A program made the position numbers and the translations under genes. The notes beneath the pieces are model-generated. The model was not told the DNA's origin. It worked only from the letters and a program-made list of their open reading frames with translations, and did no database searches. A stretch of 64,000 nt of DNA from a virus: IMG/VR virus record IMGVR_UViG_3300029389_000414; one strand, written 5' to 3'. Shown here one piece after another: positions 1 to 64,000 of the stretch. How positions within the stretch are numbered: the first letter of the stretch is position 1; every line of letters begins with the position of its first letter.

Positions 1-1671
1 TTATTTACCGGCCATCTGTTTTTCCTGCTGTTCAATCATCTTTTTTACCATAGTATCACAACGCATCTTATTGTTTTTAGGTGTAATGTATTCTTTCTGT
101 ATGTCGTATCCAATGTTTAATTTAAAAGTTAAAGTCATGCTTCTTTCGCTAGTTTTTTTTGCATAAATCTTATCAAATAGAATATCAATTGTTTTTTTTG
201 TAATTGTTGAATCGGTTATTGTGCATATATCATTGAGATGTTTTTTTACTTTACACTCAATTTCGTTAATATGATAATCTGATGTTTCGACCTTTATTTT
301 TTTTAATTCTGCTTCGAGTTCTTTTTTTTGATCTCTTAAAATCCTATCGCGTGAGTAATATTCTTCATTATCTAAATATCCATTTAAGTTGTGTTCAAGT
401 AAACGGTCTTGTTTGGTATGAATTTTTTTGATCTCATTTTCTAATCGAATGATTTCATTTTTTGAATCTGTATTAGAAATTAATGATTTAAAATCACTAA
501 AATATTGATCAACAACCGAATTGAGGTTTCCTAAATCTTCATGGATAATCTCTTTTATTATATGAATTAATTCTTCTTCTTTGATTGGAAGTGAATCACA
601 TTTTTCTTTTCCTTGAACTTTTTTTACCGAACACCCCCAATAAGGAGCGCGATTTTTATTAGTCAATAGCCAATAAGATGCTCCATCATTTTCGCATATG
701 ATTTTTCCAGTAAATAAATTTATTTTTTGAGTGGATCTGTTTTTGCTTTTTACATCGGCTGAACGTTTTTTAAGAATTTCGTTTGCTTTATTCCATAATT
801 CTTCAGAAACAATAGCTGGAACAGTAGTTCCGTCATCTTTATAACAAAGCCAATTTTCTTTTGGTATGAAGCGTTGCTTTTTTGTGAGCATATCTTCTAC
901 AACAACTTTTCCACCACAATAATAGCCTTTATATTTAGGATTTTGAATAATGTTTTGGATTGTACGTGAACTAATAGTTTTTCCATATCGATTTGTGAAG
1001 CCTTTTTCATACAATTCTTTCCCAATTTTGTATGTCCCGACTTCACCTGATGCGTAACGTGAAAAAATGTATCTAACCATTTCAGCAGTTGATTCATCTA
1101 TAGATAAGGAACAGTTTTCTTTTATATAACCATACATGTTATTTGCACCCATAACATGTCCTCTTCTGATGGATTGAGATTGTCCAAATTTTACTCGTTC
1201 AGAAATTTTTCTGGATTCTTCTTGAGCCATTCCAGACATAAATGTCAACATGAATTCAGAATCTTCTTCTAAAGTATTGATATTATTGTTAATGAACCAT
1301 ACTGCTACACCATACTCTAGTAATCGCCTAGACCACTGTATACTATCTAATGTATTTCTAGCAAATCTAGGAACTTCTTTTGTAATAATTAAATCAAATT
1401 TTCCACGTTTGGCATCTTCCATCATTGCGGAAAATCCTTTACGCTTTTGAACTGATAATCCTGTGGTTGCTTCATCCACATACCTTCCAGCATAAGTCCA
1501 ATTAGGAACACTTCGAATTAATTCTTCACTATAATAATTTTGATTGACAATAGAAGACTTTTGCTCTTCCTTTTCTGTACTTACGCGATCATAGTGTACA
1601 ACACGTAGATGTAAGTCTTGGATTTTCTTTAATCCTAATTTTAACTCTCGTCTTGCAGCATAAATATCCAT
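1..1671 (-). CDS. large serine recombinase (resolvase/invertase N-terminal domain, recombinase and zinc-ribbon domains, coiled-coil tail)
   Basis: Complete 556-aa ORF. The N-terminus carries the serine recombinase motif VHYDRVSTEKEEQ. Length and C-terminal coiled coil fit the large serine recombinase family. Confidence 0.85.
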   Translation of the reverse strand: MDIYAARRELKLGLKKIQDLHLRVVHYDRVSTEKEEQKSSIVNQNYYSEELIRSVPNWTYAGRYVDEATTGLSVQKRKGFSAMMEDAKRGKFDLIITKEVPRFARNTLDSIQWSRRLLEYGVAVWFINNNINTLEEDSEFMLTFMSGMAQEESRKISERVKFGQSQSIRRGHVMGANNMYGYIKENCSLSIDESTAEMVRYIFSRYASGEVGTYKIGKELYEKGFTNRYGKTISSRTIQNIIQNPKYKGYYCGGKVVVEDMLTKKQRFIPKENWLCYKDDGTTVPAIVSEELWNKANEILKKRSADVKSKNRSTQKINLFTGKIICENDGASYWLLTNKNRAPYWGCSVKKVQGKEKCDSLPIKEEELIHIIKEIIHEDLGNLNSVVDQYFSDFKSLISNTDSKNEIIRLENEIKKIHTKQDRLLEHNLNGYLDNEEYYSRDRILRDQKKELEAELKKIKVETSDYHINEIECKVKKHLNDICTITDSTITKKTIDILFDKIYAKKTSERSMTLTFKLNIGYDIQKEYITPKNNKMRCDTMVKKMIEQQEKQMAGK

Positions 1672-1716
1672 CCATATATTCCTCCTGTTCAGGAGACTAT
1701 ATATGTGTCACACACA

Positions 1717-1872
1717 TTATAGTCCAGATGCTTGTGCTAATTCAACTTTATTTATATATTTGCTACTAATTTCCATTTCCATTTTGTCGTATTCTTCTTT
1801 TGAAATATATCCATAATTTAATAAATTTTGATTTAATAATTGCATTAAGATGCCTTTTTTAATATCTTCCAT
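1717..1872 (-). CDS. small hypothetical helical protein (51 aa) upstream of the recombinase, possible directionality factor
   Basis: ATG preceded by aaaaaggagg RBS; 52 codons in frame to TAA. Below the 60-aa ORF-track cutoff. Confidence 0.4.
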   Translation of the reverse strand: MEDIKKGILMQLLNQNLLNYGYISKEEYDKMEMEISSKYINKVELAQASGL

Positions 1873-2206
1873 TTTATATACCTCCTTTTTCCATAATATT
1901 TATGGCGTTAAATTGATAAAAATATTCATCAAGAAGTGTAAGATGCCTCTTATTAGTAGTATGTAAAAATACGCAAAAAAAAGAAGCGCAACAATTACGC
2001 TTCTTAAATGTTAATTTTCATCACAAATTTTTGTTAAGCATTTTCATATAATAAAGAAAGATTTTATTGGCCCTTAATGCGTCAGAGATATGCTCTTTAT
2101 ATGGACTGTCTTCATTTAATTGTTTCCACAGCTTATACAAGATCAAATTTTTTTGTTAACGATAATTTCGATTTTTTACCGCAAAAACCAGACGCTCCTC
2201 GCAATA

Positions 2207-2494
2207 TTACAGCTCCCCGAATTGATCTTTGTATTCTTCTAATTGCTCCAAGGTCTCTACCAACTTCACTTCCAAATTATCCTTTTCCGCTTCCAATTCG
2301 TCATATTTTTCATCCAATAAATTTAAGTCCGAACGAACAGCCGACAGGGAATCTTCATATTCTTCTTCCATAGTATTGAGTTGAGAACGAAGGAAAGAGG
2401 ACATCCCCTCGTATACTTCATATGGCATTAATTCCTGAAAATCTTCTAATTTTGTAATGTAATGAACAACACCATCTTTTGTAATGCTTTGCAT
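2207..2494 (-). CDS. hypothetical acidic coiled-coil protein
   Basis: 95-aa ORF, same orientation as neighbours, glutamate-rich heptad pattern. Confidence 0.45.
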   Translation of the reverse strand: MQSITKDGVVHYITKLEDFQELMPYEVYEGMSSFLRSQLNTMEEEYEDSLSAVRSDLNLLDEKYDELEAEKDNLEVKLVETLEQLEEYKDQFGEL

Positions 2495-2514
2495 GGATAT
2501 TGGCTCCTTTCTTT

Positions 2515-3096
2515 CTAGCTGGCAGGCAGATCAACAATTGTTAAATAATGGATCAAAATTTTATTTGCACGGATCACATCGGAAAGGAATTCCAGGTATG
2601 ATGGAGTCTCTTCAGTTGTTTGTCTGTATAGTTTCTGTAGTTTTTTTGTTTCTTCTTTCAGCTGTTCAATCTGTTCTGTGTAATTATTCATTTCTTCTAA
2701 GAAGATCATGGATTCTAGAATTCTGTTTATATATTCCTTTATATCATATTGTTCGTTAATGTTATCAGTTCTTTTTGCAGCACGTTTTTTTAACCGGAAT
2801 AAATTACGATAACTCTTGGATAAATCTACTTCTTTTATGACTGAAGTCTGTATTTTCTTTCCGCAATAAGGACAATAATATATTTGCTCTTCGGTATCTT
2901 TTTCCCGAATTAAAATTCCTGGTATAGATGATTCTTGGCTGTTGATACTAGATTCCATTGATGGGATTCCGAGATAAAATATCCCGTTTTCAGTATTCTT
3001 AAGTTCTTTCCACATTTTATGGCAGCAGTATTTGATTGGTTGATATTTGTAAGTTTCCTGGTTATCCAGTATAATTTTAGTGTACTTAATTTGCAT
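2515..3096 (-). CDS. hypothetical protein with CPYC zinc-ribbon and coiled coil
   Basis: 193-aa ORF with a YYCPYCGKK motif. Confidence 0.5.
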   Translation of the reverse strand: MQIKYTKIILDNQETYKYQPIKYCCHKMWKELKNTENGIFYLGIPSMESSINSQESSIPGILIREKDTEEQIYYCPYCGKKIQTSVIKEVDLSKSYRNLFRLKKRAAKRTDNINEQYDIKEYINRILESMIFLEEMNNYTEQIEQLKEETKKLQKLYRQTTEETPSYLEFLSDVIRANKILIHYLTIVDLPAS

Positions 3097-3099
3097 AGT

Positions 3100-3591
3100 T
3101 CAAATCCTCGATATCGCTAAGTTCCCAATACTGATTGATCTTTCGATCCAATTCATGTACCTGGTCTTGTAATTGCGCTTCTTTTTTCTTACTGTCAGTT
3201 TTTTGGCACTGCTTCCAGAGTTCTGCTCTTTCTTTTGACAATTCCTGATATTTTCCTGATAAATCTTGTTCTTCTGATACATGAATTTGTATTTCTTCCC
3301 CGCAATGAGGACAGAACCTGATACCTGTGCAATCGCATCCACACGGATATTAATGAAATCCTGTGTCGGGATGTAATCTTCTGTCTCGATGTCAATGTCG
3401 ATCTGACCGACCTCCATCCAGTCTACACGTTCAAAGAACGGAATCTTAAATCCAGCCTTTCCCAAAAGTACTCTCGGTTTCTTGCGAAGTCCTGTAATAA
3501 CTGCTGCACGGTTCGGCGGAGCTTTCACATAAGCTGCTGACAAAACGAGAATAATGGCAACAGCTATCGGGATAATGATAAATATACCCAT
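3100..3591 (-). pseudogene. truncated SPFH/flotillin-like N-terminal fragment
   Basis: The first ~95 aa (TM helix then YVKAPPNRAAVITGLRKKPRVL...FFERVDWMEVGQIDIDIETED) match the start of flotillin/SPFH proteins. The rest of the ORF is low-complexity out-of-frame sequence, and an overlapping alternate-frame ORF is present. Confidence 0.45.
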
Positions 3592-3844
3592 CTCTCTTTA
3601 CCTCTCTTTCTTTAATCGTCTTATTTATAGTATGGAAAATCGCACATTTCTCTGTCTTGGCAAAAGGTAACTGCCAACACCTTTATTTACCTCCATCAGT
3701 GAAAAAAAGAAGACCCAGGACAAAAGTCCCGGGCCTTGCCTATATCATTCCTCTTCTTTTCTGATAAATTCCCCTTTTTCTGTAAAAGAAGAATCTACAT
3801 GTACACCGACTTTGATCAAAAAATCAAGCGGTGTAATGTGTTCG

Positions 3845-4381
3845 TTATATGTTTTTTCCATTTTGTGATCCTCCAAGTCTGCCATTTTTGAATATTTCCA
3901 GTCCTTCCTGATATAATTCCTCATTCAGCCAGTATACATATAGTGCAATGTTGCAGTCTTTGAATAAAGATTCCAGTATTGCCCTGTATACGAAATGCCA
4001 GTCGCCGCCTGCTAATCCACAGCCGATAAATCCAGGGATGGCAAGGGAATTACCTGTTGCTATTGCAAGATTTTTCGCGGTTTCCAGGCCTTTGAATAAA
4101 GCAGGGTAATCTGTGTCACACAGAGTTCCTGTCGGAATGTTCTCACCAAAAATATTAATAATGGTACGTCCATCCGACAGATCCATGACCTGTATCTGTC
4201 CCAGACAGCCCTCTCCTTTTTCCAGGCATGCCTGCCGATAGGAATCAAACTGTTTTGGAGTTAACAGGGGCTTGATCTGTTTAGCAAGTCCCGCACCCAT
4301 GACTCCTTTGCAATTCACTTGATGACAGATATATTTTGCATCTTCCTGTTTCAGAACATCTCCGATTTTGTGTATGATCAT
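3845..4381 (-). CDS. macro-domain-like protein (putative ADP-ribose binding/hydrolase)
   Basis: 178 aa. VNCKGVMGAGLAKQI and later GFIGCGLAGG resemble the glycine-rich ADP-ribose binding loops of macro domains. Sits 19 bp downstream of the PARP-like gene. Confidence 0.45.
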   Translation of the reverse strand: MIIHKIGDVLKQEDAKYICHQVNCKGVMGAGLAKQIKPLLTPKQFDSYRQACLEKGEGCLGQIQVMDLSDGRTIINIFGENIPTGTLCDTDYPALFKGLETAKNLAIATGNSLAIPGFIGCGLAGGDWHFVYRAILESLFKDCNIALYVYWLNEELYQEGLEIFKNGRLGGSQNGKNI

Positions 4382-4399
4382 ATGGATATCCTCCTAATT

Positions 4400-5569
4400 C
4401 TATTTTTCTAACTCGATCAAATATTGTAATGTTACCTGCCGTTCGTCATAAACAATGATTTCATCATTGACCAGACTGGTTCCTGCATGAGCAAATAATG
4501 CATCGTGAGGCTGGATGTTTCGTAAAGAACTCATATAAGGTTCCCACGTCATAACATCTTTTTGGTTTTTGTATGCCACTTTGAATACAGCCAGAAAAGC
4601 CTGATCATTTGAACCTTTCGCCCAATATGAGCCACTGATGCTGGTATAATTTATGGATTTTTTAGCCCTGGGAGCGAAGTACAAGCCATGTCCGAACATC
4701 TTTCCAGTAATCGGAGCTTTTGGATTCAGCTTCAGACCTTCACTCATAATCCCTATATAATTCATGTTCTTAGAACCATGATAAAGATAATGAATGTTTT
4801 TCCCCTGTATGTGGTTTTGTTCACAGTAATCCTTAAATTTCTTATCTGATTCCAGGTTATGCACACGAAATGCACGTTTAAATAAATGTGCAGATTCTGA
4901 AGATAAGAATTTCTTGATCTGAGCGTTTTCTTTCTCTGTGCATAGGCGGATGTCCAGTCCCAGGTCATCCAAAATGGTTTTGTCCGGAATTTTTTTGGAA
5001 GTTTTCTTCTCCTGCTGGACTTTTGTACGCATTAAATCTAAAAGATCCTGCTCCCTTTCCAGGATATGCTCCATATCTTTTCCGTTTGCAGCAGCCATCT
5101 CAGAGACTGACTTCATTTTTCTTGGAATGATCCGGAATAATGAAAAGAGCAGATCATTGAACTTTCGGACATCAATAGTCTGTCCAAGCTGAAAGATCAA
5201 TTCCTGGGCGTCTTCGAGCATCTTTTCATTAACATCCTGATAGGAAATGGTATAGGATTCATCCAGCATCCGGTTCGCATAATGCATCAGGGAATCGATC
5301 AGTTCTTTTACAGAAGGCTCCGGTATGTCCCGGTATTTGGAATTTGTAGTCTTCTCTACGAATGTGTAAGAAGTACGATCCGTATATCCTTCCTGGAGTT
5401 TCTTTTGGTAGGTTTCATTCCATAGATACATCGGACGTTTCATTTGGACCGGGGAAGCTCCTATCCGTCCCATTTCGATCCGGAAATTGTCTCCTTCAGC
5501 AACCATCCGGTAATAACGGTTATTGTTGTGTTCAGGGCTTATTTTTATTAAATAAGCAAATTCATTCAT
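4400..5569 (-). CDS. bacterial PARP-like protein: WGR domain plus PARP catalytic domain
   Basis: The N-terminus YYRMVAEGDNFRIEMGRIG is WGR-like. The C-terminus LYHGSKNMNYIGIMSEGLKL...GKMFGHGLYFAPRAKKSINYT...NDEIIVYDERQV matches the PARP1 catalytic H-G-S / Y / E signature. Start chosen at the internal ATG with a gaaggagg RBS. Confidence 0.8.
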   Translation of the reverse strand: MNEFAYLIKISPEHNNNRYYRMVAEGDNFRIEMGRIGASPVQMKRPMYLWNETYQKKLQEGYTDRTSYTFVEKTTNSKYRDIPEPSVKELIDSLMHYANRMLDESYTISYQDVNEKMLEDAQELIFQLGQTIDVRKFNDLLFSLFRIIPRKMKSVSEMAAANGKDMEHILEREQDLLDLMRTKVQQEKKTSKKIPDKTILDDLGLDIRLCTEKENAQIKKFLSSESAHLFKRAFRVHNLESDKKFKDYCEQNHIQGKNIHYLYHGSKNMNYIGIMSEGLKLNPKAPITGKMFGHGLYFAPRAKKSINYTSISGSYWAKGSNDQAFLAVFKVAYKNQKDVMTWEPYMSSLRNIQPHDALFAHAGTSLVNDEIIVYDERQVTLQYLIELEK

Positions 5570-5793
5570 GTGGTTATCCTCCTTCGTTAATTTGGAACGA
5601 TATATGATTTCCTCCATTCTTCATAAAATTCGTTCTAATAATAGAATGGGAAATAAATGCGGAAATAAAAAAGGGGACGGGCCATCCTATGCCCTGTCCC
5701 TATATACGAAATGGAGAACAACCGCAAGATTTTTCTTGCACGATATATCTTACGCTGCCCCTTGGAAAATGGCAAACTTTTGGACAGGAAAGA

Positions 5794-6120
5794 TCAGATG
5801 TCCAGATATGGCACGACGTTGTCCAGCATAGATGGGAATACGTTCTGGCAGTATTTAAAATAATTATGGTCGCTGACTTCCATGATCCGGGAGAATCGCT
5901 GCATAGCACGGATGAATCTTTTTTCGTGTGAGCGTTTTACCTGACATAAGATCAAACGGTATGGATATTTAGGGTCTGCATATTCCTGCCCGGTCCACAT
6001 TTTTACCTTTTTCTGTTGACAGATCGCATCACCTGTCCGTTCTTCATTTTCCAAGTAACAAAAGTATTTGTAACGAAATGAAAACTTTTTTAGTTTTGCA
6101 TAATTTACAGCATATCTCAT
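5794..6120 (-). CDS. hypothetical protein
   Basis: 108-aa ORF with no recognisable motif. Confidence 0.35.
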   Translation of the reverse strand: MRYAVNYAKLKKFSFRYKYFCYLENEERTGDAICQQKKVKMWTGQEYADPKYPYRLILCQVKRSHEKRFIRAMQRFSRIMEVSDHNYFKYCQNVFPSMLDNVVPYLDI

Positions 6121-6373
6121 TTTTCTTCTCCATATATTTTAGTTTCCCGGAAAACGTGAAGGAAAAAATAATAAAGGTAGTCATCATGGGATTTTTGTCT
6201 TCCGGGAAAATTGGTTGTTTGGATAGGGTTATATCTAATGACTATCTTTTATAAAAAGAAAATGTTCTTCCCTAATAGTATGGTAAATCACGCTATTTTC
6301 TTGTCCTAAAGTTTGAAGATTTCTAAAAGGTCTGCTATCATAGGGATACAAAGAAAAGAGCGAGGTGTATATT

Positions 6374-6790
6374 TTGAAGATAATCGTTTGTTTAGATGAT
6401 AACAACGGAATGACTTTTAACTGCCGGAGGCAGACGAAAGACCGTGAAGTGAGACGGGATATGCTATTCCTGGTCCGGGACCAAGAACTGTGGATGAATA
6501 CATACAGCCGGAAGCAGTTTGATCCGAACAAGATATATCCACAGATTCATGTAGATGAAAATTTTCCAGCCCATGCCCCGGAAAATGCCTATTGTTTTCT
6601 GGAAAGTTCGGATTACTTGATCAACAAATATAATGTAACAGAAGTCGTGATCTACCGGTGGAATCGCAGATACCCCGCAGATACTTATTTTGAATTCGAT
6701 TTTACCGGCTGGAAAAAAGAATCAGAAAAGCAGTTCGCCGGATTTTCTCATGAAAAGATCACAAGGGAGGTATGGAAACATGAGCAATAA
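6374..6790 (+). CDS. DHFR/RibD-C-like domain protein (tentative)
   Basis: TTG start with GAGG RBS. The MKIIVCLDDNNGMTFN opening and overall pattern resemble dihydrofolate reductase-like folds. Overlaps the next gene by 11 nt. Confidence 0.4.
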   Translation: MKIIVCLDDNNGMTFNCRRQTKDREVRRDMLFLVRDQELWMNTYSRKQFDPNKIYPQIHVDENFPAHAPENAYCFLESSDYLINKYNVTEVVIYRWNRRYPADTYFEFDFTGWKKESEKQFAGFSHEKITREVWKHEQ

Positions 6791-7712
6791 GAAGATCAGA
6801 TATTTAATTGGAAGTATCCTGCTGTCGCTGTCTTTTGTTCTTGGGGCATGTTCTCAAAGTGCCGGCAGCCAGCAGACAGAAGTGAACACTGAATTATCAG
6901 GTGAAAAAGACACAGGAAGTCCAGAGCAGTCTTCTTTCGATTTAAGCCAGGTTCCGGCGTACTCAGGTGAGCCATATGTAGTCGTAAACAATAATAACCC
7001 ATTTTTTAAGGATTCTGACCTGACAACAGAAGCATTTGAAAAATATTCTGATCTGGACAGTTTAGGAAGATGTGGAGCCGCATATGCAAATGTCTGTCAG
7101 GAAATCATGCCGACAGAAAAGCGCGGTGCGATTGGAATGGTAAAACCGACCGGCTGGCATACCGTGAAATATGACTGGGTGGATGGAAAGTACCTATATA
7201 ACCGCTGCCATTTGATCGGATATCAGCTGAGTGGAGAAAATGCCAATGAGAAGAACCTGATCACAGGGACCAGATATCTGAATGTAGATGGAATGCTTCC
7301 GTTTGAAAACCTGGTCGCCGATTATGTGCATGAGACCGATCATCATGTCCTGTACCGGGTGACGCCTGTCTTTGAAAATAGTAACTTAGTTGCAAGCGGG
7401 GTTCTGATGGAAGCTCAGTCTGTAGAAGATGATGATGTGCTGTTCTGTGTGTATTGTTACAACGTGCAGCCAAAAGTAACGATTGATTATGCGACAGGTG
7501 AGAGCCACGCATCAGAAGATACCAATATTCAGGAAACCTCTCAGTCCACTGGCGAGCAGACATATATCGTAAATGAGAATACCAAAAAATTTCATCTTCC
7601 GTCCTGTTCCAGCGTAAAAGATATGAATTCTGGAAACAAACGGGAATTTACCGGGGACAGGCAGGAGCTTTTGGATGAAGGATATTCCGCATGCAAGACC
7701 TGTCATCCATAA
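6780..7712 (+). CDS. lipoprotein DNA/RNA non-specific endonuclease (His-Me finger family)
   Basis: gggagg RBS; signal peptide with lipobox LGAC. YNRCHLIGYQLSGENANEKNLITGT matches the RGH active-site region of NucA/EndA-type nucleases. Confidence 0.65.
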   Translation: MSNKKIRYLIGSILLSLSFVLGACSQSAGSQQTEVNTELSGEKDTGSPEQSSFDLSQVPAYSGEPYVVVNNNNPFFKDSDLTTEAFEKYSDLDSLGRCGAAYANVCQEIMPTEKRGAIGMVKPTGWHTVKYDWVDGKYLYNRCHLIGYQLSGENANEKNLITGTRYLNVDGMLPFENLVADYVHETDHHVLYRVTPVFENSNLVASGVLMEAQSVEDDDVLFCVYCYNVQPKVTIDYATGESHASEDTNIQETSQSTGEQTYIVNENTKKFHLPSCSSVKDMNSGNKREFTGDRQELLDEGYSACKTCHP

Positions 7713-7802
7713 ATAACAGTACAGTCTCAAATGTTGGGACTGTATTTTTTTGTAAAAAAAGAAAACCCTGGAATTTCCAAGGTCTCTTTTTGCTGTTATG
7801 TC

Positions 7803-9023
7803 TTAGAGAATATTCTTATTCCCATTCCATTCCCCTGCATCAATCTTATCAAATGGCAGTTTCATGAGTTTTGCCACCTGTTCGCAAAGATTCAGGTAAC
7901 GAGTAGGAGTAAGATCATTTTGTACAGAATGTCTCTGGATAATGTCATTCAATGCCAGATAAACATCGATTGCAGTCCCGCCTTTCGGAAATCTCTTTCT
8001 GCAATCCTCTTCTACTGCTTCAGCGATCTGTCTTGGAAAGAAAGTATAGACTTCCCGAATCTGGTCAACACATCCTGCAACATCCGAAATATCAATATTT
8101 CCAAGCTGTTCGATCTGTTCCTCACATTCTTTCAGCACCATTCCAAGATTTTTCATGGCTTCCCCAAATTTTTCTGGAGATGCTTCTCCTTTATGCTCCA
8201 TTGCAATTCCGCCGCCAAGTGTAGTACGGACTCCATCTGCATCATAAAAAATGGATGCATAGACCCTGGATGCTCCGACATCGGAAGTAGAGAAACGGAT
8301 CCCCGCCTTCAGATTCGCGATATCAGCACCTGCATCATTGAGTTTTAACCGGAAGGTCTCTTCCATGGCCCGGTCATTTAACAGGTACTCTGCCATTAAG
8401 AATTCATGGCTGACAGAACCTTTGTCGAACTGAAAATCCGGATGGTCTTCTATAAGCTGTTCCTCCAGGCTCAGGATCAATTCATCTGCCGGAAGGATTG
8501 CATATTCTTTGGAAAGAGCCGCACTGACTTTTCCATCACGCAGTAAGATCTTACAGTTGTCGGAATACATCAGATAATCTCTGGTCAGTCGCTGTGCTTT
8601 CTCATCGATCGGAAGCACCCCCTTATTTGGCTTCACATCAAAACGGTACATTGTACCGCAATCATCGTCTGCACGTTTACAGATAGATGCAAAGGCAATC
8701 CGTCTGGTTGGATAAGGTATGATGTGGTTTTTGTATGGGAATATCAGGAAAAGGCCGGTATCCTCGATACATTCATGATTTTCTTCATTATCATAGTCAA
8801 TATCCGGGATGTCAATAGTATATCCATTTTTTCGTACTTTGATGTTATGGCAGTATTCCGGGAAAAATAATGGTTCATTTTTAATGCCGACTGCCGCCAT
8901 TTCATTGATATAGACATTTAACCATTCATCATTCTTTTTTCGAAAATCCAAGTATTTTTTTAAGTCCTCACGGTTTTCTAAATAAACTACACTGTCATCA
9001 TTTGCTAAAAATTTCTTTGTCAT
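7803..9023 (-). CDS. hypothetical 406-aa protein
   Basis: Long ORF; no motif confidently recognised. Confidence 0.5.
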   Translation of the reverse strand: MTKKFLANDDSVVYLENREDLKKYLDFRKKNDEWLNVYINEMAAVGIKNEPLFFPEYCHNIKVRKNGYTIDIPDIDYDNEENHECIEDTGLFLIFPYKNHIIPYPTRRIAFASICKRADDDCGTMYRFDVKPNKGVLPIDEKAQRLTRDYLMYSDNCKILLRDGKVSAALSKEYAILPADELILSLEEQLIEDHPDFQFDKGSVSHEFLMAEYLLNDRAMEETFRLKLNDAGADIANLKAGIRFSTSDVGASRVYASIFYDADGVRTTLGGGIAMEHKGEASPEKFGEAMKNLGMVLKECEEQIEQLGNIDISDVAGCVDQIREVYTFFPRQIAEAVEEDCRKRFPKGGTAIDVYLALNDIIQRHSVQNDLTPTRYLNLCEQVAKLMKLPFDKIDAGEWNGNKNIL

Positions 9024-9194
9024 TTGGTTATCCTCCTAATTGTTTGTTGATACGAACATAACAGTATTTTTTAATCCTCCGTTCTTCTGAAATTTTATGT
9101 TCTATAGATAGAATGATTTTTCTGTTAGAAAATAAAAAAAGAAGTCCCCGTATTGGAGACTCCTTAATTACCGTAATGTTTAGAAATATTCTTT
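9024..9194 (-). repeat. intergenic cassette copy 1 (terminator, promoter, conserved 5'UTR; inverted repeats aacataacagta / taccgtaatgtt)
   Basis: Carries the shared elements gttatcctcc, cagtatttt, ttctgaaattttatgttctatagatagaatg, aaaataaaaaaagaagtcccc...ggagactcc and ccgtaatgtt. Confidence 0.7.
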
Positions 9195-9662
9195 TTATGT
9201 TGTATCATTGATAAGTGCAAGAATTTTGTCCAGGCATGTTTTGTAAGCATCTGGGGCTGAATCCAGATGTTGTTTTGCCTGATTGACTGCATCCAGCAAT
9301 TCCACTTTTACGGCAGGACTGATCAGTCTTTCATTTTTAAGAGCTTCTTTCACAGCATACTCTTCATTCGACCATTCCTGAAAGCTGTTGTTGTTTATTT
9401 CGTATTTTCCTTCGTAATCGCCGTAGTAAGTAAAAGATCCATCAAGCTGGATATTCTCTTTCTGGCAGGATTCACATAAGGCTTGGAGATTATCTTCAAT
9501 ATCTCCATGAATATGGGATACTTCTATTTCTGCCATGCCTTTAAATTCTGTGACATCAGCGTTTTCTTCCTTTTCAATAAGTTTTTGGGATACCAAAAGT
9601 TCAAGAAATTTTGGTACACTTTCTTCTTTGATTTCAAATGAACCGTCATTCACTAAATACAT
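9195..9662 (-). CDS. hypothetical protein
   Basis: 155-aa ORF directly downstream of cassette copy 1. Confidence 0.5.
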   Translation of the reverse strand: MYLVNDGSFEIKEESVPKFLELLVSQKLIEKEENADVTEFKGMAEIEVSHIHGDIEDNLQALCESCQKENIQLDGSFTYYGDYEGKYEINNNSFQEWSNEEYAVKEALKNERLISPAVKVELLDAVNQAKQHLDSAPDAYKTCLDKILALINDTT

Positions 9663-9677
9663 AAGCTATCCTCCTTG

Positions 9678-10025
9678 TTAATCATCACAATTGTTTAATG
9701 CAGCATAAGCATTTTCCATTGCTGTTCTTAGTAATGCATTTGCATATTCTTCTTTGCATTCTTCTGCTATTTCTGGCTGCAAAAAACAATATAATTTATT
9801 TATATCGTAATCTCCAAAGACATAGTCCTCCAATATAAGCCGATATGTCGTTCTCAAGGCATGACGGATTAAAGAGCCATATGTACTGTCGTGTCTTTCT
9901 TTTGCAAGCGCTATACAAGCATATTTAAAGGCATCCGTTAATAAAGATTCTGCATATAAATCCTCGGGTTTGAATTCACTTGATAAACAATTCTTTAAAA
10001 TATTTGCTGCTTCTTTATTTGTCAT
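9678..10025 (-). CDS. hypothetical protein
   Basis: Start set at the ATG after a ggaggataac RBS. Confidence 0.5.
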   Translation of the reverse strand: MTNKEAANILKNCLSSEFKPEDLYAESLLTDAFKYACIALAKERHDSTYGSLIRHALRTTYRLILEDYVFGDYDINKLYCFLQPEIAEECKEEYANALLRTAMENAYAALNNCDD

Positions 10026-10047
10026 TGTTATCCTCCTTATAAACTGG

Positions 10048-10266
10048 TTAATCATCACTATTGCTTAATACTGCGCAAGCATTTTCAAAGAGTTCTGATA
10101 GTTCCCGAATTCCATCGTCAGTCAGAAGTGAGTGAGTCACATTCAGCTGCGTTTCATCTTCTTCATGCTCTCGGTTCAAAAATCCGACATTCACACAGGA
10201 ACATCTTTTGATCTCAGATACAGAACTGGTGTATATTTTGTTTTTCATCATTTCAGCAATTGTCAT
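10048..10266 (-). CDS. hypothetical small protein
   Basis: 72-aa ORF in the operon-like minus-strand run. Confidence 0.4.
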   Translation of the reverse strand: MTIAEMMKNKIYTSSVSEIKRCSCVNVGFLNREHEEDETQLNVTHSLLTDDGIRELSELFENACAVLSNSDD

Positions 10267-10469
10267 CTGTTTTCCTCCTCGTCTGGGTCATCCCAAAGAT
10301 ATTCATTTCTAACTTTTTCTTCAATATCTAAAACACTAAGCCATCCAAAACAACAATCACAGACACGGATCGTCTTCTGGCGTCTTTTACCATAATATTT
10401 TCCTGTAAATTTAATCTTAGTGTTTGGGACCTGTAAATCACTTGCCCCGCAAATCCAGCAGCGTATCAT
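10263..10469 (-). CDS. small zinc-ribbon protein
   Basis: 68 aa with CWICG...CDCCFGW; 4-nt overlap with the downstream gene. Confidence 0.45.
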   Translation of the reverse strand: MIRCWICGASDLQVPNTKIKFTGKYYGKRRQKTIRVCDCCFGWLSVLDIEEKVRNEYLWDDPDEEENR

Positions 10470-10480
10470 CCTGCCACCTC

Positions 10481-10762
10481 CTAATATTCAGATGGGAACA
10501 GGATAGTCGTGACAGAACGGTCCCATTCCGTAATGATCCAGATTTTTCCGTGACTGGTCTCATAAGCTGAAAGGATTCTGTCCCCGGATTCTAATGCGCG
10601 GTCATTTTCTGCCTTGTCTTCTTCACAGACGCTTCCCCAGTCGCCAGATACATGGCGATTCAGGGACTCCATGACTTTCATGTAAAATTCTTTTTCATCC
10701 ATAAATCTCGCAATATCTTGTGTCATGACAACTTTTCCAAGGTTTAATTTGTTTTTACTCAT
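10481..10762 (-). CDS. hypothetical protein, family often seen on plasmids/ICEs
   Basis: ggaggataacaaa RBS. Motifs GDWG...IWIITEWDRSVTTILFPSEY. Confidence 0.5.
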   Translation of the reverse strand: MSKNKLNLGKVVMTQDIARFMDEKEFYMKVMESLNRHVSGDWGSVCEEDKAENDRALESGDRILSAYETSHGKIWIITEWDRSVTTILFPSEY

Positions 10763-10777
10763 TTTGTTATCCTCCAA

Positions 10778-10920
10778 ATGATTATTTGAACATTACAGTA
10801 TAAAATTTAACCTCCATTTCTTCTGTAAATTATGTTCTATAGATAGAATGCATTTTCATTTGAAAAATAAAAAAGAAAGCCCCTTAAAGAGACTTTCTTA
10901 AATACTGTAATGTTACAATT
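10778..10920 (-). repeat. intergenic cassette copy 2
   Basis: Near-identical module: gaacattacagtat, cctccatttcttctgtaaattatgttctatagatagaatg, aaaataaaaaagaaagcccc ttaaagag actttc hairpin, tactgtaatgtt. Confidence 0.75.
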
Positions 10921-11817
10921 TTACTTTTTCTGCTGCAGCTTTATAAATTTGTCTGCCGGTTCAAAGATATTTTCTTTTCGATCATAGTGGTACACGTTGT
11001 TCGTCAGGCGATCAGCCATTTCGACACGGTTCGTACTTACTTCCTGGACTAAGGTATGCCTTCTTGGTGATCGGTGAGAGCCTTTGGATTCTTGTACATG
11101 ACATTCCGAAGGATCCGGAACAAATCCAAGTTCCTTTTTGTATGCCTTTACATACCGGTATCCCACATCCCAGTGTCTGGTAGCAGACGGAACAGATTTA
11201 CCATTCCTGAGCCTTATCAATACAGTTTCCCTGCCCTTGTCGCTGATATCAGGCTCGGAGCTGGATAAGTATGCAATCAGGGAAAAGATCAGATGATTAT
11301 AGGACCGCTCCCCGGTATATCCTCCTTCGAAATCTATCAGGGAATCTTCCAGGGTCTTTCCTTCGGAATAATCCATGCTTGCCTTCATAAATACGATCTG
11401 TACTGGATTCACACGTACCAGTGCGATCATTGCAAGTACCTGGTCTTTTGGATTATTATGGATGTATACCCCGACAATTTCCTTGTCATCTACCGTCATA
11501 TGACTTTCCTCAATATCCATGTAGAATGTATCGTAAGGCAAATGCAGGTCCTGCATCCGAAAATCTAATTCTGTAGCAGCATTGAGTTCGGAAGCAAGCA
11601 GGGGATGGAAACGGTATGCCTGTCTGGTCTTTAAGTATTCTGTAAAAACAGCAACACCCAGGACCACCTCGTTAAGGTCTTCTTCGGTACGATATGTATC
11701 ACGCTCGGCAAAATAAGGACGGATTTCTTCATAGCGGATCTGTTTCGGGCATTTTACATCTTCCAGCGCTTCTCTGGCCAGTCTGGATGCCATGTATTCT
11801 TCTTTGTGTTTTTTCAT
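10921..11817 (-). CDS. hypothetical protein
   Basis: Start at the ATG after ggaggataacctg (MKKHKEEY...). Confidence 0.5.
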   Translation of the reverse strand: MKKHKEEYMASRLAREALEDVKCPKQIRYEEIRPYFAERDTYRTEEDLNEVVLGVAVFTEYLKTRQAYRFHPLLASELNAATELDFRMQDLHLPYDTFYMDIEESHMTVDDKEIVGVYIHNNPKDQVLAMIALVRVNPVQIVFMKASMDYSEGKTLEDSLIDFEGGYTGERSYNHLIFSLIAYLSSSEPDISDKGRETVLIRLRNGKSVPSATRHWDVGYRYVKAYKKELGFVPDPSECHVQESKGSHRSPRRHTLVQEVSTNRVEMADRLTNNVYHYDRKENIFEPADKFIKLQQKK

Positions 11818-11847
11818 CAGGTTATCCTCCAAAAATAGATTGAACAT

Positions 11848-12004
11848 TGCAGTATTTTCTTTTTCCTCCGTTTCTTCTGCATATTATGTTCTAACTATAG
11901 TGTGATTTTTGGAATAAAAAACAAAAAAAAGAAAGCCTCAATTAAGAGACTTTCTAAAAACTGTAATGTGCAGTATTTGTTTTTTGATCCTACCCCGCAG
12001 CCAA
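11848..12004 (-). repeat. intergenic cassette copy 3
   Basis: Same module with variant inverted repeats (aacattgcagta / aactgtaatgtg) and hairpin gaaagcctc...gagactttc. Confidence 0.7.
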
Positions 12005-12913
12005 TTACTGTTTTACACCCTGAAGAAATGATTCAATCTCAGTAAACACGATATTCGAATATGGCTGGTCATGAAGTACATCGTGAGCTGCGTCTTTTAT
12101 ACAGCAGATCTTTGTATCTTTATTGTTTTTATGATAGGCTTTATAGACCTTAGCGACTCCTTTACCGAATCCAGCAACCGGATCATTTTCTCCATACAAG
12201 AAGAGCGTAGGTATTATGCTGTTATTTGGTTTTTTCATTTTTTTGTTGCAGTAAGACATTCCCCTTAAGAATTCGCAGAAGAATCCCGGAGTAAAATCAG
12301 TTTTTACAAGCCAGTCCTCTTCATATTTTATACGCGATTTTTCGTCCGTAAACAGCCAGTAATTGTCAGGCATCCCTTTGATATTGTAATTATCAAAAGC
12401 TAATTTCCTGATCTTATCATTGGAGCGTTCCATTGTATTGCGATATTTGCCCCTCAAATATTTTTCCAAAATCTTCAGAACGGGCGTTGGCTGATGACCT
12501 GTCCCTATTAGGATTTCTGCCGTATATCCATTCAGATTTTCTAACGAGCGCACGACAAATGAGCCAAGTGAAAATCCCAAAAGATAAACTGGTTTTCCCG
12601 GATATAACTCTTCGGATTTCTGTCGGATTAATTTTACATCAGATACAGCATCAAACCAGTTTTTCAGATAAATGTCTGGTTCTATCTTTTTTGTATTGCT
12701 GGAAAGGCCATGTCCGATCATATCATTCCCTATGACGGCATACCCCTGCCTCGTAAAATATTCTCCAAATTCTTCATATCGGTCCATATGTTCTGTCATG
12801 CCATGTGCAATCTGAATGACCCCTGTTACTTCCACATCAGATGGTGTGAAATTTACCACATGGAGGATTGTATTGGAGTCTGTAGATTCACATGAAAAAC
12901 ATTTTTTAATCAT
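12005..12913 (-). CDS. alpha/beta hydrolase (lysophospholipase/monoglyceride lipase-like)
   Basis: Oxyanion-region HGMTEHMDRY, nucleophile elbow GFSLGS, and a C-terminal D...H. Confidence 0.7.
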   Translation of the reverse strand: MIKKCFSCESTDSNTILHVVNFTPSDVEVTGVIQIAHGMTEHMDRYEEFGEYFTRQGYAVIGNDMIGHGLSSNTKKIEPDIYLKNWFDAVSDVKLIRQKSEELYPGKPVYLLGFSLGSFVVRSLENLNGYTAEILIGTGHQPTPVLKILEKYLRGKYRNTMERSNDKIRKLAFDNYNIKGMPDNYWLFTDEKSRIKYEEDWLVKTDFTPGFFCEFLRGMSYCNKKMKKPNNSIIPTLFLYGENDPVAGFGKGVAKVYKAYHKNNKDTKICCIKDAAHDVLHDQPYSNIVFTEIESFLQGVKQ

Positions 12914-12957
12914 TTGTAAATGTCCTATCCTTTCTTTGTAATTATCTTTAGTCTAAT

Positions 12958-13410
12958 TTAGCCCCATTCAACTAACACTTTTCCAGTGTCCTCATCTGTT
13001 GCAGCAAAGTCATATTCTACTTCGCCGCATTCTTCATTGCAGAAATCCGACATTTCTGTGAAAAATGGATTCTCCCCATTTTCTAACATGCGGATTTCCT
13101 CTTGAGTTGCCTCAAATTCCTGAGTGACACTGATGGATTTCTCCAAAGTCACACTAACTGATGTTGTAAATTCGACTTGTTCTTTTTGGAATTCCACGTA
13201 AAAGTCAACTTCATTATTACAGCCTTCCACGTCACAGATTTCACTGGAAGCAGGACTTCTGCTAACACTGGCTTCTTCCAATTCCTTTACATATTTTGCA
13301 CGGCATCCCGGACAGATTGCAGCCCATGGTCTTTCAGAGTTATCTATCGATTTGTGGAAATCATCGAATCTAATTTTTTCTCCGGATGTTGTTTTGTAAA
13401 TCATTTTCAT
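12958..13410 (-). CDS. hypothetical acidic Cys-containing protein
   Basis: ggaggataacaat RBS; 150 aa. Confidence 0.5.
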   Translation of the reverse strand: MKMIYKTTSGEKIRFDDFHKSIDNSERPWAAICPGCRAKYVKELEEASVSRSPASSEICDVEGCNNEVDFYVEFQKEQVEFTTSVSVTLEKSISVTQEFEATQEEIRMLENGENPFFTEMSDFCNEECGEVEYDFAATDEDTGKVLVEWG

Positions 13411-13446
13411 ATTGTTATCCTCCTAATTTTGAAATCTACGTTTCAT

Positions 13447-13596
13447 CTATATAATTTCTACATCGTCCAATTTGTTTCCATTTTTTTTGACTAACCATAA
13501 ATCCTTTGTAAGTCTGCGAATAGGCTGATACCCGTTGTATTCAAGATAATCCTTTCCCTCTTCTGTATTCTCACACCATGTTTTTACGATCTTCAT
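13447..13596 (-). CDS. small hypothetical protein (49 aa)
   Basis: ATG after a taggagaataaaatt RBS; 50 codons in frame. Below the ORF-track cutoff. Confidence 0.3.
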   Translation of the reverse strand: MKIVKTWCENTEEGKDYLEYNGYQPIRRLTKDLWLVKKNGNKLDDVEII

Positions 13597-13701
13597 AATT
13601 TTATTCTCCTAATATAAGTTGGTAATAATATAATTCATCTTCATCAATTCCATTTGATTCTGTTCCTCTTTCGTTTTCTCTTCTTCACCCTCTTTTCTTT
13701 C

Positions 13702-14925
13702 TTAAATGAAAATTATCTTTTCCGGTATTACGGCAGAAACTTGATATCCTTCATTTTTCAATTGTTCCATGACTACTTCTGCAAGAATATCTGTATTCCA
13801 TTCACAGGCCTTGAACTGATAGTCACAGATAGCAATTTCTATTTCATCAATTTTTTCATCTGGCAGCTCAGGACCTGTAAGCTTCAAAATCTGGCAGCCT
13901 TCGTTCCTGTCACACCTGTCACGAAAAGAAATATAGAATTCCCTTACATCTGAATGCTCTGTTTTTGCGGATTCCGTCGCATACCATTTCTTTTCAAATT
14001 CCTGTATTTTACCCAGAAATTCCGGATCTACATCATAGGCCGATTTTGCATTTTCAATGCAGTCCTGCAAGACTTTTGCTTCCTGCAGCACTTTTAACCT
14101 GCCATCAATAACTTCAAGCTTGTAAGAAGTAAAGGTTCGGTAGTTGGCGATCAGGAAATTGTTTCCATCACGATTTACGATATGATCATCATTATCGAAA
14201 AGTTCCAGGTAATCTAACACCATACCTTCATAAGTATCTGTTTTCGGTCCTGTTTTAGAAATTGTCCGTTTTGATTGAAAGTGGGAACACATATTCGATT
14301 CATCATAACTGAGATGATGATTTACTACATAATCATTTAAAGCAAAAAACATATCTCGTTCCAGATTTTTCTGCCAATTGCTGTCATGCCAATTGATCTG
14401 AATCTCATAATCTATATAATCATCAGATACCCAGTCGTCTTCCTGCTCGCCCTGCTTGATGCAGACAAAATATCCAAGAATCGGACGTTTGTCATTTTCT
14501 GTAACAGAACGGCCGCATTGCTCATATGTGGTAATATTAAGTTCTACATCCACATATCCGACTTCCAGCACTGCTACACCGCGGTATGGATCCCCGTTTT
14601 CACAAGTTGCAGACATATAATCTATCTGCAGATCATCGATCAGGGACGGTAGTTCATTGAGCGTAAATGAATAATCTTTCCGTTTTCTTGCCTGATCAAA
14701 AGTAAGCCCGTAAAGTCTGTGTTCCTCTTTCCAACTTTCAAACCTGTCCATAAGTCCAATCCTGCGGATTGTTGACAAGTCCGCGGCTGACATCATGAAG
14801 CTTTTCTGCTCGCAGTAATTGCGGACCATTTCAAATTTTTCTTGACAGAATAATTCATCATCTTCGATCCCTGCTGAAAGTCTGTTGATCATTTCCATTA
14901 AAGACATTTGTTTTGTTGTACTCAT
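13702..14925 (-). CDS. hypothetical 407-aa protein
   Basis: ggaggataacaat RBS directly after a cassette. Confidence 0.55.
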   Translation of the reverse strand: MSTTKQMSLMEMINRLSAGIEDDELFCQEKFEMVRNYCEQKSFMMSAADLSTIRRIGLMDRFESWKEEHRLYGLTFDQARKRKDYSFTLNELPSLIDDLQIDYMSATCENGDPYRGVAVLEVGYVDVELNITTYEQCGRSVTENDKRPILGYFVCIKQGEQEDDWVSDDYIDYEIQINWHDSNWQKNLERDMFFALNDYVVNHHLSYDESNMCSHFQSKRTISKTGPKTDTYEGMVLDYLELFDNDDHIVNRDGNNFLIANYRTFTSYKLEVIDGRLKVLQEAKVLQDCIENAKSAYDVDPEFLGKIQEFEKKWYATESAKTEHSDVREFYISFRDRCDRNEGCQILKLTGPELPDEKIDEIEIAICDYQFKACEWNTDILAEVVMEQLKNEGYQVSAVIPEKIIFI

Positions 14926-15060
14926 ATTGTTATCCTCCAGATTATTATTTGAACATTACAGTATTTTGTTTCTCCTCCATTTCTTCTGTAAATTATGTTC
15001 TATTGATAGAGTGCTTTTTCAGGTGGAAAATAAAAAAAGGTATTTATTAAGAGCAAACAT
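14926..15060 (-). repeat. intergenic cassette copy 4
   Basis: gttatcctccagattattatttgaacattacagtattttg...ttctgtaaattatgttctattgatagagtg...aaaataaaaaaag. Confidence 0.7.
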
Positions 15061-15258
15061 TGAATGCAGTAAGAAATACAATAAAAAGAAGAGGACGATT
15101 AATCCCTCTTCCCTTTTTAACATATAAATATTATCTGTTATGTGTATTTTCTGCCGATGTTGTGATTTCTTTTGATGATTAGCCACCGCACACTCATGAC
15201 TTCAGTCGTGCGAGGTTTCACAAATTGTTCAACTTCTCTTCTTATAAATGTATCCTCC

Positions 15259-16173
15259 TTAATTAACTTTTGAGGCTACACTGTCGTAAGATTTTTTTAA
15301 ACTGTTTTTTAATTCAATTGGATTAATCAGCCACCAGTCCTTCGATGGATCATTTAGTTCCAGACGTTCTAAATAGTCCGCATAGGAATTTGTAAGAGAT
15401 CTGTTTGCTTGTAGTTCAGTCATGATTTTACTATAATTCTTTGTTATAACAGCAAAATTTTTTAAATGATTCTGATTTTTTAAGATCCACTCCCGTAGTG
15501 CGAACATTGTTTTCTTTTCAGACGAAAATCCAGCTAAAATTGTCTTTCTTACATAAGGAAGTTGTATACAAACATTCCATTTATTAAATTCTTTTGAAAC
15601 AATGAATTTCACGGAAAGATTATTTGAAAAATTCAAATATTTAATGTAAGCTGGTTTATCTGGGCGATGCCAGACATCCGTTTCGTGCCGATCGCTTAAA
15701 AATAATCCATAATGTTCTGGAATTCGATAATCCTCCTCGGTAAGCCTGCCTCCACTATTAAATCTTTTTTCAAACATTTTATATATCTGATTCTCTTTTT
15801 TATCCTGAAAATTTAAAAGTTCAGGTGAATACAAATAATGGATCTTTAACTGTTCCCAATCCCGGAAAACAGGAATCCAGTTTTTTGCCGTATCTTTCCG
15901 AATAGTACAAAGCTTACTGCCATCTTTATAAAGAATCATTTTTTCGTTTTTAATAATAAAAGTGTAGTCCGTATTAAAAAATCCTGGCAAAGCTGTATAT
16001 TCGTATATTGGATATTTTTCTCTTAATTCTTTCATAATTGTATCTATGAGTCCGTTTTGGAAAATATCCAAAAGTGTCACCACATGTAAATTATGGGTGA
16101 TGTCTTCTACTTCACAATAAACAAACTCAGTAATAACCTTTTTAGATGCTTCTTTCATTATATAAAAATTCAT
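15259..16173 (-). CDS. hypothetical 304-aa protein
   Basis: ggaggataacat RBS. Confidence 0.55.
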   Translation of the reverse strand: MNFYIMKEASKKVITEFVYCEVEDITHNLHVVTLLDIFQNGLIDTIMKELREKYPIYEYTALPGFFNTDYTFIIKNEKMILYKDGSKLCTIRKDTAKNWIPVFRDWEQLKIHYLYSPELLNFQDKKENQIYKMFEKRFNSGGRLTEEDYRIPEHYGLFLSDRHETDVWHRPDKPAYIKYLNFSNNLSVKFIVSKEFNKWNVCIQLPYVRKTILAGFSSEKKTMFALREWILKNQNHLKNFAVITKNYSKIMTELQANRSLTNSYADYLERLELNDPSKDWWLINPIELKNSLKKSYDSVASKVN

Positions 16174-16468
16174 ATGTTATCCTCCTAATAAAATGTATTG
16201 ACATAACAGATGTATAATTGTATCCTTCTTTCATATCATTTATAATTGACATCATCGATTCCTCCAGATTATTTTTCAATCCGGATTCGTTGATCATACA
16301 GATTAAATTGTACCCTTCCTGATTTTTACATAAAGCATCGTACAGTGTATTGTAAAAACGTTCCTGCACAGCCTCCGCATTTTTCCTTCCTGAAGTTCCA
16401 TTCGAATCACTGCTGAAACGTGCAGTTTTGCATGGTCCGCTCTTGGAATAAATGGAAATGTGACTCAA
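16142..16468 (-). CDS. possible small ORF (start uncertain)
   Basis: TTG start with no RBS. An internal RBS-preceded ATG would give only a 38-aa product. Confidence 0.25.
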   Translation of the reverse strand: MSHISIYSKSGPCKTARFSSDSNGTSGRKNAEAVQERFYNTLYDALCKNQEGYNLICMINESGLKNNLEESMMSIINDMKEGYNYTSVMSIHFIRRITYEFLYNERSI

Positions 16469-16531
16469 TTTTAGCTTCTATCTGAAATTTTCTTGTGTCT
16501 CGTCCATCCATGGTTATTCTCCTTTTTTTGA

Positions 16532-16903
16532 CTAAATTTTTCTTTGCATCAGATCTATCCCCAATGCAACACTTGCGACTACTCTTTTATCCCATTCCGC
16601 AAAATCGAGAAAAGATTCTGGATCGCTGCCATCTTCTTTATAATACAGAGTCGCTTCAACGGACACTGGGCGTCCTTCATTATACATGATAACGGCGTAT
16701 TCATTATTTGAATCATAGACTGGCAGGTTTTCACGTTTACAGATTTCCACCAATTTTGCTGTGTCGTAGTAACGGTTAAATGACGGAAGTTCACAGATTA
16801 GTTGCGCTTTTACATCTGTTACTCTGCGTCCATCAATCTTAATGTCATAAAAATGATAAAACTTAAATACTACATTTATTCTATCTGGTCTTTTATGTCT
16901 CAT
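16532..16903 (-). CDS. hypothetical protein
   Basis: ggaggataact RBS. Confidence 0.5.
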   Translation of the reverse strand: MRHKRPDRINVVFKFYHFYDIKIDGRRVTDVKAQLICELPSFNRYYDTAKLVEICKRENLPVYDSNNEYAVIMYNEGRPVSVEATLYYKEDGSDPESFLDFAEWDKRVVASVALGIDLMQRKI

Positions 16904-17023
16904 AGTTATCCTCCTAATTGTATTGACATAACAGATATTTAATTGATTCCTCCTTTCTTCTGTAAATTTTTATGCCTATTAATAGAATGAAATTTCAACT
17001 GAAAAATAAAAAAGCCCCGGTAT
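16904..17023 (-). repeat. intergenic cassette copy 5 (shortened)
   Basis: gttatcctcctaattgtattgacataacagat...ttctgtaaatttttatgcctattaatagaatg...aaaataaaaaagccccgg...ccaaggctc hairpin. Confidence 0.65.
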
Positions 17024-17488
17024 TTACACCAAGGCTCTTCCCGCAGTTGCGGATAATAAGGTACACAACATAACTCCCCAAATAATCATTAATATCCCAA
17101 CGATCAGGAATGATATTTTTAGCACATTGTCAATCGTTGGACTGGCTGCATATGTACTAGGATTAAGTGTTGGAATGTATAAATAAGTCGGATCCAGTGG
17201 GTCCACATAAATCGTAATCTGCTTGCCAAGAGCTGTCCGACAATCGCCACACACATTGGAACGTTGCCGGTACAATTTTCCTGCATAATCATATTCCAGA
17301 ACCGGATATCTGTAATTGTAATAATCTCCATCCATGATACCTTGCGACATTTGGAGATCTACGATTGTAGCAGTTACCGGAGCTTTACATTTCTTCTTCC
17401 GTTTAGAAAGATCAGAAGACACAACTGCGGAAACTGCAAGGAAGATTCCGTCTGCAATAATAAATATAAGTCCATAATAATTGCTCAT
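17024..17488 (-). CDS. membrane protein (N- and C-terminal TM helices, Cys-rich middle)
   Basis: taagggg RBS before MSNYYGLIFII; hydrophobic termini. Confidence 0.5.
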   Translation of the reverse strand: MSNYYGLIFIIADGIFLAVSAVVSSDLSKRKKKCKAPVTATIVDLQMSQGIMDGDYYNYRYPVLEYDYAGKLYRQRSNVCGDCRTALGKQITIYVDPLDPTYLYIPTLNPSTYAASPTIDNVLKISFLIVGILMIIWGVMLCTLLSATAGRALV

Positions 17489-17699
17489 AATATACCCCTT
17501 AATATTCAATTGCTTTCAAAAATTCCTGTGCATCTTCCATGTTAACTTCCGGAATATCTACATAAATCAGTGTGTTATCGATTTGGCAGAGATGCATATA
17601 TTGTCCGTTTGTTGATAAAGAATACGTCTGGTAATTTTTACCAGATTTTTCTCCTTCCTTTGCAGAACTTCCCTTTGTAGATTCGAAAGACTCCTTATC

Positions 17700-17837
17700 C
17701 TCCTTGTTATATTTAGAACATACAGTATTTTGTTATCCTCCATTCTTCTGTGTAAATTGTTCTATTATTAGAATAGAGAATTTTTCATGTCATAAAAAAA
17801 GAAGCCTCTGTAGAGACCTCTTTTGTTTACTGTAATG
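17700..17837 (-). repeat. intergenic cassette copy 6 (5'UTR deletion variant)
   Basis: acatacagtattttgttatcctccattcttctgtgtaaattgttctattattagaatagag...aaaaaaagaagcctctgtagagacctctttt...tactgtaatgtt. Confidence 0.65.
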
Positions 17838-18149
17838 TTAGAAATATTCGCTCAACTCTTCTCGAATCACAATAGCTTTGATTTCTTTGATTTCTTCCTG
17901 CGTGATATATTCATCCGCATTTTCGAGTTCTTCTATATAAGCATATTCAAGATCCCAGTAAATTGCCACGATCCATTTCTTTTCATTAATATGATATTCG
18001 AATTGGATAAAATAGGGTTCTCCAGCCGAGTCTTCAAACTCTCCCTCTCCAATCTGCATTGTAAATGTAACAGAATCAACCCAGGTGATATAAAAGGGTA
18101 TATACCTGCCTCGAAATATCAGTTGTGCAAAATCAGTTAAAGTTACCAT
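17838..18149 (-). CDS. hypothetical acidic protein
   Basis: ggaggataacact RBS. Confidence 0.5.
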   Translation of the reverse strand: MVTLTDFAQLIFRGRYIPFYITWVDSVTFTMQIGEGEFEDSAGEPYFIQFEYHINEKKWIVAIYWDLEYAYIEELENADEYITQEEIKEIKAIVIREELSEYF

Positions 18150-18181
18150 AGTGTTATCCTCCATTATTCATAACCTTCACA

Positions 18182-18853
18182 TTAATTTTCTGATAAAATA
18201 CTTTGCATATGTTCAATACCGTCTTCCATATAATTCCTTAAAATTTCATTATCAGGAATCACATCTTTCAAAGCGATATATGATTCAACAGATAAAGCAT
18301 TTTCCAACCGGGTCATAAATTTCTCATCTGTTTCCGCAATCTCTGCCAATGCCGAAGTGAGAAGATCATAATGGACATCATCAGTATAATCAAAAAGAAT
18401 GCTCATTTCACAATAGTCGTGAATTTTTATTGCCTGCCCCAGATATTTCTTCTGAGCATCAGTCGCTTGGTATTTTATAAATTTTCTTGTATATGTATCC
18501 TGGAAAAAATCATCTGTCCGCATCCAGCCGACCTTATTGTAATTCTCTTTGCAAAATTCATAGGAAACTGCCAAATACTGCTCATCATTGCAATCAAGGG
18601 AATCATTATCCAGGATCTGCCCCTCAGTGCCAAGGGAAGCGCTCCATAATTCGTGATTTTCGACAGATTGTTCTACTAATTCTACTGCTTCAGCAGGCGT
18701 AACATCGTATACGCATATTGCTCCATCATTGTTATATGTAAAAGCGTATTTGTTCAAAAATGGATTGTATAAATCTCCTTCAGACGTAATAAAATGATAC
18801 ATTGCATTCCAGTCTGAAAAAGTTAAATAATTGAATCGATCTTTTGTTGTCAT
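18182..18853 (-). CDS. hypothetical protein
   Basis: ggaggataacaa RBS; 223 aa. Confidence 0.55.
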   Translation of the reverse strand: MTTKDRFNYLTFSDWNAMYHFITSEGDLYNPFLNKYAFTYNNDGAICVYDVTPAEAVELVEQSVENHELWSASLGTEGQILDNDSLDCNDEQYLAVSYEFCKENYNKVGWMRTDDFFQDTYTRKFIKYQATDAQKKYLGQAIKIHDYCEMSILFDYTDDVHYDLLTSALAEIAETDEKFMTRLENALSVESYIALKDVIPDNEILRNYMEDGIEHMQSILSEN

Positions 18854-19008
18854 TTGTTATCCTCCAGATTATTATTTGAACATTACAGTTTTTTGTTGAT
18901 CCTCCATTTCTTCTGTAAAATTATGTTCTACTGATAGAGTGACTTTTGAGATGAAAAATAAAAAAAAGAAGCCTCATACGAGACTTCTTTTCCATGTTGT
19001 AAATGAAT
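18854..19008 (-). repeat. intergenic cassette copy 7
   Basis: gttatcctccagattattatttgaacattacagtttttt...cctccatttcttctgtaaaattatgttctactgatagagtg...aaaataaaaaaaagaagcctcatacgagacttc. Confidence 0.75.
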
Positions 19009-19683
19009 TTATTTTGCTTTTGTAACTTCACCCGCGAACCATTTGCAGAATTCCTCATGAATCCTATGCGGCTCCTTTGCGAACAGATGACGGTCATAAT
19101 AGATCGCGTGTTCCAGGTCCTTGCCATAAAAGTTTACAGAGAATATGATATCTCCGTATTTTACCATGGCACTTCCCGTGGAATCTTTTCCCCATTTGAT
19201 CGGGGATTCCAGGGAGAATTGTTTCTTTTCCATAAGAACGGGTACCGCGCTTTCACTGTTGCTCTTTTTCGGTTCTGGCATTTCAGTTTTTATTTCTTTC
19301 AGATCCAGACCTAAAGCGGTACGGAAACGGGAAGAGAGGAAATCGTAATCCTCTCCTTGTACTGCAATTTCCTCAAAGCCGTTCTCTTCCATCCAGTCCT
19401 CCACAACATCAATCAGGCGCCCGGTCAATTCCGGGTCGGTCATCTCGATCGTTTTTTGCGGACTTAAGGATTCTTCGAACATACGGATATAGGAATCAAT
19501 ATGTTCAAGCTGCTCCTCTACAGAAAAAGCATTCTTTGTAGAGAAGCAATATCTGGCAACCGTATAGCCGTTCTTGGACATCCAATAAGATGTCTTATTG
19601 TTAAATGCATTCGGAAGTGGATACAGGGCATATATCCCGTCGATGATGTATCCATGTTCTATTTTTTTGATTTCATGTCTCAT
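19009..19683 (-). CDS. hypothetical protein
   Basis: aaggggga RBS. Confidence 0.5.
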   Translation of the reverse strand: MRHEIKKIEHGYIIDGIYALYPLPNAFNNKTSYWMSKNGYTVARYCFSTKNAFSVEEQLEHIDSYIRMFEESLSPQKTIEMTDPELTGRLIDVVEDWMEENGFEEIAVQGEDYDFLSSRFRTALGLDLKEIKTEMPEPKKSNSESAVPVLMEKKQFSLESPIKWGKDSTGSAMVKYGDIIFSVNFYGKDLEHAIYYDRHLFAKEPHRIHEEFCKWFAGEVTKAK

Positions 19684-19695
19684 TTTTAATCCCCC

Positions 19696-19917
19696 TTATA
19701 AGAAAATTGCAGTCAGCAAGAAAAAGACAAATGGTGCATATACTGCACAGAGCAGTTCACCATACTTGTTGATCCGCAATGTTTTCTGTGTATCCTGATA
19801 TCTGTCCATATACTGGATTCGGAAAAGTCTTCCGATTCCCCATATCAGATAGACAAATACCATGGCAGTTACGAGTATGAATGAGATCATGATCAGCGAA
19901 AGTAATATGATTTTCAT
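19696..19917 (-). CDS. small membrane protein (two TM helices)
   Basis: ggaggataaccat RBS; hydrophobic. Confidence 0.5.
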   Translation of the reverse strand: MKIILLSLIMISFILVTAMVFVYLIWGIGRLFRIQYMDRYQDTQKTLRINKYGELLCAVYAPFVFFLLTAIFL

Positions 19918-19936
19918 ATGGTTATCCTCCCTTTTA

Positions 19937-20170
19937 TCAATATGGATTTTTTTCTAAAATGACCTGGCGGTATGCCGGATCATCCGGGTCTTCAAAAGAA
20001 TCAATATAGCGTTCTCCCTCCTCAAAATGTTTTTTTAAGAAATCAGGAAGCTCTTTTAAGCTGACTCTTTCAATGGTATGTTTCCTGTCTGTAAATCTTG
20101 GCAGATCGTAGGTAATAACAGATGCAAACTGCTGTCCGGCAGCCGTATCCCAAAATGAATTCTGATACAT
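19937..20170 (-). CDS. hypothetical small protein
   Basis: ggaggataaccat RBS. Confidence 0.5.
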   Translation of the reverse strand: MYQNSFWDTAAGQQFASVITYDLPRFTDRKHTIERVSLKELPDFLKKHFEEGERYIDSFEDPDDPAYRQVILEKNPY

Positions 20171-20185
20171 ATGGTTATCCTCCTT

Positions 20186-20707
20186 TTAGATTTCGTCATT
20201 TTTTATGAATTCCACAAATTGTTCTTTGAATGGGCGGTTCTGATCGTATACAGCATCATCTAAAAAAGAAAGTAATTCCGCTTTTATGATGCTGGAATCC
20301 AGTTCCTGCAGATATTCCATATCGGTCTTTTCTGTAGGATTTTCTGCTCCGTAAATCAGTTTCGTGCCACATTCCGGACAGTGAGCCGGACGCATTTCTT
20401 CGTAATCATCCATCCTGGCAACAGACGTTCTACAGTTTGGACACAAAATGTCATCGTTTTCATCTGTTCCTTCATAAATGACTTTCATACCGGTACGATA
20501 TTTTTCGCGGTCTTTAATAAGTTCAATAGCATCCGACAGGATGATTCTGTCCTGATCAAAATTGGTATTGTACATACGGATTCGAATATCTTCCAGTTCC
20601 TTCAAAATATCGTAATTGATACCTTTTTCAAACCTTGCAGCAATTTCATCTCCAAGGTCGATATCCGCCTTTCCTTCAATCCATACAAAATCCTCTTTGT
20701 CTTTCAT
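20186..20707 (-). CDS. hypothetical protein with CPNC...CPEC zinc ribbon
   Basis: aaaggagaaaaatc RBS. Confidence 0.5.
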   Translation of the reverse strand: MKDKEDFVWIEGKADIDLGDEIAARFEKGINYDILKELEDIRIRMYNTNFDQDRIILSDAIELIKDREKYRTGMKVIYEGTDENDDILCPNCRTSVARMDDYEEMRPAHCPECGTKLIYGAENPTEKTDMEYLQELDSSIIKAELLSFLDDAVYDQNRPFKEQFVEFIKNDEI

Positions 20708-20904
20708 GATTTTTCTCCTTTGTAAAAATAATCTTTGTGGTCAGTATCCTGCAGTATTTTGACTTTCAGATACCAGGCAAGGCTTTCAAAATCTGTATAC
20801 TCATAGGGACTGATCGGTTTCCCGTTCCAGCTTGCAAAAAATACTCTTGCATCATTTGCCGGAACAAAATTACAATCTCCAGTCCGATAATTCCTATCTT
20901 TCAT
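20704..20904 (-). CDS. hypothetical small protein
   Basis: caggaggc RBS; 4-nt overlaps with both neighbours. Confidence 0.45.
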   Translation of the reverse strand: MKDRNYRTGDCNFVPANDARVFFASWNGKPISPYEYTDFESLAWYLKVKILQDTDHKDYFYKGEKS

Positions 20905-21706
20905 GAGAAGCCTCCTGTCTGCATTTCCGCATGATGTCCCAGTTATGCTCCATCATCCAGCCAACGCCTTTGGAGTGGTTTTCATCGAACCATTCCCAGA
21001 TATCTTCCCGTTCCATTCCTGCTTTCCAAAGAGCGAAGTCCTCAGAAAGAAGCATGCGTCCTTCCGGATCTTCATCGAACGGAATATCGGTCAGCATCGC
21101 CCAAAGCTTTTCGGTCTGTGCATCTGTGACCATCTGGTAAAATTCTTCATCCATGTTCAGCATGAATGTCCGAAATGATGCGGCCTTTTTCAAGTCCTTT
21201 ACATCCGGCGCACCAACATATTTCGTAAGAGGCAGGGAATCAAGGAAATTTTGGAAATTGCTTTGGAAGGTGACGGGCTTTAACATGCAGCCGTATAAGG
21301 CCTCCATTTCTGTTCCGTTCAGATCCTTTGTAGATTCAATGACCGGATTTTTTACCAGATAATCCCGTCTCATAACACTGATCGGTGGCTTTAACATCCA
21401 GCATTCTCCAGTCAGTTCCACATCCGGGACCTCGTTTTTTCTTGGACGCCGGATTGATTTCCAGTCCTGTTCAAGGTAATATGCATGAATGATAACTGGA
21501 ACCTTGTATTTTTGCATAATCTTGATGATTTTCCCCGTTCCCGGCATTGCCATTAATGCACGCTGTACTGTATCAGCGACACAAATTCTAGGGGTACTGT
21601 CATCTTCGCTTATATTTGGTCCGGTAACTCTTGATTTTGGAATCCTTGGAATCAGTGAACACGGTTCCAGAATATCCCAGCTGCAGTGAATATATTTTTG
21701 ACTCAT
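20894..21706 (-). CDS. hypothetical protein
   Basis: Start at the ATG after ttaaggaggaccacc (MSQKYIHCSWD...). Confidence 0.5.
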   Translation of the reverse strand: MSQKYIHCSWDILEPCSLIPRIPKSRVTGPNISEDDSTPRICVADTVQRALMAMPGTGKIIKIMQKYKVPVIIHAYYLEQDWKSIRRPRKNEVPDVELTGECWMLKPPISVMRRDYLVKNPVIESTKDLNGTEMEALYGCMLKPVTFQSNFQNFLDSLPLTKYVGAPDVKDLKKAASFRTFMLNMDEEFYQMVTDAQTEKLWAMLTDIPFDEDPEGRMLLSEDFALWKAGMEREDIWEWFDENHSKGVGWMMEHNWDIMRKCRQEASHER

Positions 21707-21717
21707 GGTGGTCCTCC

Positions 21718-22092
21718 TTAATAATCGATCTGAGTGGTATAGTCCGGATCCTGCATAAGTTCTTTTGCTTTCTGCTGTACCCATGACATGATGCTGAGTG
21801 ATTCAATCCGTTCTTTCGTGATCACATAGCCGATTCCGTCTACATATTTGAGCTTTTCGTGTCCGGATTCCATGACGATGATACAGTCATCATCCGGGAT
21901 AATATCCTGAAGTTTAAAGATATCATCCATGTCAACATCAGAATAGGAACCGAATCCATAAGTGTGGTCTGAACCGGTGAACAGCTCAATTCCAAAATTC
22001 TTTTTCTGGATCTGTTCAAAGATCTGATGAAATTTTTCCTCATCTGTTACATGAAAATAGTTACTTCTTGCGGTTGCTTCGTAATTTGCCAT
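21718..22092 (-). CDS. hypothetical protein
   Basis: ggaggataaccatt RBS. Confidence 0.5.
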   Translation of the reverse strand: MANYEATARSNYFHVTDEEKFHQIFEQIQKKNFGIELFTGSDHTYGFGSYSDVDMDDIFKLQDIIPDDDCIIVMESGHEKLKYVDGIGYVITKERIESLSIMSWVQQKAKELMQDPDYTTQIDY

Positions 22093-22113
22093 AATGGTTA
22101 TCCTCCTTATTCT

Positions 22114-22545
22114 TTACATTGCAAAACGCACGATTCCTAATCCTTCCGGGAGCTGTTTGAATTCACCCTTACCTCCATGGAAGATCTTCCGTGCTTCAAT
22201 TTTTGTGTATCCGATTGCAGTCCAGTCACTGCAGAAATCATCCCAGTCTTTATAATAGGCTGTGATATTTCCGAGGTATGGATAGCGTTTCAGGTGTCTT
22301 CCGATCGAATCCCGGACAGAATCTGTGACTTTGATCCATTTCTGGAGATACTGGATACTGTCCTTTGATATCGGTCTTATAACAAAATCTTTTGTATCCT
22401 GGCAGTAAGCAACTGCCTGGTTCAAAGTCAGACGATCTTCCCAGCATTTTCCATCCGGAGTCCAGACAGAATATGCTTCTGAGAGCGAATCTGCTTTTTT
22501 GTCATATTTGATACGTAACCGGTTGATCATCATTACATTTTTCAT
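22114..22545 (-). CDS. hypothetical protein
   Basis: aaagggg RBS. Confidence 0.45.
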   Translation of the reverse strand: MKNVMMINRLRIKYDKKADSLSEAYSVWTPDGKCWEDRLTLNQAVAYCQDTKDFVIRPISKDSIQYLQKWIKVTDSVRDSIGRHLKRYPYLGNITAYYKDWDDFCSDWTAIGYTKIEARKIFHGGKGEFKQLPEGLGIVRFAM

Positions 22546-22910
22546 TACTCTTGCCCCTTTCTTTTAAATTCAAAGAAAAGTCCATGTTCATAATGTACCG
22601 TCATCCAATAGTCCTTTAGATATCTCGGATCTGGGGAATGATTTGACCACTTGATCTGATGCAGGATCGTACTCCAATAATAAAAGTGCAGACCCTTATC
22701 TCCATATTCCTGATAAGTATCATCCACAATATAGAGTCCCTGATCCTCGGAATATTTCTGAAAGAATTCCAGTTTTTCTACAAATGCTGAAATATCTTCG
22801 ATGATCTGTCCGGAATACAGGTTGTCAAGTCCGACAACCGCGCTGAGTGCCGGGAATGTCCGGTTCTCATGTTCGGTAAGTTTTGTTGTTTTGTAAGCAT
22901 ATTTCTTCAT
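22545..22910 (-). CDS. hypothetical protein
   Basis: ggaggataact RBS. Confidence 0.5.
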   Translation of the reverse strand: MKKYAYKTTKLTEHENRTFPALSAVVGLDNLYSGQIIEDISAFVEKLEFFQKYSEDQGLYIVDDTYQEYGDKGLHFYYWSTILHQIKWSNHSPDPRYLKDYWMTVHYEHGLFFEFKRKGQE

Positions 22911-22922
22911 AGTTATCCTCCT

Positions 22923-23192
22923 CTATGCAGATAGGATCTGCTCTTTTTCTTTTTGTTCTGCCTTTCCCCGGCGTTCCAATTCATTTGTTAAAGCGAGGGC
23001 CAGGTCTTTTGCATAATCACATGGATACTTTTTGTAGAAGAGATCTATCATGCCAACGGCAGTTTCCCAATAGCCTTCTGTACGTTCGCCATTTTGGTCG
23101 CCATTCAACAAGAGTTTCATAATCTTGTAATAGTCTCCGAACATATTGAAATAAAAAGATCCCTTTTCAAATGTTTCTTTTTTCATGGTCAT
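22923..23192 (-). CDS. hypothetical small protein
   Basis: aaaaaggaggatgacc RBS. Confidence 0.45.
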   Translation of the reverse strand: MTMKKETFEKGSFYFNMFGDYYKIMKLLLNGDQNGERTEGYWETAVGMIDLFYKKYPCDYAKDLALALTNELERRGKAEQKEKEQILSA

Positions 23193-23523
23193 CCTCCTTT
23201 TTTCCGGATAAGATGCCGGAAACTTTCATCTTCAAGACATTCCAGCTTTTCAAAGTAAAAGCGGAGTCCATGGAATCCCTCTTCCAGTCCTCAGCCTCTT
23301 CCTTAGTCTCTTCCATATCCAATGGCAATTTCCAAAGCTTTCCATACCATACCGATCCTGTCATGACCGCAAGAGCAGACAGGGAGCAGACCAGGCATTT
23401 TAGGAAACTGATGTCATTGTTCTCACAACCGCCGAAAATACCGGCAAGGAAGAGAAATGATAGGGAGAATGAAGTAAGGCTTATCCCTTGTTTGTGTGTT
23501 GTTACAAAATTTTTCACATTCAT
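23167..23523 (-). CDS. small membrane protein
   Basis: aaatggagg RBS; hydrophobic core. Confidence 0.45.
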   Translation of the reverse strand: MNVKNFVTTHKQGISLTSFSLSFLFLAGIFGGCENNDISFLKCLVCSLSALAVMTGSVWYGKLWKLPLDMEETKEEAEDWKRDSMDSAFTLKSWNVLKMKVSGILSGKKEDDHEKRNI

Positions 23524-23640
23524 TTACTTTGCCTCCATTTCTTCTGTGAATGATTGTTCTATTAATAGAATGGGAAATGGAATAAGAAATAAAAAAAGCC
23601 CTGAATGGGCTTGCATACTTAGAATACAAAAAGACGCCCG
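23524..23640 (-). repeat. intergenic cassette copy 8
   Basis: cctccatttcttctgtgaatgattgttctattaatagaatgggaaatgg...aaataaaaaaagccctgaatgggctt. Confidence 0.65.
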
Positions 23641-23835
23641 CTAAGGCGCCTTTTTGGTTATTGAGGATAACCTGGGATTTTCTCTTATTTTATAGACTCA
23701 TTCGAAATCCACGAAAGCCATTTTTGTCTTACCAAAGGAAGTTACAGAAGAATGGAGTTTCTTATACATTCCTTCCTTTGATGTTTCTAAGTATAACAGA
23801 AGTACCTCTATTTTGCAAAGTTCTGGACAAAAAAG

Positions 23836-25377
23836 TTATGGTTCTTTCTTTGCTCTCTCGGCACAGGTCCAGCACAGCATGGTACCTTCTGGGACAGGCC
23901 TGCCACAGCAGACACAGATGTCTTCCGGTGACACGTATATCTCCGGGTTATCTGAATCCAGTTTCGGGATCCAGTTTTCTTCCGTTTTCTTAAGCATTCC
24001 TTTCGGAACGCAGTCGTTCAGTGCAGAATTATCAGCCAGTGCCATATCGATAATATAAAAGTCGTCCCCATTCTGCATGATGTCCAGACTCCACTGTCCG
24101 TCAAGTTCCAGATCCGGAAGCAGCTTTTCTACTTCCCGGATGATCTGCTCCTTATTCGCTTCATACCTTTCCATTAAGGTCTTTTCATGTGCAGAATAAG
24201 TAATATAGTCATGGATCTGATGCGGGGAATCCTGGTCTTCTTCATGACCGAACCGTTGTTTCATTACATCGCTCCGCCAATACGGGCTGATACCGATGAC
24301 CCGGTCTGTATCTGCATCTATGAATACACGGTATTCTGTATGTAATGACAATCCTTTATAAATGGTCGGGTTATGCTCCTTATCCTGAATGAATTCCCGG
24401 ACGACCCATTCCACGGTCGATCCCTGCCCGTACATAGCCGGCTGATTCCTGCCGCTCAGATCATAATGTGCGTAACAGACTGACTGGAACTGAATAAACA
24501 GCAGATATTCTCCCAGCGTCCGTACCTCTTCTGCCCCAGATACGCGGGCATTTCGGAAATCATATTTAGAAGAGAACATACCTGTTTTAATAAAATATTC
24601 CTTATCTCGGTCAAGATGAAAAGCTTTTTCACAGAACCGATCTACAATCTCCAGAGTCGTCTTTGTCAAAGTGAAATAATCCAGTCTTGCAAGCTGCAGC
24701 ATGGTGAGGGGGACTTTGATGATCGTTGTATCCGGAATCTGAAAGAATGAATGTCTGGATGCTGCTTCAGTCAGCTGCGGGAACCAGTTTCCAATAGAGT
24801 TCTGATTCATCTCCAGCATGCGATACATGACCGCATCTAAATCTTGGAGTTCGAGACCTTGACGGAACATTCCGTAAAGCTGCTGTTTTTTCTTTGGGTT
24901 CTTTTCTTTCTGATAATCAGCATAAATGCCGAGCAGAGCCGGATAAGCGTCATCTTTGATATCACGGATCATAAGATTTCCAGTCAGCTGCGGACGCAGT
25001 TCTTCCGGTAATTCCATAATCTCTTCCTTCGTAACGGGAGTACCCGGGGATAAGACATGGTATGTCCCGCTGGAGGATTTTCCATCTTTATATGTATAAT
25101 ATGCTGTATCCTGCAAAAGTTCTGCAACGATCCGGTCGATCAGTTCACTTACGCATGCATCTTCAACGGTAACATGTTCCTGCATATCAGATGCCTGCTT
25201 TGCATTTACAGCGAATAAGTTATCGCTGACCGGTTCGTTCAGCATTTCTTTGTGATATGCTTTTTCAAAGGCTTCCAATGCTTCCGCATTTGTTCCAAGC
25301 AGTGCTGCGATACTGTCCTTATCTGAAATTGTTAATTTCTTTTTTTTATTTAATATATTTTTAAAAATATCTAACAT
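23836..25377 (-). CDS. hypothetical 513-aa protein, possible ATP-grasp-like core, C-terminal Cys4 ribbon
   Basis: The segment VEWVVREFIQ...YRVFIDADTDRVIGISPYW...QWSLDIMQNGDDFYIIDMA resembles ATP-grasp strands. C-terminal CVCCGRP...CWTC. Confidence 0.45.
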   Translation of the reverse strand: MLDIFKNILNKKKKLTISDKDSIAALLGTNAEALEAFEKAYHKEMLNEPVSDNLFAVNAKQASDMQEHVTVEDACVSELIDRIVAELLQDTAYYTYKDGKSSSGTYHVLSPGTPVTKEEIMELPEELRPQLTGNLMIRDIKDDAYPALLGIYADYQKEKNPKKKQQLYGMFRQGLELQDLDAVMYRMLEMNQNSIGNWFPQLTEAASRHSFFQIPDTTIIKVPLTMLQLARLDYFTLTKTTLEIVDRFCEKAFHLDRDKEYFIKTGMFSSKYDFRNARVSGAEEVRTLGEYLLFIQFQSVCYAHYDLSGRNQPAMYGQGSTVEWVVREFIQDKEHNPTIYKGLSLHTEYRVFIDADTDRVIGISPYWRSDVMKQRFGHEEDQDSPHQIHDYITYSAHEKTLMERYEANKEQIIREVEKLLPDLELDGQWSLDIMQNGDDFYIIDMALADNSALNDCVPKGMLKKTEENWIPKLDSDNPEIYVSPEDICVCCGRPVPEGTMLCWTCAERAKKEP

Positions 25378-25410
25378 ATCCTTACTCCTCATTATTCTGG
25401 AAAAGTTCCT

Positions 25411-25692
25411 TTACAGCTCATCTGGAAAATTACAGCTGCACCCCTGGTCATAATAGTTCTTTTTCCGAATCGCATATTTTTCTTCCATAGTTTTCTCAAG
25501 AACTCTTAATGCGTCCATGACTTCGAGCGCAGCATCCCGTTCTTTCCGTGTCCGGAATTCCTCGTTACATATCCGGGAATGAAAAGCCCCTATATGTTCA
25601 GTCAGCACCTTGAGACGAATCTTATCCTCACATTCTGTCTCATCTTGGCGTCTGATAGTCTCTGTTTCTGTTTCGTATGTATAAGCCTCCAT
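25411..25692 (-). CDS. hypothetical small protein
   Basis: aaaggataaaaaat RBS. Confidence 0.45.
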   Translation of the reverse strand: MEAYTYETETETIRRQDETECEDKIRLKVLTEHIGAFHSRICNEEFRTRKERDAALEVMDALRVLEKTMEEKYAIRKKNYYDQGCSCNFPDEL

Positions 25693-25697
25693 ATTTT

Positions 25698-25999
25698 TTA
25701 TCCTTTCTGAAAATACCTGACTAGATACCTCTGCAATTTTTCTTCGCTGCCGTTATCCAGGACTGAACAGAGATCTTTCCGGTGATCGCCGAGGTATCTG
25801 CAGAACTTGATCCGCTCTTCCCAATCCAGGATATTATCCAGCTGAAACAGGGTTTCCAATTCTCTTCTGCCCTTATTATGCAGGATTTCCTGCAGTTCTT
25901 TTTTGTGTTTTATTACGAACCGGAAGACACCTTCTGTTATGCATGCTGTGACAAAATTGCATCCATATTTGATCTGTATTCTGCTTACTGCTCCCATTC
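25698..25999 (-). CDS. hypothetical protein
   Basis: Start at the ATG after gaggggaggacttgga. Confidence 0.45.
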
Positions 26000-26016
26000 C
26001 AAGTCCTCCCCTCTTG

Positions 26017-26412
26017 TTATTTAACGATATCTGCATTATGTTCGTTGATGATATCGTTAACAACTGAATCTGGGAAAATTCTTTTGATGCAATCCTCACA
26101 GAGGACACCATATGCATAGGGAGCTTTAAAATCTTCCAGATTAACTCCCTTTTCCCATAATTGATTCTCGACAGAGTAGTCTATTTGATACAGCTTTTCT
26201 CCTTGATTCAGCTTTCTCAGGCAGCAACCACATCTGCAGGCGCCGGCTGTTTCGTATGCCTCGTACTCATTTCCGTCGCAATACCTTGTTAATCCGACGG
26301 CAGACCGGATTAAACTCCTTGCCGTATCTGTATCTAACTTCCCTTCATCATATTTCTCATATATACAATTGACCATATGGTCTGCTGCATGTCCAATATC
26401 ATGACAACTCAT
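26017..26412 (-). CDS. hypothetical Cys-rich protein
   Basis: aaaggagaaaagaaa RBS. Confidence 0.5.
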   Translation of the reverse strand: MSCHDIGHAADHMVNCIYEKYDEGKLDTDTARSLIRSAVGLTRYCDGNEYEAYETAGACRCGCCLRKLNQGEKLYQIDYSVENQLWEKGVNLEDFKAPYAYGVLCEDCIKRIFPDSVVNDIINEHNADIVK

Positions 26413-26433
26413 TTTCTTTTCTCCTTTTTTTTC

Positions 26434-27165
26434 TTAAATATTGTTTTCAAGGTTTTCGATTGCTTCAAACGGCACATATACCGTATGGCGCAGGACAAAA
26501 TGTCCATAATCATTCCTGCGACTTTCAAATTTCCAGATTCGAAATCCTGGAAGATATTTCTCGTATAATTTTTCCAGGTTCTTTCTGTTTTTGTCTGTAT
26601 CGAGTAATTCGTCATGGAATTGATCTTCAAAAATGTCCCAGTATTCTCTTTTGTTGATTGGAACAATTCCCCATTCGTCCATATATTTCCTGCATTCTTT
26701 TGGGACACAGCTGCAGGAAGGTTCTTTTTCCAGTTCCTGTGTGACCGTGTATAGGAACATTCTTTGTGTGATCTTTTCCTGGGATGCGTAATGGAATCCT
26801 AATGAGGAATACCAGGCACGAAACAACCCATCCAAGTGATTTAATTTTTCTATCAGCAGCTCTGTGGTAATTGTTTTGCTTTGCTCTGTCAGACTTTCCC
26901 GCAGCTGTTCCCGTAAGGTCCGAATCTCTGTATAGCGTTTTTTTCGTTCCTTAGCAATGACTGAATCATATCCAAGAATATCTGATAGTTCCGTAAAATA
27001 AGATTCAAACAGCCCCATATGAGTTTTTACATTTTCTTTAGACAGTTTGCCACAATTTACTAACTGGTAAAAGAATTCCGTCGAATGTAATAGCTCTGAT
27101 AAACATGTTGATATTTTTTCTTTTTGAGCTGATTGTAAATTGACCATTTCTATTATTTCTCTCAT
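26434..27165 (-). CDS. hypothetical protein
   Basis: Start at MREIIEMV (ggagaag upstream). Confidence 0.45.
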   Translation of the reverse strand: MREIIEMVNLQSAQKEKISTCLSELLHSTEFFYQLVNCGKLSKENVKTHMGLFESYFTELSDILGYDSVIAKERKKRYTEIRTLREQLRESLTEQSKTITTELLIEKLNHLDGLFRAWYSSLGFHYASQEKITQRMFLYTVTQELEKEPSCSCVPKECRKYMDEWGIVPINKREYWDIFEDQFHDELLDTDKNRKNLEKLYEKYLPGFRIWKFESRRNDYGHFVLRHTVYVPFEAIENLENNI

Positions 27166-27197
27166 TTTTTTTCTTCTCCATGTAAATAAGATTCTTT

Positions 27198-27485
27198 TCA
27201 CCCTGTATACAAGTTCTTTCCATCTTCTGAAAATATGATTCCCAAATTACGGATTCTCGTCCCTTTTGTATTCGTACCTCGTCGGTATTGAATACATTTC
27301 TGCTCTAAGAGATATTTGATCACTTTCTTATTTCCTTTTTCCGGAAAGGAAACATCTACGATTGGATTCGCACCGTGAAGTGTCATCGTTCCATGGTTTA
27401 CATGAGCTTCCGGAATGAATTCCTTAATATATTCCTCGGCCTTTGCATATAAATAATCCCAATCAAAATCATCTATTTTCTGCAT
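27198..27485 (-). CDS. hypothetical small protein
   Basis: Start at the ATG after ggaaggagaaataag. Confidence 0.45.
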   Translation of the reverse strand: MQKIDDFDWDYLYAKAEEYIKEFIPEAHVNHGTMTLHGANPIVDVSFPEKGNKKVIKYLLEQKCIQYRRGTNTKGTRIRNLGIIFSEDGKNLYTG

Positions 27486-27486
27486 C

Positions 27487-27939
27487 TTATTTCTCCTTCC
27501 AGACAATCCCCTTTTTCTTCGTAACTGTTCCTTTTTCTGTAATGATGCCTTCTTCCTGCATCTTTGTAAGGATATCCAGTGCCATATTTGCAGGAATACG
27601 GAACCGGTTAATGAGCTTTCCTGCATTGACCACGCCGCATTCCTCTGCCATTTCCACAGCTGCCCGATACTGTGCCTGCGTGTATTTCTTTTTCCTGGAA
27701 GTCTTTTTGACTGGAATATTGGTCTGTAGTAATGCAGATTTCTTGTTCCTTTTTTTTGTGTTTTTAACTGGTTCAGGATCTTTAGCCGGACTCTTTGCCT
27801 TTTTCTCCAGTTCTTTAGTTTTTGGTTTTGCCGTGGTCTCAGTTTTCTTTCTAACCCTTTTGGTTTTGGTCGTGGTTGGTTCCGGTGCAGTCAGGGGAAG
27901 GTCGATCTGACCGGGGACCTGGTTCTTTTTCCTTGGCAT
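27487..27939 (-). CDS. lysine-rich DNA-binding protein with FtsK-gamma-like winged helix
   Basis: The N-terminus is K/T/P-rich and histone-like. C-terminal YRAAVEMAEECGVVNAGKLINRFRIPANMALDILTKMQEEGII resembles the FtsK gamma domain. Confidence 0.55.
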   Translation of the reverse strand: MPRKKNQVPGQIDLPLTAPEPTTTKTKRVRKKTETTAKPKTKELEKKAKSPAKDPEPVKNTKKRNKKSALLQTNIPVKKTSRKKKYTQAQYRAAVEMAEECGVVNAGKLINRFRIPANMALDILTKMQEEGIITEKGTVTKKKGIVWKEK

Positions 27940-27944
27940 ATTCC

Positions 27945-28655
27945 TTACCTCTCAATCTCGGTATAGATCGTGTTCGGTTCCGGCGGTATCGGATGTCCCT
28001 GTGCATCGGTACAGTGTGCTTCTTCCATCTCTTTCTTCGAAACTGGCTCCCATGTTCCATCTTCCCAAAAGACAATACCAAATAAGTAGTCTTTTTCTGC
28101 TTCATTACCAATAGCACGCACGGTCATGACTCCTTGACAGGTGATCATTTCGCAGTAGATTTCAAGGAAACAATGATCAAAAGATTCCTGCTCATCTTCC
28201 GTGATGACTGCTGGAAACCCGTATGCAGATGCCCCCTGGCTGCTGATGCAGCTGATGATCTTCTTTTTGGGAATCTCTATCAGTTTTTTCTTGAGTGCTT
28301 CCATTTCTGATCTGATTTTCTCTGGGAGTTCTTCACTGAGATTTTTCAGTTCCTGTTGGTCCCTTTCATAAAGGTCTATCGTAAGGCGGAACAGGTATGG
28401 TTCCTGTCCCCAATTTCTCAATCTCGCATCCCGGGTCTGTTCCTCGAAATGTTCCGCGAAATAATTATAGAACTCATACAGGTCTTTCCGTTCCTCTTTT
28501 GAGAACTGTCCATGGTTCGTCTCGTTCTTTACCAGATATTCTGCATTTTTAATAGCAAGAAAACCAATGATCTCGTTGATTGACGGGTCAGAACCCGTAT
28601 ATGTTAAAAATTCCTGAATTAAGTTTTTACGCTTTTTGTTATTCTTTTTATCCAT
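27945..28655 (-). CDS. hypothetical protein
   Basis: ggaggataacgat RBS. Confidence 0.5.
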   Translation of the reverse strand: MDKKNNKKRKNLIQEFLTYTGSDPSINEIIGFLAIKNAEYLVKNETNHGQFSKEERKDLYEFYNYFAEHFEEQTRDARLRNWGQEPYLFRLTIDLYERDQQELKNLSEELPEKIRSEMEALKKKLIEIPKKKIISCISSQGASAYGFPAVITEDEQESFDHCFLEIYCEMITCQGVMTVRAIGNEAEKDYLFGIVFWEDGTWEPVSKKEMEEAHCTDAQGHPIPPEPNTIYTEIER

Positions 28656-28941
28656 ATCGTTATCCTCCAAAACAATTGTTTTTGTTCTTCTATCTATTAG
28701 TATGGAGGATTAGGGCAGATTTGGCAAAGTTGTGGACAAGAAAAAGCAGGATTGGTATTTTCTCAAATATTACGTTTCCTTTTTCGACGCAATATGTTAG
28801 AATGATTCTGCTGAATAAATATTATTTGGCACACTCACCCTGATTTTCACCGGTAAAAGTGAAGATCAAAAAAGGGAACTGTTCCAAGAACAGCTCCCAC
28901 CATAGAAAGACGTCTTCCCACAATCGAGGCGTCTTTTTTTA

Positions 28942-29244
28942 TTATATTTTTAGCATGATCCGCTTTTCAAATCCGCCTCGTTCCTTTTTCTTTTGTATGC
29001 GGATCTGGTCAATTTCTTCCAGGCTGCTATGCCTCGATTCTGCAATTGCAGAAATGACTTCCATGATATCTGCAAGCTCTTCCAAAGTTCGGTCCGTCTG
29101 ATATTCTGAGACTTCCTCATGAAGTTTTTCAAGTAGTGCTTGTTCATATTCCTGCTCAGTCTTCAGGCGTATGATTTCGCATGTCTCTCCATTTTTATGA
29201 TTGATGTCCGGAATATGATCTCGTACAAGCTTATATCCTTCCAT
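28942..29244 (-). CDS. MazG-like nucleotide pyrophosphohydrolase domain protein
   Basis: 100 aa, all-alpha, with the EExE...EELADIMEV pattern. Confidence 0.5.
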   Translation of the reverse strand: MEGYKLVRDHIPDINHKNGETCEIIRLKTEQEYEQALLEKLHEEVSEYQTDRTLEELADIMEVISAIAESRHSSLEEIDQIRIQKKKERGGFEKRIMLKI

Positions 29245-29259
29245 AGAATCCCCTCCCTG

Positions 29260-31512
29260 TTATTTCTTTGCATGTTCTTTCGCGAATTTTTTCGCCCGTG
29301 CGTCTGTCAGTCGGTGGTAATTATGCTGCAGACGCCATTCCGATACATCGACCTGCCAGTCCGGGTACAATTCCATGTATTTCCCAAGCATTTCCGCTTC
29401 TTCTGCTTCCCGTTTGCGGATGTATTCTAATGCCGCATGCAGATATCGGATACTGTCTGCATATTCTACAGATTCTCCGCCCCGGGTCCAGCCGCCCATC
29501 TTCCGGTTCTGGATCGCATATTTCAGGTATACAGAATTGAGAAAGGTAAGGTTCAGGTATTCAGATTGGAAGATTTCCATGTTAGCCCGGGATTCCGTCT
29601 GGCCTCCATAATAGTTGTAGTCACTTTTCTTGGCTGAGACGAAAGCATGTGGCTCCGTCTCTACAAATTCGGTGTGGTCATATACTAAATAATAGCTTCC
29701 TTCATAGTCGCGACTGTGATAATCAACGTATTCATCAGTCCGATCATTCTTGTGGAGATTAGCAAAATACATACATACTTCTTCTTTTGTCATTTTCTTC
29801 CCGCCAAGAATATTATTGGTAAGTGTAAAATCGAATCTTCTATAGCCAAGGAATTCCTGCGTTTTTTCTGTAATCAGCTTCTCCTTCACTCTGCCATCTA
29901 CATATTTCCGTTCTGCATGTACCTGCAATTTATATTTTCGGTAAACGCGGTCATAGATATAATCGGTATCGATCAGGTTAATTGGCACGACCTTTCGATT
30001 TGGAATAGATGCATCGTGAGTACGATTCTTTTCCCCTCGGCCGCGGTCATTGTTCCATCGGTCGTCGCGTGTCCGGAAATAATCATCGCGCGTTATGGAT
30101 AATGTAGTGAGAACCATATCGCCCTTCATCAATGGTCGATCTGTCCGCTGCACGATATCATTGAATGTGCCATACCGGTTATCTTCCAGCCAGCCGTCAG
30201 CCATAGACAGGATAATGTATGGATTCTTTCCATTCAGGTCCATTTCTTCCGGAATTCGAAGTAAATTATGGTCGTGAATAATACCGCGCAGTATATTGAA
30301 GAGGAAATATCTGGAAGCGACCTCTTCTTTGGTCGAATTTTTCTGCATATCCTCTTCATCTATGATCTGATCCTTCGCCGGCCGGTAAAATGCATTCCCA
30401 TCCGGAATCTGAATCCGTTCCTGGTCCGTCCAGCCAAGCCACAGATTTTCACCATCCCGAATCAGGATTCCAATGGTCTTGCCATGGAATTTTTCGTATT
30501 CGCATAAAGTATTAGCAATCATTGGGTGATCGACTTTATAACTTTCTGTTTTAGAAATCTTTAAAAGGGAGACACATTTTTTACCTGGTGCAAAGATTTC
30601 CTGGAGATCTTCTCTTGCAGCAAGTAATTTTTCGAACATAGTCAGATTCTCTGAATCTCCGTCAAATCCGTATATGGACAGCCATTTTCCAAGTTCTTCA
30701 TCCAGATACCGGACTTTCTGATAGATTACAACTGGTTCCGTTTCCTGCGCATAATCTCCTTTTGTGATCGGAAGGAAATTGATGACTTCGCCCATGTAAC
30801 AGCGAATGCTATAAATCTCTGTATCGAGCAGGTATAACTGATTTTCCAGCTTTTCTTTTTGCTCTTCTAGTTCGGCTTTTTTCTCCTCGATCTGGGTCAT
30901 GTAATTCTTATATTTTTCTTCAATTTCCTGACGGATCCGTTCCAGCTCCTGCTGTTTTTCTTTTTCAAGATTCTGAATTTCTTTCCGCTTTGCATCAATT
31001 TTTTCGCGCTGTTCATGAAGCTGGTCAGTCACGTCAGAACGGCTCATATGATCAAGGAGCTGCAGGTCAGTCCCTGTTGCACGATCTGCAGTTGCTCCTA
31101 TCAACTGCCTTTTTAATTGTCCCAAAGGAATATGATCCATAGAAGTATATGCTTCCATTTCAACAGTATTTGCAGGGACAGCAACGGTCAGCAATCCAGA
31201 CCGCAGTACAGCTACAGTTTCTGCACAGAATAGGATTTCCCATTTTGAATCAATGGATTCCAAATACTCATGGTGGTCCTGTATCTTTTTGACAATATCT
31301 TCATTCGGAATTGCGATTGGGCCATGTTCGAATTCACCAATTTTTCGCATACATCTCCAAGCAATATCATCAACTTCCCTTGGTACTTTATAGCGGATAC
31401 TCAGATACCAGCTTTCTTCCGGGTGCTGTTCTATATTTTCTGTTTCTTTTTGTACATATTCTATGTATCTATCCCATAATAATCTTGCTTTTCCAATTAC
31501 TTCCATATCCAT
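29260..31512 (-). CDS. large hypothetical protein (750 aa) with central coiled coil
   Basis: Long ORF with an RBS; no recognised catalytic motif. Confidence 0.55.
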   Translation of the reverse strand: MDMEVIGKARLLWDRYIEYVQKETENIEQHPEESWYLSIRYKVPREVDDIAWRCMRKIGEFEHGPIAIPNEDIVKKIQDHHEYLESIDSKWEILFCAETVAVLRSGLLTVAVPANTVEMEAYTSMDHIPLGQLKRQLIGATADRATGTDLQLLDHMSRSDVTDQLHEQREKIDAKRKEIQNLEKEKQQELERIRQEIEEKYKNYMTQIEEKKAELEEQKEKLENQLYLLDTEIYSIRCYMGEVINFLPITKGDYAQETEPVVIYQKVRYLDEELGKWLSIYGFDGDSENLTMFEKLLAAREDLQEIFAPGKKCVSLLKISKTESYKVDHPMIANTLCEYEKFHGKTIGILIRDGENLWLGWTDQERIQIPDGNAFYRPAKDQIIDEEDMQKNSTKEEVASRYFLFNILRGIIHDHNLLRIPEEMDLNGKNPYIILSMADGWLEDNRYGTFNDIVQRTDRPLMKGDMVLTTLSITRDDYFRTRDDRWNNDRGRGEKNRTHDASIPNRKVVPINLIDTDYIYDRVYRKYKLQVHAERKYVDGRVKEKLITEKTQEFLGYRRFDFTLTNNILGGKKMTKEEVCMYFANLHKNDRTDEYVDYHSRDYEGSYYLVYDHTEFVETEPHAFVSAKKSDYNYYGGQTESRANMEIFQSEYLNLTFLNSVYLKYAIQNRKMGGWTRGGESVEYADSIRYLHAALEYIRKREAEEAEMLGKYMELYPDWQVDVSEWRLQHNYHRLTDARAKKFAKEHAKK

Positions 31513-31637
31513 TCCTTTTCTTTCTCAAATACGACACGGGTTCTTCCTTTGATAATATTGTAAAAAAAACAGCCTGATATGGCAAAGTTCTGGACAAGCA
31601 AAACAATCGGGACGTAATTATCCCGATTGAAAATTTC

Positions 31638-32525
31638 TTACTTCAATTTTTTCCGAATCGCTTCCAATCCTTCCTGAAAAAATTCTTTCGTCATAGAGTC
31701 TGAAGATGAGATTTCCATGCAGTTTATAAGGGACTGAAATCGGTTATCCAAAGTCTCTTTTAACATTTTCATCTGCTCGTCCATGCGATCCTGCAAGGAA
31801 ATATTGTTATAATGAAATTCAGCAATATCTGCAATATGTTCCATAGAATGGTATAAGAACCGGACTTCTGATCCGTTCGAAAAAGAATATTCTCCATCTC
31901 CCTGAATGAATTCGATGACGCGATTGAACAATGCAACGGCTTCAAAATATTTGTTATTTTGCTGCAAAATTGTTGCTTTTAAGTAGCAGGTCGGGATGAA
32001 ATTAGGATCAACCTGATAGCCTTTTAACCAGAAACTTTTAGCCAGTTCATAATTTCCATAGGTCACGTCACATTGCAGTCCGATTAAATAACAGATATTT
32101 GCTGTACCATCTAATTTCTGGATCATTCTGAGATAATTCAGTACATTTGGACGTGTAATTGGCGATAAATAGCTGATTTTTGCGGTTATGAACCATAGGG
32201 AAAGGCTTTTGCCATCATATTGAAAAATTGTTTTATAAGAAGTGGAATACCGTGGCAATAGCGAAATTGTTTTGCCTGTCGCCATAGGCAACATAGATAA
32301 ATCCGTACTTTTCTCTCGCGATATGCATTCAACATTCGCTGTGATATACTCTTTTTTGCTTATCTTATTGTCAATGATTCCTGCAATGACTGCTACGATT
32401 AGAATAATGATCATAATTGTTGCAAGTACAAATAGCACAATCGCAAGAATTAGCATAAGTCTATCCATGAAATCATATTGAGTATATTTTGCTTTTTTAA
32501 CAAGTTCTCCTTTGATTTGATACAT
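31638..32525 (-). CDS. membrane-anchored TPR-like repeat protein
   Basis: gaggagataacaga RBS; N-terminal TM helix; helical repeat region. Confidence 0.5.
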   Translation of the reverse strand: MYQIKGELVKKAKYTQYDFMDRLMLILAIVLFVLATIMIIILIVAVIAGIIDNKISKKEYITANVECISREKSTDLSMLPMATGKTISLLPRYSTSYKTIFQYDGKSLSLWFITAKISYLSPITRPNVLNYLRMIQKLDGTANICYLIGLQCDVTYGNYELAKSFWLKGYQVDPNFIPTCYLKATILQQNNKYFEAVALFNRVIEFIQGDGEYSFSNGSEVRFLYHSMEHIADIAEFHYNNISLQDRMDEQMKMLKETLDNRFQSLINCMEISSSDSMTKEFFQEGLEAIRKKLK

Positions 32526-32567
32526 TCTGTTATCTCCTCTTCTGTTATAAATCCCATATTCTTCCTG

Positions 32568-33023
32568 CTACAACGCTTCTATGATTTCGACCATTCCATA
32601 TTCTACCGTCGCCGTTTCCGGAAATGTACGGACCTCAATTTTTGCCTTGTATGACCTGCCGGCTTTCGCTATATTGCAAATGCTACTTTCCGTCGATTTC
32701 AATTTTAAATTATTGTAATCGAAAGTTGCTGATTGAGAGCCGGAATGATGAGGAATCATGATAGGCGGAACAATCATAATGGGTCTGACAATGAAGTGCG
32801 AGCTATTCTCGCTTTCTATGCATTTCACGGTGTCAATCAGATAGCTTTTCTGGCATTTAGAGTCGGAAATAATTTCGCTGACAATATAAATTATGAGTAA
32901 AATCACCATAAAAATAGCGACCGCACTCATTAAAATTAAAAAAATTGTCATAGTGATAGTCATAAGGTCATATTCCCCCATACTATTTCCCCAAATGAAA
33001 TCCATTAATTTACTCATTTTCAA
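32568..33023 (-). CDS. small membrane protein
   Basis: gcaggaggttgaaa RBS; a long TM segment. Confidence 0.5.
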   Translation of the reverse strand: MKMSKLMDFIWGNSMGEYDLMTITMTIFLILMSAVAIFMVILLIIYIVSEIISDSKCQKSYLIDTVKCIESENSSHFIVRPIMIVPPIMIPHHSGSQSATFDYNNLKLKSTESSICNIAKAGRSYKAKIEVRTFPETATVEYGMVEIIEAL

Positions 33024-33330
33024 CCTCCTGCATCATTTCCAAACTATCCCTTAACTAATTCCATCTTTATAAAACTCACCGAGACCTTTTGCCATATTAT
33101 CTAAATTCATATCCAGCCTTTCGTAAGTTTCCTGCTATTCCAAATCTTTTCTGTACAGCCCATATAACTTTTCCGATGTATCTTTCAAAAGAGTTTCTAA
33201 TTCGTTGAAAGATCTGTTCCAGGTGCAGACCAGGAATGGAGCTTGGAATCCGTCGTAATATTCTGCGTAGAACTGAGCATCACTGTACTTATACGGAGGT
33301 TCAGGATAAAATGCGAGGATCCTCGGCTAT

Positions 33331-34758
33331 TCAATTACCGAGAGGAATCGCACGCTTTATCATCATCTGATATCCCGAATTATTTTGTAAAAGTCTGCAG
33401 AACTTTGCATTAACTGTGACCAGATCTCCAGATAAGGTCCGGATGTCGAACGATCCGCTCTTACGGATCATGACCCGTCCGGAAAAATGACCTTTATATT
33501 TGTAGTTTGTGTCTTTTGGCACGTCTGCTACGACCAAATCCCCTGTCTGGAAACCAAATGCTGTTTTGGAGCGGTCCTTCCATTTGCGGATGATCACACC
33601 ACATTGATTGATCTGGCCTCGAAGTCTTGTGCCTCTTCCGGTCGCTTTTGCATACAGATAGTATCCATGTGTCCGGTCAACGAATCCGTCTTCTGGAATT
33701 TCGCCTACACATAAAGCGTCATAGTGATGTTCTTTCGGATATTTAAGTACATTCCGATTGTATTTTGTTCTTCCGCCACTGGAACACTCCAGTTCCGGAA
33801 AACGAAGATACAAATGACGCTGCGAGTATCTTCTGCTCGAATTGACCCATGCGGCATACCGGAGTCCTTTAACTGGAGTTTTTCCTTCCATCACCTGTTG
33901 TACAAATTTCTGACGTATCTGATCCAGTTCTTTCTGTTTTCCTCTTTCTTTCGGAATCCGGTCTTGCAGAATTGTCTGCCATTCTTCCAACGTATGATTA
34001 CCTTTATCCTGATTGCAGTTATGACAGGCAAGTGATGCATTTTTGAGCCTGTCAGAACCTCCGCGGCTTCTTGGGAGCATGTGTTCCCATTCTAAAATGG
34101 GATCGTTGCTCTTTCCACCGCAATACTGGCAGGTATGTCCATATTTTTCCAATAAGTATTCTTTTACTTCATAGCCATACAGGGTTCCCTGCTGATATTC
34201 GACACCTTCAATCTCCGGGTTCTCCATGAGCTGTGTATCGAACCGCACGGATTCGATACTGCAGTTTGTAATGTTGATCCAGCGGCACAGACGTCTAATC
34301 CAGGAAATGATGTTGTCAGCGGTGCTTTTGACACTTGGCGGCAGCCAGTTTTCGTCCCGCCGGCTGTCATAGGACTGACGCTGTTCTTTTGCCGTACAAC
34401 GGTTTCCCCATTTCGGCTTGCGGTATCCAGTCTCCCGGCTTCTGCGGTTCCTTCTTGCGCTACGCCTGGTATCCAGGTTCTTTTTGATCTGTTCTCCCCG
34501 ATGCTCGATCTGCATTGCATACATGAATTCATTTGTATCATCCATTACAATTGCGATACCGGTATATTTTGCTCCGGGATCGATCTTGATCCTATAACTG
34601 GAAAGCCCGGAAAGGTTTCTTGCATCGACATCTTTTAAGATAACGATAGTCGGAAAGTAACGATACAGGACTGCACGTTTTTTCTCCAGCAGGATCCGGC
34701 ATCTCCGTTCGCTCATGAAACCAAGCGGACGTTTGTTCTTGTCTAAAGTAATAACCAT
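33331..34758 (-). CDS. iscB: IscB RNA-guided nuclease (PLMP domain, split RuvC, HNH)
   Basis: NKRPLGFMSERRCRILLEKKRAV (PLMP), KIDPGAKYTGIAIV (RuvC-I), CQYCGG...EWEHMLPRSRGGSD...CHNCNQDKG (HNH). Confidence 0.85.
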   Translation of the reverse strand: MVITLDKNKRPLGFMSERRCRILLEKKRAVLYRYFPTIVILKDVDARNLSGLSSYRIKIDPGAKYTGIAIVMDDTNEFMYAMQIEHRGEQIKKNLDTRRSARRNRRSRETGYRKPKWGNRCTAKEQRQSYDSRRDENWLPPSVKSTADNIISWIRRLCRWINITNCSIESVRFDTQLMENPEIEGVEYQQGTLYGYEVKEYLLEKYGHTCQYCGGKSNDPILEWEHMLPRSRGGSDRLKNASLACHNCNQDKGNHTLEEWQTILQDRIPKERGKQKELDQIRQKFVQQVMEGKTPVKGLRYAAWVNSSRRYSQRHLYLRFPELECSSGGRTKYNRNVLKYPKEHHYDALCVGEIPEDGFVDRTHGYYLYAKATGRGTRLRGQINQCGVIIRKWKDRSKTAFGFQTGDLVVADVPKDTNYKYKGHFSGRVMIRKSGSFDIRTLSGDLVTVNAKFCRLLQNNSGYQMMIKRAIPLGN

Positions 34759-34986
34759 GTTTTTTTCCTTTCATTTGTGGCAGTTACGCCCTTGTATTGA
34801 GACTGCATTCCTGCAGCCTCTTCTCTTCGCGCGTTAGCATACTTTGTTACTGCTGAAGTACTGGCTTTCTTCTCGGCTTGCCTGTTTAACGACAGCGGCA
34901 CGGGACTTGTATTAGAGAAGCGTACAATACCGTGATCACATACTAACCCCTGGCACGGATGCGTTACATCCGGTGGCCAGCCGCTA
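34759..34986 (-). ncRNA. putative omega-RNA of IscB copy 1
   Basis: Structured GC-rich non-coding segment directly upstream of iscB. An almost identical copy sits at 58095-58346. Confidence 0.6.
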
Positions 34987-34987
34987 C

Positions 34988-35422
34988 TCAACCATACGAA
35001 TATCCGTCTTTTTCTATCAGGTCATAGGTCTGAAAGTCCTGCATCCCCTGAATTGCCTCTATCCGGTCCTTTTCTGCCTGATAAGCCGTCTGTAGCACGC
35101 TCCCTGCTGTTGTGTCTTTCGTCTCCTGAAAGAACCGCAGCAGCACAGATACCCCATCTTTACTTGAAGATGCCGTATCCTTTTCGATCTTTAATTCATT
35201 CGTATCCGGAAGGTATGTCTGAACAGAATAATCTTCATCACCGAGGGTCACTGAGGTAAGGTATTGGTATTTGGAATCCTCTTTTTTATCATCCGTATCA
35301 CCTTTATATGGTTCCAGCTCTTTCATTGTTTTTTTTCTGAGCTGTTCATGTCCAATTGACGCGCATCCGGTGAATTGAACAGAACATAAAAGAGCCAGCA
35401 AGAATATCATTATTTTTTTTCG
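34988..35422 (-). CDS. lipoprotein
   Basis: aaaggatgag RBS; MRKKIMIFLLALLCSVQFTGC signal and lipobox. Confidence 0.6.
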   Translation of the reverse strand, partial: RKKIMIFLLALLCSVQFTGCASIGHEQLRKKTMKELEPYKGDTDDKKEDSKYQYLTSVTLGDEDYSVQTYLPDTNELKIEKDTASSSKDGVSVLLRFFQETKDTTAGSVLQTAYQAEKDRIEAIQGMQDFQTYDLIEKDGYSYG

Positions 35423-35430
35423 CATGTATC

Positions 35431-35884
35431 TCATCCTTTCTTGTGCATCCAATCGATCCGCTGTCCGCAGTTACAGCAATAGTTTGGCTGTTCTCCAATC
35501 TTTCTTTCCTGAATAAGTCCTTCCCTGCATGACGGGCAGATGGAAGGAGGATTCGGGGATAACGGGGTCTGTTTTCTCATAGCAGACACCAGGGCGTGAC
35601 ATAGTTCCTTGTTGGGCTTAGTCTTATCGAAATATCGCAGCGTATGAATCAGCCACTGGACATATTCCCGTTTCTGCATTAGCTCTTGTTTTTCTCCCAG
35701 CAGGAAACCGGTGAACCACTCATCTAAGTGGTCTTCTACATCAGATAGCAATTCTTCTAAGAGTTCTCCTGCCGGCCGATCGATGTCGTGCAATACAGGT
35801 TCTTTCCTTTCTTCGATAATAAAAATAGAATACGGATTCATGACCAAAGTGAATTCGCTACCCTCCTCATCGAACCATACCATG
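35431..35884 (-). CDS. hypothetical protein with C-terminal zinc ribbon
   Basis: CPSC...CCNCGQ. Confidence 0.45.
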
Positions 35885-35939
35885 GTTCTCCCCGGTGAAC
35901 TACCCCGACTTATAGAAGTCGGAGCTTCTTGTTTCATCG

Positions 35940-37290
35940 ATTCCGGTTATTATCACACTAAACTGGCAGTTTTCCCAAAATCTCCGCAAGCGTATGCGTT
36001 CGGCCCGTTCCGGACCTACGATTTTATTGTTTTTTTATGTTGCTAGTAAGATTCGCAACCCTTCTGTTTTGATATTTTTTGCAGCGTTGGTATCCCGGTC
36101 ATGAACCTCACCGCAGTCCGGGCAGATCCATTCCCGTATGCGGAGGTCCCTAACTTCTGGGTTCCGGCAGCCGCAGCAATGGCAGATCTGGCTGGACGGG
36201 AAGAACTTATCTACTTTGACAAGTTTTCCGCCGCGTCCCGCCAGTTTGTAATCCAGCATATCAAGGAACATCCCGTAACCATTATCCAATGTCGCTTTCC
36301 CATTTCCGAATCCTTTATTGGACAAGGAACGCATATTTAAGTCTTCTACACAAACATAAGCATACTGCTTGGCTATCGCAGTTGACTGTTTGTGCAGATA
36401 ATCTTTTCTCTGGTTCGAGATATGCCGGTAAACCCTGGCAATCTGTTTCTGCTGTTTCTGGTAATTTCTGCTCCCGGATACTTTATGTCGCAGTTTCCGC
36501 TGTCTCTTTGCAAGTTTATTTTGTGCCATGCGATAATATCCCGGCATATTTTGACAATTGCCATCACTGTCCATAAAAAGTCCGTCAGACTTATAATCGA
36601 GTCCGATAGCCTGTTCTTCCGTCACCGGAACCAGAGATACTTGAACTTCCTCATATTCAAAAAGTATAGAAATATAATAAGTACCATCCCCATACTGAGA
36701 GATTGTAGCGGATTTGATCTTCCAGTCTTTCTCCGGCAAACGGTGAAGCACCGCTTTGACAGACCCTGCTTTTGGTATGCGGATTCTGCCATCCTCTATA
36801 CGGATCGAACTATTCTGGCAATTGGTTGTATAAGATCTGCGGCAGCGTTTCGCTGATTTGAATTTCGGAAAACCAGTCTTCTTATTACGGAAGAAATTTT
36901 TATAAGCAGTCTGCAGATGCAACTGTACATTTGCAAGTGCAAGGCTGTCTACTTCTTTCAGGTAAGGATAAGATTTCTTATACTGTGCCGGTGTCGTCTG
37001 TAACATCTTTTGTGTCTGTTGATAATATGTTATTTTATCTGCAAGCATCAGGTTCCAGATCTTCCTGCAGCAGCCAAACGTTTTGGCAAACAAGACTTTT
37101 TGCTCTGCAGAAGGGTAGATCCGGTATTTGATCGCACGATTTTGCATAAGTACTCCTTCTTTTGTATTTTGTAATGATAAGTCAATTTTCTCAAATAATC
37201 TGTTATTCTTCAAATTTGTGGACAACATAGTTATGGATTCATCCCGCAACCTATAGAGGTCGGGGAATTCTCCTTGATTTTGTTAATTTG
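35940..37290 (-). mobile_element. IS200/IS605-family TnpB-only element
   Basis: tnpB plus a structured left end. The left end is duplicated as a solo copy at 48225-48300. Confidence 0.6.
36035..37147 (-). CDS. tnpB: TnpB (OrfB) RNA-guided nuclease
   Basis: MQNRAIKYRIYPS N-terminus; RuvC-like core; C-terminal CHCCGC...CPDCG zinc finger. Start at the ATG after aaggag. Confidence 0.85.
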   Translation of the reverse strand: MQNRAIKYRIYPSAEQKVLFAKTFGCCRKIWNLMLADKITYYQQTQKMLQTTPAQYKKSYPYLKEVDSLALANVQLHLQTAYKNFFRNKKTGFPKFKSAKRCRRSYTTNCQNSSIRIEDGRIRIPKAGSVKAVLHRLPEKDWKIKSATISQYGDGTYYISILFEYEEVQVSLVPVTEEQAIGLDYKSDGLFMDSDGNCQNMPGYYRMAQNKLAKRQRKLRHKVSGSRNYQKQQKQIARVYRHISNQRKDYLHKQSTAIAKQYAYVCVEDLNMRSLSNKGFGNGKATLDNGYGMFLDMLDYKLAGRGGKLVKVDKFFPSSQICHCCGCRNPEVRDLRIREWICPDCGEVHDRDTNAAKNIKTEGLRILLAT

Positions 37291-37399
37291 TAATTTAGAA
37301 AAGCTTCCAAAAGTTCGATTGGTACATCAGTCAGATAAGATGGATTTCCTGTAAAATCTCCCATATGGAATTCGCACCAACCCAAATTAGGATTTGATA

Positions 37400-37924
37400 T
37401 CATAATTCTTCCCTCCTGTCGCTTGGAGCGTAGTTATTTTTTCTAGCTTCTCTATCTGCCAAGACTTTTCGTATTGCATCCCTCAATGGCAGCCCGCGCA
37501 GATACCAGCGTATGCAGATCCTACGTTCTGCGTTTTCTTCTATGTACTTATTTACAGTAGCAATCAGCTCATTTTTTTGTTCCAAATCTTCTATGAAATT
37601 TAGGCATTTTTTGCTTGACCATACATCGAATCCACCGACCTGCAACTGTAGATAATCTCCGATTTTTGGTGATGTCCTCTTTCGTAATCTCTGGATACTT
37701 TTTGCACAAGCAAGAGTGACCTGATATTTTTCTGCATATGCAGCTGGATCCAACTCTTCAATTTTTTCTTGTTCAAAACATTCCGGAACCCGGATCCCGA
37801 TACCTATATCGCTGTAGCTGAGGAATTGCTCAAAATACTCAATCGGGGTATCTGGAAGGTTGCACTGCTCTTCAAAATCATTAGCATTTGCTTCGTACAA
37901 ATCAAATTCAATATCTCGTAACAT
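37400..37924 (-). CDS. stand-alone copy of the domain found at the C-terminus of the RNase H fusion
   Basis: Shares VPxCFxxEKIEELD...YAEKY.VT..CAK...QVGG.D.WS...RWYLRGLPL..AIRKVL with residues ~160-290 of the 39299-40183 protein. Confidence 0.55.
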   Translation of the reverse strand: MLRDIEFDLYEANANDFEEQCNLPDTPIEYFEQFLSYSDIGIGIRVPECFEQEKIEELDPAAYAEKYQVTLACAKSIQRLRKRTSPKIGDYLQLQVGGFDVWSSKKCLNFIEDLEQKNELIATVNKYIEENAERRICIRWYLRGLPLRDAIRKVLADREARKNNYAPSDRREEL

Positions 37925-37955
37925 AGAATCACTCCTTATGACGAATGGCTTTCTT

Positions 37956-38516
37956 TTATATATAAATATCGCTTTCTTCAATCGACAGTTCTTCTCCAAG
38001 GAAATATTGTTCTTTCTTCGTTAAATCTGTTTTTAACTTTTTTATCATCACACTCTCTTTATAATGAATGAACTCTCCTTCCACGTCTCTTTCATTAGAA
38101 ATACATGCAAGACTGATTCCATTGTTGTCTGTAACAAATTTGTTGTTCTCAAAACCAGTTGCTTTGTCATGCACACTATCCCAAAGCTTTTGTCTCATTA
38201 TTAGGAATTGACTTATGTATTCCGCTAAAAGGGAATATTTTTTTATTCCAGCTAATAGACTTTTTCCTAATGTATTCGGAAACAATATTTCCTGAAAGAC
38301 ATCTTGCAGATTTGGCCGTTCCATATTCATTGCCTTTTCTAATTGCTCATTTTTAATGTCTCCGCGTTTCATTAGCCAGCATAAGAAATGACATGGATTG
38401 AATATTGCTTCGTTTTTCTCAAGATAATCCTCTTCTGTTATTTTCTTATAATTTAGAAAAATACAATAACAACAAAATGGAGATTTTAATCTTTCAGCAG
38501 AATCTATTGTATACAT
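37956..38516 (-). CDS. hypothetical protein
   Basis: aaaggagaaaatatat RBS. Confidence 0.45.
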   Translation of the reverse strand: MYTIDSAERLKSPFCCYCIFLNYKKITEEDYLEKNEAIFNPCHFLCWLMKRGDIKNEQLEKAMNMERPNLQDVFQEILFPNTLGKSLLAGIKKYSLLAEYISQFLIMRQKLWDSVHDKATGFENNKFVTDNNGISLACISNERDVEGEFIHYKESVMIKKLKTDLTKKEQYFLGEELSIEESDIYI

Positions 38517-38653
38517 ATATTTTCTCCTTTCTCTAATTATCTTCTTTCTATTAGTATGAAAAACACGCACGAAAAAAGTAAAGTTCTGGACAATGATTTT
38601 CAATTTATGTTCTTTGCTTGTAATATTTTGCGTAATTTCTTCCGAAATCCTTC

Positions 38654-39277
38654 TTATTTCTTGAGCCTTTTGCGTAATTTCTTCCGAAATTCCTTATCCT
38701 TCCCCGCTCTGACCACTACAATATCCATAACCTTATCCATGAATTTCTGATCCGGCAGATTCCCTTTTAGGAAGTTGCAGAACCGGCAGGTACACTGGAG
38801 ATTATCCATCTCATTATCTCCACCTTTAGACAATGGCTCGATGTGATCGATCGTAAACTCGTCATACGGAACAAAATCGCCACAGATCGCGCATCGGCCT
38901 TCTGCTTTGTTGTAAATCGTGATCCGGGTAGACTGAGGGAGGTTCTTTCGTTTTACAGGATTCTTGGGAAGCATTTCCTTGAGTTCTGCTGAATTACTTT
39001 CTGCATGATCCATTCCGACTGGTTGCAGTTCCTGTTGCTGTAGGACTGGCTGCTCCTTCTTATCAGGACTATTTTCTTCATGCAAAATTCCACTGTCATA
39101 GACCTGATACTCTTTCAACTTTTTCGGGGCATGATTCTTTTGACGCTCGGCTGATGCAACGGAATCGAACAGCGTCGCATTCGTGGGGTCAGTGGTTATC
39201 TTTGTGCCGCCGGTCTTTGTGACCTGCACGTATTGAATCGCATTTCCATTTTGTCTGGCCAATATATGTTTTCCCAT
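38654..39277 (-). CDS. HNH endonuclease
   Basis: CAICGDFVPYDEFTIDHIEPLSKGGDNEMDNLQCTCRFCNFLKG. Confidence 0.8.
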   Translation of the reverse strand: MGKHILARQNGNAIQYVQVTKTGGTKITTDPTNATLFDSVASAERQKNHAPKKLKEYQVYDSGILHEENSPDKKEQPVLQQQELQPVGMDHAESNSAELKEMLPKNPVKRKNLPQSTRITIYNKAEGRCAICGDFVPYDEFTIDHIEPLSKGGDNEMDNLQCTCRFCNFLKGNLPDQKFMDKVMDIVVVRAGKDKEFRKKLRKRLKK

Positions 39278-39298
39278 AATTTTCCTTTCCTCTTAACA

Positions 39299-40183
39299 TT
39301 ATTTCTTGCAATTCTTATTGATTTCTGCATCTACAAGCACTTTTCTGATTGCATGTTTCAACGGCAGTCCACGCAAGTACCAGCGCATGCAGGATTTTTT
39401 ATCTGTATCATTATCGATATACTTTGAGACAGTCTCTACAAATTCGTTTCGATGTTCCATTTGCTCGATATGCTTTTTTAAGTTATCATACGACCAGTGA
39501 TCCAGACCTCCGACTTGCAGATTTTTGTAGTCATTAAAATTTGGATTTTTCTTCTGCTTAAAACGCAAGATACATTTGGCGCAACGTGGTGTGACGTGGT
39601 ATTTCTCAGCATAGGATGAGACATCCAGCTCTTCTATTTTTTCTTCTGTAAAACAATCTGGGACCTGTATATTAATACCCATACTGCCCTTAATCATTTT
39701 TCCTTCTTCTTGTTGCTTTTGTTGGTTACAACCAGCTTTTAAGTCATAATATCCATTGTCATATAACAAATGTTCCGTATCCTGCATTGCCGCTGTGCAA
39801 AGCTCGTCGCATCGCTCATTATAAAAATTTCCTGAATGTCCACGGACCCACTTCGGGAACACGGGAATGGATGCCCTGAGCCATTCCAATTCCACCCAAA
39901 GATCCATATTTGAAGACTTACTATAAGCTCCGCACAGTGTATTAACGACATATTGAGAATCCGAGTACAATTGGACCGGCCCATGGTCAATATGTTTCAA
40001 CGCCAGGATCACAGCCATGATCTCCATACGGTTATTTGTTGTTGCTTTATAGCCGGCCGAATACTCTGAGATTTCTCCGGTATCGGTATTAATTAGGACT
40101 GCTGCGCATCCTCCAGGTCCTCCTGGATTATATGCACATCCGCCATCTGTATAGATGATGTAAGCTGGCTCTGTTGCATCCAT
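39299..40183 (-). CDS. rnhA: ribonuclease H (RNase HI) fused to a C-terminal domain of unknown function
   Basis: YTDGGCAYNPGGPGG...TNNRMEI...YSDSQYVV...VRGHSGNFYNERCDELC matches RNase HI active-site motifs. The C-terminal ~130 aa are paralogous to the 37400-37924 protein. Confidence 0.8.
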   Translation of the reverse strand: MDATEPAYIIYTDGGCAYNPGGPGGCAAVLINTDTGEISEYSAGYKATTNNRMEIMAVILALKHIDHGPVQLYSDSQYVVNTLCGAYSKSSNMDLWVELEWLRASIPVFPKWVRGHSGNFYNERCDELCTAAMQDTEHLLYDNGYYDLKAGCNQQKQQEEGKMIKGSMGINIQVPDCFTEEKIEELDVSSYAEKYHVTPRCAKCILRFKQKKNPNFNDYKNLQVGGLDHWSYDNLKKHIEQMEHRNEFVETVSKYIDNDTDKKSCMRWYLRGLPLKHAIRKVLVDAEINKNCKK

Positions 40184-40295
40184 CTTCGGTTCCTCCTTTT
40201 TTTCTTCTTATTAATAGTATGGAAAATAATTTGTGGATCCGATTATTTCTAGACAAAAAAAAGAAAGCCTGCATAAGACTTTCTAATTTACGCAA

Positions 40296-40379
40296 CGCTG
40301 CAGGCAGGATTCGAACCTGCATGCCCTTCCGGGCTGACGGTTTTCAGGACCGTGGCTCCACCATCTGAGCGACTGCAGC
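40296..40379 (-). tRNA. tRNA-Ser (anticodon TGA), long variable arm
   Basis: Manual cloverleaf fold: 7-bp acceptor, anticodon loop CCTGAAA, TTCGAAT T-loop. Position 33 is C. Confidence 0.6.
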
Positions 40380-40387
40380 ATATATGA

Positions 40388-40473
40388 CGAAGTGTGGAGG
40401 ATTCGAACCTCCGGATCCGTATCGGATCTCCGGATTAGCAATCCGGTGCAATCGGCCTCTCTGCCAACACTCC
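40388..40473 (-). tRNA. tRNA-Ser (anticodon GCT)
   Basis: Anticodon loop TTGCTAA, long variable arm, GGTTCGAAT T-arm. Confidence 0.7.
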
Positions 40474-40481
40474 ATATTTTA

Positions 40482-40553
40482 AGCTCCTGACAGGATTCGA
40501 ACCTGCAGATACACGATCCGTAGTCGTGTGCCTTATCCATTGGGCTACAGGAG
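40482..40553 (-). tRNA. tRNA-Arg (anticodon ACG)
   Basis: Anticodon stem CACGA/TCGTG with loop CTACGGA; TTCGAAT T-loop. Confidence 0.7.
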
Positions 40554-40558
40554 CATCG

Positions 40559-40631
40559 TACCGTATGCGGGACTCGAACCCGCGATTTCGCCGTGAAAAA
40601 GCGATGACTTATCCAACTTGTCGAATACGGC
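40559..40631 (-). tRNA. tRNA-Glu (anticodon TTC)
   Basis: Anticodon loop TTTTCAC; GGTTCGAGT T-arm; 7-bp acceptor with a G-U pair. Confidence 0.65.
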
Positions 40632-40635
40632 ATAG

Positions 40636-40723
40636 TCGGCAGGGAGAGATTCGGACTCTCAATGTTTACCACATGGGTCACGGTTTTACAGACCGTTTGC
40701 TTCAGCCGTTTGCATACCTACCG
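40636..40723 (-). tRNA. tRNA-Tyr (anticodon GTA), long variable arm
   Basis: Anticodon loop CTGTAAA; variable arm of ~20 nt; C1-G72 acceptor. Confidence 0.5.
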
Positions 40724-40729
40724 AGAAAG

Positions 40730-40802
40730 TGGAACGGGCAGAAATCGAATCTGCGACGCTTGGATCTTCGGCCCAACGCTCTACCAACTGAGCTACCGTT
40801 CC
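40730..40802 (-). tRNA. tRNA-Phe (anticodon GAA)
   Basis: 73 nt; D-arm TAGCTCAGTTGGTAGAGC; loop CCGAAGA with C33. Confidence 0.6.
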
Positions 40803-40818
40803 ATGTAAAATTATGAAG

Positions 40819-41040
40819 TTATATTTCTTGCCTAATGATTAGATCATCGATCTTCACGTTCCAGATATGGGAAAGAATAAGGAGGTTATCGAGGGATGGT
40901 ATAGCCTGTCCGTTCTGCCATTTACATACGGCAGCAGCGGATATTCCACATGCCTCTTGAATCTGCTTTATTGTCATTCCAGATCTTTTTCTCATCTCTT
41001 TCAGTTTCTTTCCTGTTGCATTCATATCAATTGTGATCAT
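40819..41040 (-). CDS. XRE-family HTH transcriptional regulator (73 aa) embedded in the tRNA cluster
   Basis: aggagg RBS; LKEMRKRSGMTIKQIQEACGISAAAVCKWQNGQAIPSL is a Cro/C1-type HTH. Confidence 0.7.
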   Translation of the reverse strand: MITIDMNATGKKLKEMRKRSGMTIKQIQEACGISAAAVCKWQNGQAIPSLDNLLILSHIWNVKIDDLIIRQEI

Positions 41041-41060
41041 TTGTAAAATTCCTCCTATAA

Positions 41061-41144
41061 TATGTCCGGCGGGAGTCGAACCCGCACTTCCTGGGTGAAA
41101 CCGGGGCTTAAACCCGGTGCGTCTTCCAATTTCGCCACGGACAC
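41061..41144 (-). tRNA. tRNA-Leu (anticodon TAA), long variable arm
   Basis: Anticodon stem CCGGG/CCCGG with loop TTTAAGC; GGTTCGACT T-arm. Confidence 0.65.
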
Positions 41145-41426
41145 ATAAAAAATACCGCCTGTCATGCCAGAAACATAACAGACGGTGGATAGGATTCCTT
41201 TTACCAATAGAATACATCAATGCTGACCTGTGTTATTTTCCCCATGACGAATAAGACCAAATTCTTTTTCAAAACTTGATAAACTTTCATAGCGATATTC
41301 ATTTGAGAAAAACAAATTCATCTGTCTCATGATGATTCTCCTTTCATAAAAATTTTTTCCTTCTTTGTAACTACAGTATATCACGCATTGTTATGTGTGA
41401 CAATTCAACCTGTAGTTTAATTTGAC

Positions 41427-41857
41427 CTTTTAGGGTACTACAAATTTACATGGTTCTCAAACCAGCAAAAGAGAATAAAGATGCTTCTGAACTTTTGTGT
41501 CACTACAAATTTACATGGTTCTCAAACTCGTCATACACTGTTTCTCCGATATCTTCCCTTTTGGGGTACTACAAATTTACATGGTTCTCAAACTTCCTAC
41601 TTTTCCGGGGTGTTTTGACTCTCTCTTTTGGGGTACTACAAATTTACATGGTTCTCAAACTCCTTCATCGGCTCCGTAGCCTCCACCGGACTTTTGGGGT
41701 ACTACAAATTTACATGGCTCTCAAACCTTCAACTGCACGAACCAACTGATTTTTCGCTTTTGGGGTACTACAAATTTACATGGTTCTCAAACCTCTTGAC
41801 TTGCTGGAAAGTCCCATAAATCTTTTGGGGTATTACAAATTTACATGGTTCTCAAGT
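41427..41857 (-). CRISPR. orphan CRISPR array: 7 repeats of 36 nt, 6 spacers of 29-31 nt, type II-like repeat
   Basis: Top-strand repeat CTTTTGGGGTACTACAAATTTACATGGTTCTCAAAC; its reverse complement reads GTTTGAGAACCATGTAAATTTGTAGTACCCCAAAAG. Repeats start at 41427, 41492, 41558, 41625, 41691, 41757 and 41822. Six spacers are unique. Repeats 1, 2 and 7 carry point variants. Confidence 0.8.
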
Positions 41858-43013
41858 TATCTAAATCATATAACTGATCAGTCTCTTCCTGAATCGTCGT
41901 GTGGTAGTATACGACTCCGAACTTCTGAATCTTTAATTCTCTCGCGCATTGGTACAGGTATTTGACCTGAGATTTTTCCATCCGGTCAATCATATCATGC
42001 TCTGCCCGTTCCATGATGCAGGAATTCCTGTCCTCTTCCGGTACATACTCATCCGGTTCATAGTAAAGATATTCTCTTCCGCTTTCCATGGACATGATAT
42101 CCGAAATGACAGCGCCAAATCCGCAATTACAGCCATTGCAATCCCAAAAATCGGAGAATACCTTTTCTGCGCTTTCCCCTTCCAAAATACGGTTGTAAAG
42201 TTCTATATTTTCCTTTGTGCAGCAAAATGTATCTGCATGTTTATTGAGAAAATCTGTGAATCCTTCCGGAAGTCCGTCCAAATATAGACCATAACCTGCA
42301 TGAGCATATGGGAATCTTCGATCTGTTTTGGAACCAAAGATTGCACGGAGCAGACGTACTTCCTGCTCATAGCTTTTCTTTTCTTTTACTATGGTATTTT
42401 GAATATATGGCCCTGATTCGTGTAATTTGTTCAGAATATCAGAACCGACCAGGATCATTTTTCCTTTTGCTGTACAAATATAGTAAATATTAAAGGTCGT
42501 ACAGCAGATGCTTCGATCATATTCCCAGGTAATCTCCATGACTTTGGATTCCTCGGCGCCCTCCGGCCATACCTGTATAAAGCCCTGCTCCATATCAGAT
42601 TTCCCATAATCCGTAAAATTAATTGAAACTGCCCCTCTTCCAGGAATTAGAAATTTTAAGATCTTATTCTTTAAGTCCTTCAGGTCTTCATAAATGTCCA
42701 GTCCTTCTGCTTTAAACTGAAAGAAATCGTCAATGTCACTTTCAAACTTCCGAATAACATCTTCAATATCCGGCATTTGATATCCACAGGCAACCATTAA
42801 TTCTGAAAGCGTTACGTTGGACATTTTTGCTGCGATGGTCTCTAATGTTTTCATCCTTGGACAAGATATTCCGGTATCGTTGAGCATCCGACTGATCGTT
42901 TCCTGGGCGATCCCGGTCTGTGCGGCGAATTCTTTCTGAGTCCTGGACCCAATTCCTTTGCGGAGCAATTCTTTAAATTCCTTTTCCTGGAATCCCGTAT
43001 TTTTGTTTTCCAT
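41841..43013 (-). CDS. HTH (XRE-like) domain protein with large C-terminal Cys-containing domain of unknown function
   Basis: aggagg RBS. N-terminal GSRTQKEFAAQTGIAQETISRMLN. Its start codon lies 14 nt after the stop of the beta-prime-like gene, so the two form an operon. Its 3' end overlaps the last CRISPR repeat. Confidence 0.6.
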   Translation of the reverse strand: MENKNTGFQEKEFKELLRKGIGSRTQKEFAAQTGIAQETISRMLNDTGISCPRMKTLETIAAKMSNVTLSELMVACGYQMPDIEDVIRKFESDIDDFFQFKAEGLDIYEDLKDLKNKILKFLIPGRGAVSINFTDYGKSDMEQGFIQVWPEGAEESKVMEITWEYDRSICCTTFNIYYICTAKGKMILVGSDILNKLHESGPYIQNTIVKEKKSYEQEVRLLRAIFGSKTDRRFPYAHAGYGLYLDGLPEGFTDFLNKHADTFCCTKENIELYNRILEGESAEKVFSDFWDCNGCNCGFGAVISDIMSMESGREYLYYEPDEYVPEEDRNSCIMERAEHDMIDRMEKSQVKYLYQCARELKIQKFGVVYYHTTIQEETDQLYDLDNLRTM

Positions 43014-43026
43014 GATCGTCCTCCTG

Positions 43027-44265
43027 TTAGACAGCTTCGAACCGGAGCTGTTTTTTTATATATACGTCAATTGTTTTTGCAATACCTTTTTCCAACTCCT
43101 TTACACATTCCGTGTAATATGCCAGGTTCTCCTCATCTTCTGGATGATAGCCGGCCAGTCCATCCCGGATTCCCTGGGTCAGGATTGCACTTGCTGCATA
43201 CGGAAGCGCATGAACAGCATACTGGAAGATTAGCTCCATAAACTCTTCATACATCTTATGATTTTCGTTTACATATGCCTCCACGAACGGGCGCATAAGA
43301 GATTTCAGATCTGCTTCCATTGCTTCCAGTTTTTTTGCTTCCGGGCTGTCTGCAAAATATGTTTCATCCGAAAGGGAAAGATCATATTGACGGATCTCTT
43401 CTGCCTTTTTCAGAAAAAGATTGACATCTGTGACAGATTCCGGGATCAGCATTTTCTTCTTCGAATCTTCTGTTATTGCTTCATACAATTCTTCCAGTGA
43501 ATCGTTTGGCAGGCAGGTGTACAGATCTGCACCGATAGAACCATGTGCCCCGTTACTGATCAGGCGGTCTGCATATCCCTGCAGTTCCCGTCTTTCATTT
43601 ATTAAGATCACTTCCGGACACTGGATACTTAACAGCCTCTGGTATCTCTTGATCCTTAACAGCAGTGATTCATACAGATTGTTCAGAGAACTACCTTGAT
43701 ACCTTTTTTCCGGTTCGTACCAGAAATACCGCATGCATGCCGGCATTACAGGGACAATGTTCAGAACTGCTGATTTTCTGATCTCTTCCGGAACCTGCTT
43801 CATCTCCATGATTTTTTTGACTGCTTCTGCTCCCGTCAGATAGCCGGCCTTGGAATATTTCGGGTCATCCAGGTATTCTTTTGCAGGAATGGTCTTGGAA
43901 TTGTCTGCATCCGATGAGATATATGTTCTTCCGTAAATGAGAGATTCCAATTCTTTTAATGTCATTCCAAGTTCTTTTGCCAGCACCGGTTTTTTCCCAC
44001 GGGTATACTGGATATTGACGATTGGGATCGGCAGAACAATATGTCCCATCTTCTCAATCTCGTCTGTACTGACCTTTCCCAGATTTTCCTTAGAAAGCTC
44101 CCCGAAAATTTCCGGATCTGAGATTTTTCCAGTCCTGGACTCACTTTCGATATATTCTGTTGGATTAACAACTTCCCCGTTTGACGATTTCAGGATCATT
44201 TCGTCAGAGATATCTGTCATTCCGGCCAGCTGCACTGCTTTTGTATTATACCAGGATCTTATCAT
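43027..44265 (-). CDS. truncated RNA polymerase beta-prime paralog (clamp N-terminal region incl. clamp helices, no Zn-finger, no catalytic DPBB)
   Basis: Aligns to residues ~20-340 of bacterial RpoC. DEMILKSSNGEVVNPTEYIE...ISDPEIFGE matches [20 protein letters not shown]...RDGLFCARIFGP. IEKMGHIVLP matches RERMGHIEL. VLNIVPVMP...GSSLNNLYESLLLRIKRYQRLL...PEVILINERRELQGYADRLISNG matches ILTVLPVLPP...[23 protein letters not shown]...[23 protein letters not shown]. The CxxC zinc-binding cysteines and the NADFDGD region are absent. Start at the second ATG, after GGAGGG. Confidence 0.7.
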   Translation of the reverse strand: MIRSWYNTKAVQLAGMTDISDEMILKSSNGEVVNPTEYIESESRTGKISDPEIFGELSKENLGKVSTDEIEKMGHIVLPIPIVNIQYTRGKKPVLAKELGMTLKELESLIYGRTYISSDADNSKTIPAKEYLDDPKYSKAGYLTGAEAVKKIMEMKQVPEEIRKSAVLNIVPVMPACMRYFWYEPEKRYQGSSLNNLYESLLLRIKRYQRLLSIQCPEVILINERRELQGYADRLISNGAHGSIGADLYTCLPNDSLEELYEAITEDSKKKMLIPESVTDVNLFLKKAEEIRQYDLSLSDETYFADSPEAKKLEAMEADLKSLMRPFVEAYVNENHKMYEEFMELIFQYAVHALPYAASAILTQGIRDGLAGYHPEDEENLAYYTECVKELEKGIAKTIDVYIKKQLRFEAV

Positions 44266-44539
44266 ATGTTTCCCCTCCATGTTATTGATGTGAAATTGAT
44301 ATTTGATTTATATGTTGATATTAGTATATTACAAACCGGAATGAAAAGTCAAGAAAGATTTTGATTTTTAATTGATATTTGATTTGTTTATTGATTTATA
44401 CAAGAAAAATCCCAGGTATCTGCCCGGGACTTTTCCTTGAGGAGTACTTTTCCGAAGTTTTTCCGTTACAATACCTGTTGCACAAGAAAATTCCTGAAAA
44501 AGTAAAAGTAAGAGAAACAACTGTACAGCAAAAATATCT

Positions 44540-44615
44540 GTACATATATAGTATGGTAAAATACGCAAAAAAAAGAAAGCCCCATAAAAGAGACTTCCTT
44601 TTGCATCCTGTAATG
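44540..44615 (-). repeat. partial intergenic cassette (terminator half) downstream of the Rpn gene
   Basis: aaaatacgcaaaaaaaagaaagccccataaaagagacttcc...tcctgtaatgtta. Confidence 0.55.
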
Positions 44616-45548
44616 TTACTTACTTATACAGAGCTGTTCCTCTGCTTTTCGGATTTCTTCTTCCGTTGCACCGGAATACTTCATGATATCTTCTACAGGC
44701 ATGTGTTTGGAAAGCATGTTTTTGATCAAGTCCATTCGACCTTTTTCAATACCTTTCTCAATGCCTTGCTCTTCAATTCCGTAAGATAGATTACACATGG
44801 TATCCAGCTCCTTTCTGATATGAGTTCCTGCAGGCATATCTTCCCGTTCACTTAACAATCGAACTTTGTCTCTTGGAGACAAGTCGTTAGAGAAGATCGT
44901 GCCGAGCATGTAGTGTAAATTGCTGTCTGTTGTTTTGAGAGCTTCTTCGCTCAAATTCTTATCCAAACCTACCAGAAAAATGTTCATAAGCTCCAAATCG
45001 CCCAGCCATTCATGAGTTCCAAACAGAGACGTATTTGTCAGATGCAGATAATTCATACAATTTTCTTCCAAATTAAAACAGATCCAAATAGAATACGTCC
45101 GGAGCATATCTCCATAATTAGAATGGTCGAAATTCCGGTTCTTCTGAGATGATATTAATCTGGCAATGTAAAATATTGTCCGGTTCACCAATGGATATGG
45201 TGGTTTTTCGATTCCCTGCGCCTCCAGATTAATGATAATACGACTAACACCATCTTTCATACGGACGTAAAAAATTATATCGAAAATAATCGTTCCTTCT
45301 TCCAGTTCTGTACTTTCTGTATTATTTCCAGTAATTTTACCATGAAACGTCTGATTTGTCTCGCCAGGTTCTGTGCTGACTTTTGAGACAAGTGGTTCGC
45401 CTTCAATCAGTTCCATGATATCTTCCGCTTCCATATCTTCAAATTCCTTAATCGTAAATTTCAAGATACGTGACAAAATCTCTTTTTGAGAAAGAATAAA
45501 TTTAGCGTAATCATCATACTGGACATTTTTCGTTTTCTTTTGGCTCAA
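44616..45548 (-). CDS. Rpn/YhgA-like PD-(D/E)XK recombination-promoting nuclease (putative transposase family)
   Basis: N-terminal nuclease core (IFDIIFYVRMKDG...IINLEAQ) and a C-terminal helical GIEKGIEKGRMDLIKNML repeat typical of Rpn proteins. Confidence 0.65.
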   Translation of the reverse strand: MSQKKTKNVQYDDYAKFILSQKEILSRILKFTIKEFEDMEAEDIMELIEGEPLVSKVSTEPGETNQTFHGKITGNNTESTELEEGTIIFDIIFYVRMKDGVSRIIINLEAQGIEKPPYPLVNRTIFYIARLISSQKNRNFDHSNYGDMLRTYSIWICFNLEENCMNYLHLTNTSLFGTHEWLGDLELMNIFLVGLDKNLSEEALKTTDSNLHYMLGTIFSNDLSPRDKVRLLSEREDMPAGTHIRKELDTMCNLSYGIEEQGIEKGIEKGRMDLIKNMLSKHMPVEDIMKYSGATEEEIRKAEEQLCISK

Positions 45549-45760
45549 AATGTTCTCTCCTTTACAATAATATTGTAGTCAGTTTTGTCATTTTCGTCAA
45601 TTACTTCTTCATTTGGTTATCCTCCTAAAATAGTTTGAACACTACAGATTTAATTTCCCTCCTCTCTTCTGTATATTATGTTCTAACTATAGAATGATTT
45701 TTTCAGAGGAAAACAAAAAAAAGAAAGCCCCAGGTACTCCCAAGACTTCCCTTTTCTCGA
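45549..45760 (-). repeat. intergenic cassette remnant (a full module whose downstream ORF is reduced to 3 codons)
   Basis: gttatcctcctaaaatagtttgaacactacagattt...ctgtatattatgttctaactatagaatg...aaaaaagaaagcccc. The ggaggataaccaaATGAAGAAGTAA stub looks like a deleted cassette gene. Confidence 0.6.
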
Positions 45761-45823
45761 ATCTTTTAACACACTGTGAGCAAGGAATCCCCCACTTCTA
45801 CAAGTGGTGGGATGAATTGCGTA

Positions 45824-47098
45824 TTATGCAGTGGTTTTTGTAATATACTGCCAATTATTATTGTGGCAAACATGTTGCAGATTCGAAATACCTACTTGTT
45901 TGTAAGATTTATTTGGCAAAGTAATGTATTGGTTATCAGAATCTTTGACATAAGCAGCGCCACCTGTAAAACCGGATATATAACCGGTCTTACCAAGTAC
46001 GCGGACCTTATCATTCAGATGATATCCACGATAGTATGGCGTGTTCTTTGAATTACGCTTTTGTGTGCGATTCGGTTCTTTTCTTCCCTTGCGTGGAGTT
46101 CCTTCGTGCAGAGAACGTTTCTTTTTACGGAACTGCCGTATAAACAGCCATTCATCCGGATTTTCCGAAATCGTTTGGACTCCACTGATAATAATGGCAT
46201 CATTATAATGTGTTTTATCCAACCCCTTTTCTTTTCGTTTCGGCGTTGTCTCAGAACCATATGTAATGGCAGCATCTGGATATTTTGCAAATATCCTCCT
46301 GCGTAAAGTATTCATAAATGGCGGTTCTTTATACTGCCTGACTTTTTTATGCTGTTCCTGCCACTTGTAGAGCATGCCGCCCTTTTTGTGATTTTTTGAT
46401 GTGTGGCAATCCGTACAGACTGTAATTAGATTGTCAGCTCTGTCTGTGCCGCCGTTACTGCGATAAATGATATGATGTGTCTGTAAAATTTTTCCCTTTG
46501 ATTTGCCACAGCATTGACAGGTATAATTATCTCTTGCAAAAACATAATATCTTTCATCAAAAAAGCCATACGTCTGTCCATGTTGATAATCAACACCATG
46601 AATCTCTGGATCGATCATTTTTGCCGTATCAAATTTCCCGACCTCTATATGAAGTGTCGGGCTTGGCACTAAGCCGCGTAATGTATCAATCCAATGAAAA
46701 GTATGGTCTAATCTGTTTTGTAAGCTGGGCGGCAGCCACTTATCCGCTTTCCTGCGATTAAGAAATCTGGGCTGTCTATATCTTGTCTTCCGATTACGCC
46801 TGCTTCTGCGATAGATACGCCTTGTATCGAGATTCGATTTCACATCCTGGCGGAGTTCTATTTCACCTTTGAATAAAACTTTACCTTCAGAAGTGATAGC
46901 CACTCCTACATGTTTTGCCCCTGTATCTATACCTACATGACAATCTTGTGTGTTTTCTCCTGTTGCATGGGTTAACTGGATTGTAAACGGATTGTATTTA
47001 TAGATGACCGCCTTACCTTCTTTGAGAAGTATTCTGGCTTTTCTTTGTGTGCATGGCATTAATGGAACACCACGCATGTTGAATACAAATACTCTCAT
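45824..47098 (-). CDS. iscB: IscB RNA-guided nuclease, second paralog
   Basis: MRVFVFNMRGVPLMPCTQRKARILLKEGKAVI (PLMP), GIDTGAKHVGVAI (RuvC-I), CQCCGKS...THHIIYRSNGGTD...CTDCH (HNH). I estimate ~35-40% identity to copy 1, by eye. Confidence 0.85.
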   Translation of the reverse strand: MRVFVFNMRGVPLMPCTQRKARILLKEGKAVIYKYNPFTIQLTHATGENTQDCHVGIDTGAKHVGVAITSEGKVLFKGEIELRQDVKSNLDTRRIYRRSRRNRKTRYRQPRFLNRRKADKWLPPSLQNRLDHTFHWIDTLRGLVPSPTLHIEVGKFDTAKMIDPEIHGVDYQHGQTYGFFDERYYVFARDNYTCQCCGKSKGKILQTHHIIYRSNGGTDRADNLITVCTDCHTSKNHKKGGMLYKWQEQHKKVRQYKEPPFMNTLRRRIFAKYPDAAITYGSETTPKRKEKGLDKTHYNDAIIISGVQTISENPDEWLFIRQFRKKKRSLHEGTPRKGRKEPNRTQKRNSKNTPYYRGYHLNDKVRVLGKTGYISGFTGGAAYVKDSDNQYITLPNKSYKQVGISNLQHVCHNNNWQYITKTTA

Positions 47099-47350
47099 AA
47101 TTTTACCTTTGATAACGACTCGCAAGTGTTATCCCTTTCTTTTGAAAGTTTGTTACCCTTCGCCAATGTTGTATCTGCTTGTCATGACCGACCTCACCAG
47201 GTTGACCGCTCCTACCTCACAGAGCTATTACAGAGCCTGCACAGAGCTATGGACTAGGATATCATCCATAGGTGTGATAACAGAAACAACGTAGTGCCCG
47301 CAGCACTTAGGCTAGTCAACTTGAGCTTTTGCAAGCTCCGACCTCTAAGG
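47099..47350 (-). ncRNA. putative omega-RNA of IscB copy 2
   Basis: GC-rich structured sequence directly upstream of iscB, with several stems (e.g. gccataggtcggggtagttgacgcc). Confidence 0.55.
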
Positions 47351-47352
47351 CA

Positions 47353-47892
47353 TCAGCCATAGGTCGGGGTAGTTGACGCCAGAATATCCAGAAACAGATC
47401 CAGGATAGCTGCATCGAACATTGTGTCTGACTGCTCTCTCATATATGCCACAGCCTTTGCTTTGCTCCACCCGTTTCGATATGGACGGTCAGAGATCAGG
47501 GCATCATAAACATCACAGATATGGATGATGCGGGAGCCTAGCGGAATATTGTCCCCGTCCAGCCCGTAATAACCGCTTCCGTCCATATTCTCATGGTGAT
47601 ACAGGATCATATTACAGACTTCCGGAACAAAAAGGTTCTTCATCATATCTGATCCATATACAGCATGTTTCTTTATCTCTGTGTATTCAGAATCAGTCAG
47701 CCGTCCTGGTTTGTCCAGGATTGAGAGCGGGATTTTGATCTTTCCGATATCATGATAAGTGGCAGCTAAGGAGATCTGGCAGATTGTTGTCGTATCCAAA
47801 TCTAAAAGATTAGCAAGCTCTGCTGAAAGATCACCCACCCTATTACTGTGTTTCATCGTATTCTCGTCGAGTTGTGTAAAAAGATTCATCAT
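47353..47892 (-). CDS. HD-GYP-type HD domain protein (stand-alone, variant GYY motif)
   Basis: ggagg RBS; HDIGKIKIP and HHENMDGSGYYG motifs. Confidence 0.7.
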   Translation of the reverse strand: MMNLFTQLDENTMKHSNRVGDLSAELANLLDLDTTTICQISLAATYHDIGKIKIPLSILDKPGRLTDSEYTEIKKHAVYGSDMMKNLFVPEVCNMILYHHENMDGSGYYGLDGDNIPLGSRIIHICDVYDALISDRPYRNGWSKAKAVAYMREQSDTMFDAAILDLFLDILASTTPTYG

Positions 47893-48224
47893 TCATTCCT
47901 CCATTTCATCTTCCTTATGCATCTACCTATAGAGTGGTGAATGAATTGAAAAATAAAAAAGGCCCAGATAAGTTGAGGGGACGTTTTGGGTCTGGGCCTC
48001 TTTTTAGGAACAGCACTGGTTTTGCTGTGGGATTGCGCTTTCCGGTGGAAAGACAAGTGCTGGTTCCATATACAACAGGATTGTTCAAACTCCTGTTCAT
48101 TATTAGTATGACAAATTATAACACTATGATACTCTTTCAAGCGAATACCATTGGAAGTTGTTACGCTTCCAACAGCAAAATAAAGATAAAAAATACTCCC
48201 ATTATAGTATGGAAAATACACTTT

Positions 48225-48350
48225 GTAGACAACATAGTTATGGATTCATCCCGCTGCCTATAGAGTCCGGAGGATTCTCCTTGAATGTGTTAACCTTTTA
48301 CCCTCTAACATATCAGATGAAGCTTTTGCAAGCTCTTGACAATAGTCAGG
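48225..48350. repeat. solo IS200/IS605-family end remnant
   Basis: Positions 48225-48295 are ~85% identical to the TnpB left end at 37207-37280 (tttgtRgacaacatagttatggattcatcccgc..cctatagag..cgg.g.attctccttga). The next 50 nt share gcttttgcaagctc with the IscB-2 omega region. Confidence 0.55.
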
Positions 48351-48352
48351 AG

Positions 48353-49131
48353 TTAATTGACATTCGGATTCCCATGCACCACCATGGCGCTCATGTTATC
48401 CGGGTATTTCACTTCTACTTTTGCGGCCTGGACCAGATTGTAAGATGCTTCCTGGCAGCTTCCGCTTTTAAGTATGATATCAGCCATGAACTCCGGCTGG
48501 ACAGCATAATGAACGCCATCCGTTGTCAATACGACCAGGTCTGTCGGACGGATCTTTCCATGCTCTGTCTGAATGACCGGATCAATCACCACTCCAATCC
48601 CACTCGTCATCCTGAGCCGGTCCGGATGTACATGCAAGGTCTCCCGGTCAATCTGCCCTGCTTCAAATAATTCCTCTGCTTTTGTATGATCCCTGGTAAG
48701 CTGGTTCAGCTTTCCATCTCTCATAATATACGCCCTTGTATTCCCGCAATGTGCCAGATATATTTTATAGTCATTAGACAACAGGATTGCCGTTATACTT
48801 GCCGCATACCCGCTGTAATACTCTTCATTCCCCATCTTCAATGCGCCCAACAGTTTATTACTGCAGATAAAGGCATCTTTCAGGAAAAATTCAGGATCGC
48901 TCAGAAACAGATCTTTTTTCGCTTCAAATTCTCTGGCAATATGCTCTGTGATATCAAGGACGGCTATGGGAGCTGGCTGTGGATGGTCTTTTCTGGAGCC
49001 TGTCCCGTCTGCAATGATGCATAACAGGTTTTCATCATCCAGTTCCCTGAACTGTACAAAATCTTCCTGATTCTCTCGTTCGCAGCCAATATCTACAGTC
49101 GCGCCAATCTTATACTTATTCACATGCATTC
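48353..49131 (-). CDS. PP2C-family Ser/Thr protein phosphatase
   Basis: aaaggag RBS before MHVNKY; the ADGTGS and TTDGV motifs match PP2C metal-binding regions. Confidence 0.65.
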
Positions 49132-49216
49132 TCCTTTCTGAAAATACTTTCTTATATATAGTATGTAAAAAAGCGAAAAAAAAGAGTGCCATATGGCACT
49201 CTGATAATTCAAAGGA

Positions 49217-49651
49217 CTACAAATTAAAGATATGAGGAACTACATATATGAAGACCCATAACGCTATGAGGGCTACTACAATTATAAACAAAATTGCTGC
49301 TCCTGTCGATATATCATCCTCTTCATCATTTACATCTGGATTTTTCTGCTGTATATATTGCTTTTCTTTTATTTTAATTTTATCTTCTAATGCTTCCGAA
49401 TTGTAATATACAATTGCATTCTTTAATTCCTCCGTCATTATATTTCTGTTCTCTGATTCATCGTCCTGATAAATATATGCTTTGTTGTCGTCAATACAAT
49501 ACAAAGTAATCGGGACATACTTTTTTATGATTTTATTTTGTACCTCAAATAATTTTTCTCCAATGAACGAAAAATCTTCTTTGGATATAAGTATATTGGA
49601 GCAGCAATTATAAATCTGCTTCTTCAAATTTCGAATCCCGTTACACATCAC
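49217..49651 (-). CDS. hypothetical protein with C-terminal TM helix
   Basis: 144-aa ORF overlapping the upstream gene end by 4 nt. Confidence 0.4.
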   Translation of the reverse strand: MMCNGIRNLKKQIYNCCSNILISKEDFSFIGEKLFEVQNKIIKKYVPITLYCIDDNKAYIYQDDESENRNIMTEELKNAIVYYNSEALEDKIKIKEKQYIQQKNPDVNDEEDDISTGAAILFIIVVALIALWVFIYVVPHIFNL

Positions 49652-50415
49652 AATTTCATTAGATTCTGTTTCAAGAAATATTCAACCGCTCGTTTTTCAC
49701 GTCTGAGCTGCTGAACAGGAGTTTCCTCTGTTTCCCCAGATTGATAAGATGTCCCGTTTACAATTTTTCGTTCGTTTCCATCAATATCATATTCATATCT
49801 TGTTCCAGACTGTGTTCCGCGATTTTTTACTTCGATAACAAACACACCGTTTGTTGTCAGCAATAAAGCATCAATTTCTGTGTCATGGTCAGAATCCTGG
49901 TGTGAAGGAAGGAATATATTGGTAAACAATGCGGTATTTGGTATATTGTCTCTCAAATATAAAAAAACGTTTGCCTCCGCTTCATCTCCTTTTTCTTGAT
50001 TTGATATTTCCTGCTTTTGAGATTTTATTGCTTTTTCATATTTACTAATAAGTTTATTTATACCACTAAAATCAGTCTGCTCAATCAGAGACTGATCATA
50101 AATTCCCCCGTAAACATCTTGGATATTTTGAATCTTTGAAAAACAAGCTGCCATATCTGCTAAATATTCCATCCGTCCTTTGATTGCATCAATATCTGAC
50201 CTTAAATATGCCAGCTTATCGTCTTTCGGAACCATATATGTATGTTCTTTAAAATTCGTTTTTAAGGGTTTTAACTTTTTTATTGTATATAGTTCCGTTT
50301 TTATACGTTCAATTTCTTCACGTTCCACAATTATTACCTCATATTTATAATTTCTGCTTTTTATTTTAACACACTTCCCTTTTCGCGTCACTATACTGAC
50401 CCCGTATCTCTTCAT
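49648..50415 (-). CDS. NERD (nuclease-related) domain protein
   Basis: GDEAEANVFLYLRDNIP...EIDALLLTTNGVFVIEVKN matches the NERD core. Confidence 0.7.
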   Translation of the reverse strand: MKRYGVSIVTRKGKCVKIKSRNYKYEVIIVEREEIERIKTELYTIKKLKPLKTNFKEHTYMVPKDDKLAYLRSDIDAIKGRMEYLADMAACFSKIQNIQDVYGGIYDQSLIEQTDFSGINKLISKYEKAIKSQKQEISNQEKGDEAEANVFLYLRDNIPNTALFTNIFLPSHQDSDHDTEIDALLLTTNGVFVIEVKNRGTQSGTRYEYDIDGNERKIVNGTSYQSGETEETPVQQLRREKRAVEYFLKQNLMKL

Positions 50416-50443
50416 TTTTTCACCTTTTTCCCACTATATCGAC
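50385..50443. repeat. two copies of 16-bp motif GTCACTATACTGACCC at the NERD gene start
   Basis: 50385-50400 is exact; 50428-50443 is degenerate (cccactatatcgaccc). The same motif recurs at 57611-57742. Confidence 0.6.
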
Positions 50444-50518
50444 CCATTGCTCTAGACAAAAACATCTGAGTGCGATATATTAACAAATAATATCTGAGAA
50501 CGGAAGGAAAGATTAAAC

Positions 50519-50791
50519 ATGCAAACCTATCACCCAGGAGATACCTGCTATATTCTAGAGAACAACCGGATCGTCCGTAAAGCTGTCATTGTAAAACAGA
50601 CCGGGGATTTTTATCTGATCCAGTTCGGGGATTCCAACGGAATGACCAGGCTTCGTAGAAATCGGTTATTCTGCTCTGAACAAGAAGCTTACGACAGCCG
50701 CTATAAAAATGAATACAGGACAAACGAGGATTTGCACGGGTATGTAGATGTATTTGCCGGCAGGCGCACGAACCGGAATCCACACGCATAA
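50519..50791 (+). CDS. hypothetical small protein
   Basis: gaaaggaaagattaaac RBS; 90 aa. Confidence 0.5.
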   Translation: MQTYHPGDTCYILENNRIVRKAVIVKQTGDFYLIQFGDSNGMTRLRRNRLFCSEQEAYDSRYKNEYRTNEDLHGYVDVFAGRRTNRNPHA

Positions 50792-50865
50792 GGCGGTACT
50801 TTTTGTATCGTCTTTTTTTTGCATAAGAAAAGAGTGCCATCTCTGACACTCTCTTCTTGTCGGTA

Positions 50866-53800
50866 TTACTTTTCAGATAAATAATCCTTTCTCTTTCTGG
50901 ATGCGATCATCAGCATGATCAGTGCCGTTCCGATCAGGATTACCAGCATGTAACTTCCTGTGTTCGGAAGTGCATACCAGACGATCCGTTCATTTGTAAA
51001 TGTGACTGCATCGTTCTCACCCTTATCAATTGTCTCAATCTGGGTGGAAAGACTGCTGTTTCGTTTTACGATCCGGTCCGTCTTTTTCACGACAGTCGCC
51101 GCATCAATGCTGTAAGATGGACGATACTCACTGCCGCTCTCTGTGATCTGATACTTACTTCCGACCGGAAGTTCATGGAAGATCATCTGCTCGCCATTCT
51201 TTAAAGAAATGTTCTTTGTTGCATTTCCGCTTGCATCTGCAGTAACGTCTCCTGCTGTAGAAGAGATCACTGCATTCGCCGGAAGTCCGGTGAACTTGAC
51301 GGTAAAGCTGAATGCTTCTTTGGCATTGTAAGCACTGCCATCTGCATTGACTGTTTTCTTTGTCAATGTCAGGTCCTGTGACATCTGGAATTCATTCGTA
51401 AAGGTAACTGTCACCTTTTCTCCCTTGTCTGCTGTCTCTGTTGCAGTAGAGATCTCCTGATCCTCTTCTGTGTTTGCTCCGGATGCTGTTGCGATCTTCT
51501 GAAGTCCTGCTGCATCCGTGACTGCATAGCTGGAAGTGTATGCTCCTGCTGCTTCCGTGAACCGGTAAGTACATCCGGCCGGCAGATGCAGGAATGTAAC
51601 ATTCTCTCCCTTGCCAAGCGTAAATGTTACGGTTGCTTTTCCATCCGCATCAGACTGGAACTCTGTTTCATCAGAAAGTCCGTAATTCCAGTTCGCCCTT
51701 AAATGATCGAATACTGCTGTGAACTGGAATTTCTCCACGGCTCCGGCATCCTCCGGAAGTACTTTCTTGGATACCGTGAGGTTGACTTCATCTTCTCCAG
51801 GTTCTTCTTCTTTCAAATGCATGTTCACAAAACTTGCTTCTGCAGTCTTTCCATCTTCAATGGTTCCTGCATCTCCTGTTGTCATGATTGGACGATACAA
51901 TCCGCTCTGCTCTTCCACGACACGGTATGTCGTTCCGCTTGGAATGTCTTCGATCAGTTTGCTCTCTCCATGCTTCAGGGAGATTGTTCCAACACCATTG
52001 GTGAATGTCACTCCTGAGAGCATCATGGAGTCTTTGATCCGGCTGCCTTTCAGCGTGATCGTGAACTTGAATGCTTTGTTCTTATTTCCATTTTGAATGG
52101 TCTTCGTAATTTTCAGCTTACCGACTGTCTCATCCGGCACTTCAACTGTCTGGTCTTTGTCAGTGAGGTCGCTGTGCTGTGCTACAAGCACCTGTTTCCC
52201 GTCCACCGTTGTATAGACACTTTCGCAGACTACCAGGGTCTTGTTCTTTGCTTCGGAACTGCTGATCTCAAAGTCCAAAGTCTCTGTTCCGCTGGTCGCG
52301 GATGCCGCAAATGTCTTGGATGCTGTCACATCTTTTCCATTCTCCTGGTACGCATTTCCGGTGGCTTTATCCATCAGTGTTCCCTGGAGCGTATAAGATG
52401 TTCCTTTTGTGAGTCCGTAGTATTTGACCGTATCCCGTACTGTCTGGCTCGTATAACGGTCATTCTGGCCGGCAGTCGTCTGAATGGCTGCTGTTGTTGT
52501 GATTCCGGCAACCGTCACTGTCTGTCCTGCATCTTTCAGGTCCTTATGCTGTGCAATGACCACTCCGTCTGCATAGCAGATCTCTTCATAAACAACAAGT
52601 GTCTTACCCATGAGATTTCTTCCTTTAATTGGGATCTCAACATCAATGCTTCCATTGGTCTCATCCGGAAGGATCTCTGACTCTACGATGATGTCATTTC
52701 CGTCAGAGTCTTTAGCTGCCTTGCCTGTTGCTTTGTCCATGACCGTGGATCTTACAGTCAACGGGAGTCCTGTCTGCATGCCGGTATAACTGATCGTATC
52801 TACGATGGTCATGTCATCCTGCGCATCAATGACTTTTGTACCGTTCCGTTTATCAACAGCTGTCGTGCTTGTGATGACTGGGAAGGACAATGTCTGATAC
52901 TCGTTATCCAGTGATCTCTCAGACACGATCTCTTTTCCATTCAGGCTCAATGTCTCGTATGCCACCAGGCTGGAGGTATTCAGGTTCGCGGCATTCAGCG
53001 TGAATTCTACATCTACTTCACCGCTCTTCTCCGCCGGGGTAAAGGTCTTTGTAACGGTCATTTCTTTTCCATTTCCGTCCACGAACACTTTTCCGGTCGC
53101 TTTCTCAATGAGCTGACCGGTCAGTGTATAAGACTGTCCCGGAATCAGGCCTTCATAATAGACCGTATCCACTGCATTGACACTGGAAGAAGCTTTTACG
53201 AACTGTGTATTCGTCGCTGCGTCTACAAGCTGTGTGGTGATGCCTGGAACATTGACCAGCTGGTCTTCGTCGTCCATGTCTTCGTGGGAAGCCCATTTTT
53301 CCATGGATCCATTATCCGTGATCCGGTAAAGTGTTTCATAAACAACATATTCACCACCTGGCATACCTACACCGTTAAATGTAAGGTCTACCGTCGCACT
53401 GCCTGATGTGGCGGATGCCGCAAAGTCTTTATTTCCTGTGATCGGCTGTCCATCTCCGTCTACGGCAGCTTCTCCTGTCAGCTTGTCCATCAGGACTGCC
53501 TGCAGCTGGTATTTATATCCTGCCACTGCGCCCTTATAACTAACGGTATCTGTAATGGTTGTTTTGCTGCTGAGTGTTACCTGCTTGCTTCCAGATGCTT
53601 TATCTTTCGCAACAGTACTGATAAATGTCGTGGTCGCTGTCAGCTCACTGACCTCTTTGAACGTGCGTCCCGGATATAAGATCTCCTGTTCGAACTTGTC
53701 CTTATTAATACCTTCCTCGTTCAAGACCTGGCCGCTTTCTGTACATAATACATATTTCGAACCGTCATCACTTAAACGGTAATATCCTTCTGCCTTGCTG

Positions 53801-56800
53801 CCTTCATAGGATACGGCATTCTTTAAATGATAGATCGTATAAGGAGCAGCTTTAACCAGTTCATAGTTGCTGTCTTTGCTCGGTTCTACTTTGGTGATGT
53901 CATATTCATCTTTACCATAGGTACATTCCCTGGTACTGGAAATGACTTTACCGGTTGTCTTGTCTACGATCTTTCCTTCGATGGTATATACATTTCCAGG
54001 GATCAGCCCGATCATGTCTACTTCGTCAGATATGCCTTTGTCTGTATAAGCAACATTGTCTGAAGAGACATAAGTGTTTGTGATCACCGGGATGCTGACT
54101 GTCTGATCTTCGTTCGACAAATCTTTTTCAGCGGCCCATTCAATATAATTCTCATAGACAGAAGGGTCTGTGTAGGAGAAATAGACCTGTACATAGGAAG
54201 TTAGTTTCTGTCCTGCATATTTTTTCATGACATCTGAGGATAAGCTGTAGGTCAGTGCTGTACCATTTTCCAGTTCCTCTTTTGTGACCTGATGGCATGC
54301 GATCTCAGACTTGATCTGATTTCCGCTGTTGTCTGTGACCGGATTCCCGGACGCATCCATTAAAGTTCCTTCATACTTGATATAGTAGAAATTGATCTCA
54401 TCATAGGAAGGGAAGTTGTGCAGATCGATCTTGTCTTTCAGCGTGACTGTCTTGCCATTGGTCTGCAGGTCATGTAACCCAGTAGAGGAATCAGTAAGTT
54501 CTGTTGTGATGTTCTGGAAGCTGACTGTTTCCTGTGGATCATTCATGTCCGTGTGTGATACTAACAGGTTGTCATAATTCGGAGTCCCGTCAGATTTCAG
54601 TTCATAAATATAGGTAAAGAACACATAGTCCTTTCCCAGCATGTTTGACACATCTTTGACCGGCATGGTAATGCTTCCTGTTCCGGTGTATCCTGCTGCA
54701 GTATCGTTATACTCGATCAGTGTTCCTGTTGCCTGAAGGTCATTTCCGTTCTCATCTTTGACAAAATCTCCAGTCTCTTTATCGACCAGCTTGCTGACGA
54801 TATAGCCGGAAGTCAGGCCTTTGACATTGATATCGTCACAGAGTACGGTTGCATATTCTCCCTTATAAACACCCATATCATAATATGGCGCTTTATGATC
54901 GAACTGGATCCGGTTCGTTTCGGATTCACTGCCATAAGAAGTGGTACTGACCTCAATACTGGTATTTACGATCTTACCAAGGTCTACGACTGCAGCACTG
55001 TTCCCATTGACTGAGAAGGAACCGGTGTACATGACCATCCCCTTATTTGCCGCACTGGATACCTCTTCGATCGTGTAATCTCCGTATTCAAATGCGCCCT
55101 GATCGTCAGAGAGCTGATCCATATCCCCGAACCATACCCCGGCACCTGCCTGGTCTGAATTCGTGTCTTTTGTATTCACCAGTTTTGAAGAATCAAAGAT
55201 ACCGTTCTCATCTGTGTAGACTGTATGGCTCTCGCCTGTTCTTGTGTTCGTGATCTTGAACGGAACGTCTGCGATCGGATTGTCATTGACACCATTGACC
55301 TTGAGGAGTTTGATATCACTTCTTGCATAAGAGTCCTGCCCCTCGAAAGTCTGGCTTCCCATGAGCTTCGTAAGGTCTCCCTCATTCCTGATCTGTGCAA
55401 GGTAGACTCCGTTCTTACTGGAATTTCCCTGTGCATCTGTCATCTCCAGGTCATTCCTGTATCCTTCCGGTGCTTTCATTTCCTGGATCGTAATGGTTCC
55501 GCGAGGGATCGTAGGAATCGTTCCTGCATAATAAAAGGAATCACCGCCCACCTTATAGCTGTCTGTTAATCCAGCCACATAGACTTTTCCATTTTTCGAA
55601 GTCTTTTCTTTCGTCTCGACCACCCATGTCCTGGTCGCTTTTGATGGAAGCGTATCCTGATCATAAAAGCCTGCATAGTAGCTGACCGTGAACTGTGCCC
55701 CGGCCATGGACGTTCCGCCTTCCGGATCATCGCCGGTCAGCTTGTCTTTCTTCGTGATCTGTATTGCTGACGGATCGTTCACCGGTTCATCCGATACACT
55801 CACAACTTTTGTATCACAGTTCCCCAGATAAAAAGATCCGACGGACTGATTTAGTTCATATCCTTCCGGAGCCTGTGTTTCCTTGTAATAGTAAGTTCCT
55901 GTATCTAATGTTGCAGTACCGGTATTTCCGTTTCCATCCGTACTTAGTGTTGCGACGCGGTTCGTACAGCCTGCATCACTGTAAATGGAATACTGTGCGC
56001 CTGCCAGGGAATAACAGATGTTCCCATTGGTGATGGCAGAATTGGACGATGACTTCCGGAACTGTACCGTGGACGCATTCATGACCTGGAACGCCATTGG
56101 CTGTGCCCGTCTGTTTCCGTTTATATAACTGGTATCAAAATAATAACAGCCATATCCTGCCGGTGCAGAAGCCATCCATGTGATCTGGGTCGCTTTATTT
56201 TTGATATGGTTCTTTACAGAACTGGAAACACCATGGAATGCGTTGTTCGCTCTTCCTGTATCATGCAGTACATATAATGCATACATATACGAAAGCATGA
56301 TATGCGTATAAGCATATTCATACTGTTGGGATCCATCCCAGATCCATCCATAGCTGTTCACAAAAGAACTGTATCCAGGACCTCCGTATGCATAGTAAAA
56401 TGCTTTCCTCACGACATCATTATCGATCAGGTATCCCGTGTACCAGCCTGCCTTTGGTGTCTTCCAGACCGGATTCATACAATAGGCATATTGGTTTTCA
56501 TTGGTCGTATAGTATCTGGTCGTATAAGAACCGTACCGGACTGATGATCCCGGCACATTCAGATAAATGGATTTACTGCCTGCGATCCTTGCAGACTGAG
56601 CAGATACATTTGAGTCATCACTGCATACAGCAACTTCATTTGCACTGCCTCCACTGTTCGCTTCTATCTGTGCGATCTCTTCATCTGTAAGTTCCTCTTC
56701 AAAAGCGGCAGAACCTTCCTCATCCATCTGGTCAAGCTGTTCATCCGTGTAAGCTTCAAAAGAAGCTGTGATCTTTGCTTCACTTTCTGGCATTGTAAAG

Positions 56801-57399
56801 GCAGCGGTTCCTTCCTCGCTGACTTCCAGATCCTGTATCTTCTTGCCTTCTTTATCCAGCAGTTCTGCGCTGACCAGGTAATATCCGGAATCCGGTGCGA
56901 TGCTGACTTGGACTTCGCTGCCCTCCTCGAATTTCTTGCTTTTCTTCTGCTCCTGTTTCAGAGCCTCTTCCAAAGCTTTTTGCGGATTTTCCATATCCGC
57001 TTTTACAACTTCATCTTCTGAAACTGGAAATGCGATCAATCCATTTTCCGGATCCTCAATGGACACTTTATATGATTCTGCCTTAGCAGGTTCTTTTGTA
57101 TCCTTGGCATCTGACTTTTTCTCATCAGATTGTCCGGACTGTTCACTGGATTGCTCTGTATCAGATTTTTTATCCTGTGACTCAGGCGTCTGTCCGCCAT
57201 CCGCACTTTTATCAGAAGATGCAGATTCCTGAACAGTTCCTTCTGCTTTGTCTGAAGCCCCATCCGATCCCGGTGCTTCGGCTGATGCCTCGGTATTATC
57301 CGGGGATGCAAACACGGTCGTTCCAATGGACGACGGGACCATTAAAATTGCTGCCAGGGTCAATGCAGTTGCTCTGGCAAGTAACTTCTTCTTTTTCAA
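50866..57399 (-). CDS. giant LPXTG-anchored surface adhesin (2177 aa): Cna-B/SpaA-like repeat domains, possible thioester-type domain
   Basis: TTG start with aaggagag RBS; signal peptide; ~15 tandem ~130-aa repeats with the D..DQTV.VP...T/Y(V)YE(T)L signature; YAYCMNPVWKTP region; C-terminal LPNTGS plus TM helix plus a charged tail. Confidence 0.85.
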   Translation of the reverse strand: MKKKKLLARATALTLAAILMVPSSIGTTVFASPDNTEASAEAPGSDGASDKAEGTVQESASSDKSADGGQTPESQDKKSDTEQSSEQSGQSDEKKSDAKDTKEPAKAESYKVSIEDPENGLIAFPVSEDEVVKADMENPQKALEEALKQEQKKSKKFEEGSEVQVSIAPDSGYYLVSAELLDKEGKKIQDLEVSEEGTAAFTMPESEAKITASFEAYTDEQLDQMDEEGSAAFEEELTDEEIAQIEANSGGSANEVAVCSDDSNVSAQSARIAGSKSIYLNVPGSSVRYGSYTTRYYTTNENQYAYCMNPVWKTPKAGWYTGYLIDNDVVRKAFYYAYGGPGYSSFVNSYGWIWDGSQQYEYAYTHIMLSYMYALYVLHDTGRANNAFHGVSSSVKNHIKNKATQITWMASAPAGYGCYYFDTSYINGNRRAQPMAFQVMNASTVQFRKSSSNSAITNGNICYSLAGAQYSIYSDAGCTNRVATLSTDGNGNTGTATLDTGTYYYKETQAPEGYELNQSVGSFYLGNCDTKVVSVSDEPVNDPSAIQITKKDKLTGDDPEGGTSMAGAQFTVSYYAGFYDQDTLPSKATRTWVVETKEKTSKNGKVYVAGLTDSYKVGGDSFYYAGTIPTIPRGTITIQEMKAPEGYRNDLEMTDAQGNSSKNGVYLAQIRNEGDLTKLMGSQTFEGQDSYARSDIKLLKVNGVNDNPIADVPFKITNTRTGESHTVYTDENGIFDSSKLVNTKDTNSDQAGAGVWFGDMDQLSDDQGAFEYGDYTIEEVSSAANKGMVMYTGSFSVNGNSAAVVDLGKIVNTSIEVSTTSYGSESETNRIQFDHKAPYYDMGVYKGEYATVLCDDINVKGLTSGYIVSKLVDKETGDFVKDENGNDLQATGTLIEYNDTAAGYTGTGSITMPVKDVSNMLGKDYVFFTYIYELKSDGTPNYDNLLVSHTDMNDPQETVSFQNITTELTDSSTGLHDLQTNGKTVTLKDKIDLHNFPSYDEINFYYIKYEGTLMDASGNPVTDNSGNQIKSEIACHQVTKEELENGTALTYSLSSDVMKKYAGQKLTSYVQVYFSYTDPSVYENYIEWAAEKDLSNEDQTVSIPVITNTYVSSDNVAYTDKGISDEVDMIGLIPGNVYTIEGKIVDKTTGKVISSTRECTYGKDEYDITKVEPSKDSNYELVKAAPYTIYHLKNAVSYEGSKAEGYYRLSDDGSKYVLCTESGQVLNEEGINKDKFEQEILYPGRTFKEVSELTATTTFISTVAKDKASGSKQVTLSSKTTITDTVSYKGAVAGYKYQLQAVLMDKLTGEAAVDGDGQPITGNKDFAASATSGSATVDLTFNGVGMPGGEYVVYETLYRITDNGSMEKWASHEDMDDEDQLVNVPGITTQLVDAATNTQFVKASSSVNAVDTVYYEGLIPGQSYTLTGQLIEKATGKVFVDGNGKEMTVTKTFTPAEKSGEVDVEFTLNAANLNTSSLVAYETLSLNGKEIVSERSLDNEYQTLSFPVITSTTAVDKRNGTKVIDAQDDMTIVDTISYTGMQTGLPLTVRSTVMDKATGKAAKDSDGNDIIVESEILPDETNGSIDVEIPIKGRNLMGKTLVVYEEICYADGVVIAQHKDLKDAGQTVTVAGITTTAAIQTTAGQNDRYTSQTVRDTVKYYGLTKGTSYTLQGTLMDKATGNAYQENGKDVTASKTFAASATSGTETLDFEISSSEAKNKTLVVCESVYTTVDGKQVLVAQHSDLTDKDQTVEVPDETVGKLKITKTIQNGNKNKAFKFTITLKGSRIKDSMMLSGVTFTNGVGTISLKHGESKLIEDIPSGTTYRVVEEQSGLYRPIMTTGDAGTIEDGKTAEASFVNMHLKEEEPGEDEVNLTVSKKVLPEDAGAVEKFQFTAVFDHLRANWNYGLSDETEFQSDADGKATVTFTLGKGENVTFLHLPAGCTYRFTEAAGAYTSSYAVTDAAGLQKIATASGANTEEDQEISTATETADKGEKVTVTFTNEFQMSQDLTLTKKTVNADGSAYNAKEAFSFTVKFTGLPANAVISSTAGDVTADASGNATKNISLKNGEQMIFHELPVGSKYQITESGSEYRPSYSIDAATVVKKTDRIVKRNSSLSTQIETIDKGENDAVTFTNERIVWYALPNTGSYMLVILIGTALIMLMIASRKRKDYLSEK

Positions 57400-57604
57400 A
57401 GTCTCTCTCTCCTTTCTTAAATAGTTCTATTAATAGTATGAGTAATCGAGTGTTCAGGAAGAAATGCAGATGATGACAGAAGGACGCTATATTCTCATTT
57501 CTACATGTGATTTGAAAGTCAATCGGATATGTTATATAATGGATGCAGAGAATCAAAGAGGAAAAAGGCGGTCCTGTTGAGGGCTGTCTTTTTTTACCTT
57601 TTTA

Positions 57605-57745
57605 TTTCAATATAGTGACCCGGTATATATCCATTTTCTTATATCACGTCACTATACTGACCCAGTTTAGATTAATTGTGGGTCATTATACTGACCCGTT
57701 TTTAATGAACACAACCAATGAGGTCACTATACTGACCCAGTTCTA
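57605..57745. repeat. cluster of four 16-bp GTCACTATACTGACCC iterons (three direct, one inverted) upstream of the adhesin gene
   Basis: 57611 is inverted (tatagtgacccgg); 57649, 57683 (gggtcattatactgaccc) and 57726 are direct. Confidence 0.6.
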
Positions 57746-57959
57746 ATAAGTATCTTCTGCGTGGGGAGTGGCATGAGCTAAAAAAAAGGACACCCAGAGG
57801 CATCCTTTTCTTATGATCTTTGGATATATACGTCGGAAGCTGCTGCACCATTCTATGCAGGAATTGTATTGGCATTTTCTGCAGATGTCGTCTGAGCAGC
57901 TGCTTCTGCCTGATTTCCTGCCTGTTTATTTGCCTGTTCCGCTTGTTTGGCTGGTCCTT

Positions 57960-58346
57960 TCTGAGCCTGCATGTCTTTTACATAGTCGGAAAGTAACGAT
58001 ACAGGACTGCACGTTTTTTCTCCAGCAGGATCCGGCATCTCCGTTCGCTCATGAAACCAAGCGGACGTTTGTTCTTGTCTAAAGTAATGACCATGTTTTT
58101 TTCCTTTCATTTGTGGCAGTTACGCCCTTGTACTGAGACTGCATTCCTGCAGCCTCTTCTCTTCGCGCGTTAGCATGCTTTGTTACTGCTGAAGTACTGG
58201 CTTTTCTTCTCGGCTTGCCTGTTTAACGACAGCGACACGGGACTTGTATTAGAGAAGCGTACAATACCGTGATCACATACTAACCCCTGGCACGGATGCG
58301 TTACATCCGGTGGCCAGCCGCTACTCAACCATACGAATAGCCTGAC
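57960..58346 (-). pseudogene. truncated third IscB copy retaining an intact omega-RNA region
   Basis: 58095-58346 is >95% identical to the copy-1 omega region, and ~135 nt of the iscB 5' end follow before the homology breaks. The ORF-track hits at 57853-58110 and 34592-34774 are out-of-frame readings of this region. Confidence 0.65.
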
Positions 58347-58601
58347 ATATAATTATGCTGCAAAGGACAGCTCCTCATGCTCGGTTATTCAATATCCGAG
58401 TTGGTTGACATTCTGGTCTTCTTCTTTTTTATCCGGATCATCCTGATTATCATAAGACAGGGTATTTACACTTTCTGTCTTTACCGTTGCAGTGTCTGTA
58501 TGGTCTGCAGCAGCCACAGTTGCGTAAGATGGAAAGAGATTGCCGGACATAAGTATCACTGCCAAGGATATACCAAGGATTCGTTTTACTCTGTTTCGAC
58601 A

Positions 58602-59255
58602 TTACTCTTCACTCTTTCTTCTCCTTTCTGCAACTGCCATTCCAATGACCAGAACAGATGCACCTGCAAGCATCAGATACACATTCGTCCGGGCCGTATC
58701 CCCCGTCTTTACCGTTTTTGTCTTTGTTGTCTTTCCCTTTTTCGGCTCCGTTGTTTTTCCCGGAGTCGGTTTCGGTTCTGTCGTATCGTATTTGACATAA
58801 CTTGTCAGGGAAGATTCCATTTTAGAGCTGATCTTCAATACGAATGGGACCGGATCATAGGTGTAACCATCGATCTTCATCGTATCCCCGAGGATTAGGT
58901 AGGTACCGTCCTGGAAAGAAGCTTTTCCTTCGCCTGCGGCATTGGTCGTGAACCGTTTTATCGGTTCGATTCCCGGATGGGAGTTCACATAAGTCTTTAA
59001 TGCTAGGGCATATTCCGCTTCATCTCCGGTATCTGTAACTTCCGCAAAACCATTCACGGCTGTTCCGGTCTCATCTACGACCTGGTATGCTTTGAACCCT
59101 TCATTTTCAAAAGTCACTTTCTGGTCCGTAGTCGCACATTTAAAGGTAACGTCATAACTGGATGAGGCTGCCATTACGCTGGTCGCTGGAAAAATGCTTG
59201 TGGCAGCCATGAGAAGTAAGGCGCCGATAAAATTGATACCTTTTCTGATTTTCAA
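58602..59255 (-). CDS. sortase-substrate pilin-like protein (Cna-B-like fold) with atypical sorting signal
   Basis: TTG start with aaggaggg RBS; signal peptide; C-terminal TVKTGDTA, then TM helix, then RRRKSEE. Confidence 0.55.
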   Translation of the reverse strand: MKIRKGINFIGALLLMAATSIFPATSVMAASSSYDVTFKCATTDQKVTFENEGFKAYQVVDETGTAVNGFAEVTDTGDEAEYALALKTYVNSHPGIEPIKRFTTNAAGEGKASFQDGTYLILGDTMKIDGYTYDPVPFVLKISSKMESSLTSYVKYDTTEPKPTPGKTTEPKKGKTTKTKTVKTGDTARTNVYLMLAGASVLVIGMAVAERRRKSEE

Positions 59256-59273
59256 GATATTTTCCCTCCTTTT

Positions 59274-59735
59274 TTAGAAATAAATAGTTCTTGCACTAAA
59301 TGCAGAAAATCCAAGGATCACTGCAACCAGGATATAAAGAACAAATAACACTGCAATGATCAGGAGCTGTGCCTTGCAGAAGTTCTTCCGGTTTTCATTT
59401 CCTGCAGAACTAAATCCCCAGACAATGTACAGGATGATACCGACACATGGGATCATTCCCATGATCAGTGTCACGACCCACTGTCCGATTCCCAGAACTG
59501 AAGTATCGTTCCCATACTGGTTATTCTGAGGCATGTATGGCGGTACCGTCTGGGAGTGTTCCTGCTGATATCCACCAGCCTGCTGGTAATTTCCTCCATT
59601 CTGCGCCTGCTGACCGTAAGCATATCCGTTCTGTTCCATATTCGGGATATCTTCTCTTGCATGCACTTCTTCCGGACCCGATGCTGATCCATTTCCTACC
59701 CGGTATTCCGGAAGCCCGTTATTATTATTTTCCAT
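59274..59735 (-). CDS. Gln/Asn-rich membrane protein (two TM helices)
   Basis: Start at the ATG after ggaggaaaaaac; Q/N/G/Y-rich N-terminal half. Confidence 0.5.
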   Translation of the reverse strand: MENNNNGLPEYRVGNGSASGPEEVHAREDIPNMEQNGYAYGQQAQNGGNYQQAGGYQQEHSQTVPPYMPQNNQYGNDTSVLGIGQWVVTLIMGMIPCVGIILYIVWGFSSAGNENRKNFCKAQLLIIAVLFVLYILVAVILGFSAFSARTIYF

Positions 59736-59757
59736 GTTTTTTCCTCCACATTCCTTT

Positions 59758-60441
59758 TTAACTTGATGATGATGGCAGATACGGCCGTAATGCTCCTGCC
59801 ACATTGCTGATCGGCATTGTCTGTAACCATACATGTCCGGGTCCTGTAATGACTGTATGAAAGAACCCTTCCCCGCCAAAGAGCATATTTTTGACTCCCG
59901 GCACACTGATGATCTCCATACGACAGCTCCCGGTCATGGCAGCCAAGTGTCCGGTATCGACCACGATCTGCTGCCCTGGCTGTAGCTCATATCCCACGAC
60001 ATGTCCGTCAAACTCTGCAAATACGGTCCCATTTCCTGACAGTCTTTGCATAATGAATCCTTCTCCGCCGAACAGTCCTGCTCCAATCTTTTTATTAAAG
60101 AAAACAGAGAGATTTACACCTGCTTCGCCGGCAAGGAATGCGCTTTTCTGAAAGATCATTTCCTGTCCCGGACTAATGCGGAACGCTTTGATCGATCCTG
60201 GAAAGCTGGAAGCGAATGCGATCATTCCGGGACCGCCCTGGGCTGTATAGATATTCTGAAACATCTTTTCGCCTGAGAACATCCGTCCGATCGCTTTTCC
60301 GACTCCACCATTCGTTGTTGTTTCCATTTTCATGTTCGGGGACATCCAGGACATCCCACCGCCTTCTGTGATCATTCGTTCCCCGTTCTCCAGATTACAG
60401 ATCACGACCGGAAGTGTTTCACCTTTGATCTCATATCTCAT
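59758..60441 (-). CDS. TIGR00266/DUF124 (AIM24-like) family protein
   Basis: MRYEIKGETLPVV...EGGGM...LFGGEGF...VDTGH...FGGEGFF...LQTMP. Confidence 0.75.
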   Translation of the reverse strand: MRYEIKGETLPVVICNLENGERMITEGGGMSWMSPNMKMETTTNGGVGKAIGRMFSGEKMFQNIYTAQGGPGMIAFASSFPGSIKAFRISPGQEMIFQKSAFLAGEAGVNLSVFFNKKIGAGLFGGEGFIMQRLSGNGTVFAEFDGHVVGYELQPGQQIVVDTGHLAAMTGSCRMEIISVPGVKNMLFGGEGFFHTVITGPGHVWLQTMPISNVAGALRPYLPSSSS

Positions 60442-61343
60442 AAATTTTTCCTTTCTCTGATACGTTTCCGGATCCTTTTAATATCCGGGATGATATAGAT
60501 AAGCAGGATCAGTATTGCTCCCAATGCCATCACAAGCTCATATACCGCGAACCTTGCCATGAGCCATTCCCAGATACGTTCCCATATCGGCTTCTGTTGC
60601 TGTGCTTTTTTGATCTGTTTCTTATCCGGGGTTGGAATCCTTATCCCTCGGACTAATAGTCTCTGGGAGTTCAGCCCTACCGGGATACAGGTAATGAGTG
60701 TACAGTAATCTTTTCCTTCTTCGATCCCAAGTTTTGAAATGTCATCCGGATACACTTGATTGATCAGATCGACCTGGTAAGTCAGGGTCTTATCGAGGAC
60801 TTTGATCTGGAATGTGTCTCCTTTTTCCAGCTTGGTAAGTTCTGAGAACATTTTTAGCCCTGCCATTCCGGTATGCCCGGATAACACACAATGCGTGCTC
60901 TCTCCGCCGACCGGCAGGGATGATCCTTCATAGTGTCCGACTCCGGACTGCAGGACCGCGTCTCCTGTCCCGTGGTAGATTGGCATATTCTTGACCCCGA
61001 TCTTATCGCAGGTAATATAGGCCATGACATCTGTCCCCGGGAGTTTTAATTTACTTTGGTATACTGATCTTTCTTCATCTGTCATCGCAAACCGGGAATC
61101 GCCTTGAGGCGGCAGGGTATTGTTATAATCAATGGCATCCTGTAAAAGTGTTTCATAGTCCTGCTTGTCCATATCCTTTACGGTATCCTGATATGACCCA
61201 AACATTTGACTAGTATGCTGTGCATTCCACAGATCGGAGAAAATAGGATAACCAAGCATGCATACGCAGAGCAGTAAAAGGATATCGGACACGATCAATG
61301 TACGGATGGACTGAGTTTTCTTCTTTTTCTTTTTGTTACGCAT
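60438..61343 (-). CDS. class C (pilus-associated) sortase
   Basis: N- and C-terminal TM helices; LSGHTG; TLITC active site. Confidence 0.85.
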   Translation of the reverse strand: MRNKKKKKKTQSIRTLIVSDILLLLCVCMLGYPIFSDLWNAQHTSQMFGSYQDTVKDMDKQDYETLLQDAIDYNNTLPPQGDSRFAMTDEERSVYQSKLKLPGTDVMAYITCDKIGVKNMPIYHGTGDAVLQSGVGHYEGSSLPVGGESTHCVLSGHTGMAGLKMFSELTKLEKGDTFQIKVLDKTLTYQVDLINQVYPDDISKLGIEEGKDYCTLITCIPVGLNSQRLLVRGIRIPTPDKKQIKKAQQQKPIWERIWEWLMARFAVYELVMALGAILILLIYIIPDIKRIRKRIRERKNL

Positions 61344-61431
61344 TTCTTTTCGTCCTTGTTATATTGTTGCTGATATGGAAAAACGGGAGAGGATATCCCT
61401 CCCCCGTTTAAAGGTTCATGTCATAAAGCTT

Positions 61432-62979
61432 TTATGCTTCTTCTTTCTTTCTCATTCTTACGATTCCGCTTGCACCAAGTACAAGAGCAGCTCCGCCTAC
61501 GAGAACGATGAGTCCTGTAGATCCTGTTGTCGGAAGTACAGTACCACCGATATTGACTACATCACCTGTCAGAGATCCGGCAGTTACACTTCCTGTCAGT
61601 GCGCTTGTTCCCATTGCCTGGTCTTTGTCTGCTACATTTGCTGCTACGAGGCCTGTAAGCTCATCACCTGTAAAGGATGAATCAACATCGAATGTAATAT
61701 CCTTGATCGTATTATATCCGTTCGGTGTAGTTGTCTCGGAGAGCTTGTATGTACCTGCATCCAGTCCTTCCCATTTGAACAGGTTCTTCTTTCCGTCTTT
61801 TCCTGTAGCACCTTTGACTTCATCGCCGACCTTATTAAAGGTTCCTTTGGAATCTTTTTTGTAAAGGGTAAATCCGGCACCTTCGAGGGCTTTCTTATCC
61901 TTGTCTGTTTTGTTTACAATCAACTGGTAGCTGTATACTTTGACTTCTTTTTCCGGTGTCTCGGATGTGCTGCCTTCCTGGTCTGTATTCGGGTTGTTTG
62001 AGAATGTCAGTGTAACTGTATTCGGGTTTCCTGCAGAACCAAGAACTGTTCCATTTGCAGTTGTGTTTAATGTAGCTGTGTATTCTACGACAACCTTGGA
62101 ATCTTTATTTACAAGCTTGGATCCATCTTCATTTGTCAAAGCTTTCAAGTCGTCACAGCTGACTGTGAATTTGCCGTTTGCAACATCTGAGATTGTAAAC
62201 TTGCTTGTAACATCTGTTCCGTCGATGGATACTTTTACGCCGTCTTTTGCACATCTTGTAAGACCTGCGCTGAGTGTATCGTTGAAAGAATATTTGTATG
62301 TCTGGTACTCATCATAGTTTGCTGCAATTGTACCTGTTAACTGGAATGGAATCACATCTCCAATATCGTAATCACCATGTCCCTGCCAATCAGATACTTT
62401 GCCTGTTGTATCGTTTGTCTCTTTGACTTTCTTTTCTACAGTCGGAACTGCTACTTTTCTTTCAATTGTTGTATTTCCTGCTACCTTTACGATGTAAAGT
62501 GTGTATGCATCGTAATCTCCAACAGATCCTGCTGCTTTATCTTTGATGAGGTAGTAACCAGGTGCAACGGTTGCCGGTGAATCCTTTGTTACGGATTTGA
62601 TCGGTGCGCTTCCAAGGTCTACATATTTCTCGATCGCTGCAAGCTTCTGGCTGTCTGTAGTGGATGTTTTTGCTGTATCCACGATATCTTTTACAGCAGC
62701 ATTTACAGATGCCTCGTCTGTGTTTCCTTTGTAGTTCTGACCAGCTTTGATGTTGGACAGTTTGTTTCCGGAATCACTTCCGTCTGCTTTCGTACCAGCT
62801 AAATCACCTTTTAAGATCTGATAAACATCGTAGGAATGTGTATCGTCTGTTTTTGCTGAGATCGTGAATGTTCTTGTATCTGTGATCTCATTGTTTGCTG
62901 CAAGTACAGGTACTGCAGTCCCCATTACCATGGCTGCTGACAGCCCCATTGTTGCAAGTTTTACCACTCTTTCTTTCAT
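61432..62979 (-). CDS. major pilin subunit (SpaA-like) with E-box and LPTTG anchor
   Basis: Signal peptide; YKLSETTTPNGY E-box; LPTTGSTG plus TM helix plus RMRKKEEA. Confidence 0.8.
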   Translation of the reverse strand: MKERVVKLATMGLSAAMVMGTAVPVLAANNEITDTRTFTISAKTDDTHSYDVYQILKGDLAGTKADGSDSGNKLSNIKAGQNYKGNTDEASVNAAVKDIVDTAKTSTTDSQKLAAIEKYVDLGSAPIKSVTKDSPATVAPGYYLIKDKAAGSVGDYDAYTLYIVKVAGNTTIERKVAVPTVEKKVKETNDTTGKVSDWQGHGDYDIGDVIPFQLTGTIAANYDEYQTYKYSFNDTLSAGLTRCAKDGVKVSIDGTDVTSKFTISDVANGKFTVSCDDLKALTNEDGSKLVNKDSKVVVEYTATLNTTANGTVLGSAGNPNTVTLTFSNNPNTDQEGSTSETPEKEVKVYSYQLIVNKTDKDKKALEGAGFTLYKKDSKGTFNKVGDEVKGATGKDGKKNLFKWEGLDAGTYKLSETTTPNGYNTIKDITFDVDSSFTGDELTGLVAANVADKDQAMGTSALTGSVTAGSLTGDVVNIGGTVLPTTGSTGLIVLVGGAALVLGASGIVRMRKKEEA

Positions 62980-63233
62980 ATCTTCTCTTTTCCTTTCTTT
63001 TCCACTATCCGGCCGGATATCGGGACGGACTGCCGGGGGGAATCTTATTTTTTATTTCCGGCATCTGGGTTCGTTTCGGCGGTATGTCCGGCAGATGTTC
63101 CCTTCTAGATCTGCCGCCGGCGTCTGTGGTGTTTTCCCTTTCATATATAGTATGGAAAATCATGCATTTAATTGTGAACGGACGGGGATATTACCTATCC
63201 CCATACCGTTCCTTAACGGATATTCACAGTCTT

Positions 63234-64000
63234 TTACTGGTCCTGTCCGTCGTTTTTATCTTTCTTTTTGTCCTTTTTAAAGACACATACACTGCCGATC
63301 ACAAGGAGTGCTGCTGCGCCTGCAAACAGTCCGTACATACGGAAGTTATCCCCTGTCTGTACCTTGCCCTTTGCCGGCTTTGGAGGGTTTACAAGCTTGA
63401 CGGTCTGACCTTCGTCATTGATGTCCTCATGATTTGCAATTTCTTTGCCATCAGCAGTATAAAGTTTTTCGAATACGACTACAGACTTGCCACCAAGTTT
63501 GGAAGCATCAAACGTAAAGTCCACATTGACCGTTCCGCTTTCTTTTTCTGCAGTGAATTCAGCTTCCGCTTTGACCTCATTGCCATTTATAAGGACAGCC
63601 TTTCCTGTTTCCTTATCCATCAAAGTACCAACGACTTTGTATTTTGCACCAGGAAGCAGGTTCTCATACCGGACAGCATCCGTAATCGTTACTTTACCTG
63701 CTGCAGTTACCTGATGATCGCCATCCGCCTTATCTGTTGCAGTTGTATGGATCTCTGGGAAATAAATGCTCTGGTCCTTATCGTTGATATCAGAATGTGT
63801 TGCCACCTGTTTGCCATCAATGTAAAGGTCTTCGAATGCTACGATCGTCTGATTCTTTAATGCAGAACCATCGAATTCAAATATAACTTCTACACTTCCC
63901 TCAGATTTCTCTGCAGTGAATGTAGTTTTACCAGTCACTTCCTTGCCATCTACGAGCAATGTTTTTTCAGTTGCTTTATCATAGAGTTTTCCGCTTACAG
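63234..64000 (-). CDS. surface protein (3' part; runs off the window) with the same repeat domains as the giant adhesin
   Basis: Repeats HSDINDKDQSIYFP / HEDINDEGQTVKL; C-terminal KVQTGDN sorting-signal variant, then TM helix, then KKDKKKDK. Confidence 0.6.
   Translation of the reverse strand, partial: VSGKLYDKATEKTLLVDGKEVTGKTTFTAEKSEGSVEVIFEFDGSALKNQTIVAFEDLYIDGKQVATHSDINDKDQSIYFPEIHTTATDKADGDHQVTAAGKVTITDAVRYENLLPGAKYKVVGTLMDKETGKAVLINGNEVKAEAEFTAEKESGTVNVDFTFDASKLGGKSVVVFEKLYTADGKEIANHEDINDEGQTVKLVNPPKPAKGKVQTGDNFRMYGLFAGAAALLVIGSVCVFKKDKKKDKNDGQDQ

Follow-up and report, generated by a model that had tools for sequence, protein, structure and literature searches.

The window is the whole 64,000-nucleotide stretch of IMG/VR virus record IMGVR_UViG_3300029389_000414. 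Both open reading frames of interest were found at their expected coordinates on its minus strand. The larger, the PARP gene (4400..5569, stop codon 4402..4400), encodes a predicted WGR-helical-ART ADP-ribosyl transferase of 389 residues and is preceded by the ribosome-binding site GAAGGAGGA (5577..5585), 7 nt ahead of the start codon. On the same strand, 18 nt separate the PARP stop from the start of the macrodomain gene (178 aa, 3845..4381), whose ribosome-binding site, AGGAGG (4390..4395), lies within that gap. A third reading frame of 38 aa (MEKTYNEHITPLDFLIKVGVHVDSSFTEKGEFIRKEEE; 3745..3861), with its own GGAGGA site, overlaps the macrodomain stop by 17 nt. The cassette is closed by a terminator-like hairpin of 12 pairs followed by a T-run (3710..3737), while upstream of it a terminator-like hairpin with a weak 5-pair stem (5675..5687) ends the preceding unit, a 108-aa ORF; all of these features are on the minus strand. 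The gap, the ribosome-binding sites and the flanking hairpins define an operon structure from which we predict that the PARP and macrodomain genes are co-transcribed.

We preferred the 389-residue PARP start because GAAGGAGGA precedes its ATG and the gene callers on identical contigs agree on it. A 405-residue alternative beginning at an ATG at position 5617 has no comparable ribosome-binding site and was rejected. The 38-aa ORF was called as a gene on all of the identical contigs, and a 37-aa homologue with 60% identity lies directly 3' of the PARP gene in three related loci without a macrodomain (L001-L003). The nucleotide differences between these homologues fall mostly at third codon positions. 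On this evidence the 38-aa ORF is a conserved micro-ORF and the predicted third gene of the cassette.

The initial annotation had recognized a PARP catalytic signature and an N-terminal WGR-like domain in the 389-residue protein, and both observations held up. The motifs LYHGS, GKMFGHGLYFA and EIIVYDERQV are all present, and the Pfam PARP family (PF00644) matched with 77.2 bits against a cutoff of 26.7. In a PHROG search, phrog_23333 matched the full length of the protein (1.5e-43). NCBIfam gave no meaningful family, its sole match being a spurious YabG hit far under cutoff, and none of the PADLOC models matched. The AlphaFold model (pLDDT 91.1) matched the WGR-CAT chains of PARP1/2 over its full length in Foldseek (E 2.6e-21; TMq 0.73 to 4dqy_C), and phmmer recovered PARP1 at 1e-15.

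Three domains can be assigned within the protein. The WGR domain occupies residues ~1-62 (5384..5569), where the model has beta-strands spanning residues 4-46 and one helix, and where G34-R35 of the [MYFW]GR motif is invariant in the homologue alignment. PF05406 is on record for many of these homologues. The Pfam WGR score for the window protein itself, 17.6 bits, is under the 22-bit cutoff; we nevertheless accept this domain, as we do the macrodomain with its similarly sub-cutoff score, because other evidence backs both. The helical domain (residues ~85-203; 4961..5317) is the likely counterpart of the PARP regulatory domain (HD). This region is all-helical in the model, and phmmer aligned residues 153-327 of the 405-residue reading frame to a PARP1 HD+ART fragment, in which the HD is covered in part. 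Pfam PARP_reg gave no match in the 389-residue protein, as is likewise the case for the clade 1 PARPs of bacteria (PMC5966428). Residues ~204-389 (4403..4960) make up the ART catalytic domain.

The catalytic Glu had been named as the residue on which the PARP assignment could fail. We found that it is present: E370 (codon 4462..4460) aligns with PARP1 E988 (NDEIIVYD vs YNEYIVYD). Together with H264 (4780..4778) and Y297 (4681..4679) it forms an H-Y-E triad that is invariant in 30 homologues. More broadly, H264, Y297, K304, S305, Y308 and E370 align to PARP1 H862, Y896, K903, S904, Y907 and E988, and these columns are invariant in the homologue alignment; K304, S305 and Y308 lie within the sequence KKSINY. 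Relative to human PARP1, 2 and 3, the window protein has the same WGR-HD-ART core at ~20% identity. It lacks the zinc fingers and BRCT domain of PARP1, its span from Y308 to E370 is ~20 residues shorter, and PARP1 Tyr986 is replaced by Asn368. Its domain architecture and catalytic residues thus being established, we identify the protein as a PARP-type transferase that combines WGR and helical domains with an H-Y-E triad that is intact. The initial description of such enzymes as rare in bacteria is true in relative terms, but PARP relatives fall into 856 clusters at E<=1e-30, and WGR-PARPs have already been described in bacteria and phages (PMC5966428, PMC4245714, PMC9503650), so the components are known.

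Profile searches were the named point of failure for the macro-like assignment of the 178-residue protein, and these too turned out in its favor. The best PDB profile matches were BT1257 (7e-20) and SCO6735 (2e-14). In Foldseek, the AlphaFold model (pLDDT 89.6) matched DarG, BT1257, TARG1, Poa1p and SCO6735 at E 1e-11 to 1e-9, and the Pfam Macro score of 19.5 bits falls just under the 22-bit cutoff. DarG was the top match in the PADLOC, NCBIfam and single-sequence PDB searches. The NCBIfam antitoxin_DarG score was 52.8 bits against a cutoff of 250, and the PADLOC match (61 bits) covers only positions 1-146 of a 329-position profile; the window protein is therefore without DarG's DarT-binding C-terminal domain. 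Its loops read NCKGVMGAGLA and PGFIGCGLAGGDW, and GVMGAGLA and GCGLAGGDW are invariant in the family alignment. According to the model, the protein consists of a bare macrodomain plus ~25 residues, with no effector domain. These comparisons place it in the ALC1/TARG1-like class of macrodomains, as a predicted member of the BT1257/SCO6735-like subtype.

The catalytic dyad of TARG1 is absent from this macrodomain. Using a TARG1 reference sequence verified against PDB chains 2lgr and 4j5q, we found that Lys84 aligns to Glu80 and Asp125 to Ala124. We considered whether the catalytic Lys of TARG1 and DarG lies inside the GVMG-K-G loop, and rejected this placement; the Lys is in an (I/P)TK motif that aligns to F-G-E80. 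Position 80 is Glu or Gln throughout the macrodomain family. Like the window protein, SCO6735 of Streptomyces coelicolor and BT1257 of Bacteroides thetaiotaomicron have a GCGLAGG[DKT]W loop and have lost the Lys/Asp dyad. SCO6735 differs in having Gln85 at the equivalent of Glu80, and in being chromosomal and DNA-damage-induced, with no PARP alongside. It takes ADP-ribose off Glu/Asp residues of PARP1 E988Q and off thymidine in DNA, and its Q85E and Q85A mutants are inactive (PMC9411070). Because Glu80 and Ala124 replace the catalytic Lys and TARG1's Asp, hydrolase activity of the window macrodomain is plausible but not assured, and the inactivity of the SCO6735 mutants suggests that a protein with Glu80 could instead read ADP-ribose or work by another chemistry. 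Members of the macrodomain subfamily are also found where there is no PARP, at locus L179 and among Bacillus chromosomal homologues, and the idea that it is exclusive to PARPs was rejected for this reason.

The carrier of the cassette is a large mobile element integrated in a bacterial chromosome, and the cassette lies ~2.7 kb from the element's serine-recombinase end. The element corresponds to contigs identical to JGI 3300029418 Ga0243993_100132. None of the cassette's neighbors in the window is a replication gene; around it lie a non-specific endonuclease, unknown ORFs and a truncated flotillin gene. Among eight neighboring proteins PADLOC detected no DarT, only the DarG match of the macrodomain and a weak match to LmuB. 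PARG (DUF2263) was found neither among the scanned neighbors nor, in any variant, among called genes within 10 kb. Megablast of window positions 1-25000 against plasmids returned no match, tblastn of an RNAP beta'-like ORF against phages returned only two weak ones, and PHROG and Pfam scans of ~50 ORFs detected no capsid, terminase, relaxase or type IV secretion genes. The element may be a phage or a conjugative element, and the scans of ~50 ORFs favor neither. PARP paralogues keep a conserved position in the element family.

To describe PARP-macrodomain linkage across loci, we scored a pair wherever the genes for a WGR-PARP and a macrodomain share a strand and lie no more than 300 bp apart. 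Of 72 viral contigs with PARP relatives, 59 carry such a pair, as do 10 of 68 genome loci that likewise hold a PARP relative. In 86 of 166 PARP loci, a macrodomain ORF was recovered with an HMM built from this macrodomain family. Among the adjacent macrodomains, 50 have the TARG1 Lys+Asp dyad, 15 have the Lys only and 4 have neither, and both gene orders occur. Because PARPs linked to a macrodomain form few deep clusters, many of the 69 adjacent pairs are related by descent. The pair in the window is a variant in which the macrodomain lies downstream, has Glu80/Ala124 and is followed by the conserved 38-aa ORF. The order PARP-then-macro with a macrodomain lacking the Lys recurs in four loci (L175-L178), whose proteins are 43% (PARP) and 58% (macrodomain) identical to those of the window. 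The closest PARP relatives, at 55-69% identity (L001-L008), have no macrodomain within 20 kb, and 58 of the 68 genome loci, including every Bacteroidota locus, have a PARP without an adjacent macrodomain. In the phage loci, genes within 4 kb of the PARP include Pol III alpha (42 loci), ERCC4 (19), ATP-dependent DNA ligase (23) and NAD-dependent DNA ligase (21), and also NrdD and ThyX. The recurrent same-strand adjacency, which is established for these loci, supports a candidate writer-eraser reading, and to this extent the original proposal of a writer with a matching eraser or reader stands; the part that is not assured is hydrolysis by this particular, Glu80/Ala124, macrodomain.

Catalogues of PARPs from bacteria and phages go back to 2011-2018. 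The nearest characterized counterparts of the window enzyme are the bacterial WGR-PARPs HaPARP of Herpetosiphon aurantiacus and CdPARP of C. difficile CD160, along with "clade 1.2 Clostridiales" (Garcia-Saura et al. 2018, PMC5966428). They are alike in combining a WGR domain, a helical region and a PARP catalytic domain with an H-Y-E triad, and in a sporadic, horizontally transferred distribution. Clade 1 enzymes also share the failure to match Pfam PARP_reg, although the model of the window PARP still shows a helical domain. HaPARP and CdPARP are discussed with a PARG elsewhere in the same genome, whereas the partner in the window is an adjacent ALC1/TARG1-class macrodomain, with no PARG among the scanned neighbors. 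In contrast to these two, the window gene is on an integrated mobile element, and the activity of its product is a predicted one. PAR synthesis in vitro is documented for both the Herpetosiphon and C. difficile enzymes, with DNA required by the former (PMC5966428, PMC8120803); by analogy with this precedent, NAD+-dependent, DNA-stimulated ADP-ribosylation would be expected of the window PARP (PMC5966428).

We lean, with slightly better than even confidence, toward the interpretation that the PARP, macrodomain and 38-aa ORF form a reversible ADP-ribosylation module serving the DNA replication, repair or entry of the element. The 389-residue protein would act as a minimal PARP1-3-type enzyme, whose N-terminal WGR domain may recognize an end or break in nucleic acid. 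The helical domain would be autoinhibitory until such binding releases the enzyme, making activation DNA-dependent, and the H-Y-E ART domain would then move ADP-ribose from NAD+ onto the enzyme, a partner protein or a DNA terminus, as either mono- or poly-ADP-ribose. The co-transcribed macrodomain would bind ADP-ribose and most likely remove the modification, which would reset the system. The module is one version of a macro-PARP pair that many large phages carry. Because in phages this pair usually adjoins ligase, polymerase and nuclease genes, we infer that it serves the DNA metabolism of the element and is not a poison with its antidote.

The initial annotation had suggested the latter, a toxin-antidote or defence pair. 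In such an abortive-infection system, a PARP toxin would sense invading DNA ends and deplete NAD+ or ADP-ribosylate DNA or proteins, and the macrodomain, as in DarTG, would be the antidote, undoing its basal activity. The two genes are indeed tightly coupled, DarG is the best defence-library match of the macrodomain (61 bits in PADLOC, 52.8 bits in NCBIfam), the cassette's place close to the element's integrase end is typical of cargo, and operons of a transferase and a hydrolase are usually toxin-antitoxin pairs (reviewed in PMC8120803). The likeness to DarTG is real in that a transferase gene adjoins a macrodomain of the same structural class, which means that the suggested resemblance "in logic but not in family" applies to the writer, a PF00644 PARP and not DarT (DUF4433), but not to the ALC1/TARG1-like macrodomain. 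That macrodomain has neither the C-terminal domain nor the catalytic Lys of DarG and scores far under the NCBIfam cutoff of 250, the PARP matches none of the PADLOC models, and linkage to the writer is not obligatory: the absence of an adjacent macrodomain from 58 of 68 genome loci, among them all Bacteroidota and the closest relatives, is unexpected for an obligate poison. The embedding of the phage pairs amid replication and repair genes, and a PARP position that is conserved in the element family, unlike that of variable defence cargo, point the same way. We found no specific support for a defence role and regard it as unlikely.

An anti-defence role strikes us as equally improbable. Here the macrodomain would strip ADP-ribose put on element DNA by host systems such as DarT, or degrade ADP-ribose-derived signals, and the PARP would modify host proteins for takeover, like T4 Alt/Mod. 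SCO6735-type macrodomains do reverse thymidine ADP-ribosylation by DarT and rescue E. coli from it (PMC9411070), phage macrodomains have been proposed as counter-defence factors and phage PARP-family ARTs as host-modifying enzymes (PMC9503650, PMC7824862), and an AcrVA2-like Pfam match is on record for a nearby gene. That annotation was not reproduced by hmmscan, however, and was rejected; moreover, the macrodomain has Glu80 in place of the Gln that SCO6735 needs (PMC9411070). An anti-defence role would also leave unexplained both the consistent coupling of macrodomain and PARP and the retention by the PARP of its predicted nucleic-acid-sensing WGR and autoinhibitory helical domains. Less probable still is that the macrodomain is not an eraser but a non-catalytic reader of ADP-ribose, which, in the manner of the ALC1 macrodomain, would recruit or regulate something where the PARP has placed its modification. 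Replacement of both dyad residues, the inactivity of SCO6735 Q85E (PMC9411070) and the existence of binding-only members in the ALC1 class (PMC6397177) are in line with a reader. The conservation of Glu/Gln at position 80 across the family is, on the other hand, what is expected of a functional site, the partners of PARPs in other lineages are overwhelmingly TARG1-type erasers with the full Lys/Asp dyad, and the protein, a bare macrodomain with ~25 further residues, has no effector domain.

Related loci and published phage PARPs ("PARTs") allow a comparison across lineages. Cellulophaga phage phi4:1 gp031 and the PARP of Xanthomonas phage XacN1 share phrog_23333 with the window PARP, which in tblastn has 23-32% identity to annotated phage PARPs over at least 98% of its length. 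Unlike the window gene, these published examples come from phages of Bacteroidota and Proteobacteria and have no adjacent macrodomain. The gene order in phi4:1 is PARP, gp030 and then DNA ligase, and a small protein with a TT(S/L)(K/E)EVK motif stands in place of the macrodomain. We considered gp030 as a hidden macrodomain and rejected it, as it had no HMM match. The association of phage PARPs with DNA ligase echoes the PARP1-XRCC1-LIG3 pathway, and in most related loci the macrodomain that accompanies the PARP retains the Lys/Asp dyad of human TARG1. A tentative and rather doubtful extension of the DNA-metabolism interpretation is that a compact WGR-PARP with a TARG1-class macrodomain is a DNA-end or nick signalling device of phages and mobile elements. 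Among prokaryotic viruses it would correspond to the break signalling of eukaryotes by PARP1-3/TARG1, and the latter may even have originated from it. Reversible ADP-ribosylation of the element's DNA termini, or of its ligase and replication proteins, would either keep the sealing of nicks coordinated or protect the ends against host nucleases. The type of partner would vary by lineage, being a macrodomain in Clostridia phages and elements and a ~100-aa TTLEVK-motif protein in Bacteroidota and their phages.

In a review, the target and function of bacterial and phage PARPs are listed as unknown (Table 1 of PMC8120803), and bacterial TARG1-type macrodomains are called scarce (PMC8120803). Our literature search returned nothing specific on a PARP-macro operon or an anti-phage WGR-PARP, though an earlier description is possible. 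The comparison presented here indicates that in large phages and some Clostridia mobile elements the PARP is usually coupled to a TARG1-class macrodomain, repeatedly beside DNA ligase or replication genes. It yields a testable hypothesis, that of break-triggered reversible ADP-ribosylation for the DNA metabolism of the element, and a small two-protein system in which PARP activation and reversal could be studied outside eukaryotes. At the catalytic position of the SCO6735/TARG1 class, the window macrodomain naturally carries Glu. Sibling elements occur with or without the macrodomain and with or without a second PARP paralogue, and would make useful natural controls.

The 389-aa product of the minus-strand gene at 5569..4400 had initially been annotated as a bacterial PARP with an N-terminal WGR-like domain, and both assignments held up. 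Pfam PARP matches it at 77.2 bits and Pfam WGR at 17.6 bits, the latter slightly below the cutoff of 22. A phmmer search of PDB sequences recovered the PARP1 catalytic fragment (E 1.3e-15), pairing YLYHGS with LLWHGS (H862), GHGLYFA with GKGIYFA (Y896), KKSINY with SKSANY (K903, S904, Y907) and NDEIIVYD with YNEYIVYD, so that E370 aligns to the catalytic E988. H264, Y297, K304, S305, Y308 and E370, which include the H-Y-E triad, are invariant across an alignment of 30 homologues (41-69% identity), and the same holds for G34-R35 in the WGR motif. In the AlphaFold model (pLDDT 91.1, pTM 0.84), a beta-rich N-terminal domain is followed by a wholly helical stretch (residues about 85-203) and then by the ART domain, and Foldseek matched the whole model to DNA-break-bound WGR-CAT chains of PARP1/PARP2 (E 2.6e-21; TMq 0.73 to 4dqy_C). 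Its full-length PHROGs match is phrog_23333, the family of annotated Cellulophaga phage PARPs. Together, these scores, motifs, matches and the model show a predicted minimal WGR-helical-ART enzyme of the PARP1-3 type with an intact donor site. No match to Pfam PARP_reg was found, although the helical domain is modelled; the bacterial clade 1 PARPs of Cytophagales and Clostridiales likewise have no PARP_reg match, as reported by Garcia-Saura et al. (PMC5966428). Compared with human PARP1, Tyr986 is replaced by Asn368, and the stretch from Y308 to E370 is about 20 residues shorter.

The PARP gene starts at an ATG 7 nt past GAAGGAGGA. We rejected a 405-aa version starting at 5617, which has no comparable ribosome-binding site; gene calls on identical metagenomic contigs also give 389 aa. 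The macrodomain gene (4381..3845, minus strand, 178 aa), with its own AGGAGG site, begins 18 nt after the PARP stop. The interval 3845-5569 does hold the two adjacent genes first noticed there. Terminator-like hairpins flank the pair upstream (5687-5675) and downstream (3737-3710), and the layout shows signals for predicted co-transcription. A 38-aa ORF (3861..3745, minus strand) with a GGAGGA site of its own overlaps the end and stop codon of the macrodomain gene, terminates just ahead of the downstream hairpin and is probably a real micro-protein of the cassette. The upstream neighbour of the cassette is a 108-aa ORF.

The 178-aa protein scores 19.5 bits against Pfam Macro (cutoff 22). Despite this, the macrodomain fold is secure from profile and model comparisons, in agreement with its first description as macro-like. 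The model (pLDDT 89.6, AlphaFold) has Foldseek matches at E about 1e-11 to the M. tuberculosis and T. aquaticus DarG macrodomains, BT1257, TARG1, Poa1p and SCO6735, and a profile of 32 family members reaches BT1257 at 7e-20, DarG at 6e-17, SCO6735 at 2e-14 and TARG1 at 4e-12. PADLOC and NCBIfam both name DarG, but the match is confined to the macrodomain in its N-terminal half (profile positions 1-146 of 329), and in NCBIfam the 52.8 bits fall far short of the 250-bit cutoff. The protein is thus shown to be of the ALC1/TARG1 class with both ADP-ribose-binding loops, and by sequence comparison it is of the BT1257/SCO6735 subtype. In an alignment to a TARG1 reference checked against PDB chains, the catalytic Lys84 is replaced by Glu80 (motif F-G-E-N) and Asp125 by Ala124 (GCGLAGGDW). 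SCO6735 also has no Lys/Asp dyad, yet strips Glu/Asp-linked ADP-ribose from PARP1 E988Q and thymidine-linked ADP-ribose from DNA; it depends on Gln85, and its Q85E and Q85A mutants are inactive (PMC9411070). The window protein, in contrast, has Glu80 at the equivalent position, as do about two-thirds of aligned relatives, the remainder having Gln. Because SCO6735 is active without the dyad but dead as Q85E, while Glu is natural in this family, hydrolase activity is likely but not assured by this analogy.

We next considered whether the two genes belong together. ORFs in 160 PARP-relative loci (80 from genomes and 80 from IMG/VR viral contigs) were scanned with HMMs built from the PARP and macrodomain alignments; the HMM scan found a macrodomain ORF in 86 of 166 loci. 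Among loci with at least 1 kb on both sides, a macrodomain gene lay within 300 bp of PARP on the same strand in 59 of 72 viral contigs and 10 of 68 genome loci, always upstream of PARP. The paired genome loci are mostly from Clostridia, with one from Treponema, one from an Absconditabacterales MAG and none from Bacteroidota. When all neighbours were clustered de novo, the macrodomain ranked first (85 loci), far above any other family. Compared with TARG1, 50 of the 69 adjacent macrodomains retain Lys and Asp (true TARG1 type), 15 retain Lys only (DarG-like) and four have neither. The window's order, PARP followed by a macrodomain without the Lys, recurs with a gap of 12-14 nt in four loci (L175-L178) whose PARP is only 43% identical to that of the window and whose macrodomain is 58% identical. 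Linkage across three macrodomain subtypes and both gene orders argues for functional coupling, as judged from gene context.

The functional pair proposed in the initial annotation is therefore backed by recurrent adjacency, but no macrodomain lies inside 20 kb of the nearest PARP relatives (L001-L008, 55-69% identity). By single-linkage clustering, the macro-linked PARPs fall into just a few deep lineages, and the macrodomain subfamily also occurs apart from PARP, as in Bacillus chromosomal homologues. In L001-L003, a 37-aa homologue of the 38-aa ORF (L001 9186-9299) lies directly 3' of PARP, so the macrodomain gene was inserted or lost exactly between PARP and the micro-ORF; the two small ORFs share 60% identity, with differences mostly at third codon positions. 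A protein of about 100 aa, marked by the motif TTTLEVK..LR..GY.A.Q..S..M..L...E.W.F..NG.FR.Y and belonging to no Pfam family, lies 3' of PARP in 35 loci, mostly Bacteroidota (L036-L087; e.g. L053 5589-5900), and looks like a lineage-specific alternative PARP partner. A related motif occurs in gp030 of Cellulophaga phage phi4:1 (L180 4166-4630), between PARP and DNA ligase.

What might the pair do? Within 4 kb of macro-PARP pairs on viral contigs we found Pol III alpha (42 loci), ATP-dependent (23) and NAD-dependent (21) DNA ligases, NrdD (21), ERCC4 nuclease (19), PAPS reductase (17) and ThyX (14); the most frequent order is ERCC4, NAD-ligase, macrodomain, PARP. In phi4:1, one small gene separates the annotated PARP from DNA ligase. 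This gene company suggests that the pair helps to replicate the element's own DNA or to repair nicks. We therefore lean, by a little over even odds, towards a break-sensing PARP whose modification is reversed by the macrodomain in the service of these processes. The WGR domain would bind a DNA break or end, and the helical domain would then free the ART domain, as in the PARP1-3 paradigm. ADP-ribose would be placed on the enzyme, partner proteins or DNA termini, and the macrodomain would take it off again. HaPARP and CdPARP biochemistry provides precedent (PMC5966428, PMC8120803).

The possible toxin-antidote or abortive-infection defence pair, also raised initially, seems unlikely to us and did not fare well: PARP-only loci are numerous, PADLOC gives no match for PARP, the macrodomain is missing the DarG C-terminal domain, and PARP genes occupy a conserved position within this element family. 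Similarly improbable is an anti-defence pair, in which the macrodomain would strip host DarT-type marks while the PARP modifies host proteins; this fits SCO6735 activity, but leaves the specific tie to a WGR-PARP unexplained. Glu80 and Ala124 would suit a macrodomain that reads ADP-ribose rather than erasing it, a reading to which we give still less weight.

PARP and macrodomain are each of a known kind, bacterial WGR-PARPs and phage PARPs having been published (PMC4245714, PMC5966428, PMC7824862, PMC9503650). Such enzymes were initially called rare in bacteria; the family is rare, but no one-off: 28 published bacterial WGR-PARPs in 2014 and 72 in 2018 (PMC4245714, PMC5966428) compare with 856 clusters at E<=1e-30 and 2,586 at E<=1e-10 in an exhaustive profile search of 1.84 billion representatives. 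Relatives in the genome scan are mainly from Clostridia and Cytophagales/Saprospiraceae, and tblastn found annotated PARPs in Cellulophaga, Klebsiella, Xanthomonas and Stenotrophomonas phages and megaplasmids. Known reversible ADP-ribosylation operons include DraT/DraG, DarT/DarG, SirTM-macrodomain and Tre1/Tri1 (PMC8120803); the literature searched, one relevant review aside, contained no description of a PARP-macrodomain operon. The window carries one representative of a wider, uncharacterised module of phages and mobile elements, through which the old puzzle of prokaryotic PARP function could be put to a direct test.

In the assembly collection, 61 indexed blocks contain exactly this PARP protein, and a 114-kb JGI metagenome contig (L169) is 100% identical to window 1-12000. 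Past the serine recombinase (window 1..1671), L169 encodes housekeeping-type proteins (RsmD-like methyltransferase, CoaD-like nucleotidyltransferase, M20 and M23 peptidases), which puts the cassette close (about 2.7 kb) to one end of an integrated element. The same three genes (PARP, macrodomain and 38-aa ORF) are present in sibling elements (L168, L170-L174), where the flotillin gene downstream is full-length and a second WGR-PARP paralogue (478 aa, H-Y-E intact), absent from the window variant, lies about 5 kb further along. Such paralogues (L168 16322-17758; also L170-L173, L001-L007 and L027) have 476-508 aa, an intact H-Y-E and about 88 additional aa at the N terminus, and lie 0.2-5 kb downstream of the first PARP. 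Window-sibling homology ends near 3320, within a truncated Band_7/flotillin gene (3100-3591, minus strand; 163 aa vs 461-487 aa in siblings); past this point come ORFs of 193 and 95 aa and the serine recombinase. This element end was thus rearranged or replaced.

On the other side of PARP, on the opposite strand, a 340-aa non-specific endonuclease (Endonuclea_NS_2) and an overlapping upstream 141-aa ORF (6365-7712, plus strand) may be a nuclease with its inhibitor; the pair is kept in all sibling elements, L001 and L004. The gene at 10921-11847 (minus strand; L169 3753-4649) is AcrVA2-like (PF26125) in the collection's precomputed Pfam record, a match that hmmscan against Pfam did not reproduce. 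No capsid, terminase, relaxase or type IV secretion genes were recognised in the window, which also encodes RNase H, PP2C, NERD and HD proteins. An RNAP beta'-like ORF (43027-44280, minus strand, 417 aa; TIGR02386 70 bits, far under cutoff) covers only the N-terminal part (Rpb1 domain 1), and around it lie genes for two RRXRR-HNH proteins, TnpB and an HNH endonuclease (33331-34758, 45824-47125, 36035-37249, 38654-39277); this may be a polymerase gene that has been split or invaded, as seen in large phages. A surface-adhesion block (50866-63959, minus strand) encodes a 2177-aa thioester/TQ-ester/SpaA adhesin, an AIM24-family protein, a sortase, an LPXTG pilin and another TQ-domain LPXTG protein, cargo that is unusual for a prophage, should the element be one.

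What the first reader, a model, noticed from the sequence alone, without database searches (positions are those of the whole stretch)
9024..23640. About 15 kb of small unrelated genes separated by a highly similar promoter-terminator-5'UTR module with inverted-repeat borders
At least eight near-identical ~120-170-bp intergenic modules occur at 9024, 10778, 11848, 14926, 16904, 17700, 18854 and 23524, with remnants at 44540 and 45549. Each module contains a rho-independent terminator whose stem varies compensatorily, a promoter-like block (ttctgtaaattatgttctatagatagaatg), and a conserved 5'UTR ending in the RBS ggaggataac. The module is bracketed by the inverted 12-mers AACATTACAGTA and TACTGTAATGTT, so every gene is flanked by mutually complementary sequences. 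This resembles the promoter-early stem-loop (PeSL) repeats that mobilise small ORFs in T4-like hyperplastic regions, or single-strand promoters of conjugative leading regions. It could also create long-range RNA stems that serve as RNase III processing sites. The copy at 45549 has lost its gene and keeps only a 3-codon stub, consistent with cassette gain and loss.
Basis: seen in the sequence. Interest (0 to 1): 0.8.

Follow-up and report, generated by a model that had tools for sequence, protein, structure and literature searches.

The report
Repeated terminator-promoter cassettes that shuffle genes
A mobile element from a human-gut Lachnospiraceae bacterium separates its variable cargo genes with copies of one ~150-bp "stop, restart, stabilise" signal, and related elements carry different genes between the same signals, much like the regulatory cassettes that shuffle genes in T4-like phages.

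Summary
The repeats are real, but the genes and modules lie on the minus strand. Nine modules occur in window 5.6-23.6 kb, and one more at 45.6 kb.

Read on the minus strand, each module has this order:
- in about a third of copies, the 12-mer AACATTACAGTA;
- an intrinsic terminator;
- a T-rich tract;
- the conserved core CAYWCTAT-N3-TAGAAC, which does not match the sigma-70 consensus;
- a leader hairpin with a GGAGG in its loop;
- a second ribosome-binding site, GGAGGATAAC, and the start codon.

The downstream 12-mer pairs mainly with the end of the core, not with the upstream 12-mer, and this local helix shows compensatory changes.

The same module family occurs in 80+ metagenome stretches, mostly human gut, and one Lachnospiraceae MAG, several copies per contig and always co-oriented.

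Relatives share the modules but carry different genes between them. One insertion/deletion joins inside a 19-nt repeat of two terminators. Stub genes and a stranded 3' gene remnant mark past exchanges.

Best reading: PeSL-like and EGeRS-like regulatory cassettes in a probable integrative element. They insulate and drive each cargo unit, and they act as recombination points.

A single-strand promoter, a MITE and an invertible promoter are not supported. The polymerase and sigma factor, the transcription start and any regulation are unknown.

The parts
23524..23640 (-). Module m23524, short form. Terminator 23612-23596, core CATTCTATTAATAGAAC 23572-23556; the first GGAGG is the real RBS for the gene starting at 23523. 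It heads an 11-gene operon (19009-23523).
18854..18995 (-). Module m18854, long form. Terminator 18993-18962, core 18941-18925, leader hairpin about 18928-18878, downstream 12-mer 18890-18879, RBS GGAGGATAAC and ATG at 18853.
   Evidence: L056 stays collinear with the window up to 18878 and then diverges.
17700..17839 (-). Module m17700. Upstream 12-mer 17839-17828 overlaps the stop codon of gene 17838-18164. Terminator about 17824-17797, core TATTCTAATAATAGAAC 17775-17759. The downstream 12-mer has a 1-nt deletion, and no clean start codon follows the second RBS.
16904..17041 (-). Module m16904. Terminator 17041-17008, core CATTCTATTAATAGGCA 16989-16973. The leader hairpin carries matched changes (GGCAU/AUGUC). 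No upstream 12-mer.
14926..15116 (-). Module m14926. Terminator 15116-15083, T-tract, core 15013-14997, leader hairpin, downstream 12-mer 14963-14952, RBS and ATG at 14925.
11848..11966 (-). Module m11848. Upstream 12-mer variant CACATTACAGTT just 5' of the terminator, terminator 11955-11930, core CACACTATAGTTAGAAC 11904-11888. Leader helix with the compensatory pair UGCAG/CUGCA; downstream 12-mer 11854-11843.
   Evidence: The orthologous module plus gene is L056 15650-16382.
10778..10914 (-). Module m10778, the most complete copy. Upstream 12-mer 10914-10903, terminator 10899-10873, core 10850-10834, leader hairpin 10837-10788 (-9.5 kcal/mol), downstream 12-mer 10800-10789, RBS and ATG at 10777.
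9024..9180 (-). Module m9024. Upstream 12-mer 9180-9169, terminator 9165-9139, core 9115-9099, downstream 12-mer 9066-9055. It is preceded by GAATATTTCTAA, which at m17700 is the coding 3' end of an unrelated gene.
5618..5700 (-). Terminator about 5700-5673, core 5648-5632, leader hairpin with compensatory arms (GAACG/CGUUC, UAUGA/UCAUA). It heads the PARP-like gene 4400-5617 and the Macro-domain gene 3845-4381.
45600..45770 (-). Module m45620 with the stub ATGAAGAAGTAA (45611-45600). A canonical sigma-A-type promoter TTGACG-N17-TACAAT follows (about 45600-45572), then an Rpn-like PDDEXK_2 gene (44616-45548).
44538..44617 (-). Partial module. Upstream 12-mer AACATTACAGGA 44617-44606, terminator 44602-44568, and the second-class core CCATACTATATATG (about 44556-44540) upstream of the beta'-like gene cluster.
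44584..45714 (-). Present/absent cassette: promoter, stub, PDDEXK_2 gene and part of a terminator. Missing in L054 (about 98-99% identical flanks), present in L053. The junction lies within 19 identical bases (TGGGGCTTTCTTTTTTTTG) shared by two terminators.
12005..18853 (-). Variable block of four module-headed units, about 10 genes. In relative L056 it is replaced by four unrelated genes in two units between the same two flanking modules.
57424..57440 (-). Core motif alone (CATACTATTAATAGAAC), upstream of the 2177-aa adhesin gene. The same kind of site occurs at 3618-3634, 28687-28704, 40204-40221, 47920-47936 and 49148-49165.

Best explanation
The repeats are composite regulatory cassettes of about 110-170 bp. 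They mark the boundaries between units in the variable cargo region of a large integrative mobile element of a human-gut Lachnospiraceae bacterium.

Read on the minus strand, each cassette does four things:
1. It ends the upstream unit with an intrinsic terminator. The stems use G-U pairs, so they fold well only in the sense RNA.
2. It restarts transcription at a conserved core, CAYWCTAT-N3-TAGAAC, placed a fixed distance after the T-tract. This is not a sigma-70/sigma-A consensus promoter, so I infer a specialised or regulated form of RNA polymerase.
3. It gives the new mRNA a 5' hairpin that starts at the GAAC of the core. The loop holds a GGAGG with no start codon after it. I infer a 5' stabiliser of the STAB-SD / 5'-stem-loop type.
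4. It supplies a second, consensus ribosome-binding site (GGAGGATAAC) for the first gene.

Because the same sequence stands at every unit boundary, recombination between copies deletes, inserts and replaces whole units. The cargo region therefore evolves by cassette shuffling.

Shown: the anatomy, the family-wide conservation, the helix covariation, cassette turnover in relatives, and one junction inside a module.
Inferred: promoter activity, the start site, mRNA stabilisation, and the recombination mechanism.
For: Anatomy and significance:
- (12 core sites, all on the minus strand, against 1.5 expected).
- Terminators: and (82 unique copies; mean -12.9 kcal/mol sense against -8.7 antisense; 68 of 82 more stable in the sense orientation).
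- No sigma-70-type match at the core, although a canonical TTGACG-N17-TACAAT exists inside inserted cassettes of the same element.

Leader helix:
- On an alignment not fitted to any structure, 90.4% of cells pair, against 23-48% when the partner is slid.
- 5 of 11 pairs show changes on both sides.
- 15 compensatory cells against 3.1 +/- 1.5 in shuffles (0 of 500 reach the observed value).
- RNAalifold finds the inner helix on its own.
- The hairpin is the minimum-free-energy fold in 6 of 8 window leaders; one of the other two was truncated by my coordinate error.
- G-U 20 against A-C 8.

Family:
- 83 metagenome stretches, mostly human gut, with up to 4 matches per stretch and 20 stretches with 2-4 matches, all co-oriented.
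- 131 instances, 84 unique.
- A Lachnospiraceae MAG.

Turnover:
- L056 is collinear with the window up to m18854 and again from m11848, with unrelated genes between.
- Unit maps differ across loci.
- Gene clusters followed by a module have more than one successor in 29 of 40 cases, against 45 of 110 otherwise (Fisher p = 0.0008).
- The L054 insertion/deletion junction lies in 19 identical bases shared by two terminators.
- Stubs and a stranded 3' gene remnant.

Precedents: PeSLs (PMC2839356, PMC4122927); EGeRS regulons (PMC8708921, PMC6294495); STAB-SD (PMC4113751).
Against: - No transcript data. Promoter activity, the start site and terminator efficiency are inferred from position and conservation only.
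- The core fits no consensus that I could assign. The best sigma-A-like reading, TTTTTA-N17-CATWCT, scores only 3/6 plus 3-4/6.
- The leader hairpin is weak (-7 to -10 kcal/mol; z-scores -0.2 to -2.3).
- The sequences are related by descent, so the shuffle control overstates significance.
- Synteny breaks are enriched at modules but are not confined to them (43% of no-module boundaries also differ, partly from noise in ORF calling).
- Only one junction was resolved to the base.
- The type of element (conjugative or phage-like) and the direction of transfer are unknown. No relaxase or type IV secretion genes lie in the 64 kb.
Confidence: 0.7

Rival explanations
1. The conserved sequences act mainly on DNA, as operators of an element-encoded repressor or activator. 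They would form a regulon that fires briefly after the element enters a new cell (zygotic induction), as with Reg576 and EGeRS2 on plasmid p576. The two 12-mers, which flank the promoter in inverted orientation, would be binding sites. This is compatible with the best explanation and could add to it.
For: - One core is shared by at least 16 transcription units across the window and across relatives.
- The 12-mer motif sits at fixed positions on one or both sides of the promoter. In EGeRS2 the operators likewise lie on one or both sides (PMC8708921 section 3.7; PMC6294495).
- HTH proteins are encoded in the element (41841-43013; 40819-41220).
- Homologues of the neighbouring 518-aa gene lie among SSB, RadC, AcrVA2-like and methyltransferase genes typical of establishment regions. 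An AcrVA2-like Pfam hit is on record for the orthologue of gene 10921-11847.
Against: - Compensatory changes between the core end and the downstream 12-mer, with G-U in excess over A-C, point to base pairing in the sense RNA rather than to two protein half-sites.
- The palindrome in the core is weak: variation in the left half is not mirrored in the right (one search list).
- No repressor was identified. The Reg576 operator TTATCCCnnTTATCCC is absent.
- Conjugative transfer of this element has not been shown.
Confidence: 0.3
2. The inverted 12-mers pair in RNA. [quoted passage not shown]
For: - A 12-13-bp perfect complement closes the whole module in m10778 when folded.
- The upstream 12-mer is far more frequent than chance, at a fixed position 2-6 nt before the terminator.
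- Most of its internal variants are A-to-G or C-to-U changes, which keep wobble pairing.
Against: - It is present in only about 30% of modules and absent from the distant relative L060.
- No compensatory double changes were found, either within a module or within a transcription unit.
- The bias towards transitions is not significant given the base composition (my count).
- The downstream 12-mer has a nearer partner that does covary.
- A 12-bp stem is short for RNase III (my knowledge).
Confidence: 0.12
3. Each module is itself a small non-autonomous transposable element (a MITE, like Correia elements) with 12-bp terminal inverted repeats that carries a promoter and a terminator into intergenic sites.
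For: Inverted 12-13-mers lie near both ends of some copies. There are many copies per element.
Against: - No target-site duplication: 0 of 26 modules with both arms have matching flanks of 3 bases or more.
- Conservation runs well past the downstream arm (CAAAT...GGAGGATAAC), so the repeats are not the ends of the unit.
- Two thirds of copies lack the upstream arm.
- All copies are co-oriented with the downstream gene.
Confidence: 0.05
4. The modules are single-strand promoters (Frpo/ssi type) that work only while the transferred strand is single-stranded after conjugation.
For: The position, in a region whose relatives carry establishment-type genes. There are inverted repeats in the module.
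Against: - Folded as ssDNA, both strands give only a 13-bp closing stem, the terminator hairpin and small hairpins. No extended duplex rebuilds -35 and -10 boxes.
- Most modules lack the closing stem.
- Neither oriT nor the transferred strand is known.
Confidence: 0.04
5. The segment between the inverted 12-mers is an invertible promoter (an inverton) that switches each unit on and off by site-specific inversion.
For: Inverted repeats of 12-13 bp flank a promoter-bearing segment of about 100 bp. A serine recombinase is encoded at 1-1671.
Against: - All 131 instances point towards the downstream gene.
- All 20 stretches with 2-4 matches have every copy on the same strand.
- Two thirds of modules lack one arm.
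Confidence: 0.03

Closest known systems
PeSL (promoter-early stem-loop) cassettes in the hyperplastic regions of T4-like phages (Arbiol 2010, PMC2839356; Comeau 2014, PMC4122927)
   Same: Small intergenic composites of a terminator hairpin, an AT-rich tract, a promoter and a Shine-Dalgarno sequence. They are repeated many times in the most variable part of the genome, mostly in front of genes of unknown function. Insertions, deletions and replacements between relatives lie between copies.
   Different: The host is a Firmicute integrative element, not a T4-like phage. The promoter does not match the sigma-70 consensus that defines PeSLs. The modules carry an added structured leader with two Shine-Dalgarno sequences. 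Units are often operons of up to 11 genes. Mini-circles have not been shown.
EGeRS2 and EGeRS1 establishment-gene regulatory sequences of p576 and pLS20-family plasmids (PMC6294495, PMC8708921)
   Same: A conserved regulatory sequence repeated upstream of several clustered operons in a Firmicute mobile element. The operons have highly variable, mostly uncharacterised gene content and a mosaic distribution among relatives. The authors propose them as anti-defence/establishment islands.
   Different: No sequence similarity. The Reg576 operator is absent. EGeRS2 has a strong sigma-A promoter, and EGeRS1 is 400-750 bp and GC-rich with no promoter; this module is about 150 bp and AT-rich with a non-consensus core. 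Conjugative transfer, a repressor and transient expression are not shown here.
5' mRNA stabilisers of Firmicutes: STAB-SD of cry3A (PMC4113751) and 5'-terminal stem-loops (my knowledge)
   Same: A GGAGG in the 5' UTR that is not followed by a start codon, upstream of the real ribosome-binding site. A hairpin starts at about the predicted 5' end.
   Different: Here the Shine-Dalgarno-like sequence sits in the loop of the hairpin, and the pair is part of a repeated mobile cassette. Stabilisation is untested and the 5' end is only predicted.
Frpo/ssi single-strand promoters of the F and ColIb-P9 leading regions (as described in PMC8708921 and PMC11541004)
   Same: Repeated regulatory elements with inverted repeats in front of operons that may serve establishment.
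   Different: The ssDNA fold does not rebuild a promoter duplex. The elements are much shorter, and most copies lack the outer stem.
Integron gene cassettes with attC sites
   Same: Arrays of unrelated small genes separated by a repeated element with internal inverted repeats; gene content varies between relatives.
   Different: Each unit has its own promoter and terminator. No attC-like structure and no IntI-type tyrosine integrase were seen in the window, which has only a large serine recombinase. The one resolved junction is a homologous crossover in a terminator.

Membership tests
PeSL cassettes (T4-like phages) | Intergenic composite of a stable stem-loop terminator and a promoter, with an AT-rich tract and a Shine-Dalgarno sequence, repeated many times | tested here: met
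PeSL cassettes (T4-like phages) | The promoter matches the sigma-70 consensus (a phage early promoter) | tested here: not met
   The consensus scan finds no site at the core. The best manual fit is 3/6 plus 3-4/6.
PeSL cassettes (T4-like phages) | Located in the hyperplastic regions of a T4-like myovirus genome | tested here: not met
   No match in the phage collection. The window encodes a serine recombinase, sortase, pilin and adhesin, and no virion genes were detected.
PeSL cassettes (T4-like phages) | Insertions, deletions and replacements between close relatives are bounded by the cassettes | tested here: met
PeSL cassettes (T4-like phages) | Recombination between nearby copies yields mini-circles | not testable with these tools
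   Needs PCR or long reads on a culture or a metagenome.
EGeRS2 regulon (p576 type) | A conserved sequence upstream of several clustered operons with variable content | tested here: met
EGeRS2 regulon (p576 type) | Dual heptamer operator TTATCCCnnTTATCCC next to a strong sigma-A promoter | tested here: not met
   0 matches with up to 2 mismatches. No sigma-A consensus at the core.
EGeRS2 regulon (p576 type) | An autoregulated ribbon-helix-helix repressor encoded in one of the operons; transient expression after transfer | not tested
   No repressor was identified. Most small proteins have no Pfam match. Expression needs an experiment.
Frpo/ssi single-strand promoter | The ssDNA folds into a long hairpin that rebuilds -35 and -10 boxes in the duplex | tested here: not met
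Frpo/ssi single-strand promoter | Lies in the leading region, with the transferred strand serving as template | not testable with these tools
   No oriT or relaxase lies in the window.
MITE (for example the Correia element) | Terminal inverted repeats at the ends of the repeated unit | tested here: not met
   Conservation extends beyond the downstream repeat. The upstream repeat is missing from about 70% of copies.
MITE (for example the Correia element) | Target-site duplication | tested here: not met
   0 of 26 for repeats of 3 bases or more.
STAB-SD / 5' stabiliser | A Shine-Dalgarno-like sequence in the 5' UTR that does not start translation | tested here: met
   In 70 of 81 unique modules no open frame follows the first GGAGG.
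STAB-SD / 5' stabiliser | 30S binding blocks RNase J1 and lengthens mRNA half-life | not testable with these tools
   Needs an experiment.
Known RNA families (Rfam 15) | A match to any curated covariance model | tested here: not met
   No hit in 8900-24000 even at E <= 1.

The most novel reading that the evidence does not exclude
The modules may be the promoters of an element-specific transcription programme, not of ordinary sigma-A transcription. In this reading, the non-consensus core CAYWCTAT-N3-TAGAAC is read by an alternative or redirected RNA polymerase holoenzyme. The element's free-standing copy of the beta' clamp helices (43027-44280), the site where sigma factors dock, takes part by capturing or redirecting a sigma factor. 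The whole set of ORFan units, including an AcrVA2-like gene, is then switched on together when the element enters a new cell. The Rpn-like PDDEXK_2 nuclease genes found directly behind stub-bearing modules may actively promote cassette exchange. If so, the module would be a ready marker for mining hundreds of unknown anti-defence genes from gut metagenomes.
Probability: 0.15. Interest if true: 0.8.

Novelty: new variant of a known kind. Interest (0 to 1): 0.55.

Why it matters
1. It extends a principle known from T4-like phages (PeSLs) and Bacillus plasmids (EGeRS): a repeated regulatory cassette both drives and shuffles variable genes. Here it appears in a widespread family of mobile elements of human-gut Lachnospiraceae, where nothing of this kind appears to have been described in the literature I could search.
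2. The module is a short, specific sequence tag. One pattern scan pulled out 83 metagenome stretches, and the loci analysed encode more than 300 protein clusters, most with no known domain. If the region is an establishment or anti-defence island, the tag is a practical way to list candidate anti-defence and defence genes.
3. The core does not look like a sigma-A promoter, although the same element uses canonical sigma-A promoters elsewhere. That makes the question of which polymerase form reads it directly testable.
4. [quoted passage not shown]

Tried and rejected
- Megablast of 9-24 kb, 1-25 kb and 25-50 kb against the phage and plasmid collections: no match.
- Exact-protein look-ups for two window proteins: none on record.
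- First pattern scan of the species genomes: nothing.
- Viral contig scan: 52 single, apparently chance hits, not used.
- PHROGs on ten cassette proteins: no hits.
- Pfam on the small proteins: almost nothing. The AcrVA2-like hit recorded for the orthologue in L056 could not be reproduced with the local Pfam copy.
- PDB sequence search with the same protein: none.
- Rfam: no family at the modules.
- I tried to read the core as a sigma-A, ECF, sigma-H, sigma-54 or TcdR-type promoter, by eye. None fits. The CATWCTAT part resembles the CATA-type -10 elements of sporulation sigma factors (my knowledge), but no matching -35 is conserved. I make no claim here.
- A short upstream ORF in the leader (ATG TTC AAA TAA) is not conserved among copies, so I rejected it.
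- The palindrome TTCTA-N4-TAGAA as an operator: the left half varies without any mirrored change, so the case is weak.
- Covariation between the upstream and downstream 12-mers, both within a module and within a transcription unit: no informative double changes.
- One leader (m11848) was truncated by my coordinate error and should be ignored.

Full report
**Orientation and context**

GC and AT skew are negative across the whole window, and nearly all long ORFs lie on the minus strand.

Pfam places the region in a large integrative mobile element of a Firmicute:
- a large serine recombinase at 1-1671;
- a PARP-like protein plus a Macro-domain pair;
- a 2177-aa thioester/T-Q adhesin, a sortase and a pilin;
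- two IscB-type RRXRR-HNH genes and a TnpB;
- RNase H, HNH, HD, PP2C and NERD proteins.

No virion genes, relaxase or type IV secretion genes were detected in the 64 kb. There is no close match in the phage or plasmid collections.

**The observation**

Direct-repeat search, a degenerate motif search and a MAFFT alignment show one composite module at all eight listed sites. It also occurs at 45620 and, outside the stated range, at 5570-5700. An nhmmer profile finds nine copies in window 1-27000.

On the minus strand the order is:
1. an optional AACATTACAGTA, called (i) here;
2. a G+C-rich hairpin and T-run;
3. TTTTTTATTTTTCA, a few bases, then an A-rich tract;
4. the core CAYWCTAT-N3-TAGAAC;
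5. ATAAT-N-T-N-CAGAAGAAA-N-GGAGG;
6. about 10 nt, then ATACTGTAATGTTCAAAT, called (iii) here;
7. about 8 nt, then GGAGGATAAC-N3-4-ATG.

The core occurs 12 times, all on the minus strand, against 1.5 expected. The 12-mer occurs 10 times against 0.27 expected.

The copies are 60-86% identical, so they are similar rather than near-identical. They head operons of 1 to 11 genes. The proteins between modules show no paralogy.

A looser form of the core (CATACTAT..ATAAGA) precedes genes elsewhere in the window, including the adhesin, PP2C, HD and RNase H genes. It also precedes cas9 in two relatives. The signal is therefore element-wide.

**Terminators**

The consensus scan finds minus-strand terminator-like sites at the modules. 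Over 82 unique family members, the segment before the T-run folds at a mean of -12.9 kcal/mol in the sense orientation and -8.7 in the antisense. In 68 of 82 the sense fold is the more stable. This is what G-U pairs in an RNA-level structure would give. There are 59 distinct terminator sequences, so the hairpin is kept while its sequence drifts.

**Promoter status**

No sigma-70-type site is found at the core. The best manual fit is TTTTTA-N17-CATWCT.

Yet the core is the only conserved block between a terminator and a ribosome-binding site. In the short form of the module only about 20 nt separate it from the RBS (m23524; the cas9 promoter in L053 and L054). A canonical TTGACG-N17-TACAAT does exist in the same element, inside inserted cassettes. 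The host's ordinary promoter type is therefore different.

I infer a promoter read by a specialised or regulated polymerase form, with the start near the G/A of TAGAAC. This is inference, not demonstration.

**The 12-mers**

The downstream 12-mer (iii) is complementary to the upstream 12-mer (i). It is also complementary, across a small bulge, to GAACAT..TACAG at the end of the core, called (ii) here.

I tested the (ii)-(iii) pairing on a structure-agnostic alignment of 52 distinct leaders from the window, the relatives and the metagenome loci (A2):
- 90.4% of cells pair, against 23-48% when the partner is slid.
- 5 of 11 pairs have changes on both sides.
- 15 compensatory cells occur, against 3.1 +/- 1.5 in shuffles (0 of 500 reach the observed value).
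- RNAalifold recovers the inner helix on its own.
- Examples: UGCAG/CUGCA (m11848), CACAG/CUGUG (L060), GGAUA/UAUCC (L056), GAACG/CGUUC (m5570).
- G-U outnumbers A-C by 20 to 8 (binomial p = 0.018, with non-independent data).
- The hairpin is the minimum-free-energy fold in 6 of 8 window leaders, but it is weak (-7 to -10 kcal/mol).

Its loop carries the first GGAGG. In 70 of 81 unique modules no open frame follows that GGAGG. This is the arrangement of a STAB-SD-type 5' stabiliser (PMC4113751) combined with a 5'-terminal stem-loop.

The upstream 12-mer (i) is real but found in a minority of copies:
- 18 of 60 unique long modules have at least 8 nt of complementarity, against 0.5 expected.
- About 30 of 84 match with at most 2 mismatches, always 2-6 nt before the terminator.
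- No informative covariation with (iii) was found.

**Relatives**

Homologues of the beta'-like protein and of the 518-aa protein just upstream of the region led to related contigs. One pattern scan gave a Lachnospiraceae MAG with at least four modules in 8 kb. A metagenome scan gave 83 stretches, mostly from human gut. Twenty of them had 2-4 matches, always on one strand. In total there were 131 instances, 84 of them unique.

**Cassette turnover**

- L056 is about 82% identical to the window in shared genes. It is collinear from 25998 to 18878, ending just after (iii) of m18854, and again from 11959 onwards (m11848 plus its gene). Between these two modules it has four unrelated genes where the window has about ten.
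- Unit maps of about 30 loci show the same units in different combinations, for example '...8 | 25 26 |' against '...8 | 160 161 162 |' against '...8 | 7 89 37 62 86 |'.
- Gene clusters that are followed by a module have more than one successor in 29 of 40 cases, against 45 of 110 otherwise (p = 0.0008).
- L054 (about 98-99% identical) lacks window 45714-44584. The junction lies within 19 identical bases shared by two terminators.
- Modules with 2-3-codon stubs occur in several loci.
- m9024 is preceded by GAATATTTCTAA, which at m17700 is the coding 3' end of an unrelated gene.

**What the cargo is**

Most cassette proteins have no Pfam or PHROG match. Among 125 recurrent clusters the few hits include PARP, HicB, RadC, DUF4314, DUF1653, a RecD2-like helicase, HD, and AAA_15/AAA_23 ATPases.

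The orthologue of gene 10921-11847 carries a precomputed AcrVA2-like hit. I could not reproduce this with the local Pfam copy.

More distant homologues of the 518-aa gene sit among SSB, RadC, AcrVA2-like, GmrSD_N, Fic/RelB and methyltransferase genes. This resembles the establishment/anti-defence islands of conjugative elements (PMC8708921, PMC11541004). It is suggestive only.

**Rivals**

- Single-strand promoter. As ssDNA, both strands form only a 13-bp closing stem, the terminator hairpin and small hairpins. This does not fit.
- MITE. There is no target duplication (0 of 26), and conservation runs past the downstream repeat.
- Inverton. No copy in the opposite orientation was seen among the 131 instances.
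- Operator/regulon. This reading remains open and is compatible with the main explanation. The p576 operator itself is absent.
- RNase III site or 5'-3' pairing through (i)-(iii). Untested and weakly supported.

**Comparison with what is known**

The modules work like PeSLs (PMC2839356, PMC4122927). They are not members of that family: the promoter is not a sigma-70 consensus and the genome is not that of a T4-like phage.

They resemble the EGeRS regulons of p576 and pLS20 plasmids (PMC6294495, PMC8708921) in logic, but not in sequence or architecture.

No Rfam family matches, and my literature searches found no description of this module.

I rate it a new variant of a known kind. It is of moderate interest, with higher interest if the promoter proves to depend on element-specific transcription factors.

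Noticed in passing
window 43027-44280 (-), with 41841-43013 (-): A 417-aa protein is a free-standing homologue of the N-terminal clamp of RNA polymerase beta'. Residues 169-249 align to E. coli beta' 237-314 (the lid and clamp helices, where sigma docks), and residues 76-142 align to the zipper region. It has no catalytic domain. It is followed by a 390-aa protein with an N-terminal HTH. Only 9 homologue clusters were found among 5.8 billion proteins, all from metagenomes. It could be a sigma-factor decoy or adaptor.
   Followed up: partly
window 41423-41860; L053 13567-17900; L054 8083-12830: A CRISPR-like array of seven ~36-nt repeats (…GGGGTACTACAAATTTACATGGTTCTCAAAC) spaced 65-67 nt apart, with no cas gene beside it in the window. 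In the close relatives L053 and L054 a cas9 gene, preceded by the same core promoter motif, lies between the HTH gene and the array. The window's element has apparently lost cas9.
   Followed up: partly
window 40295-41145 (-): A cluster of seven tRNA genes (Ser-TGA, Ser-GCT, Arg-ACG, Glu-TTC, Tyr-GTA, Phe-GAA, Leu-TAA) inside the mobile element. Two ORFs that I had listed there, including an 'HTH' ORF at 40819-41220, overlap these genes and may be spurious.
   Followed up: no
window 44616-45548 (-); L056 14639-15589; L053 8438-9355; L113 530-1450: Rpn/YhgA-like PDDEXK_2 'transposase' genes (48% identical between the window and L056) sit directly behind modules that carry a 2-3-codon stub. Each has its own canonical TTGACG-N17-TACAAT promoter. 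L134 has the same stub and promoter frame in front of a different gene. They may be cassettes that target modules, or nucleases that promote cassette exchange.
   Followed up: partly
window 45770-47377 and 33331-35005; 57982-58342: An IscB gene (45824-47125) with its HEARO/omega RNA (47148-47377) is an insertion absent from L053 and L054. A second IscB (33331-34758) has no Rfam hit upstream. However, 34646-35005 is 99% identical to 57982-58342, which looks like a solo copy of that element's end. TnpB lies at 36035-37249. A further 72-bp repeat links 37215-37286 and 48222-48293 (88%).
   Followed up: no
window 4400-5617 and 3845-4381 (-): A gene with a PARP-type ADP-ribosyltransferase catalytic domain is followed by a Macro-domain gene, both under module m5570. 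A second PARP-like cluster occurs in related loci. This could be a toxin/antidote pair or a host-modifying pair.
   Followed up: no
L068 ~5770, L089 ~3900, L103 ~2510: Short-form modules in other gut contigs drive genes that begin MKISSI..NFKG, typical of AAA_15/OLD-type ATPases of defence systems. The module family therefore also heads defence-like cargo, not only anti-defence candidates.
   Followed up: no
window 15040-15083 (-): Between the terminator at 15116-15083 and the T-tract of m14926 lies TTACTGCATTCAATGTTTG. This resembles the downstream 12-mer in direct (not inverted) orientation, and may be the scar of a deleted unit.
   Followed up: no

What the first reader, a model, noticed from the sequence alone, without database searches (positions are those of the whole stretch)
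41841..44265. Operon encoding a catalytically dead RNA polymerase beta-prime clamp paralog and an HTH protein
The 412-aa protein aligns convincingly to the first ~340 residues of bacterial RpoC: the zipper region, the MGHIEL segment, the lid/rudder and, most strongly, the clamp helices that dock sigma region 2 and NusG. It lacks the CxxC zinc finger and everything from the double-psi beta-barrel (NADFDGD) onward, and it carries an unrelated helical C-terminus. A stand-alone clamp-helix module like this could act as a decoy or adaptor for sigma factors, NusG or other clamp-binding factors. It is translationally coupled to an XRE-HTH protein with a novel Cys-containing domain, and the pair sits between an orphan CRISPR array and an Rpn nuclease in an island full of mobile elements. 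I know of no described family matching this architecture.
Basis: partly seen in the sequence, partly recalled or inferred. Interest (0 to 1): 0.9.

Follow-up and report, generated by a model that had tools for sequence, protein, structure and literature searches.

The report
Free-standing RNA polymerase clamp paralog cassette
A mobile element of a gut Firmicute carries a two-gene cassette whose first protein is an independent, non-catalytic copy of the clamp domain of RNA polymerase and whose second is a DNA-binding regulator; no such family has been described, and it most likely acts by mimicking the site on the polymerase where sigma or NusG factors bind.

Summary

It is not an rpoC fragment. 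About 90 representatives at 50% identity exist, all about 370-450 aa. The model is confident (pLDDT 92.8, pTM 0.92). dN/dS is about 0.1-0.4 in six of seven comparisons.

In all nine independent lineages with sequence downstream, a roughly 390-aa XRE-HTH protein (gene B, 41841-43013) follows directly. No other neighbour is conserved.

The pair has its own consensus promoter, flanked by lineage-specific repeats, which suggests autoregulation by B. The clamp helices are the best-conserved segment and keep the polar residues that E. coli genetics links to sigma binding.

The most likely mechanism is mimicry of the clamp to bind sigma region 2 or a NusG-type factor. This is inferred, not shown. No database or paper in the library searched describes the family.

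The parts
44571..44602 (-). Terminator-like hairpin plus T-run ending the upstream (Rpn-like) gene; it marks the 5' boundary of the cassette
   Evidence: 13-bp stem, T-run. The same layout, a terminator followed by a promoter, is seen upstream of A in L001, L006, L009, L010 and L011.
44323..44352 (-). Sigma-A/sigma-70-type promoter-like site, TTGACT-18-TATACT, 58 nt upstream of the gene A start
   Evidence: 10 of 12 matches. Near-consensus TTGACA/TATAxT promoters lie at the same relative place in L001, L005, L006, L009, L010, L011, L014 and L016. This is a consensus match only; the transcription start was not tested.
44370..44385 (-). Distal copy of an exact 16-mer direct repeat, AAATCAAATATCAATT, just upstream of the -35 element; candidate operator for protein B
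   Evidence: There are only two exact copies in the 64 kb, both here. Related loci carry their own repeated motifs around the promoter.
44294..44309 (-). Proximal copy of the 16-mer repeat, between the -10 element and the ribosome-binding site; candidate operator for protein B
43027..44265 (-). Gene A: 412-aa free-standing paralog of the RNAP beta' clamp domain (includes the stop codon)
43480..44208 (-). Part of A (aa 20-262) homologous to beta' residues about 20-335; the zinc-binding domain (beta' 64-92) and beta' 196-233 are deleted
43549..43692 (-). Clamp-helices (coiled-coil) segment of A, aa 192-239, corresponding to beta' 263-310; the best-conserved segment of the family
   Evidence: R204, R207, N223, E224, R226, Q229, D233, N238 and G239 correspond to beta' R275, R278, N294, E295, R297, Q300, D304, N309 and G310 and are conserved in 68-100% of 73 family members.
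43030..43479 (-). Family-specific C-terminal helical region of A (aa 263-412); confidently modelled but poorly conserved in sequence
   Evidence: helices, pLDDT mostly above 90. (mean top-residue frequency 0.26; 2 of 150 positions at 80% or more). No Pfam or sigma similarity.
41841..43013 (-). Gene B: 390-aa protein with an N-terminal XRE-type HTH and about 310 residues of unknown fold; obligate downstream partner of A
42789..42986 (-). HTH (XRE/Cro-C1 type) region of B, about aa 10-75
   Evidence: Pfam HTH_3 at residues 24-72, 27.6 bits against a cut-off of 23. All 14 aligned B homologs hit HTH_3.

Best explanation
The locus is a self-contained two-gene cassette carried as cargo by mobile elements of gut Firmicutes.

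Gene A encodes an autonomously folding, non-catalytic paralog of the clamp domain of the RNA polymerase beta' subunit. It covers beta' residues about 20-335, without the zinc-binding domain, and is capped by about 150 family-specific helical residues. I infer that these helices replace the beta and beta' C-terminal segments that complete the clamp in the real enzyme.

Gene B encodes an XRE-type DNA-binding protein. It probably binds the repeated motifs that flank the cassette's own strong promoter and autoregulates the operon.

The most likely mechanism is molecular mimicry. A presents the clamp-helix surface on which sigma region 2 normally docks, with the NGN domain of NusG-family factors as the second candidate. 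A would thereby bind such a factor away from core polymerase, titrating it, retargeting it or sensing it. B would set the dose and possibly tether the complex to DNA.

Shown here: homology, fold, loss of the catalytic parts, family size, purifying selection, strict A-to-B linkage, a mobile and variable context, and a promoter-plus-repeat layout.

Inferred: that B binds the repeats, that A and B interact, that the clamp helices are exposed, and the identity of the ligand.
For: (1) Homology and fold.
- Pfam PF04997 is matched above its cut-off.
- PDB beta' chains match at E about 1e-14.
- The family profile hits true RpoC at E about 1e-38.
- The AF2 model built with 73 sequences has pLDDT 92.8 and pTM 0.92.
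- All top Foldseek PDB hits are beta' chains, E about 5e-13.

(2) Not catalytic and not part of a split enzyme.
- A has no Rpb1_2 or DPBB domain.
- Full-length RpoB and RpoC queries hit nothing but gene A in the window and in nine lineages of related loci.
- The invariant residues of B are hydrophobic residues, Gly, Pro, Cys or uncharged polar residues; none is acidic or basic, and none is His.

(3) A real, selected family.
- About 90 full-length representatives at 50% identity, all about 370-450 aa.
- dN/dS is 0.10-0.42 in six of seven comparisons for A and 0.13-0.20 for B.

(4) Functional coupling.
- B lies immediately downstream of A in 9 of 9 independent lineages with sequence available.
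- No other neighbour is shared by more than 3 lineages.

(5) Regulation.
- There is a terminator, then a consensus promoter flanked by two exact 16-mers that occur nowhere else in the window.
- Other lineages have different repeats at the same place.

(6) The binding surface is retained.
- The clamp helices are the most conserved segment.
- The counterparts of beta' R275 and E295, which I recall from the E. coli genetics as needed for sigma70 binding, plus R278, R297, Q300 and D304, are kept in 68-96% of members.
- The basic rudder residues and much of the lid are lost.

(7) Precedent that an isolated clamp fragment binds these factors.
- beta' 100-309 binds sigma70 (PMC2715106).
- The recombinant Pfu clamp forms a stoichiometric complex with Spt4/5 (PMC3094117).
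Against: - No interaction was tested.
- The coordinates of the model were not available, so I cannot tell whether the C-terminal helical domain or protein B covers the clamp-helix tip.
- A302, a third sigma-binding position, is variable in the family.
- The conserved polar clamp-helix residues could be kept for hairpin stability alone.
The target would therefore have to be a host or competitor protein.
- Stoichiometric titration of abundant sigma-A or NusG from an autorepressed operon is quantitatively questionable.
- A B-like protein also exists without A (L017/L018), so B is not strictly an A-specific partner.
Confidence: 0.45

Rival explanations
1. The cassette is a toxin-antitoxin or abortive-infection type module. 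A would be a growth-arresting effector, for example by sequestering sigma-A or jamming the polymerase. B would be its HTH antitoxin and autorepressor, with the toxin-first gene order of HigBA. Alternatively, A would be a decoy sensor that detects phage proteins or phage sigma factors that target the host clamp. This still uses mimicry, but the biological role would be defence or addiction rather than transcription takeover.
For: - It is an autonomous two-gene cassette with its own promoter and operator-like repeats, an HTH gene second, and non-conserved neighbours.
- It lies in a variable 23-kb cargo block next to NERD, PP2C, HD-domain and CRISPR genes.
- Phage dependence on beta' coiled-coil residues is documented for phage K (PMC11598898).
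Against: - There are no PADLOC hits for A, and only weak HTH-level hits for B.
- Both proteins are much larger than typical type II TA components.
- Neighbours such as NAD-dependent ligase, NADAR, PARP/Macro and LPD1 are more typical of establishment or counter-defence regions of mobile elements.
- Toxicity could not be tested.
Confidence: 0.22
2. A and B form a heteromeric transcription regulator of the mobile element, and the clamp fold of A has been exapted as a scaffold or ligand-sensing module. It would have no remaining connection to sigma, NusG or RNA polymerase.
For: - Strict A-B linkage and autoregulation-type promoter architecture.
- The nucleic-acid-contacting rudder and lid residues are lost, and the zinc domain is deleted.
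- The operator 16-mer occurs only at the cassette's own promoter.
Against: The strongest conservation lies in the clamp helices, at positions that are universally conserved and polar in true beta'. This is not expected if only the fold were reused.
Confidence: 0.18
3. A is one subunit of a split multisubunit RNA polymerase encoded by the element, as in jumbo phages, with the catalytic parts encoded elsewhere.
For: - The fold search in BFVD finds phage and giant-virus beta'/Rpb1 proteins.
Against: - No DPBB domain or beta homolog occurs anywhere in the 64-kb window or in the flanks of nine lineages.
- Only B is co-conserved, and it has no conserved acidic residues.
- A is closer to cellular beta' than to phage enzymes.
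Confidence: 0.03
4. A is a decaying fragment (pseudogene) of the host rpoC gene.
For: It covers only the first quarter of beta'.
Against: - A is about 30% identical to any rpoC.
- The family has a fixed length in about 90 clusters at 50% identity.
- dN/dS is well below 1 in six of seven comparisons.
- It has a confident compact fold with a dedicated C-terminal domain.
- It has its own promoter and SD.
Confidence: 0.01

Closest known systems
Bacterial RNA polymerase beta' subunit (RpoC), N-terminal clamp (Pfam RNA_pol_Rpb1_1)
   Same: It is homologous in sequence and fold over beta' residues about 20-335. The zipper region, the MGHIxL segment, the PVxPxxxR lid base, the clamp helices with NExRxLQxxVDxLIxNG, and the rudder-base PxxSL motif are shared.
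   Different: It is 412 aa rather than about 1200-1400 aa. It has no Cys4 zinc-binding domain, no DPBB/NADFDGD, and no bridge helix or trigger loop. The basic rudder residues are lost. It has a unique 150-aa helical C-terminus. It is encoded on mobile elements next to an HTH gene, not in an rpoBC operon.
Engineered recombinant archaeal clamp (rClamp, PDB 3QQC; PMC3094117)
   Different: rClamp is an artificial fusion of three polypeptide segments (B 1053-1115, A' 3-318, A'' 334-371). The protein here is a natural single gene whose C-terminal helices presumably replace the B and A'' pieces. Its ligand is unknown.
Isolated E. coli beta' coiled-coil fragments (residues 100-309 and 260-309) used as sigma70-binding reagents (PMC2715106; Young et al. 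2001, as cited in PMC11598898)
   Same: They cover the same region as the conserved core of A (A 72-238), and they suffice to bind sigma70 in vitro.
   Different: They are laboratory fragments of the real subunit. Sigma binding by A has not been tested.
Split beta' subunits of jumbo-phage multisubunit RNAPs (AR9, phiKZ; PMC7598289) and the single-chain YonO RNAP (PMC5467207)
   Same: They are homologs of RNAP large subunits encoded by mobile elements or phages.
   Different: Those proteins are catalytic. They carry DPBB motifs and, in jumbo phages, come with the other subunit fragments. This family has neither.
HTH-autoregulated two-gene cassettes (acr-aca operons; toxin-first type II TA such as higBA)
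   Same: The effector gene comes first and the HTH gene second, with a strong promoter bracketed by repeats. Carriage is mobile and patchy.
   Different: B is about 390 aa with a large unknown C-terminal region. The effector is a polymerase-domain paralog. No anti-CRISPR, toxin or defence activity is known, and there is no PADLOC match.
Anti-sigma factors and phage sigma or RNAP hijackers (AsiA, gp67, phiEco32 gp79; PMC12276001)
   Same: The proposed outcome is the same: interference with the sigma-core interaction.
   Different: Known examples bind sigma or the polymerase through unrelated folds. None is a copy of the polymerase's own docking domain.

Membership tests
RNA polymerase beta' subunit (RpoC) | Rpb1 domain 1 (clamp) homology | tested here: met
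   [not shown]
RNA polymerase beta' subunit (RpoC) | Cys4 zinc-binding domain (E. coli C70, C72, C85, C88) | tested here: not met
   The segment beta' 64-92 is absent. It is replaced by a short non-conserved, Cys-free linker.
RNA polymerase beta' subunit (RpoC) | Catalytic double-psi beta-barrel with NADFDGD, plus bridge helix and trigger loop | tested here: not met
   The protein ends at 412 aa. Homology stops at beta' residue about 335. No Rpb1_2 to Rpb1_5 hit occurs in 73 members. rpoC NCBIfam scores are 71 bits against a cut-off of 963.
Split multisubunit RNAP of jumbo phages | Companion genes for the remaining beta' and beta fragments, including the catalytic motifs | tested here: not met
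   RpoB and RpoC queries hit only gene A in the window and in nine lineages of loci. Only B is co-conserved.
XRE/Cro-C1 HTH regulators (protein B) | HTH_3-type helix-turn-helix | tested here: met
   HTH_3 at 27.6 bits against a cut-off of 23. 14 of 14 homologs hit HTH_3.
XRE/Cro-C1 HTH regulators (protein B) | Binding to repeated operator sites at its own promoter | tested here: inconclusive
   Two exact 16-mers bracket the promoter and are unique in the window. Lineage-specific repeats lie at the same place elsewhere. Binding itself was not tested.
Type II toxin-antitoxin module | Adjacent co-transcribed pair with an autoregulating DNA-binding antitoxin | tested here: inconclusive
   The layout is compatible. 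The sizes are atypical, and there is no PADLOC or TA family hit.
Type II toxin-antitoxin module | Toxicity of one partner, neutralised by the other | not testable with these tools
   Needs expression experiments.
acr-aca anti-defence operon | An anti-defence protein upstream of an HTH Aca that represses a strong promoter through repeats | tested here: inconclusive
   The gene order and the promoter-plus-repeat layout match. Anti-defence activity is untested. B is far larger than known Aca proteins. The adjacency to Cas9 is limited to one lineage.
Anti-sigma factor or sigma/NusG decoy (functional class) | Direct binding of sigma region 2 or a NusG NGN domain | not testable with these tools
   There is only indirect support: the sigma-contact residues of the clamp helices are conserved, and isolated clamp fragments are known to bind these factors.

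The most novel reading that the evidence does not exclude
This would be the first natural free-standing decoy of the RNA polymerase clamp. A mobile-element protein would copy the polymerase's own docking site for sigma region 2 or NusG-family factors. Under the control of a dedicated HTH partner, it would capture such a factor, either a host factor or one from a competing phage or plasmid. That would be a new principle of transcription takeover or defence, by mimicry of a core-enzyme domain.
Probability: 0.35. Interest if true: 0.9.

Novelty: categorically new. Interest (0 to 1): 0.8.

Why it matters
All known relatives of the large RNA polymerase subunits are enzymes or parts of enzymes. A conserved, selected, autonomously folding clamp-only paralog would show that a structural domain of the core transcription machine has been released as an independent regulatory or conflict protein. 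This one is spread through gut Firmicute mobile elements and always travels with its own DNA-binding partner.

If it binds sigma or NusG-type factors, it would define a new class of anti-sigma or anti-NusG agent that works by mimicking the enzyme rather than the factor. It would also explain how these elements manipulate host or rival transcription. Finally, it would provide a natural, soluble bacterial clamp for structural and inhibitor work; until now such reagents had to be engineered (PMC3094117, PMC2715106).

Tried and rejected
Searches that found nothing or did not work:
- DNA search of the locus against GenBank phages gave no match.
- Protein search of A against PLSDB plasmids and against phages found only genuine rpoC genes, in records that look like mislabelled chromosomes. 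No family member was found.
- The genome-contig scan with a B-derived pattern found nothing. The second scan, with A, found a single genome, Lachnospiraceae bacterium CE91-St56.
- The third word-indexed homology search, run with the 73-sequence profile, was swamped by RpoC candidates and added only five new sequences.
- The afdb50 fold library was unavailable.
- PADLOC, NCBIfam and PHROGs hold no family-level model. A hits only phrog_25354, a 1216-position profile of unknown function, and the rpoC equivalog models.
- No protein in the clusters carries a name other than 'helix-turn-helix domain-containing protein' for B homologs.

Ideas tested and dropped:
- Sigma or NusG genes travelling with the cassette. 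Phmmer with B. subtilis SigA, E. coli RpoE and NusG found nothing in the window or loci.
- B related to A. No.
- B related to any solved structure. Only noise at E of 0.03 or more.

Literature. I searched for polyvalent proteins, PF04997, clamp-helix mimics and decoys, RpoC-like proteins or paralogs, and evolution of the transcription apparatus. None of these searches turned up a description of such a family.

First structure model. The model from 9 sequences was poor (pLDDT 64) and was replaced by the 73-sequence model.
Full report
WHAT IS THERE

On the minus strand, two closely spaced ORFs occupy 43027-44280 and 41841-43013. I call them gene A and gene B. Homologs of A all start at MI(R/K)xW, and a GGAGGGG Shine-Dalgarno sequence precedes the ATG at 44265. 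Gene B (390 aa) starts 13 nt after the stop codon of A and has its own GGAGG.

GENE A IS A BETA' CLAMP HOMOLOG

- A matches Pfam RNA_pol_Rpb1_1 above the curated threshold, at 45.1 against 39.7 bits.
- It matches bacterial beta'/gamma chains of the PDB at E 4e-15 to 1e-11, in two blocks.
- It matches the rpoC NCBIfam models, but far below their full-length cut-offs.

I aligned the family to 15 RpoC N-termini. The alignment shows the following.

- A 20-53 corresponds to beta' 20-63.
- The zinc-binding segment (beta' 64-92) is absent.
- A 72-155 corresponds to beta' 101-195.
- beta' 196-233 is absent.
- A 160-262 corresponds to beta' 234-335, which covers the lid base, the clamp helices and the rudder base.
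- Homology stops just before the GKQGRFR motif that leads into the catalytic barrel.
- Residues 263-412 have no counterpart in beta'.

THE FOLD

A first AlphaFold model built from 9 sequences was poor (pLDDT 64). With 73 family sequences the model is confident and compact (pLDDT 92.8, pTM 0.92). This indicates a domain that folds without the rest of the polymerase.

- Foldseek against the PDB returns only beta' chains at the top (E about 5e-13, TM about 0.49 normalised to the query).
- I therefore infer that the C-terminal helices of A stand in for the beta and beta' C-terminal pieces that complete the clamp in the enzyme.
- Viral structures match only as weaker beta'/Rpb1 hits.

A REAL FAMILY, NOT A FRAGMENT

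- A word-indexed search found 9 clusters at 90% identity, all 403-420 aa apart from one 235-aa fragment.
- An exhaustive profile search of 1.8 billion representatives found about 90 full-length members of about 370-450 aa (E 1e-202 to 1e-45). True RpoC proteins begin only at about 1e-38.
- 72 of 73 aligned members hit PF04997, and none hits another RNAP domain.
- Identity to any rpoC is about 30%.
- For closely related copies, dN/dS is 0.10-0.42 for A in six of seven comparisons. The seventh pair has only 8 differences. For B, dN/dS is 0.13-0.20.

THE PARTNER, GENE B

B has an XRE-type HTH at its N-terminus (14 of 14 homologs). The remaining roughly 310 residues match no Pfam family and no solved structure. 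None of its invariant residues is acidic or basic, and none is His; they are hydrophobic residues, Gly, Pro, Cys and a few uncharged polar residues. This points to a binding protein rather than an enzyme.

I examined the window, contigs found by exact-protein look-up, one GTDB genome, one IMG/VR contig and 32 metagenome loci. Every lineage that has a full-length A and sequence downstream has a B homolog immediately after it. That is 9 of 9 independent lineages, down to about 30% identity.

All-against-all clustering of the neighbours shows that A and B are the only genes shared across lineages. One B-like gene occurs without A (L017/L018).

REGULATION

Upstream of A there is a terminator-like hairpin that closes the preceding gene (44602-44571). 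It is followed by a TTGACT-18-TATACT promoter-like site (44352-44323). Two exact copies of AAATCAAATATCAATT bracket that site, at 44385-44370 and 44309-44294. These are the only exact copies in the 64 kb.

Other lineages show the same architecture with their own repeats:
- ATATCAAT-type motifs in L001, L005, L006, L010 and L014;
- four or five copies of AAAAAGTAAT in L009 and L011;
- an inverted TTATGTTAATT in L016.

This is the layout of an operon autoregulated by its HTH product. The effector-first, HTH-second order resembles acr-aca and higBA-type cassettes. Binding by B is an inference.

CONTEXT

The window is a mobile element of a gut Firmicute.

- Nearly all genes lie on one strand.
- There is a large serine recombinase at one end.
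- It carries a sortase, a pilin and a 2177-aa TQ/thioester adhesin.
- It carries two IscB genes (one with a HEARO RNA) and a TnpB.
- It carries PARP-like and Macro genes.
- It carries a 7-tRNA array.

B homologs occur in Dorea amylophila, and the pair occurs in the chromosome of Lachnospiraceae bacterium CE91-St56.

A contig with the same backbone (L012) lacks 23.3 kb that contain the cassette. In the window this block is bounded by 358-bp direct repeats that are 98.6% identical. The cassette is therefore variable cargo.

Neighbours in other lineages include NAD-dependent ligase, NADAR, LPD1, PIN7 and IS elements. These are typical of the establishment or conflict regions of mobile elements. 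No family member was found in PLSDB plasmids or in GenBank phages.

MECHANISM

Within the family, the clamp helices (A 192-239) are the most conserved segment: mean top-residue frequency 0.56, with 13 of 48 positions at 80% or more. The family-specific C-terminus is the least conserved: 0.26, with 2 of 150 positions.

The conserved clamp-helix positions include the following polar residues.

| Residue in A | Counterpart in beta' | Conserved in family |
|---|---|---|
| R204 | R275 | 68% |
| R207 | R278 | 86% |
| E224 | E295 | 89% |
| R226 | R297 | 81% |
| Q229 | Q300 | 96% |
| D233 | D304 | 90% |

- From my own knowledge of the Burgess and Gross laboratory genetics, R275, E295 and A302 are needed for sigma70 binding.
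- A302 is variable in this family.
- The basic rudder residues and much of the lid, which contact nucleic acid in the enzyme, are not kept.

Two experimental precedents show that an isolated clamp fragment can bind the factors that dock there. A beta' 100-309 fragment binds sigma70 (PMC2715106). The isolated archaeal clamp binds Spt4/5 (PMC3094117).

I therefore consider mimicry of the clamp-helix docking site the best-supported mechanism, with sigma region 2 as the first candidate ligand and NusG-family NGN domains as the second. B would set the dose by autoregulation and perhaps tether the complex to DNA.

Whether the biological role is host takeover, addiction or abortive infection, or decoy sensing of a rival's polymerase-targeting proteins cannot be decided from sequence.

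RIVALS EXCLUDED OR WEAKENED

- A split element-encoded polymerase is unlikely. Full-length RpoB and RpoC queries hit only gene A in the window and in all related loci.
- No sigma-like or NusG-like gene accompanies the cassette (low sensitivity).
- The link to CRISPR is specific to this lineage. Close relatives carry a Cas9-like gene between B and the array, and the window has lost it.

NOVELTY

Pfam, NCBIfam, PHROGs and PADLOC have no model for the family. The sources give the proteins no informative name. Eight full-text literature searches found no description of a free-standing clamp paralog.

The closest known things are the beta' subunit itself, catalytic phage and prophage homologs (YonO, jumbo-phage split RNAPs), and laboratory-made clamp fragments. 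The family fails the defining catalytic and zinc features of beta', and it matches no described system.

LIMITS

- No interaction, DNA binding or phenotype was tested.
- The model coordinates could not be inspected.
- The type of mobile element (ICE, prophage or plasmid) was not settled.

Noticed in passing
window 41423-41860: This is a CRISPR array of 7 x 36-nt repeats (CTTTTGGGGTACTACAAATTTACATGGTTCTCAAAC on the + strand) with spacers of about 30 nt, and no cas gene is present in the window. Close relatives (L005, L019, L020, L028) match the window only down to 41854. They then carry about 4.9 kb with a Cas9-like ORF before the array. The Pfam Cas9 domains are on record for L005 only; the ORFs of more than 1000 aa in L019, L020 and L028 were not scanned. 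The window variant is therefore a cas9 deletion that fuses the last four codons of gene B to the terminal repeat.
   Followed up: partly
window 34646-35002 and 57982-58339: These are 358-bp direct repeats, 98.6% identical, that bound a 23.3-kb cargo block. The block holds the adhesin, NERD, PP2C and HD genes, an IscB, the Rpn-like gene, the A-B cassette, the CRISPR array, the tRNAs, RNase H, an HNH gene and a TnpB. Contig L012 has the identical backbone with a single repeat copy and no block.
   Followed up: yes
window 45770-47377: This IscB gene (RRXRR plus HNH, 433 aa) with a HEARO/omega RNA (Rfam RF02033, 122 bits, 47148-47377) is absent at exactly this position in L005 and L020. It is therefore a discrete recent insertion. 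A second IscB lies at 33331-34758 and a TnpB at 36035-37249.
   Followed up: partly
window 40295-41145: This is an array of seven tRNA genes (Ser x2, Arg, Glu, Tyr, Phe, Leu) inside the mobile element. The listed 133-aa HTH ORF at 40819-41220 overlaps tRNA-Leu, so the real HTH gene is probably shorter.
   Followed up: no
window 3845-5617 and 1-1671: There is a PARP-catalytic-domain protein (with a weak WGR match) next to a weak Macro-domain match (19.5 bits, below the cut-off of 22). There is also a large serine recombinase at the window edge. Related loci carry NADAR and NAD-dependent ligase genes. Together these point to an ADP-ribose/NAD conflict theme in these elements.
   Followed up: no
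window 50866-57399 and 60438-62979; L006 5113-6453: The window carries a 2177-aa surface adhesin with six TQ ester-bond domains and a thioester domain, plus a sortase and an LPXTG pilin. A related element (L006-L008) also carries its own SecY homolog just upstream of the A-B cassette.
   Followed up: no
L017 7793-8893 and L018 5816-6916: A B-like protein (366 aa, 36% identical to B) occurs without any A gene. It is preceded by an AAA ATPase and a 133-aa ORF, which shows that the B family is not restricted to the cassette.
   Followed up: partly
[not shown]
   Followed up: partly
L005 9702-10947 and L020 5974-7254: In two assemblies gene A is broken into two or three ORFs while B is intact. L005 is a hybrid long-read assembly, so this may be sequencing error rather than real decay.
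   Followed up: no
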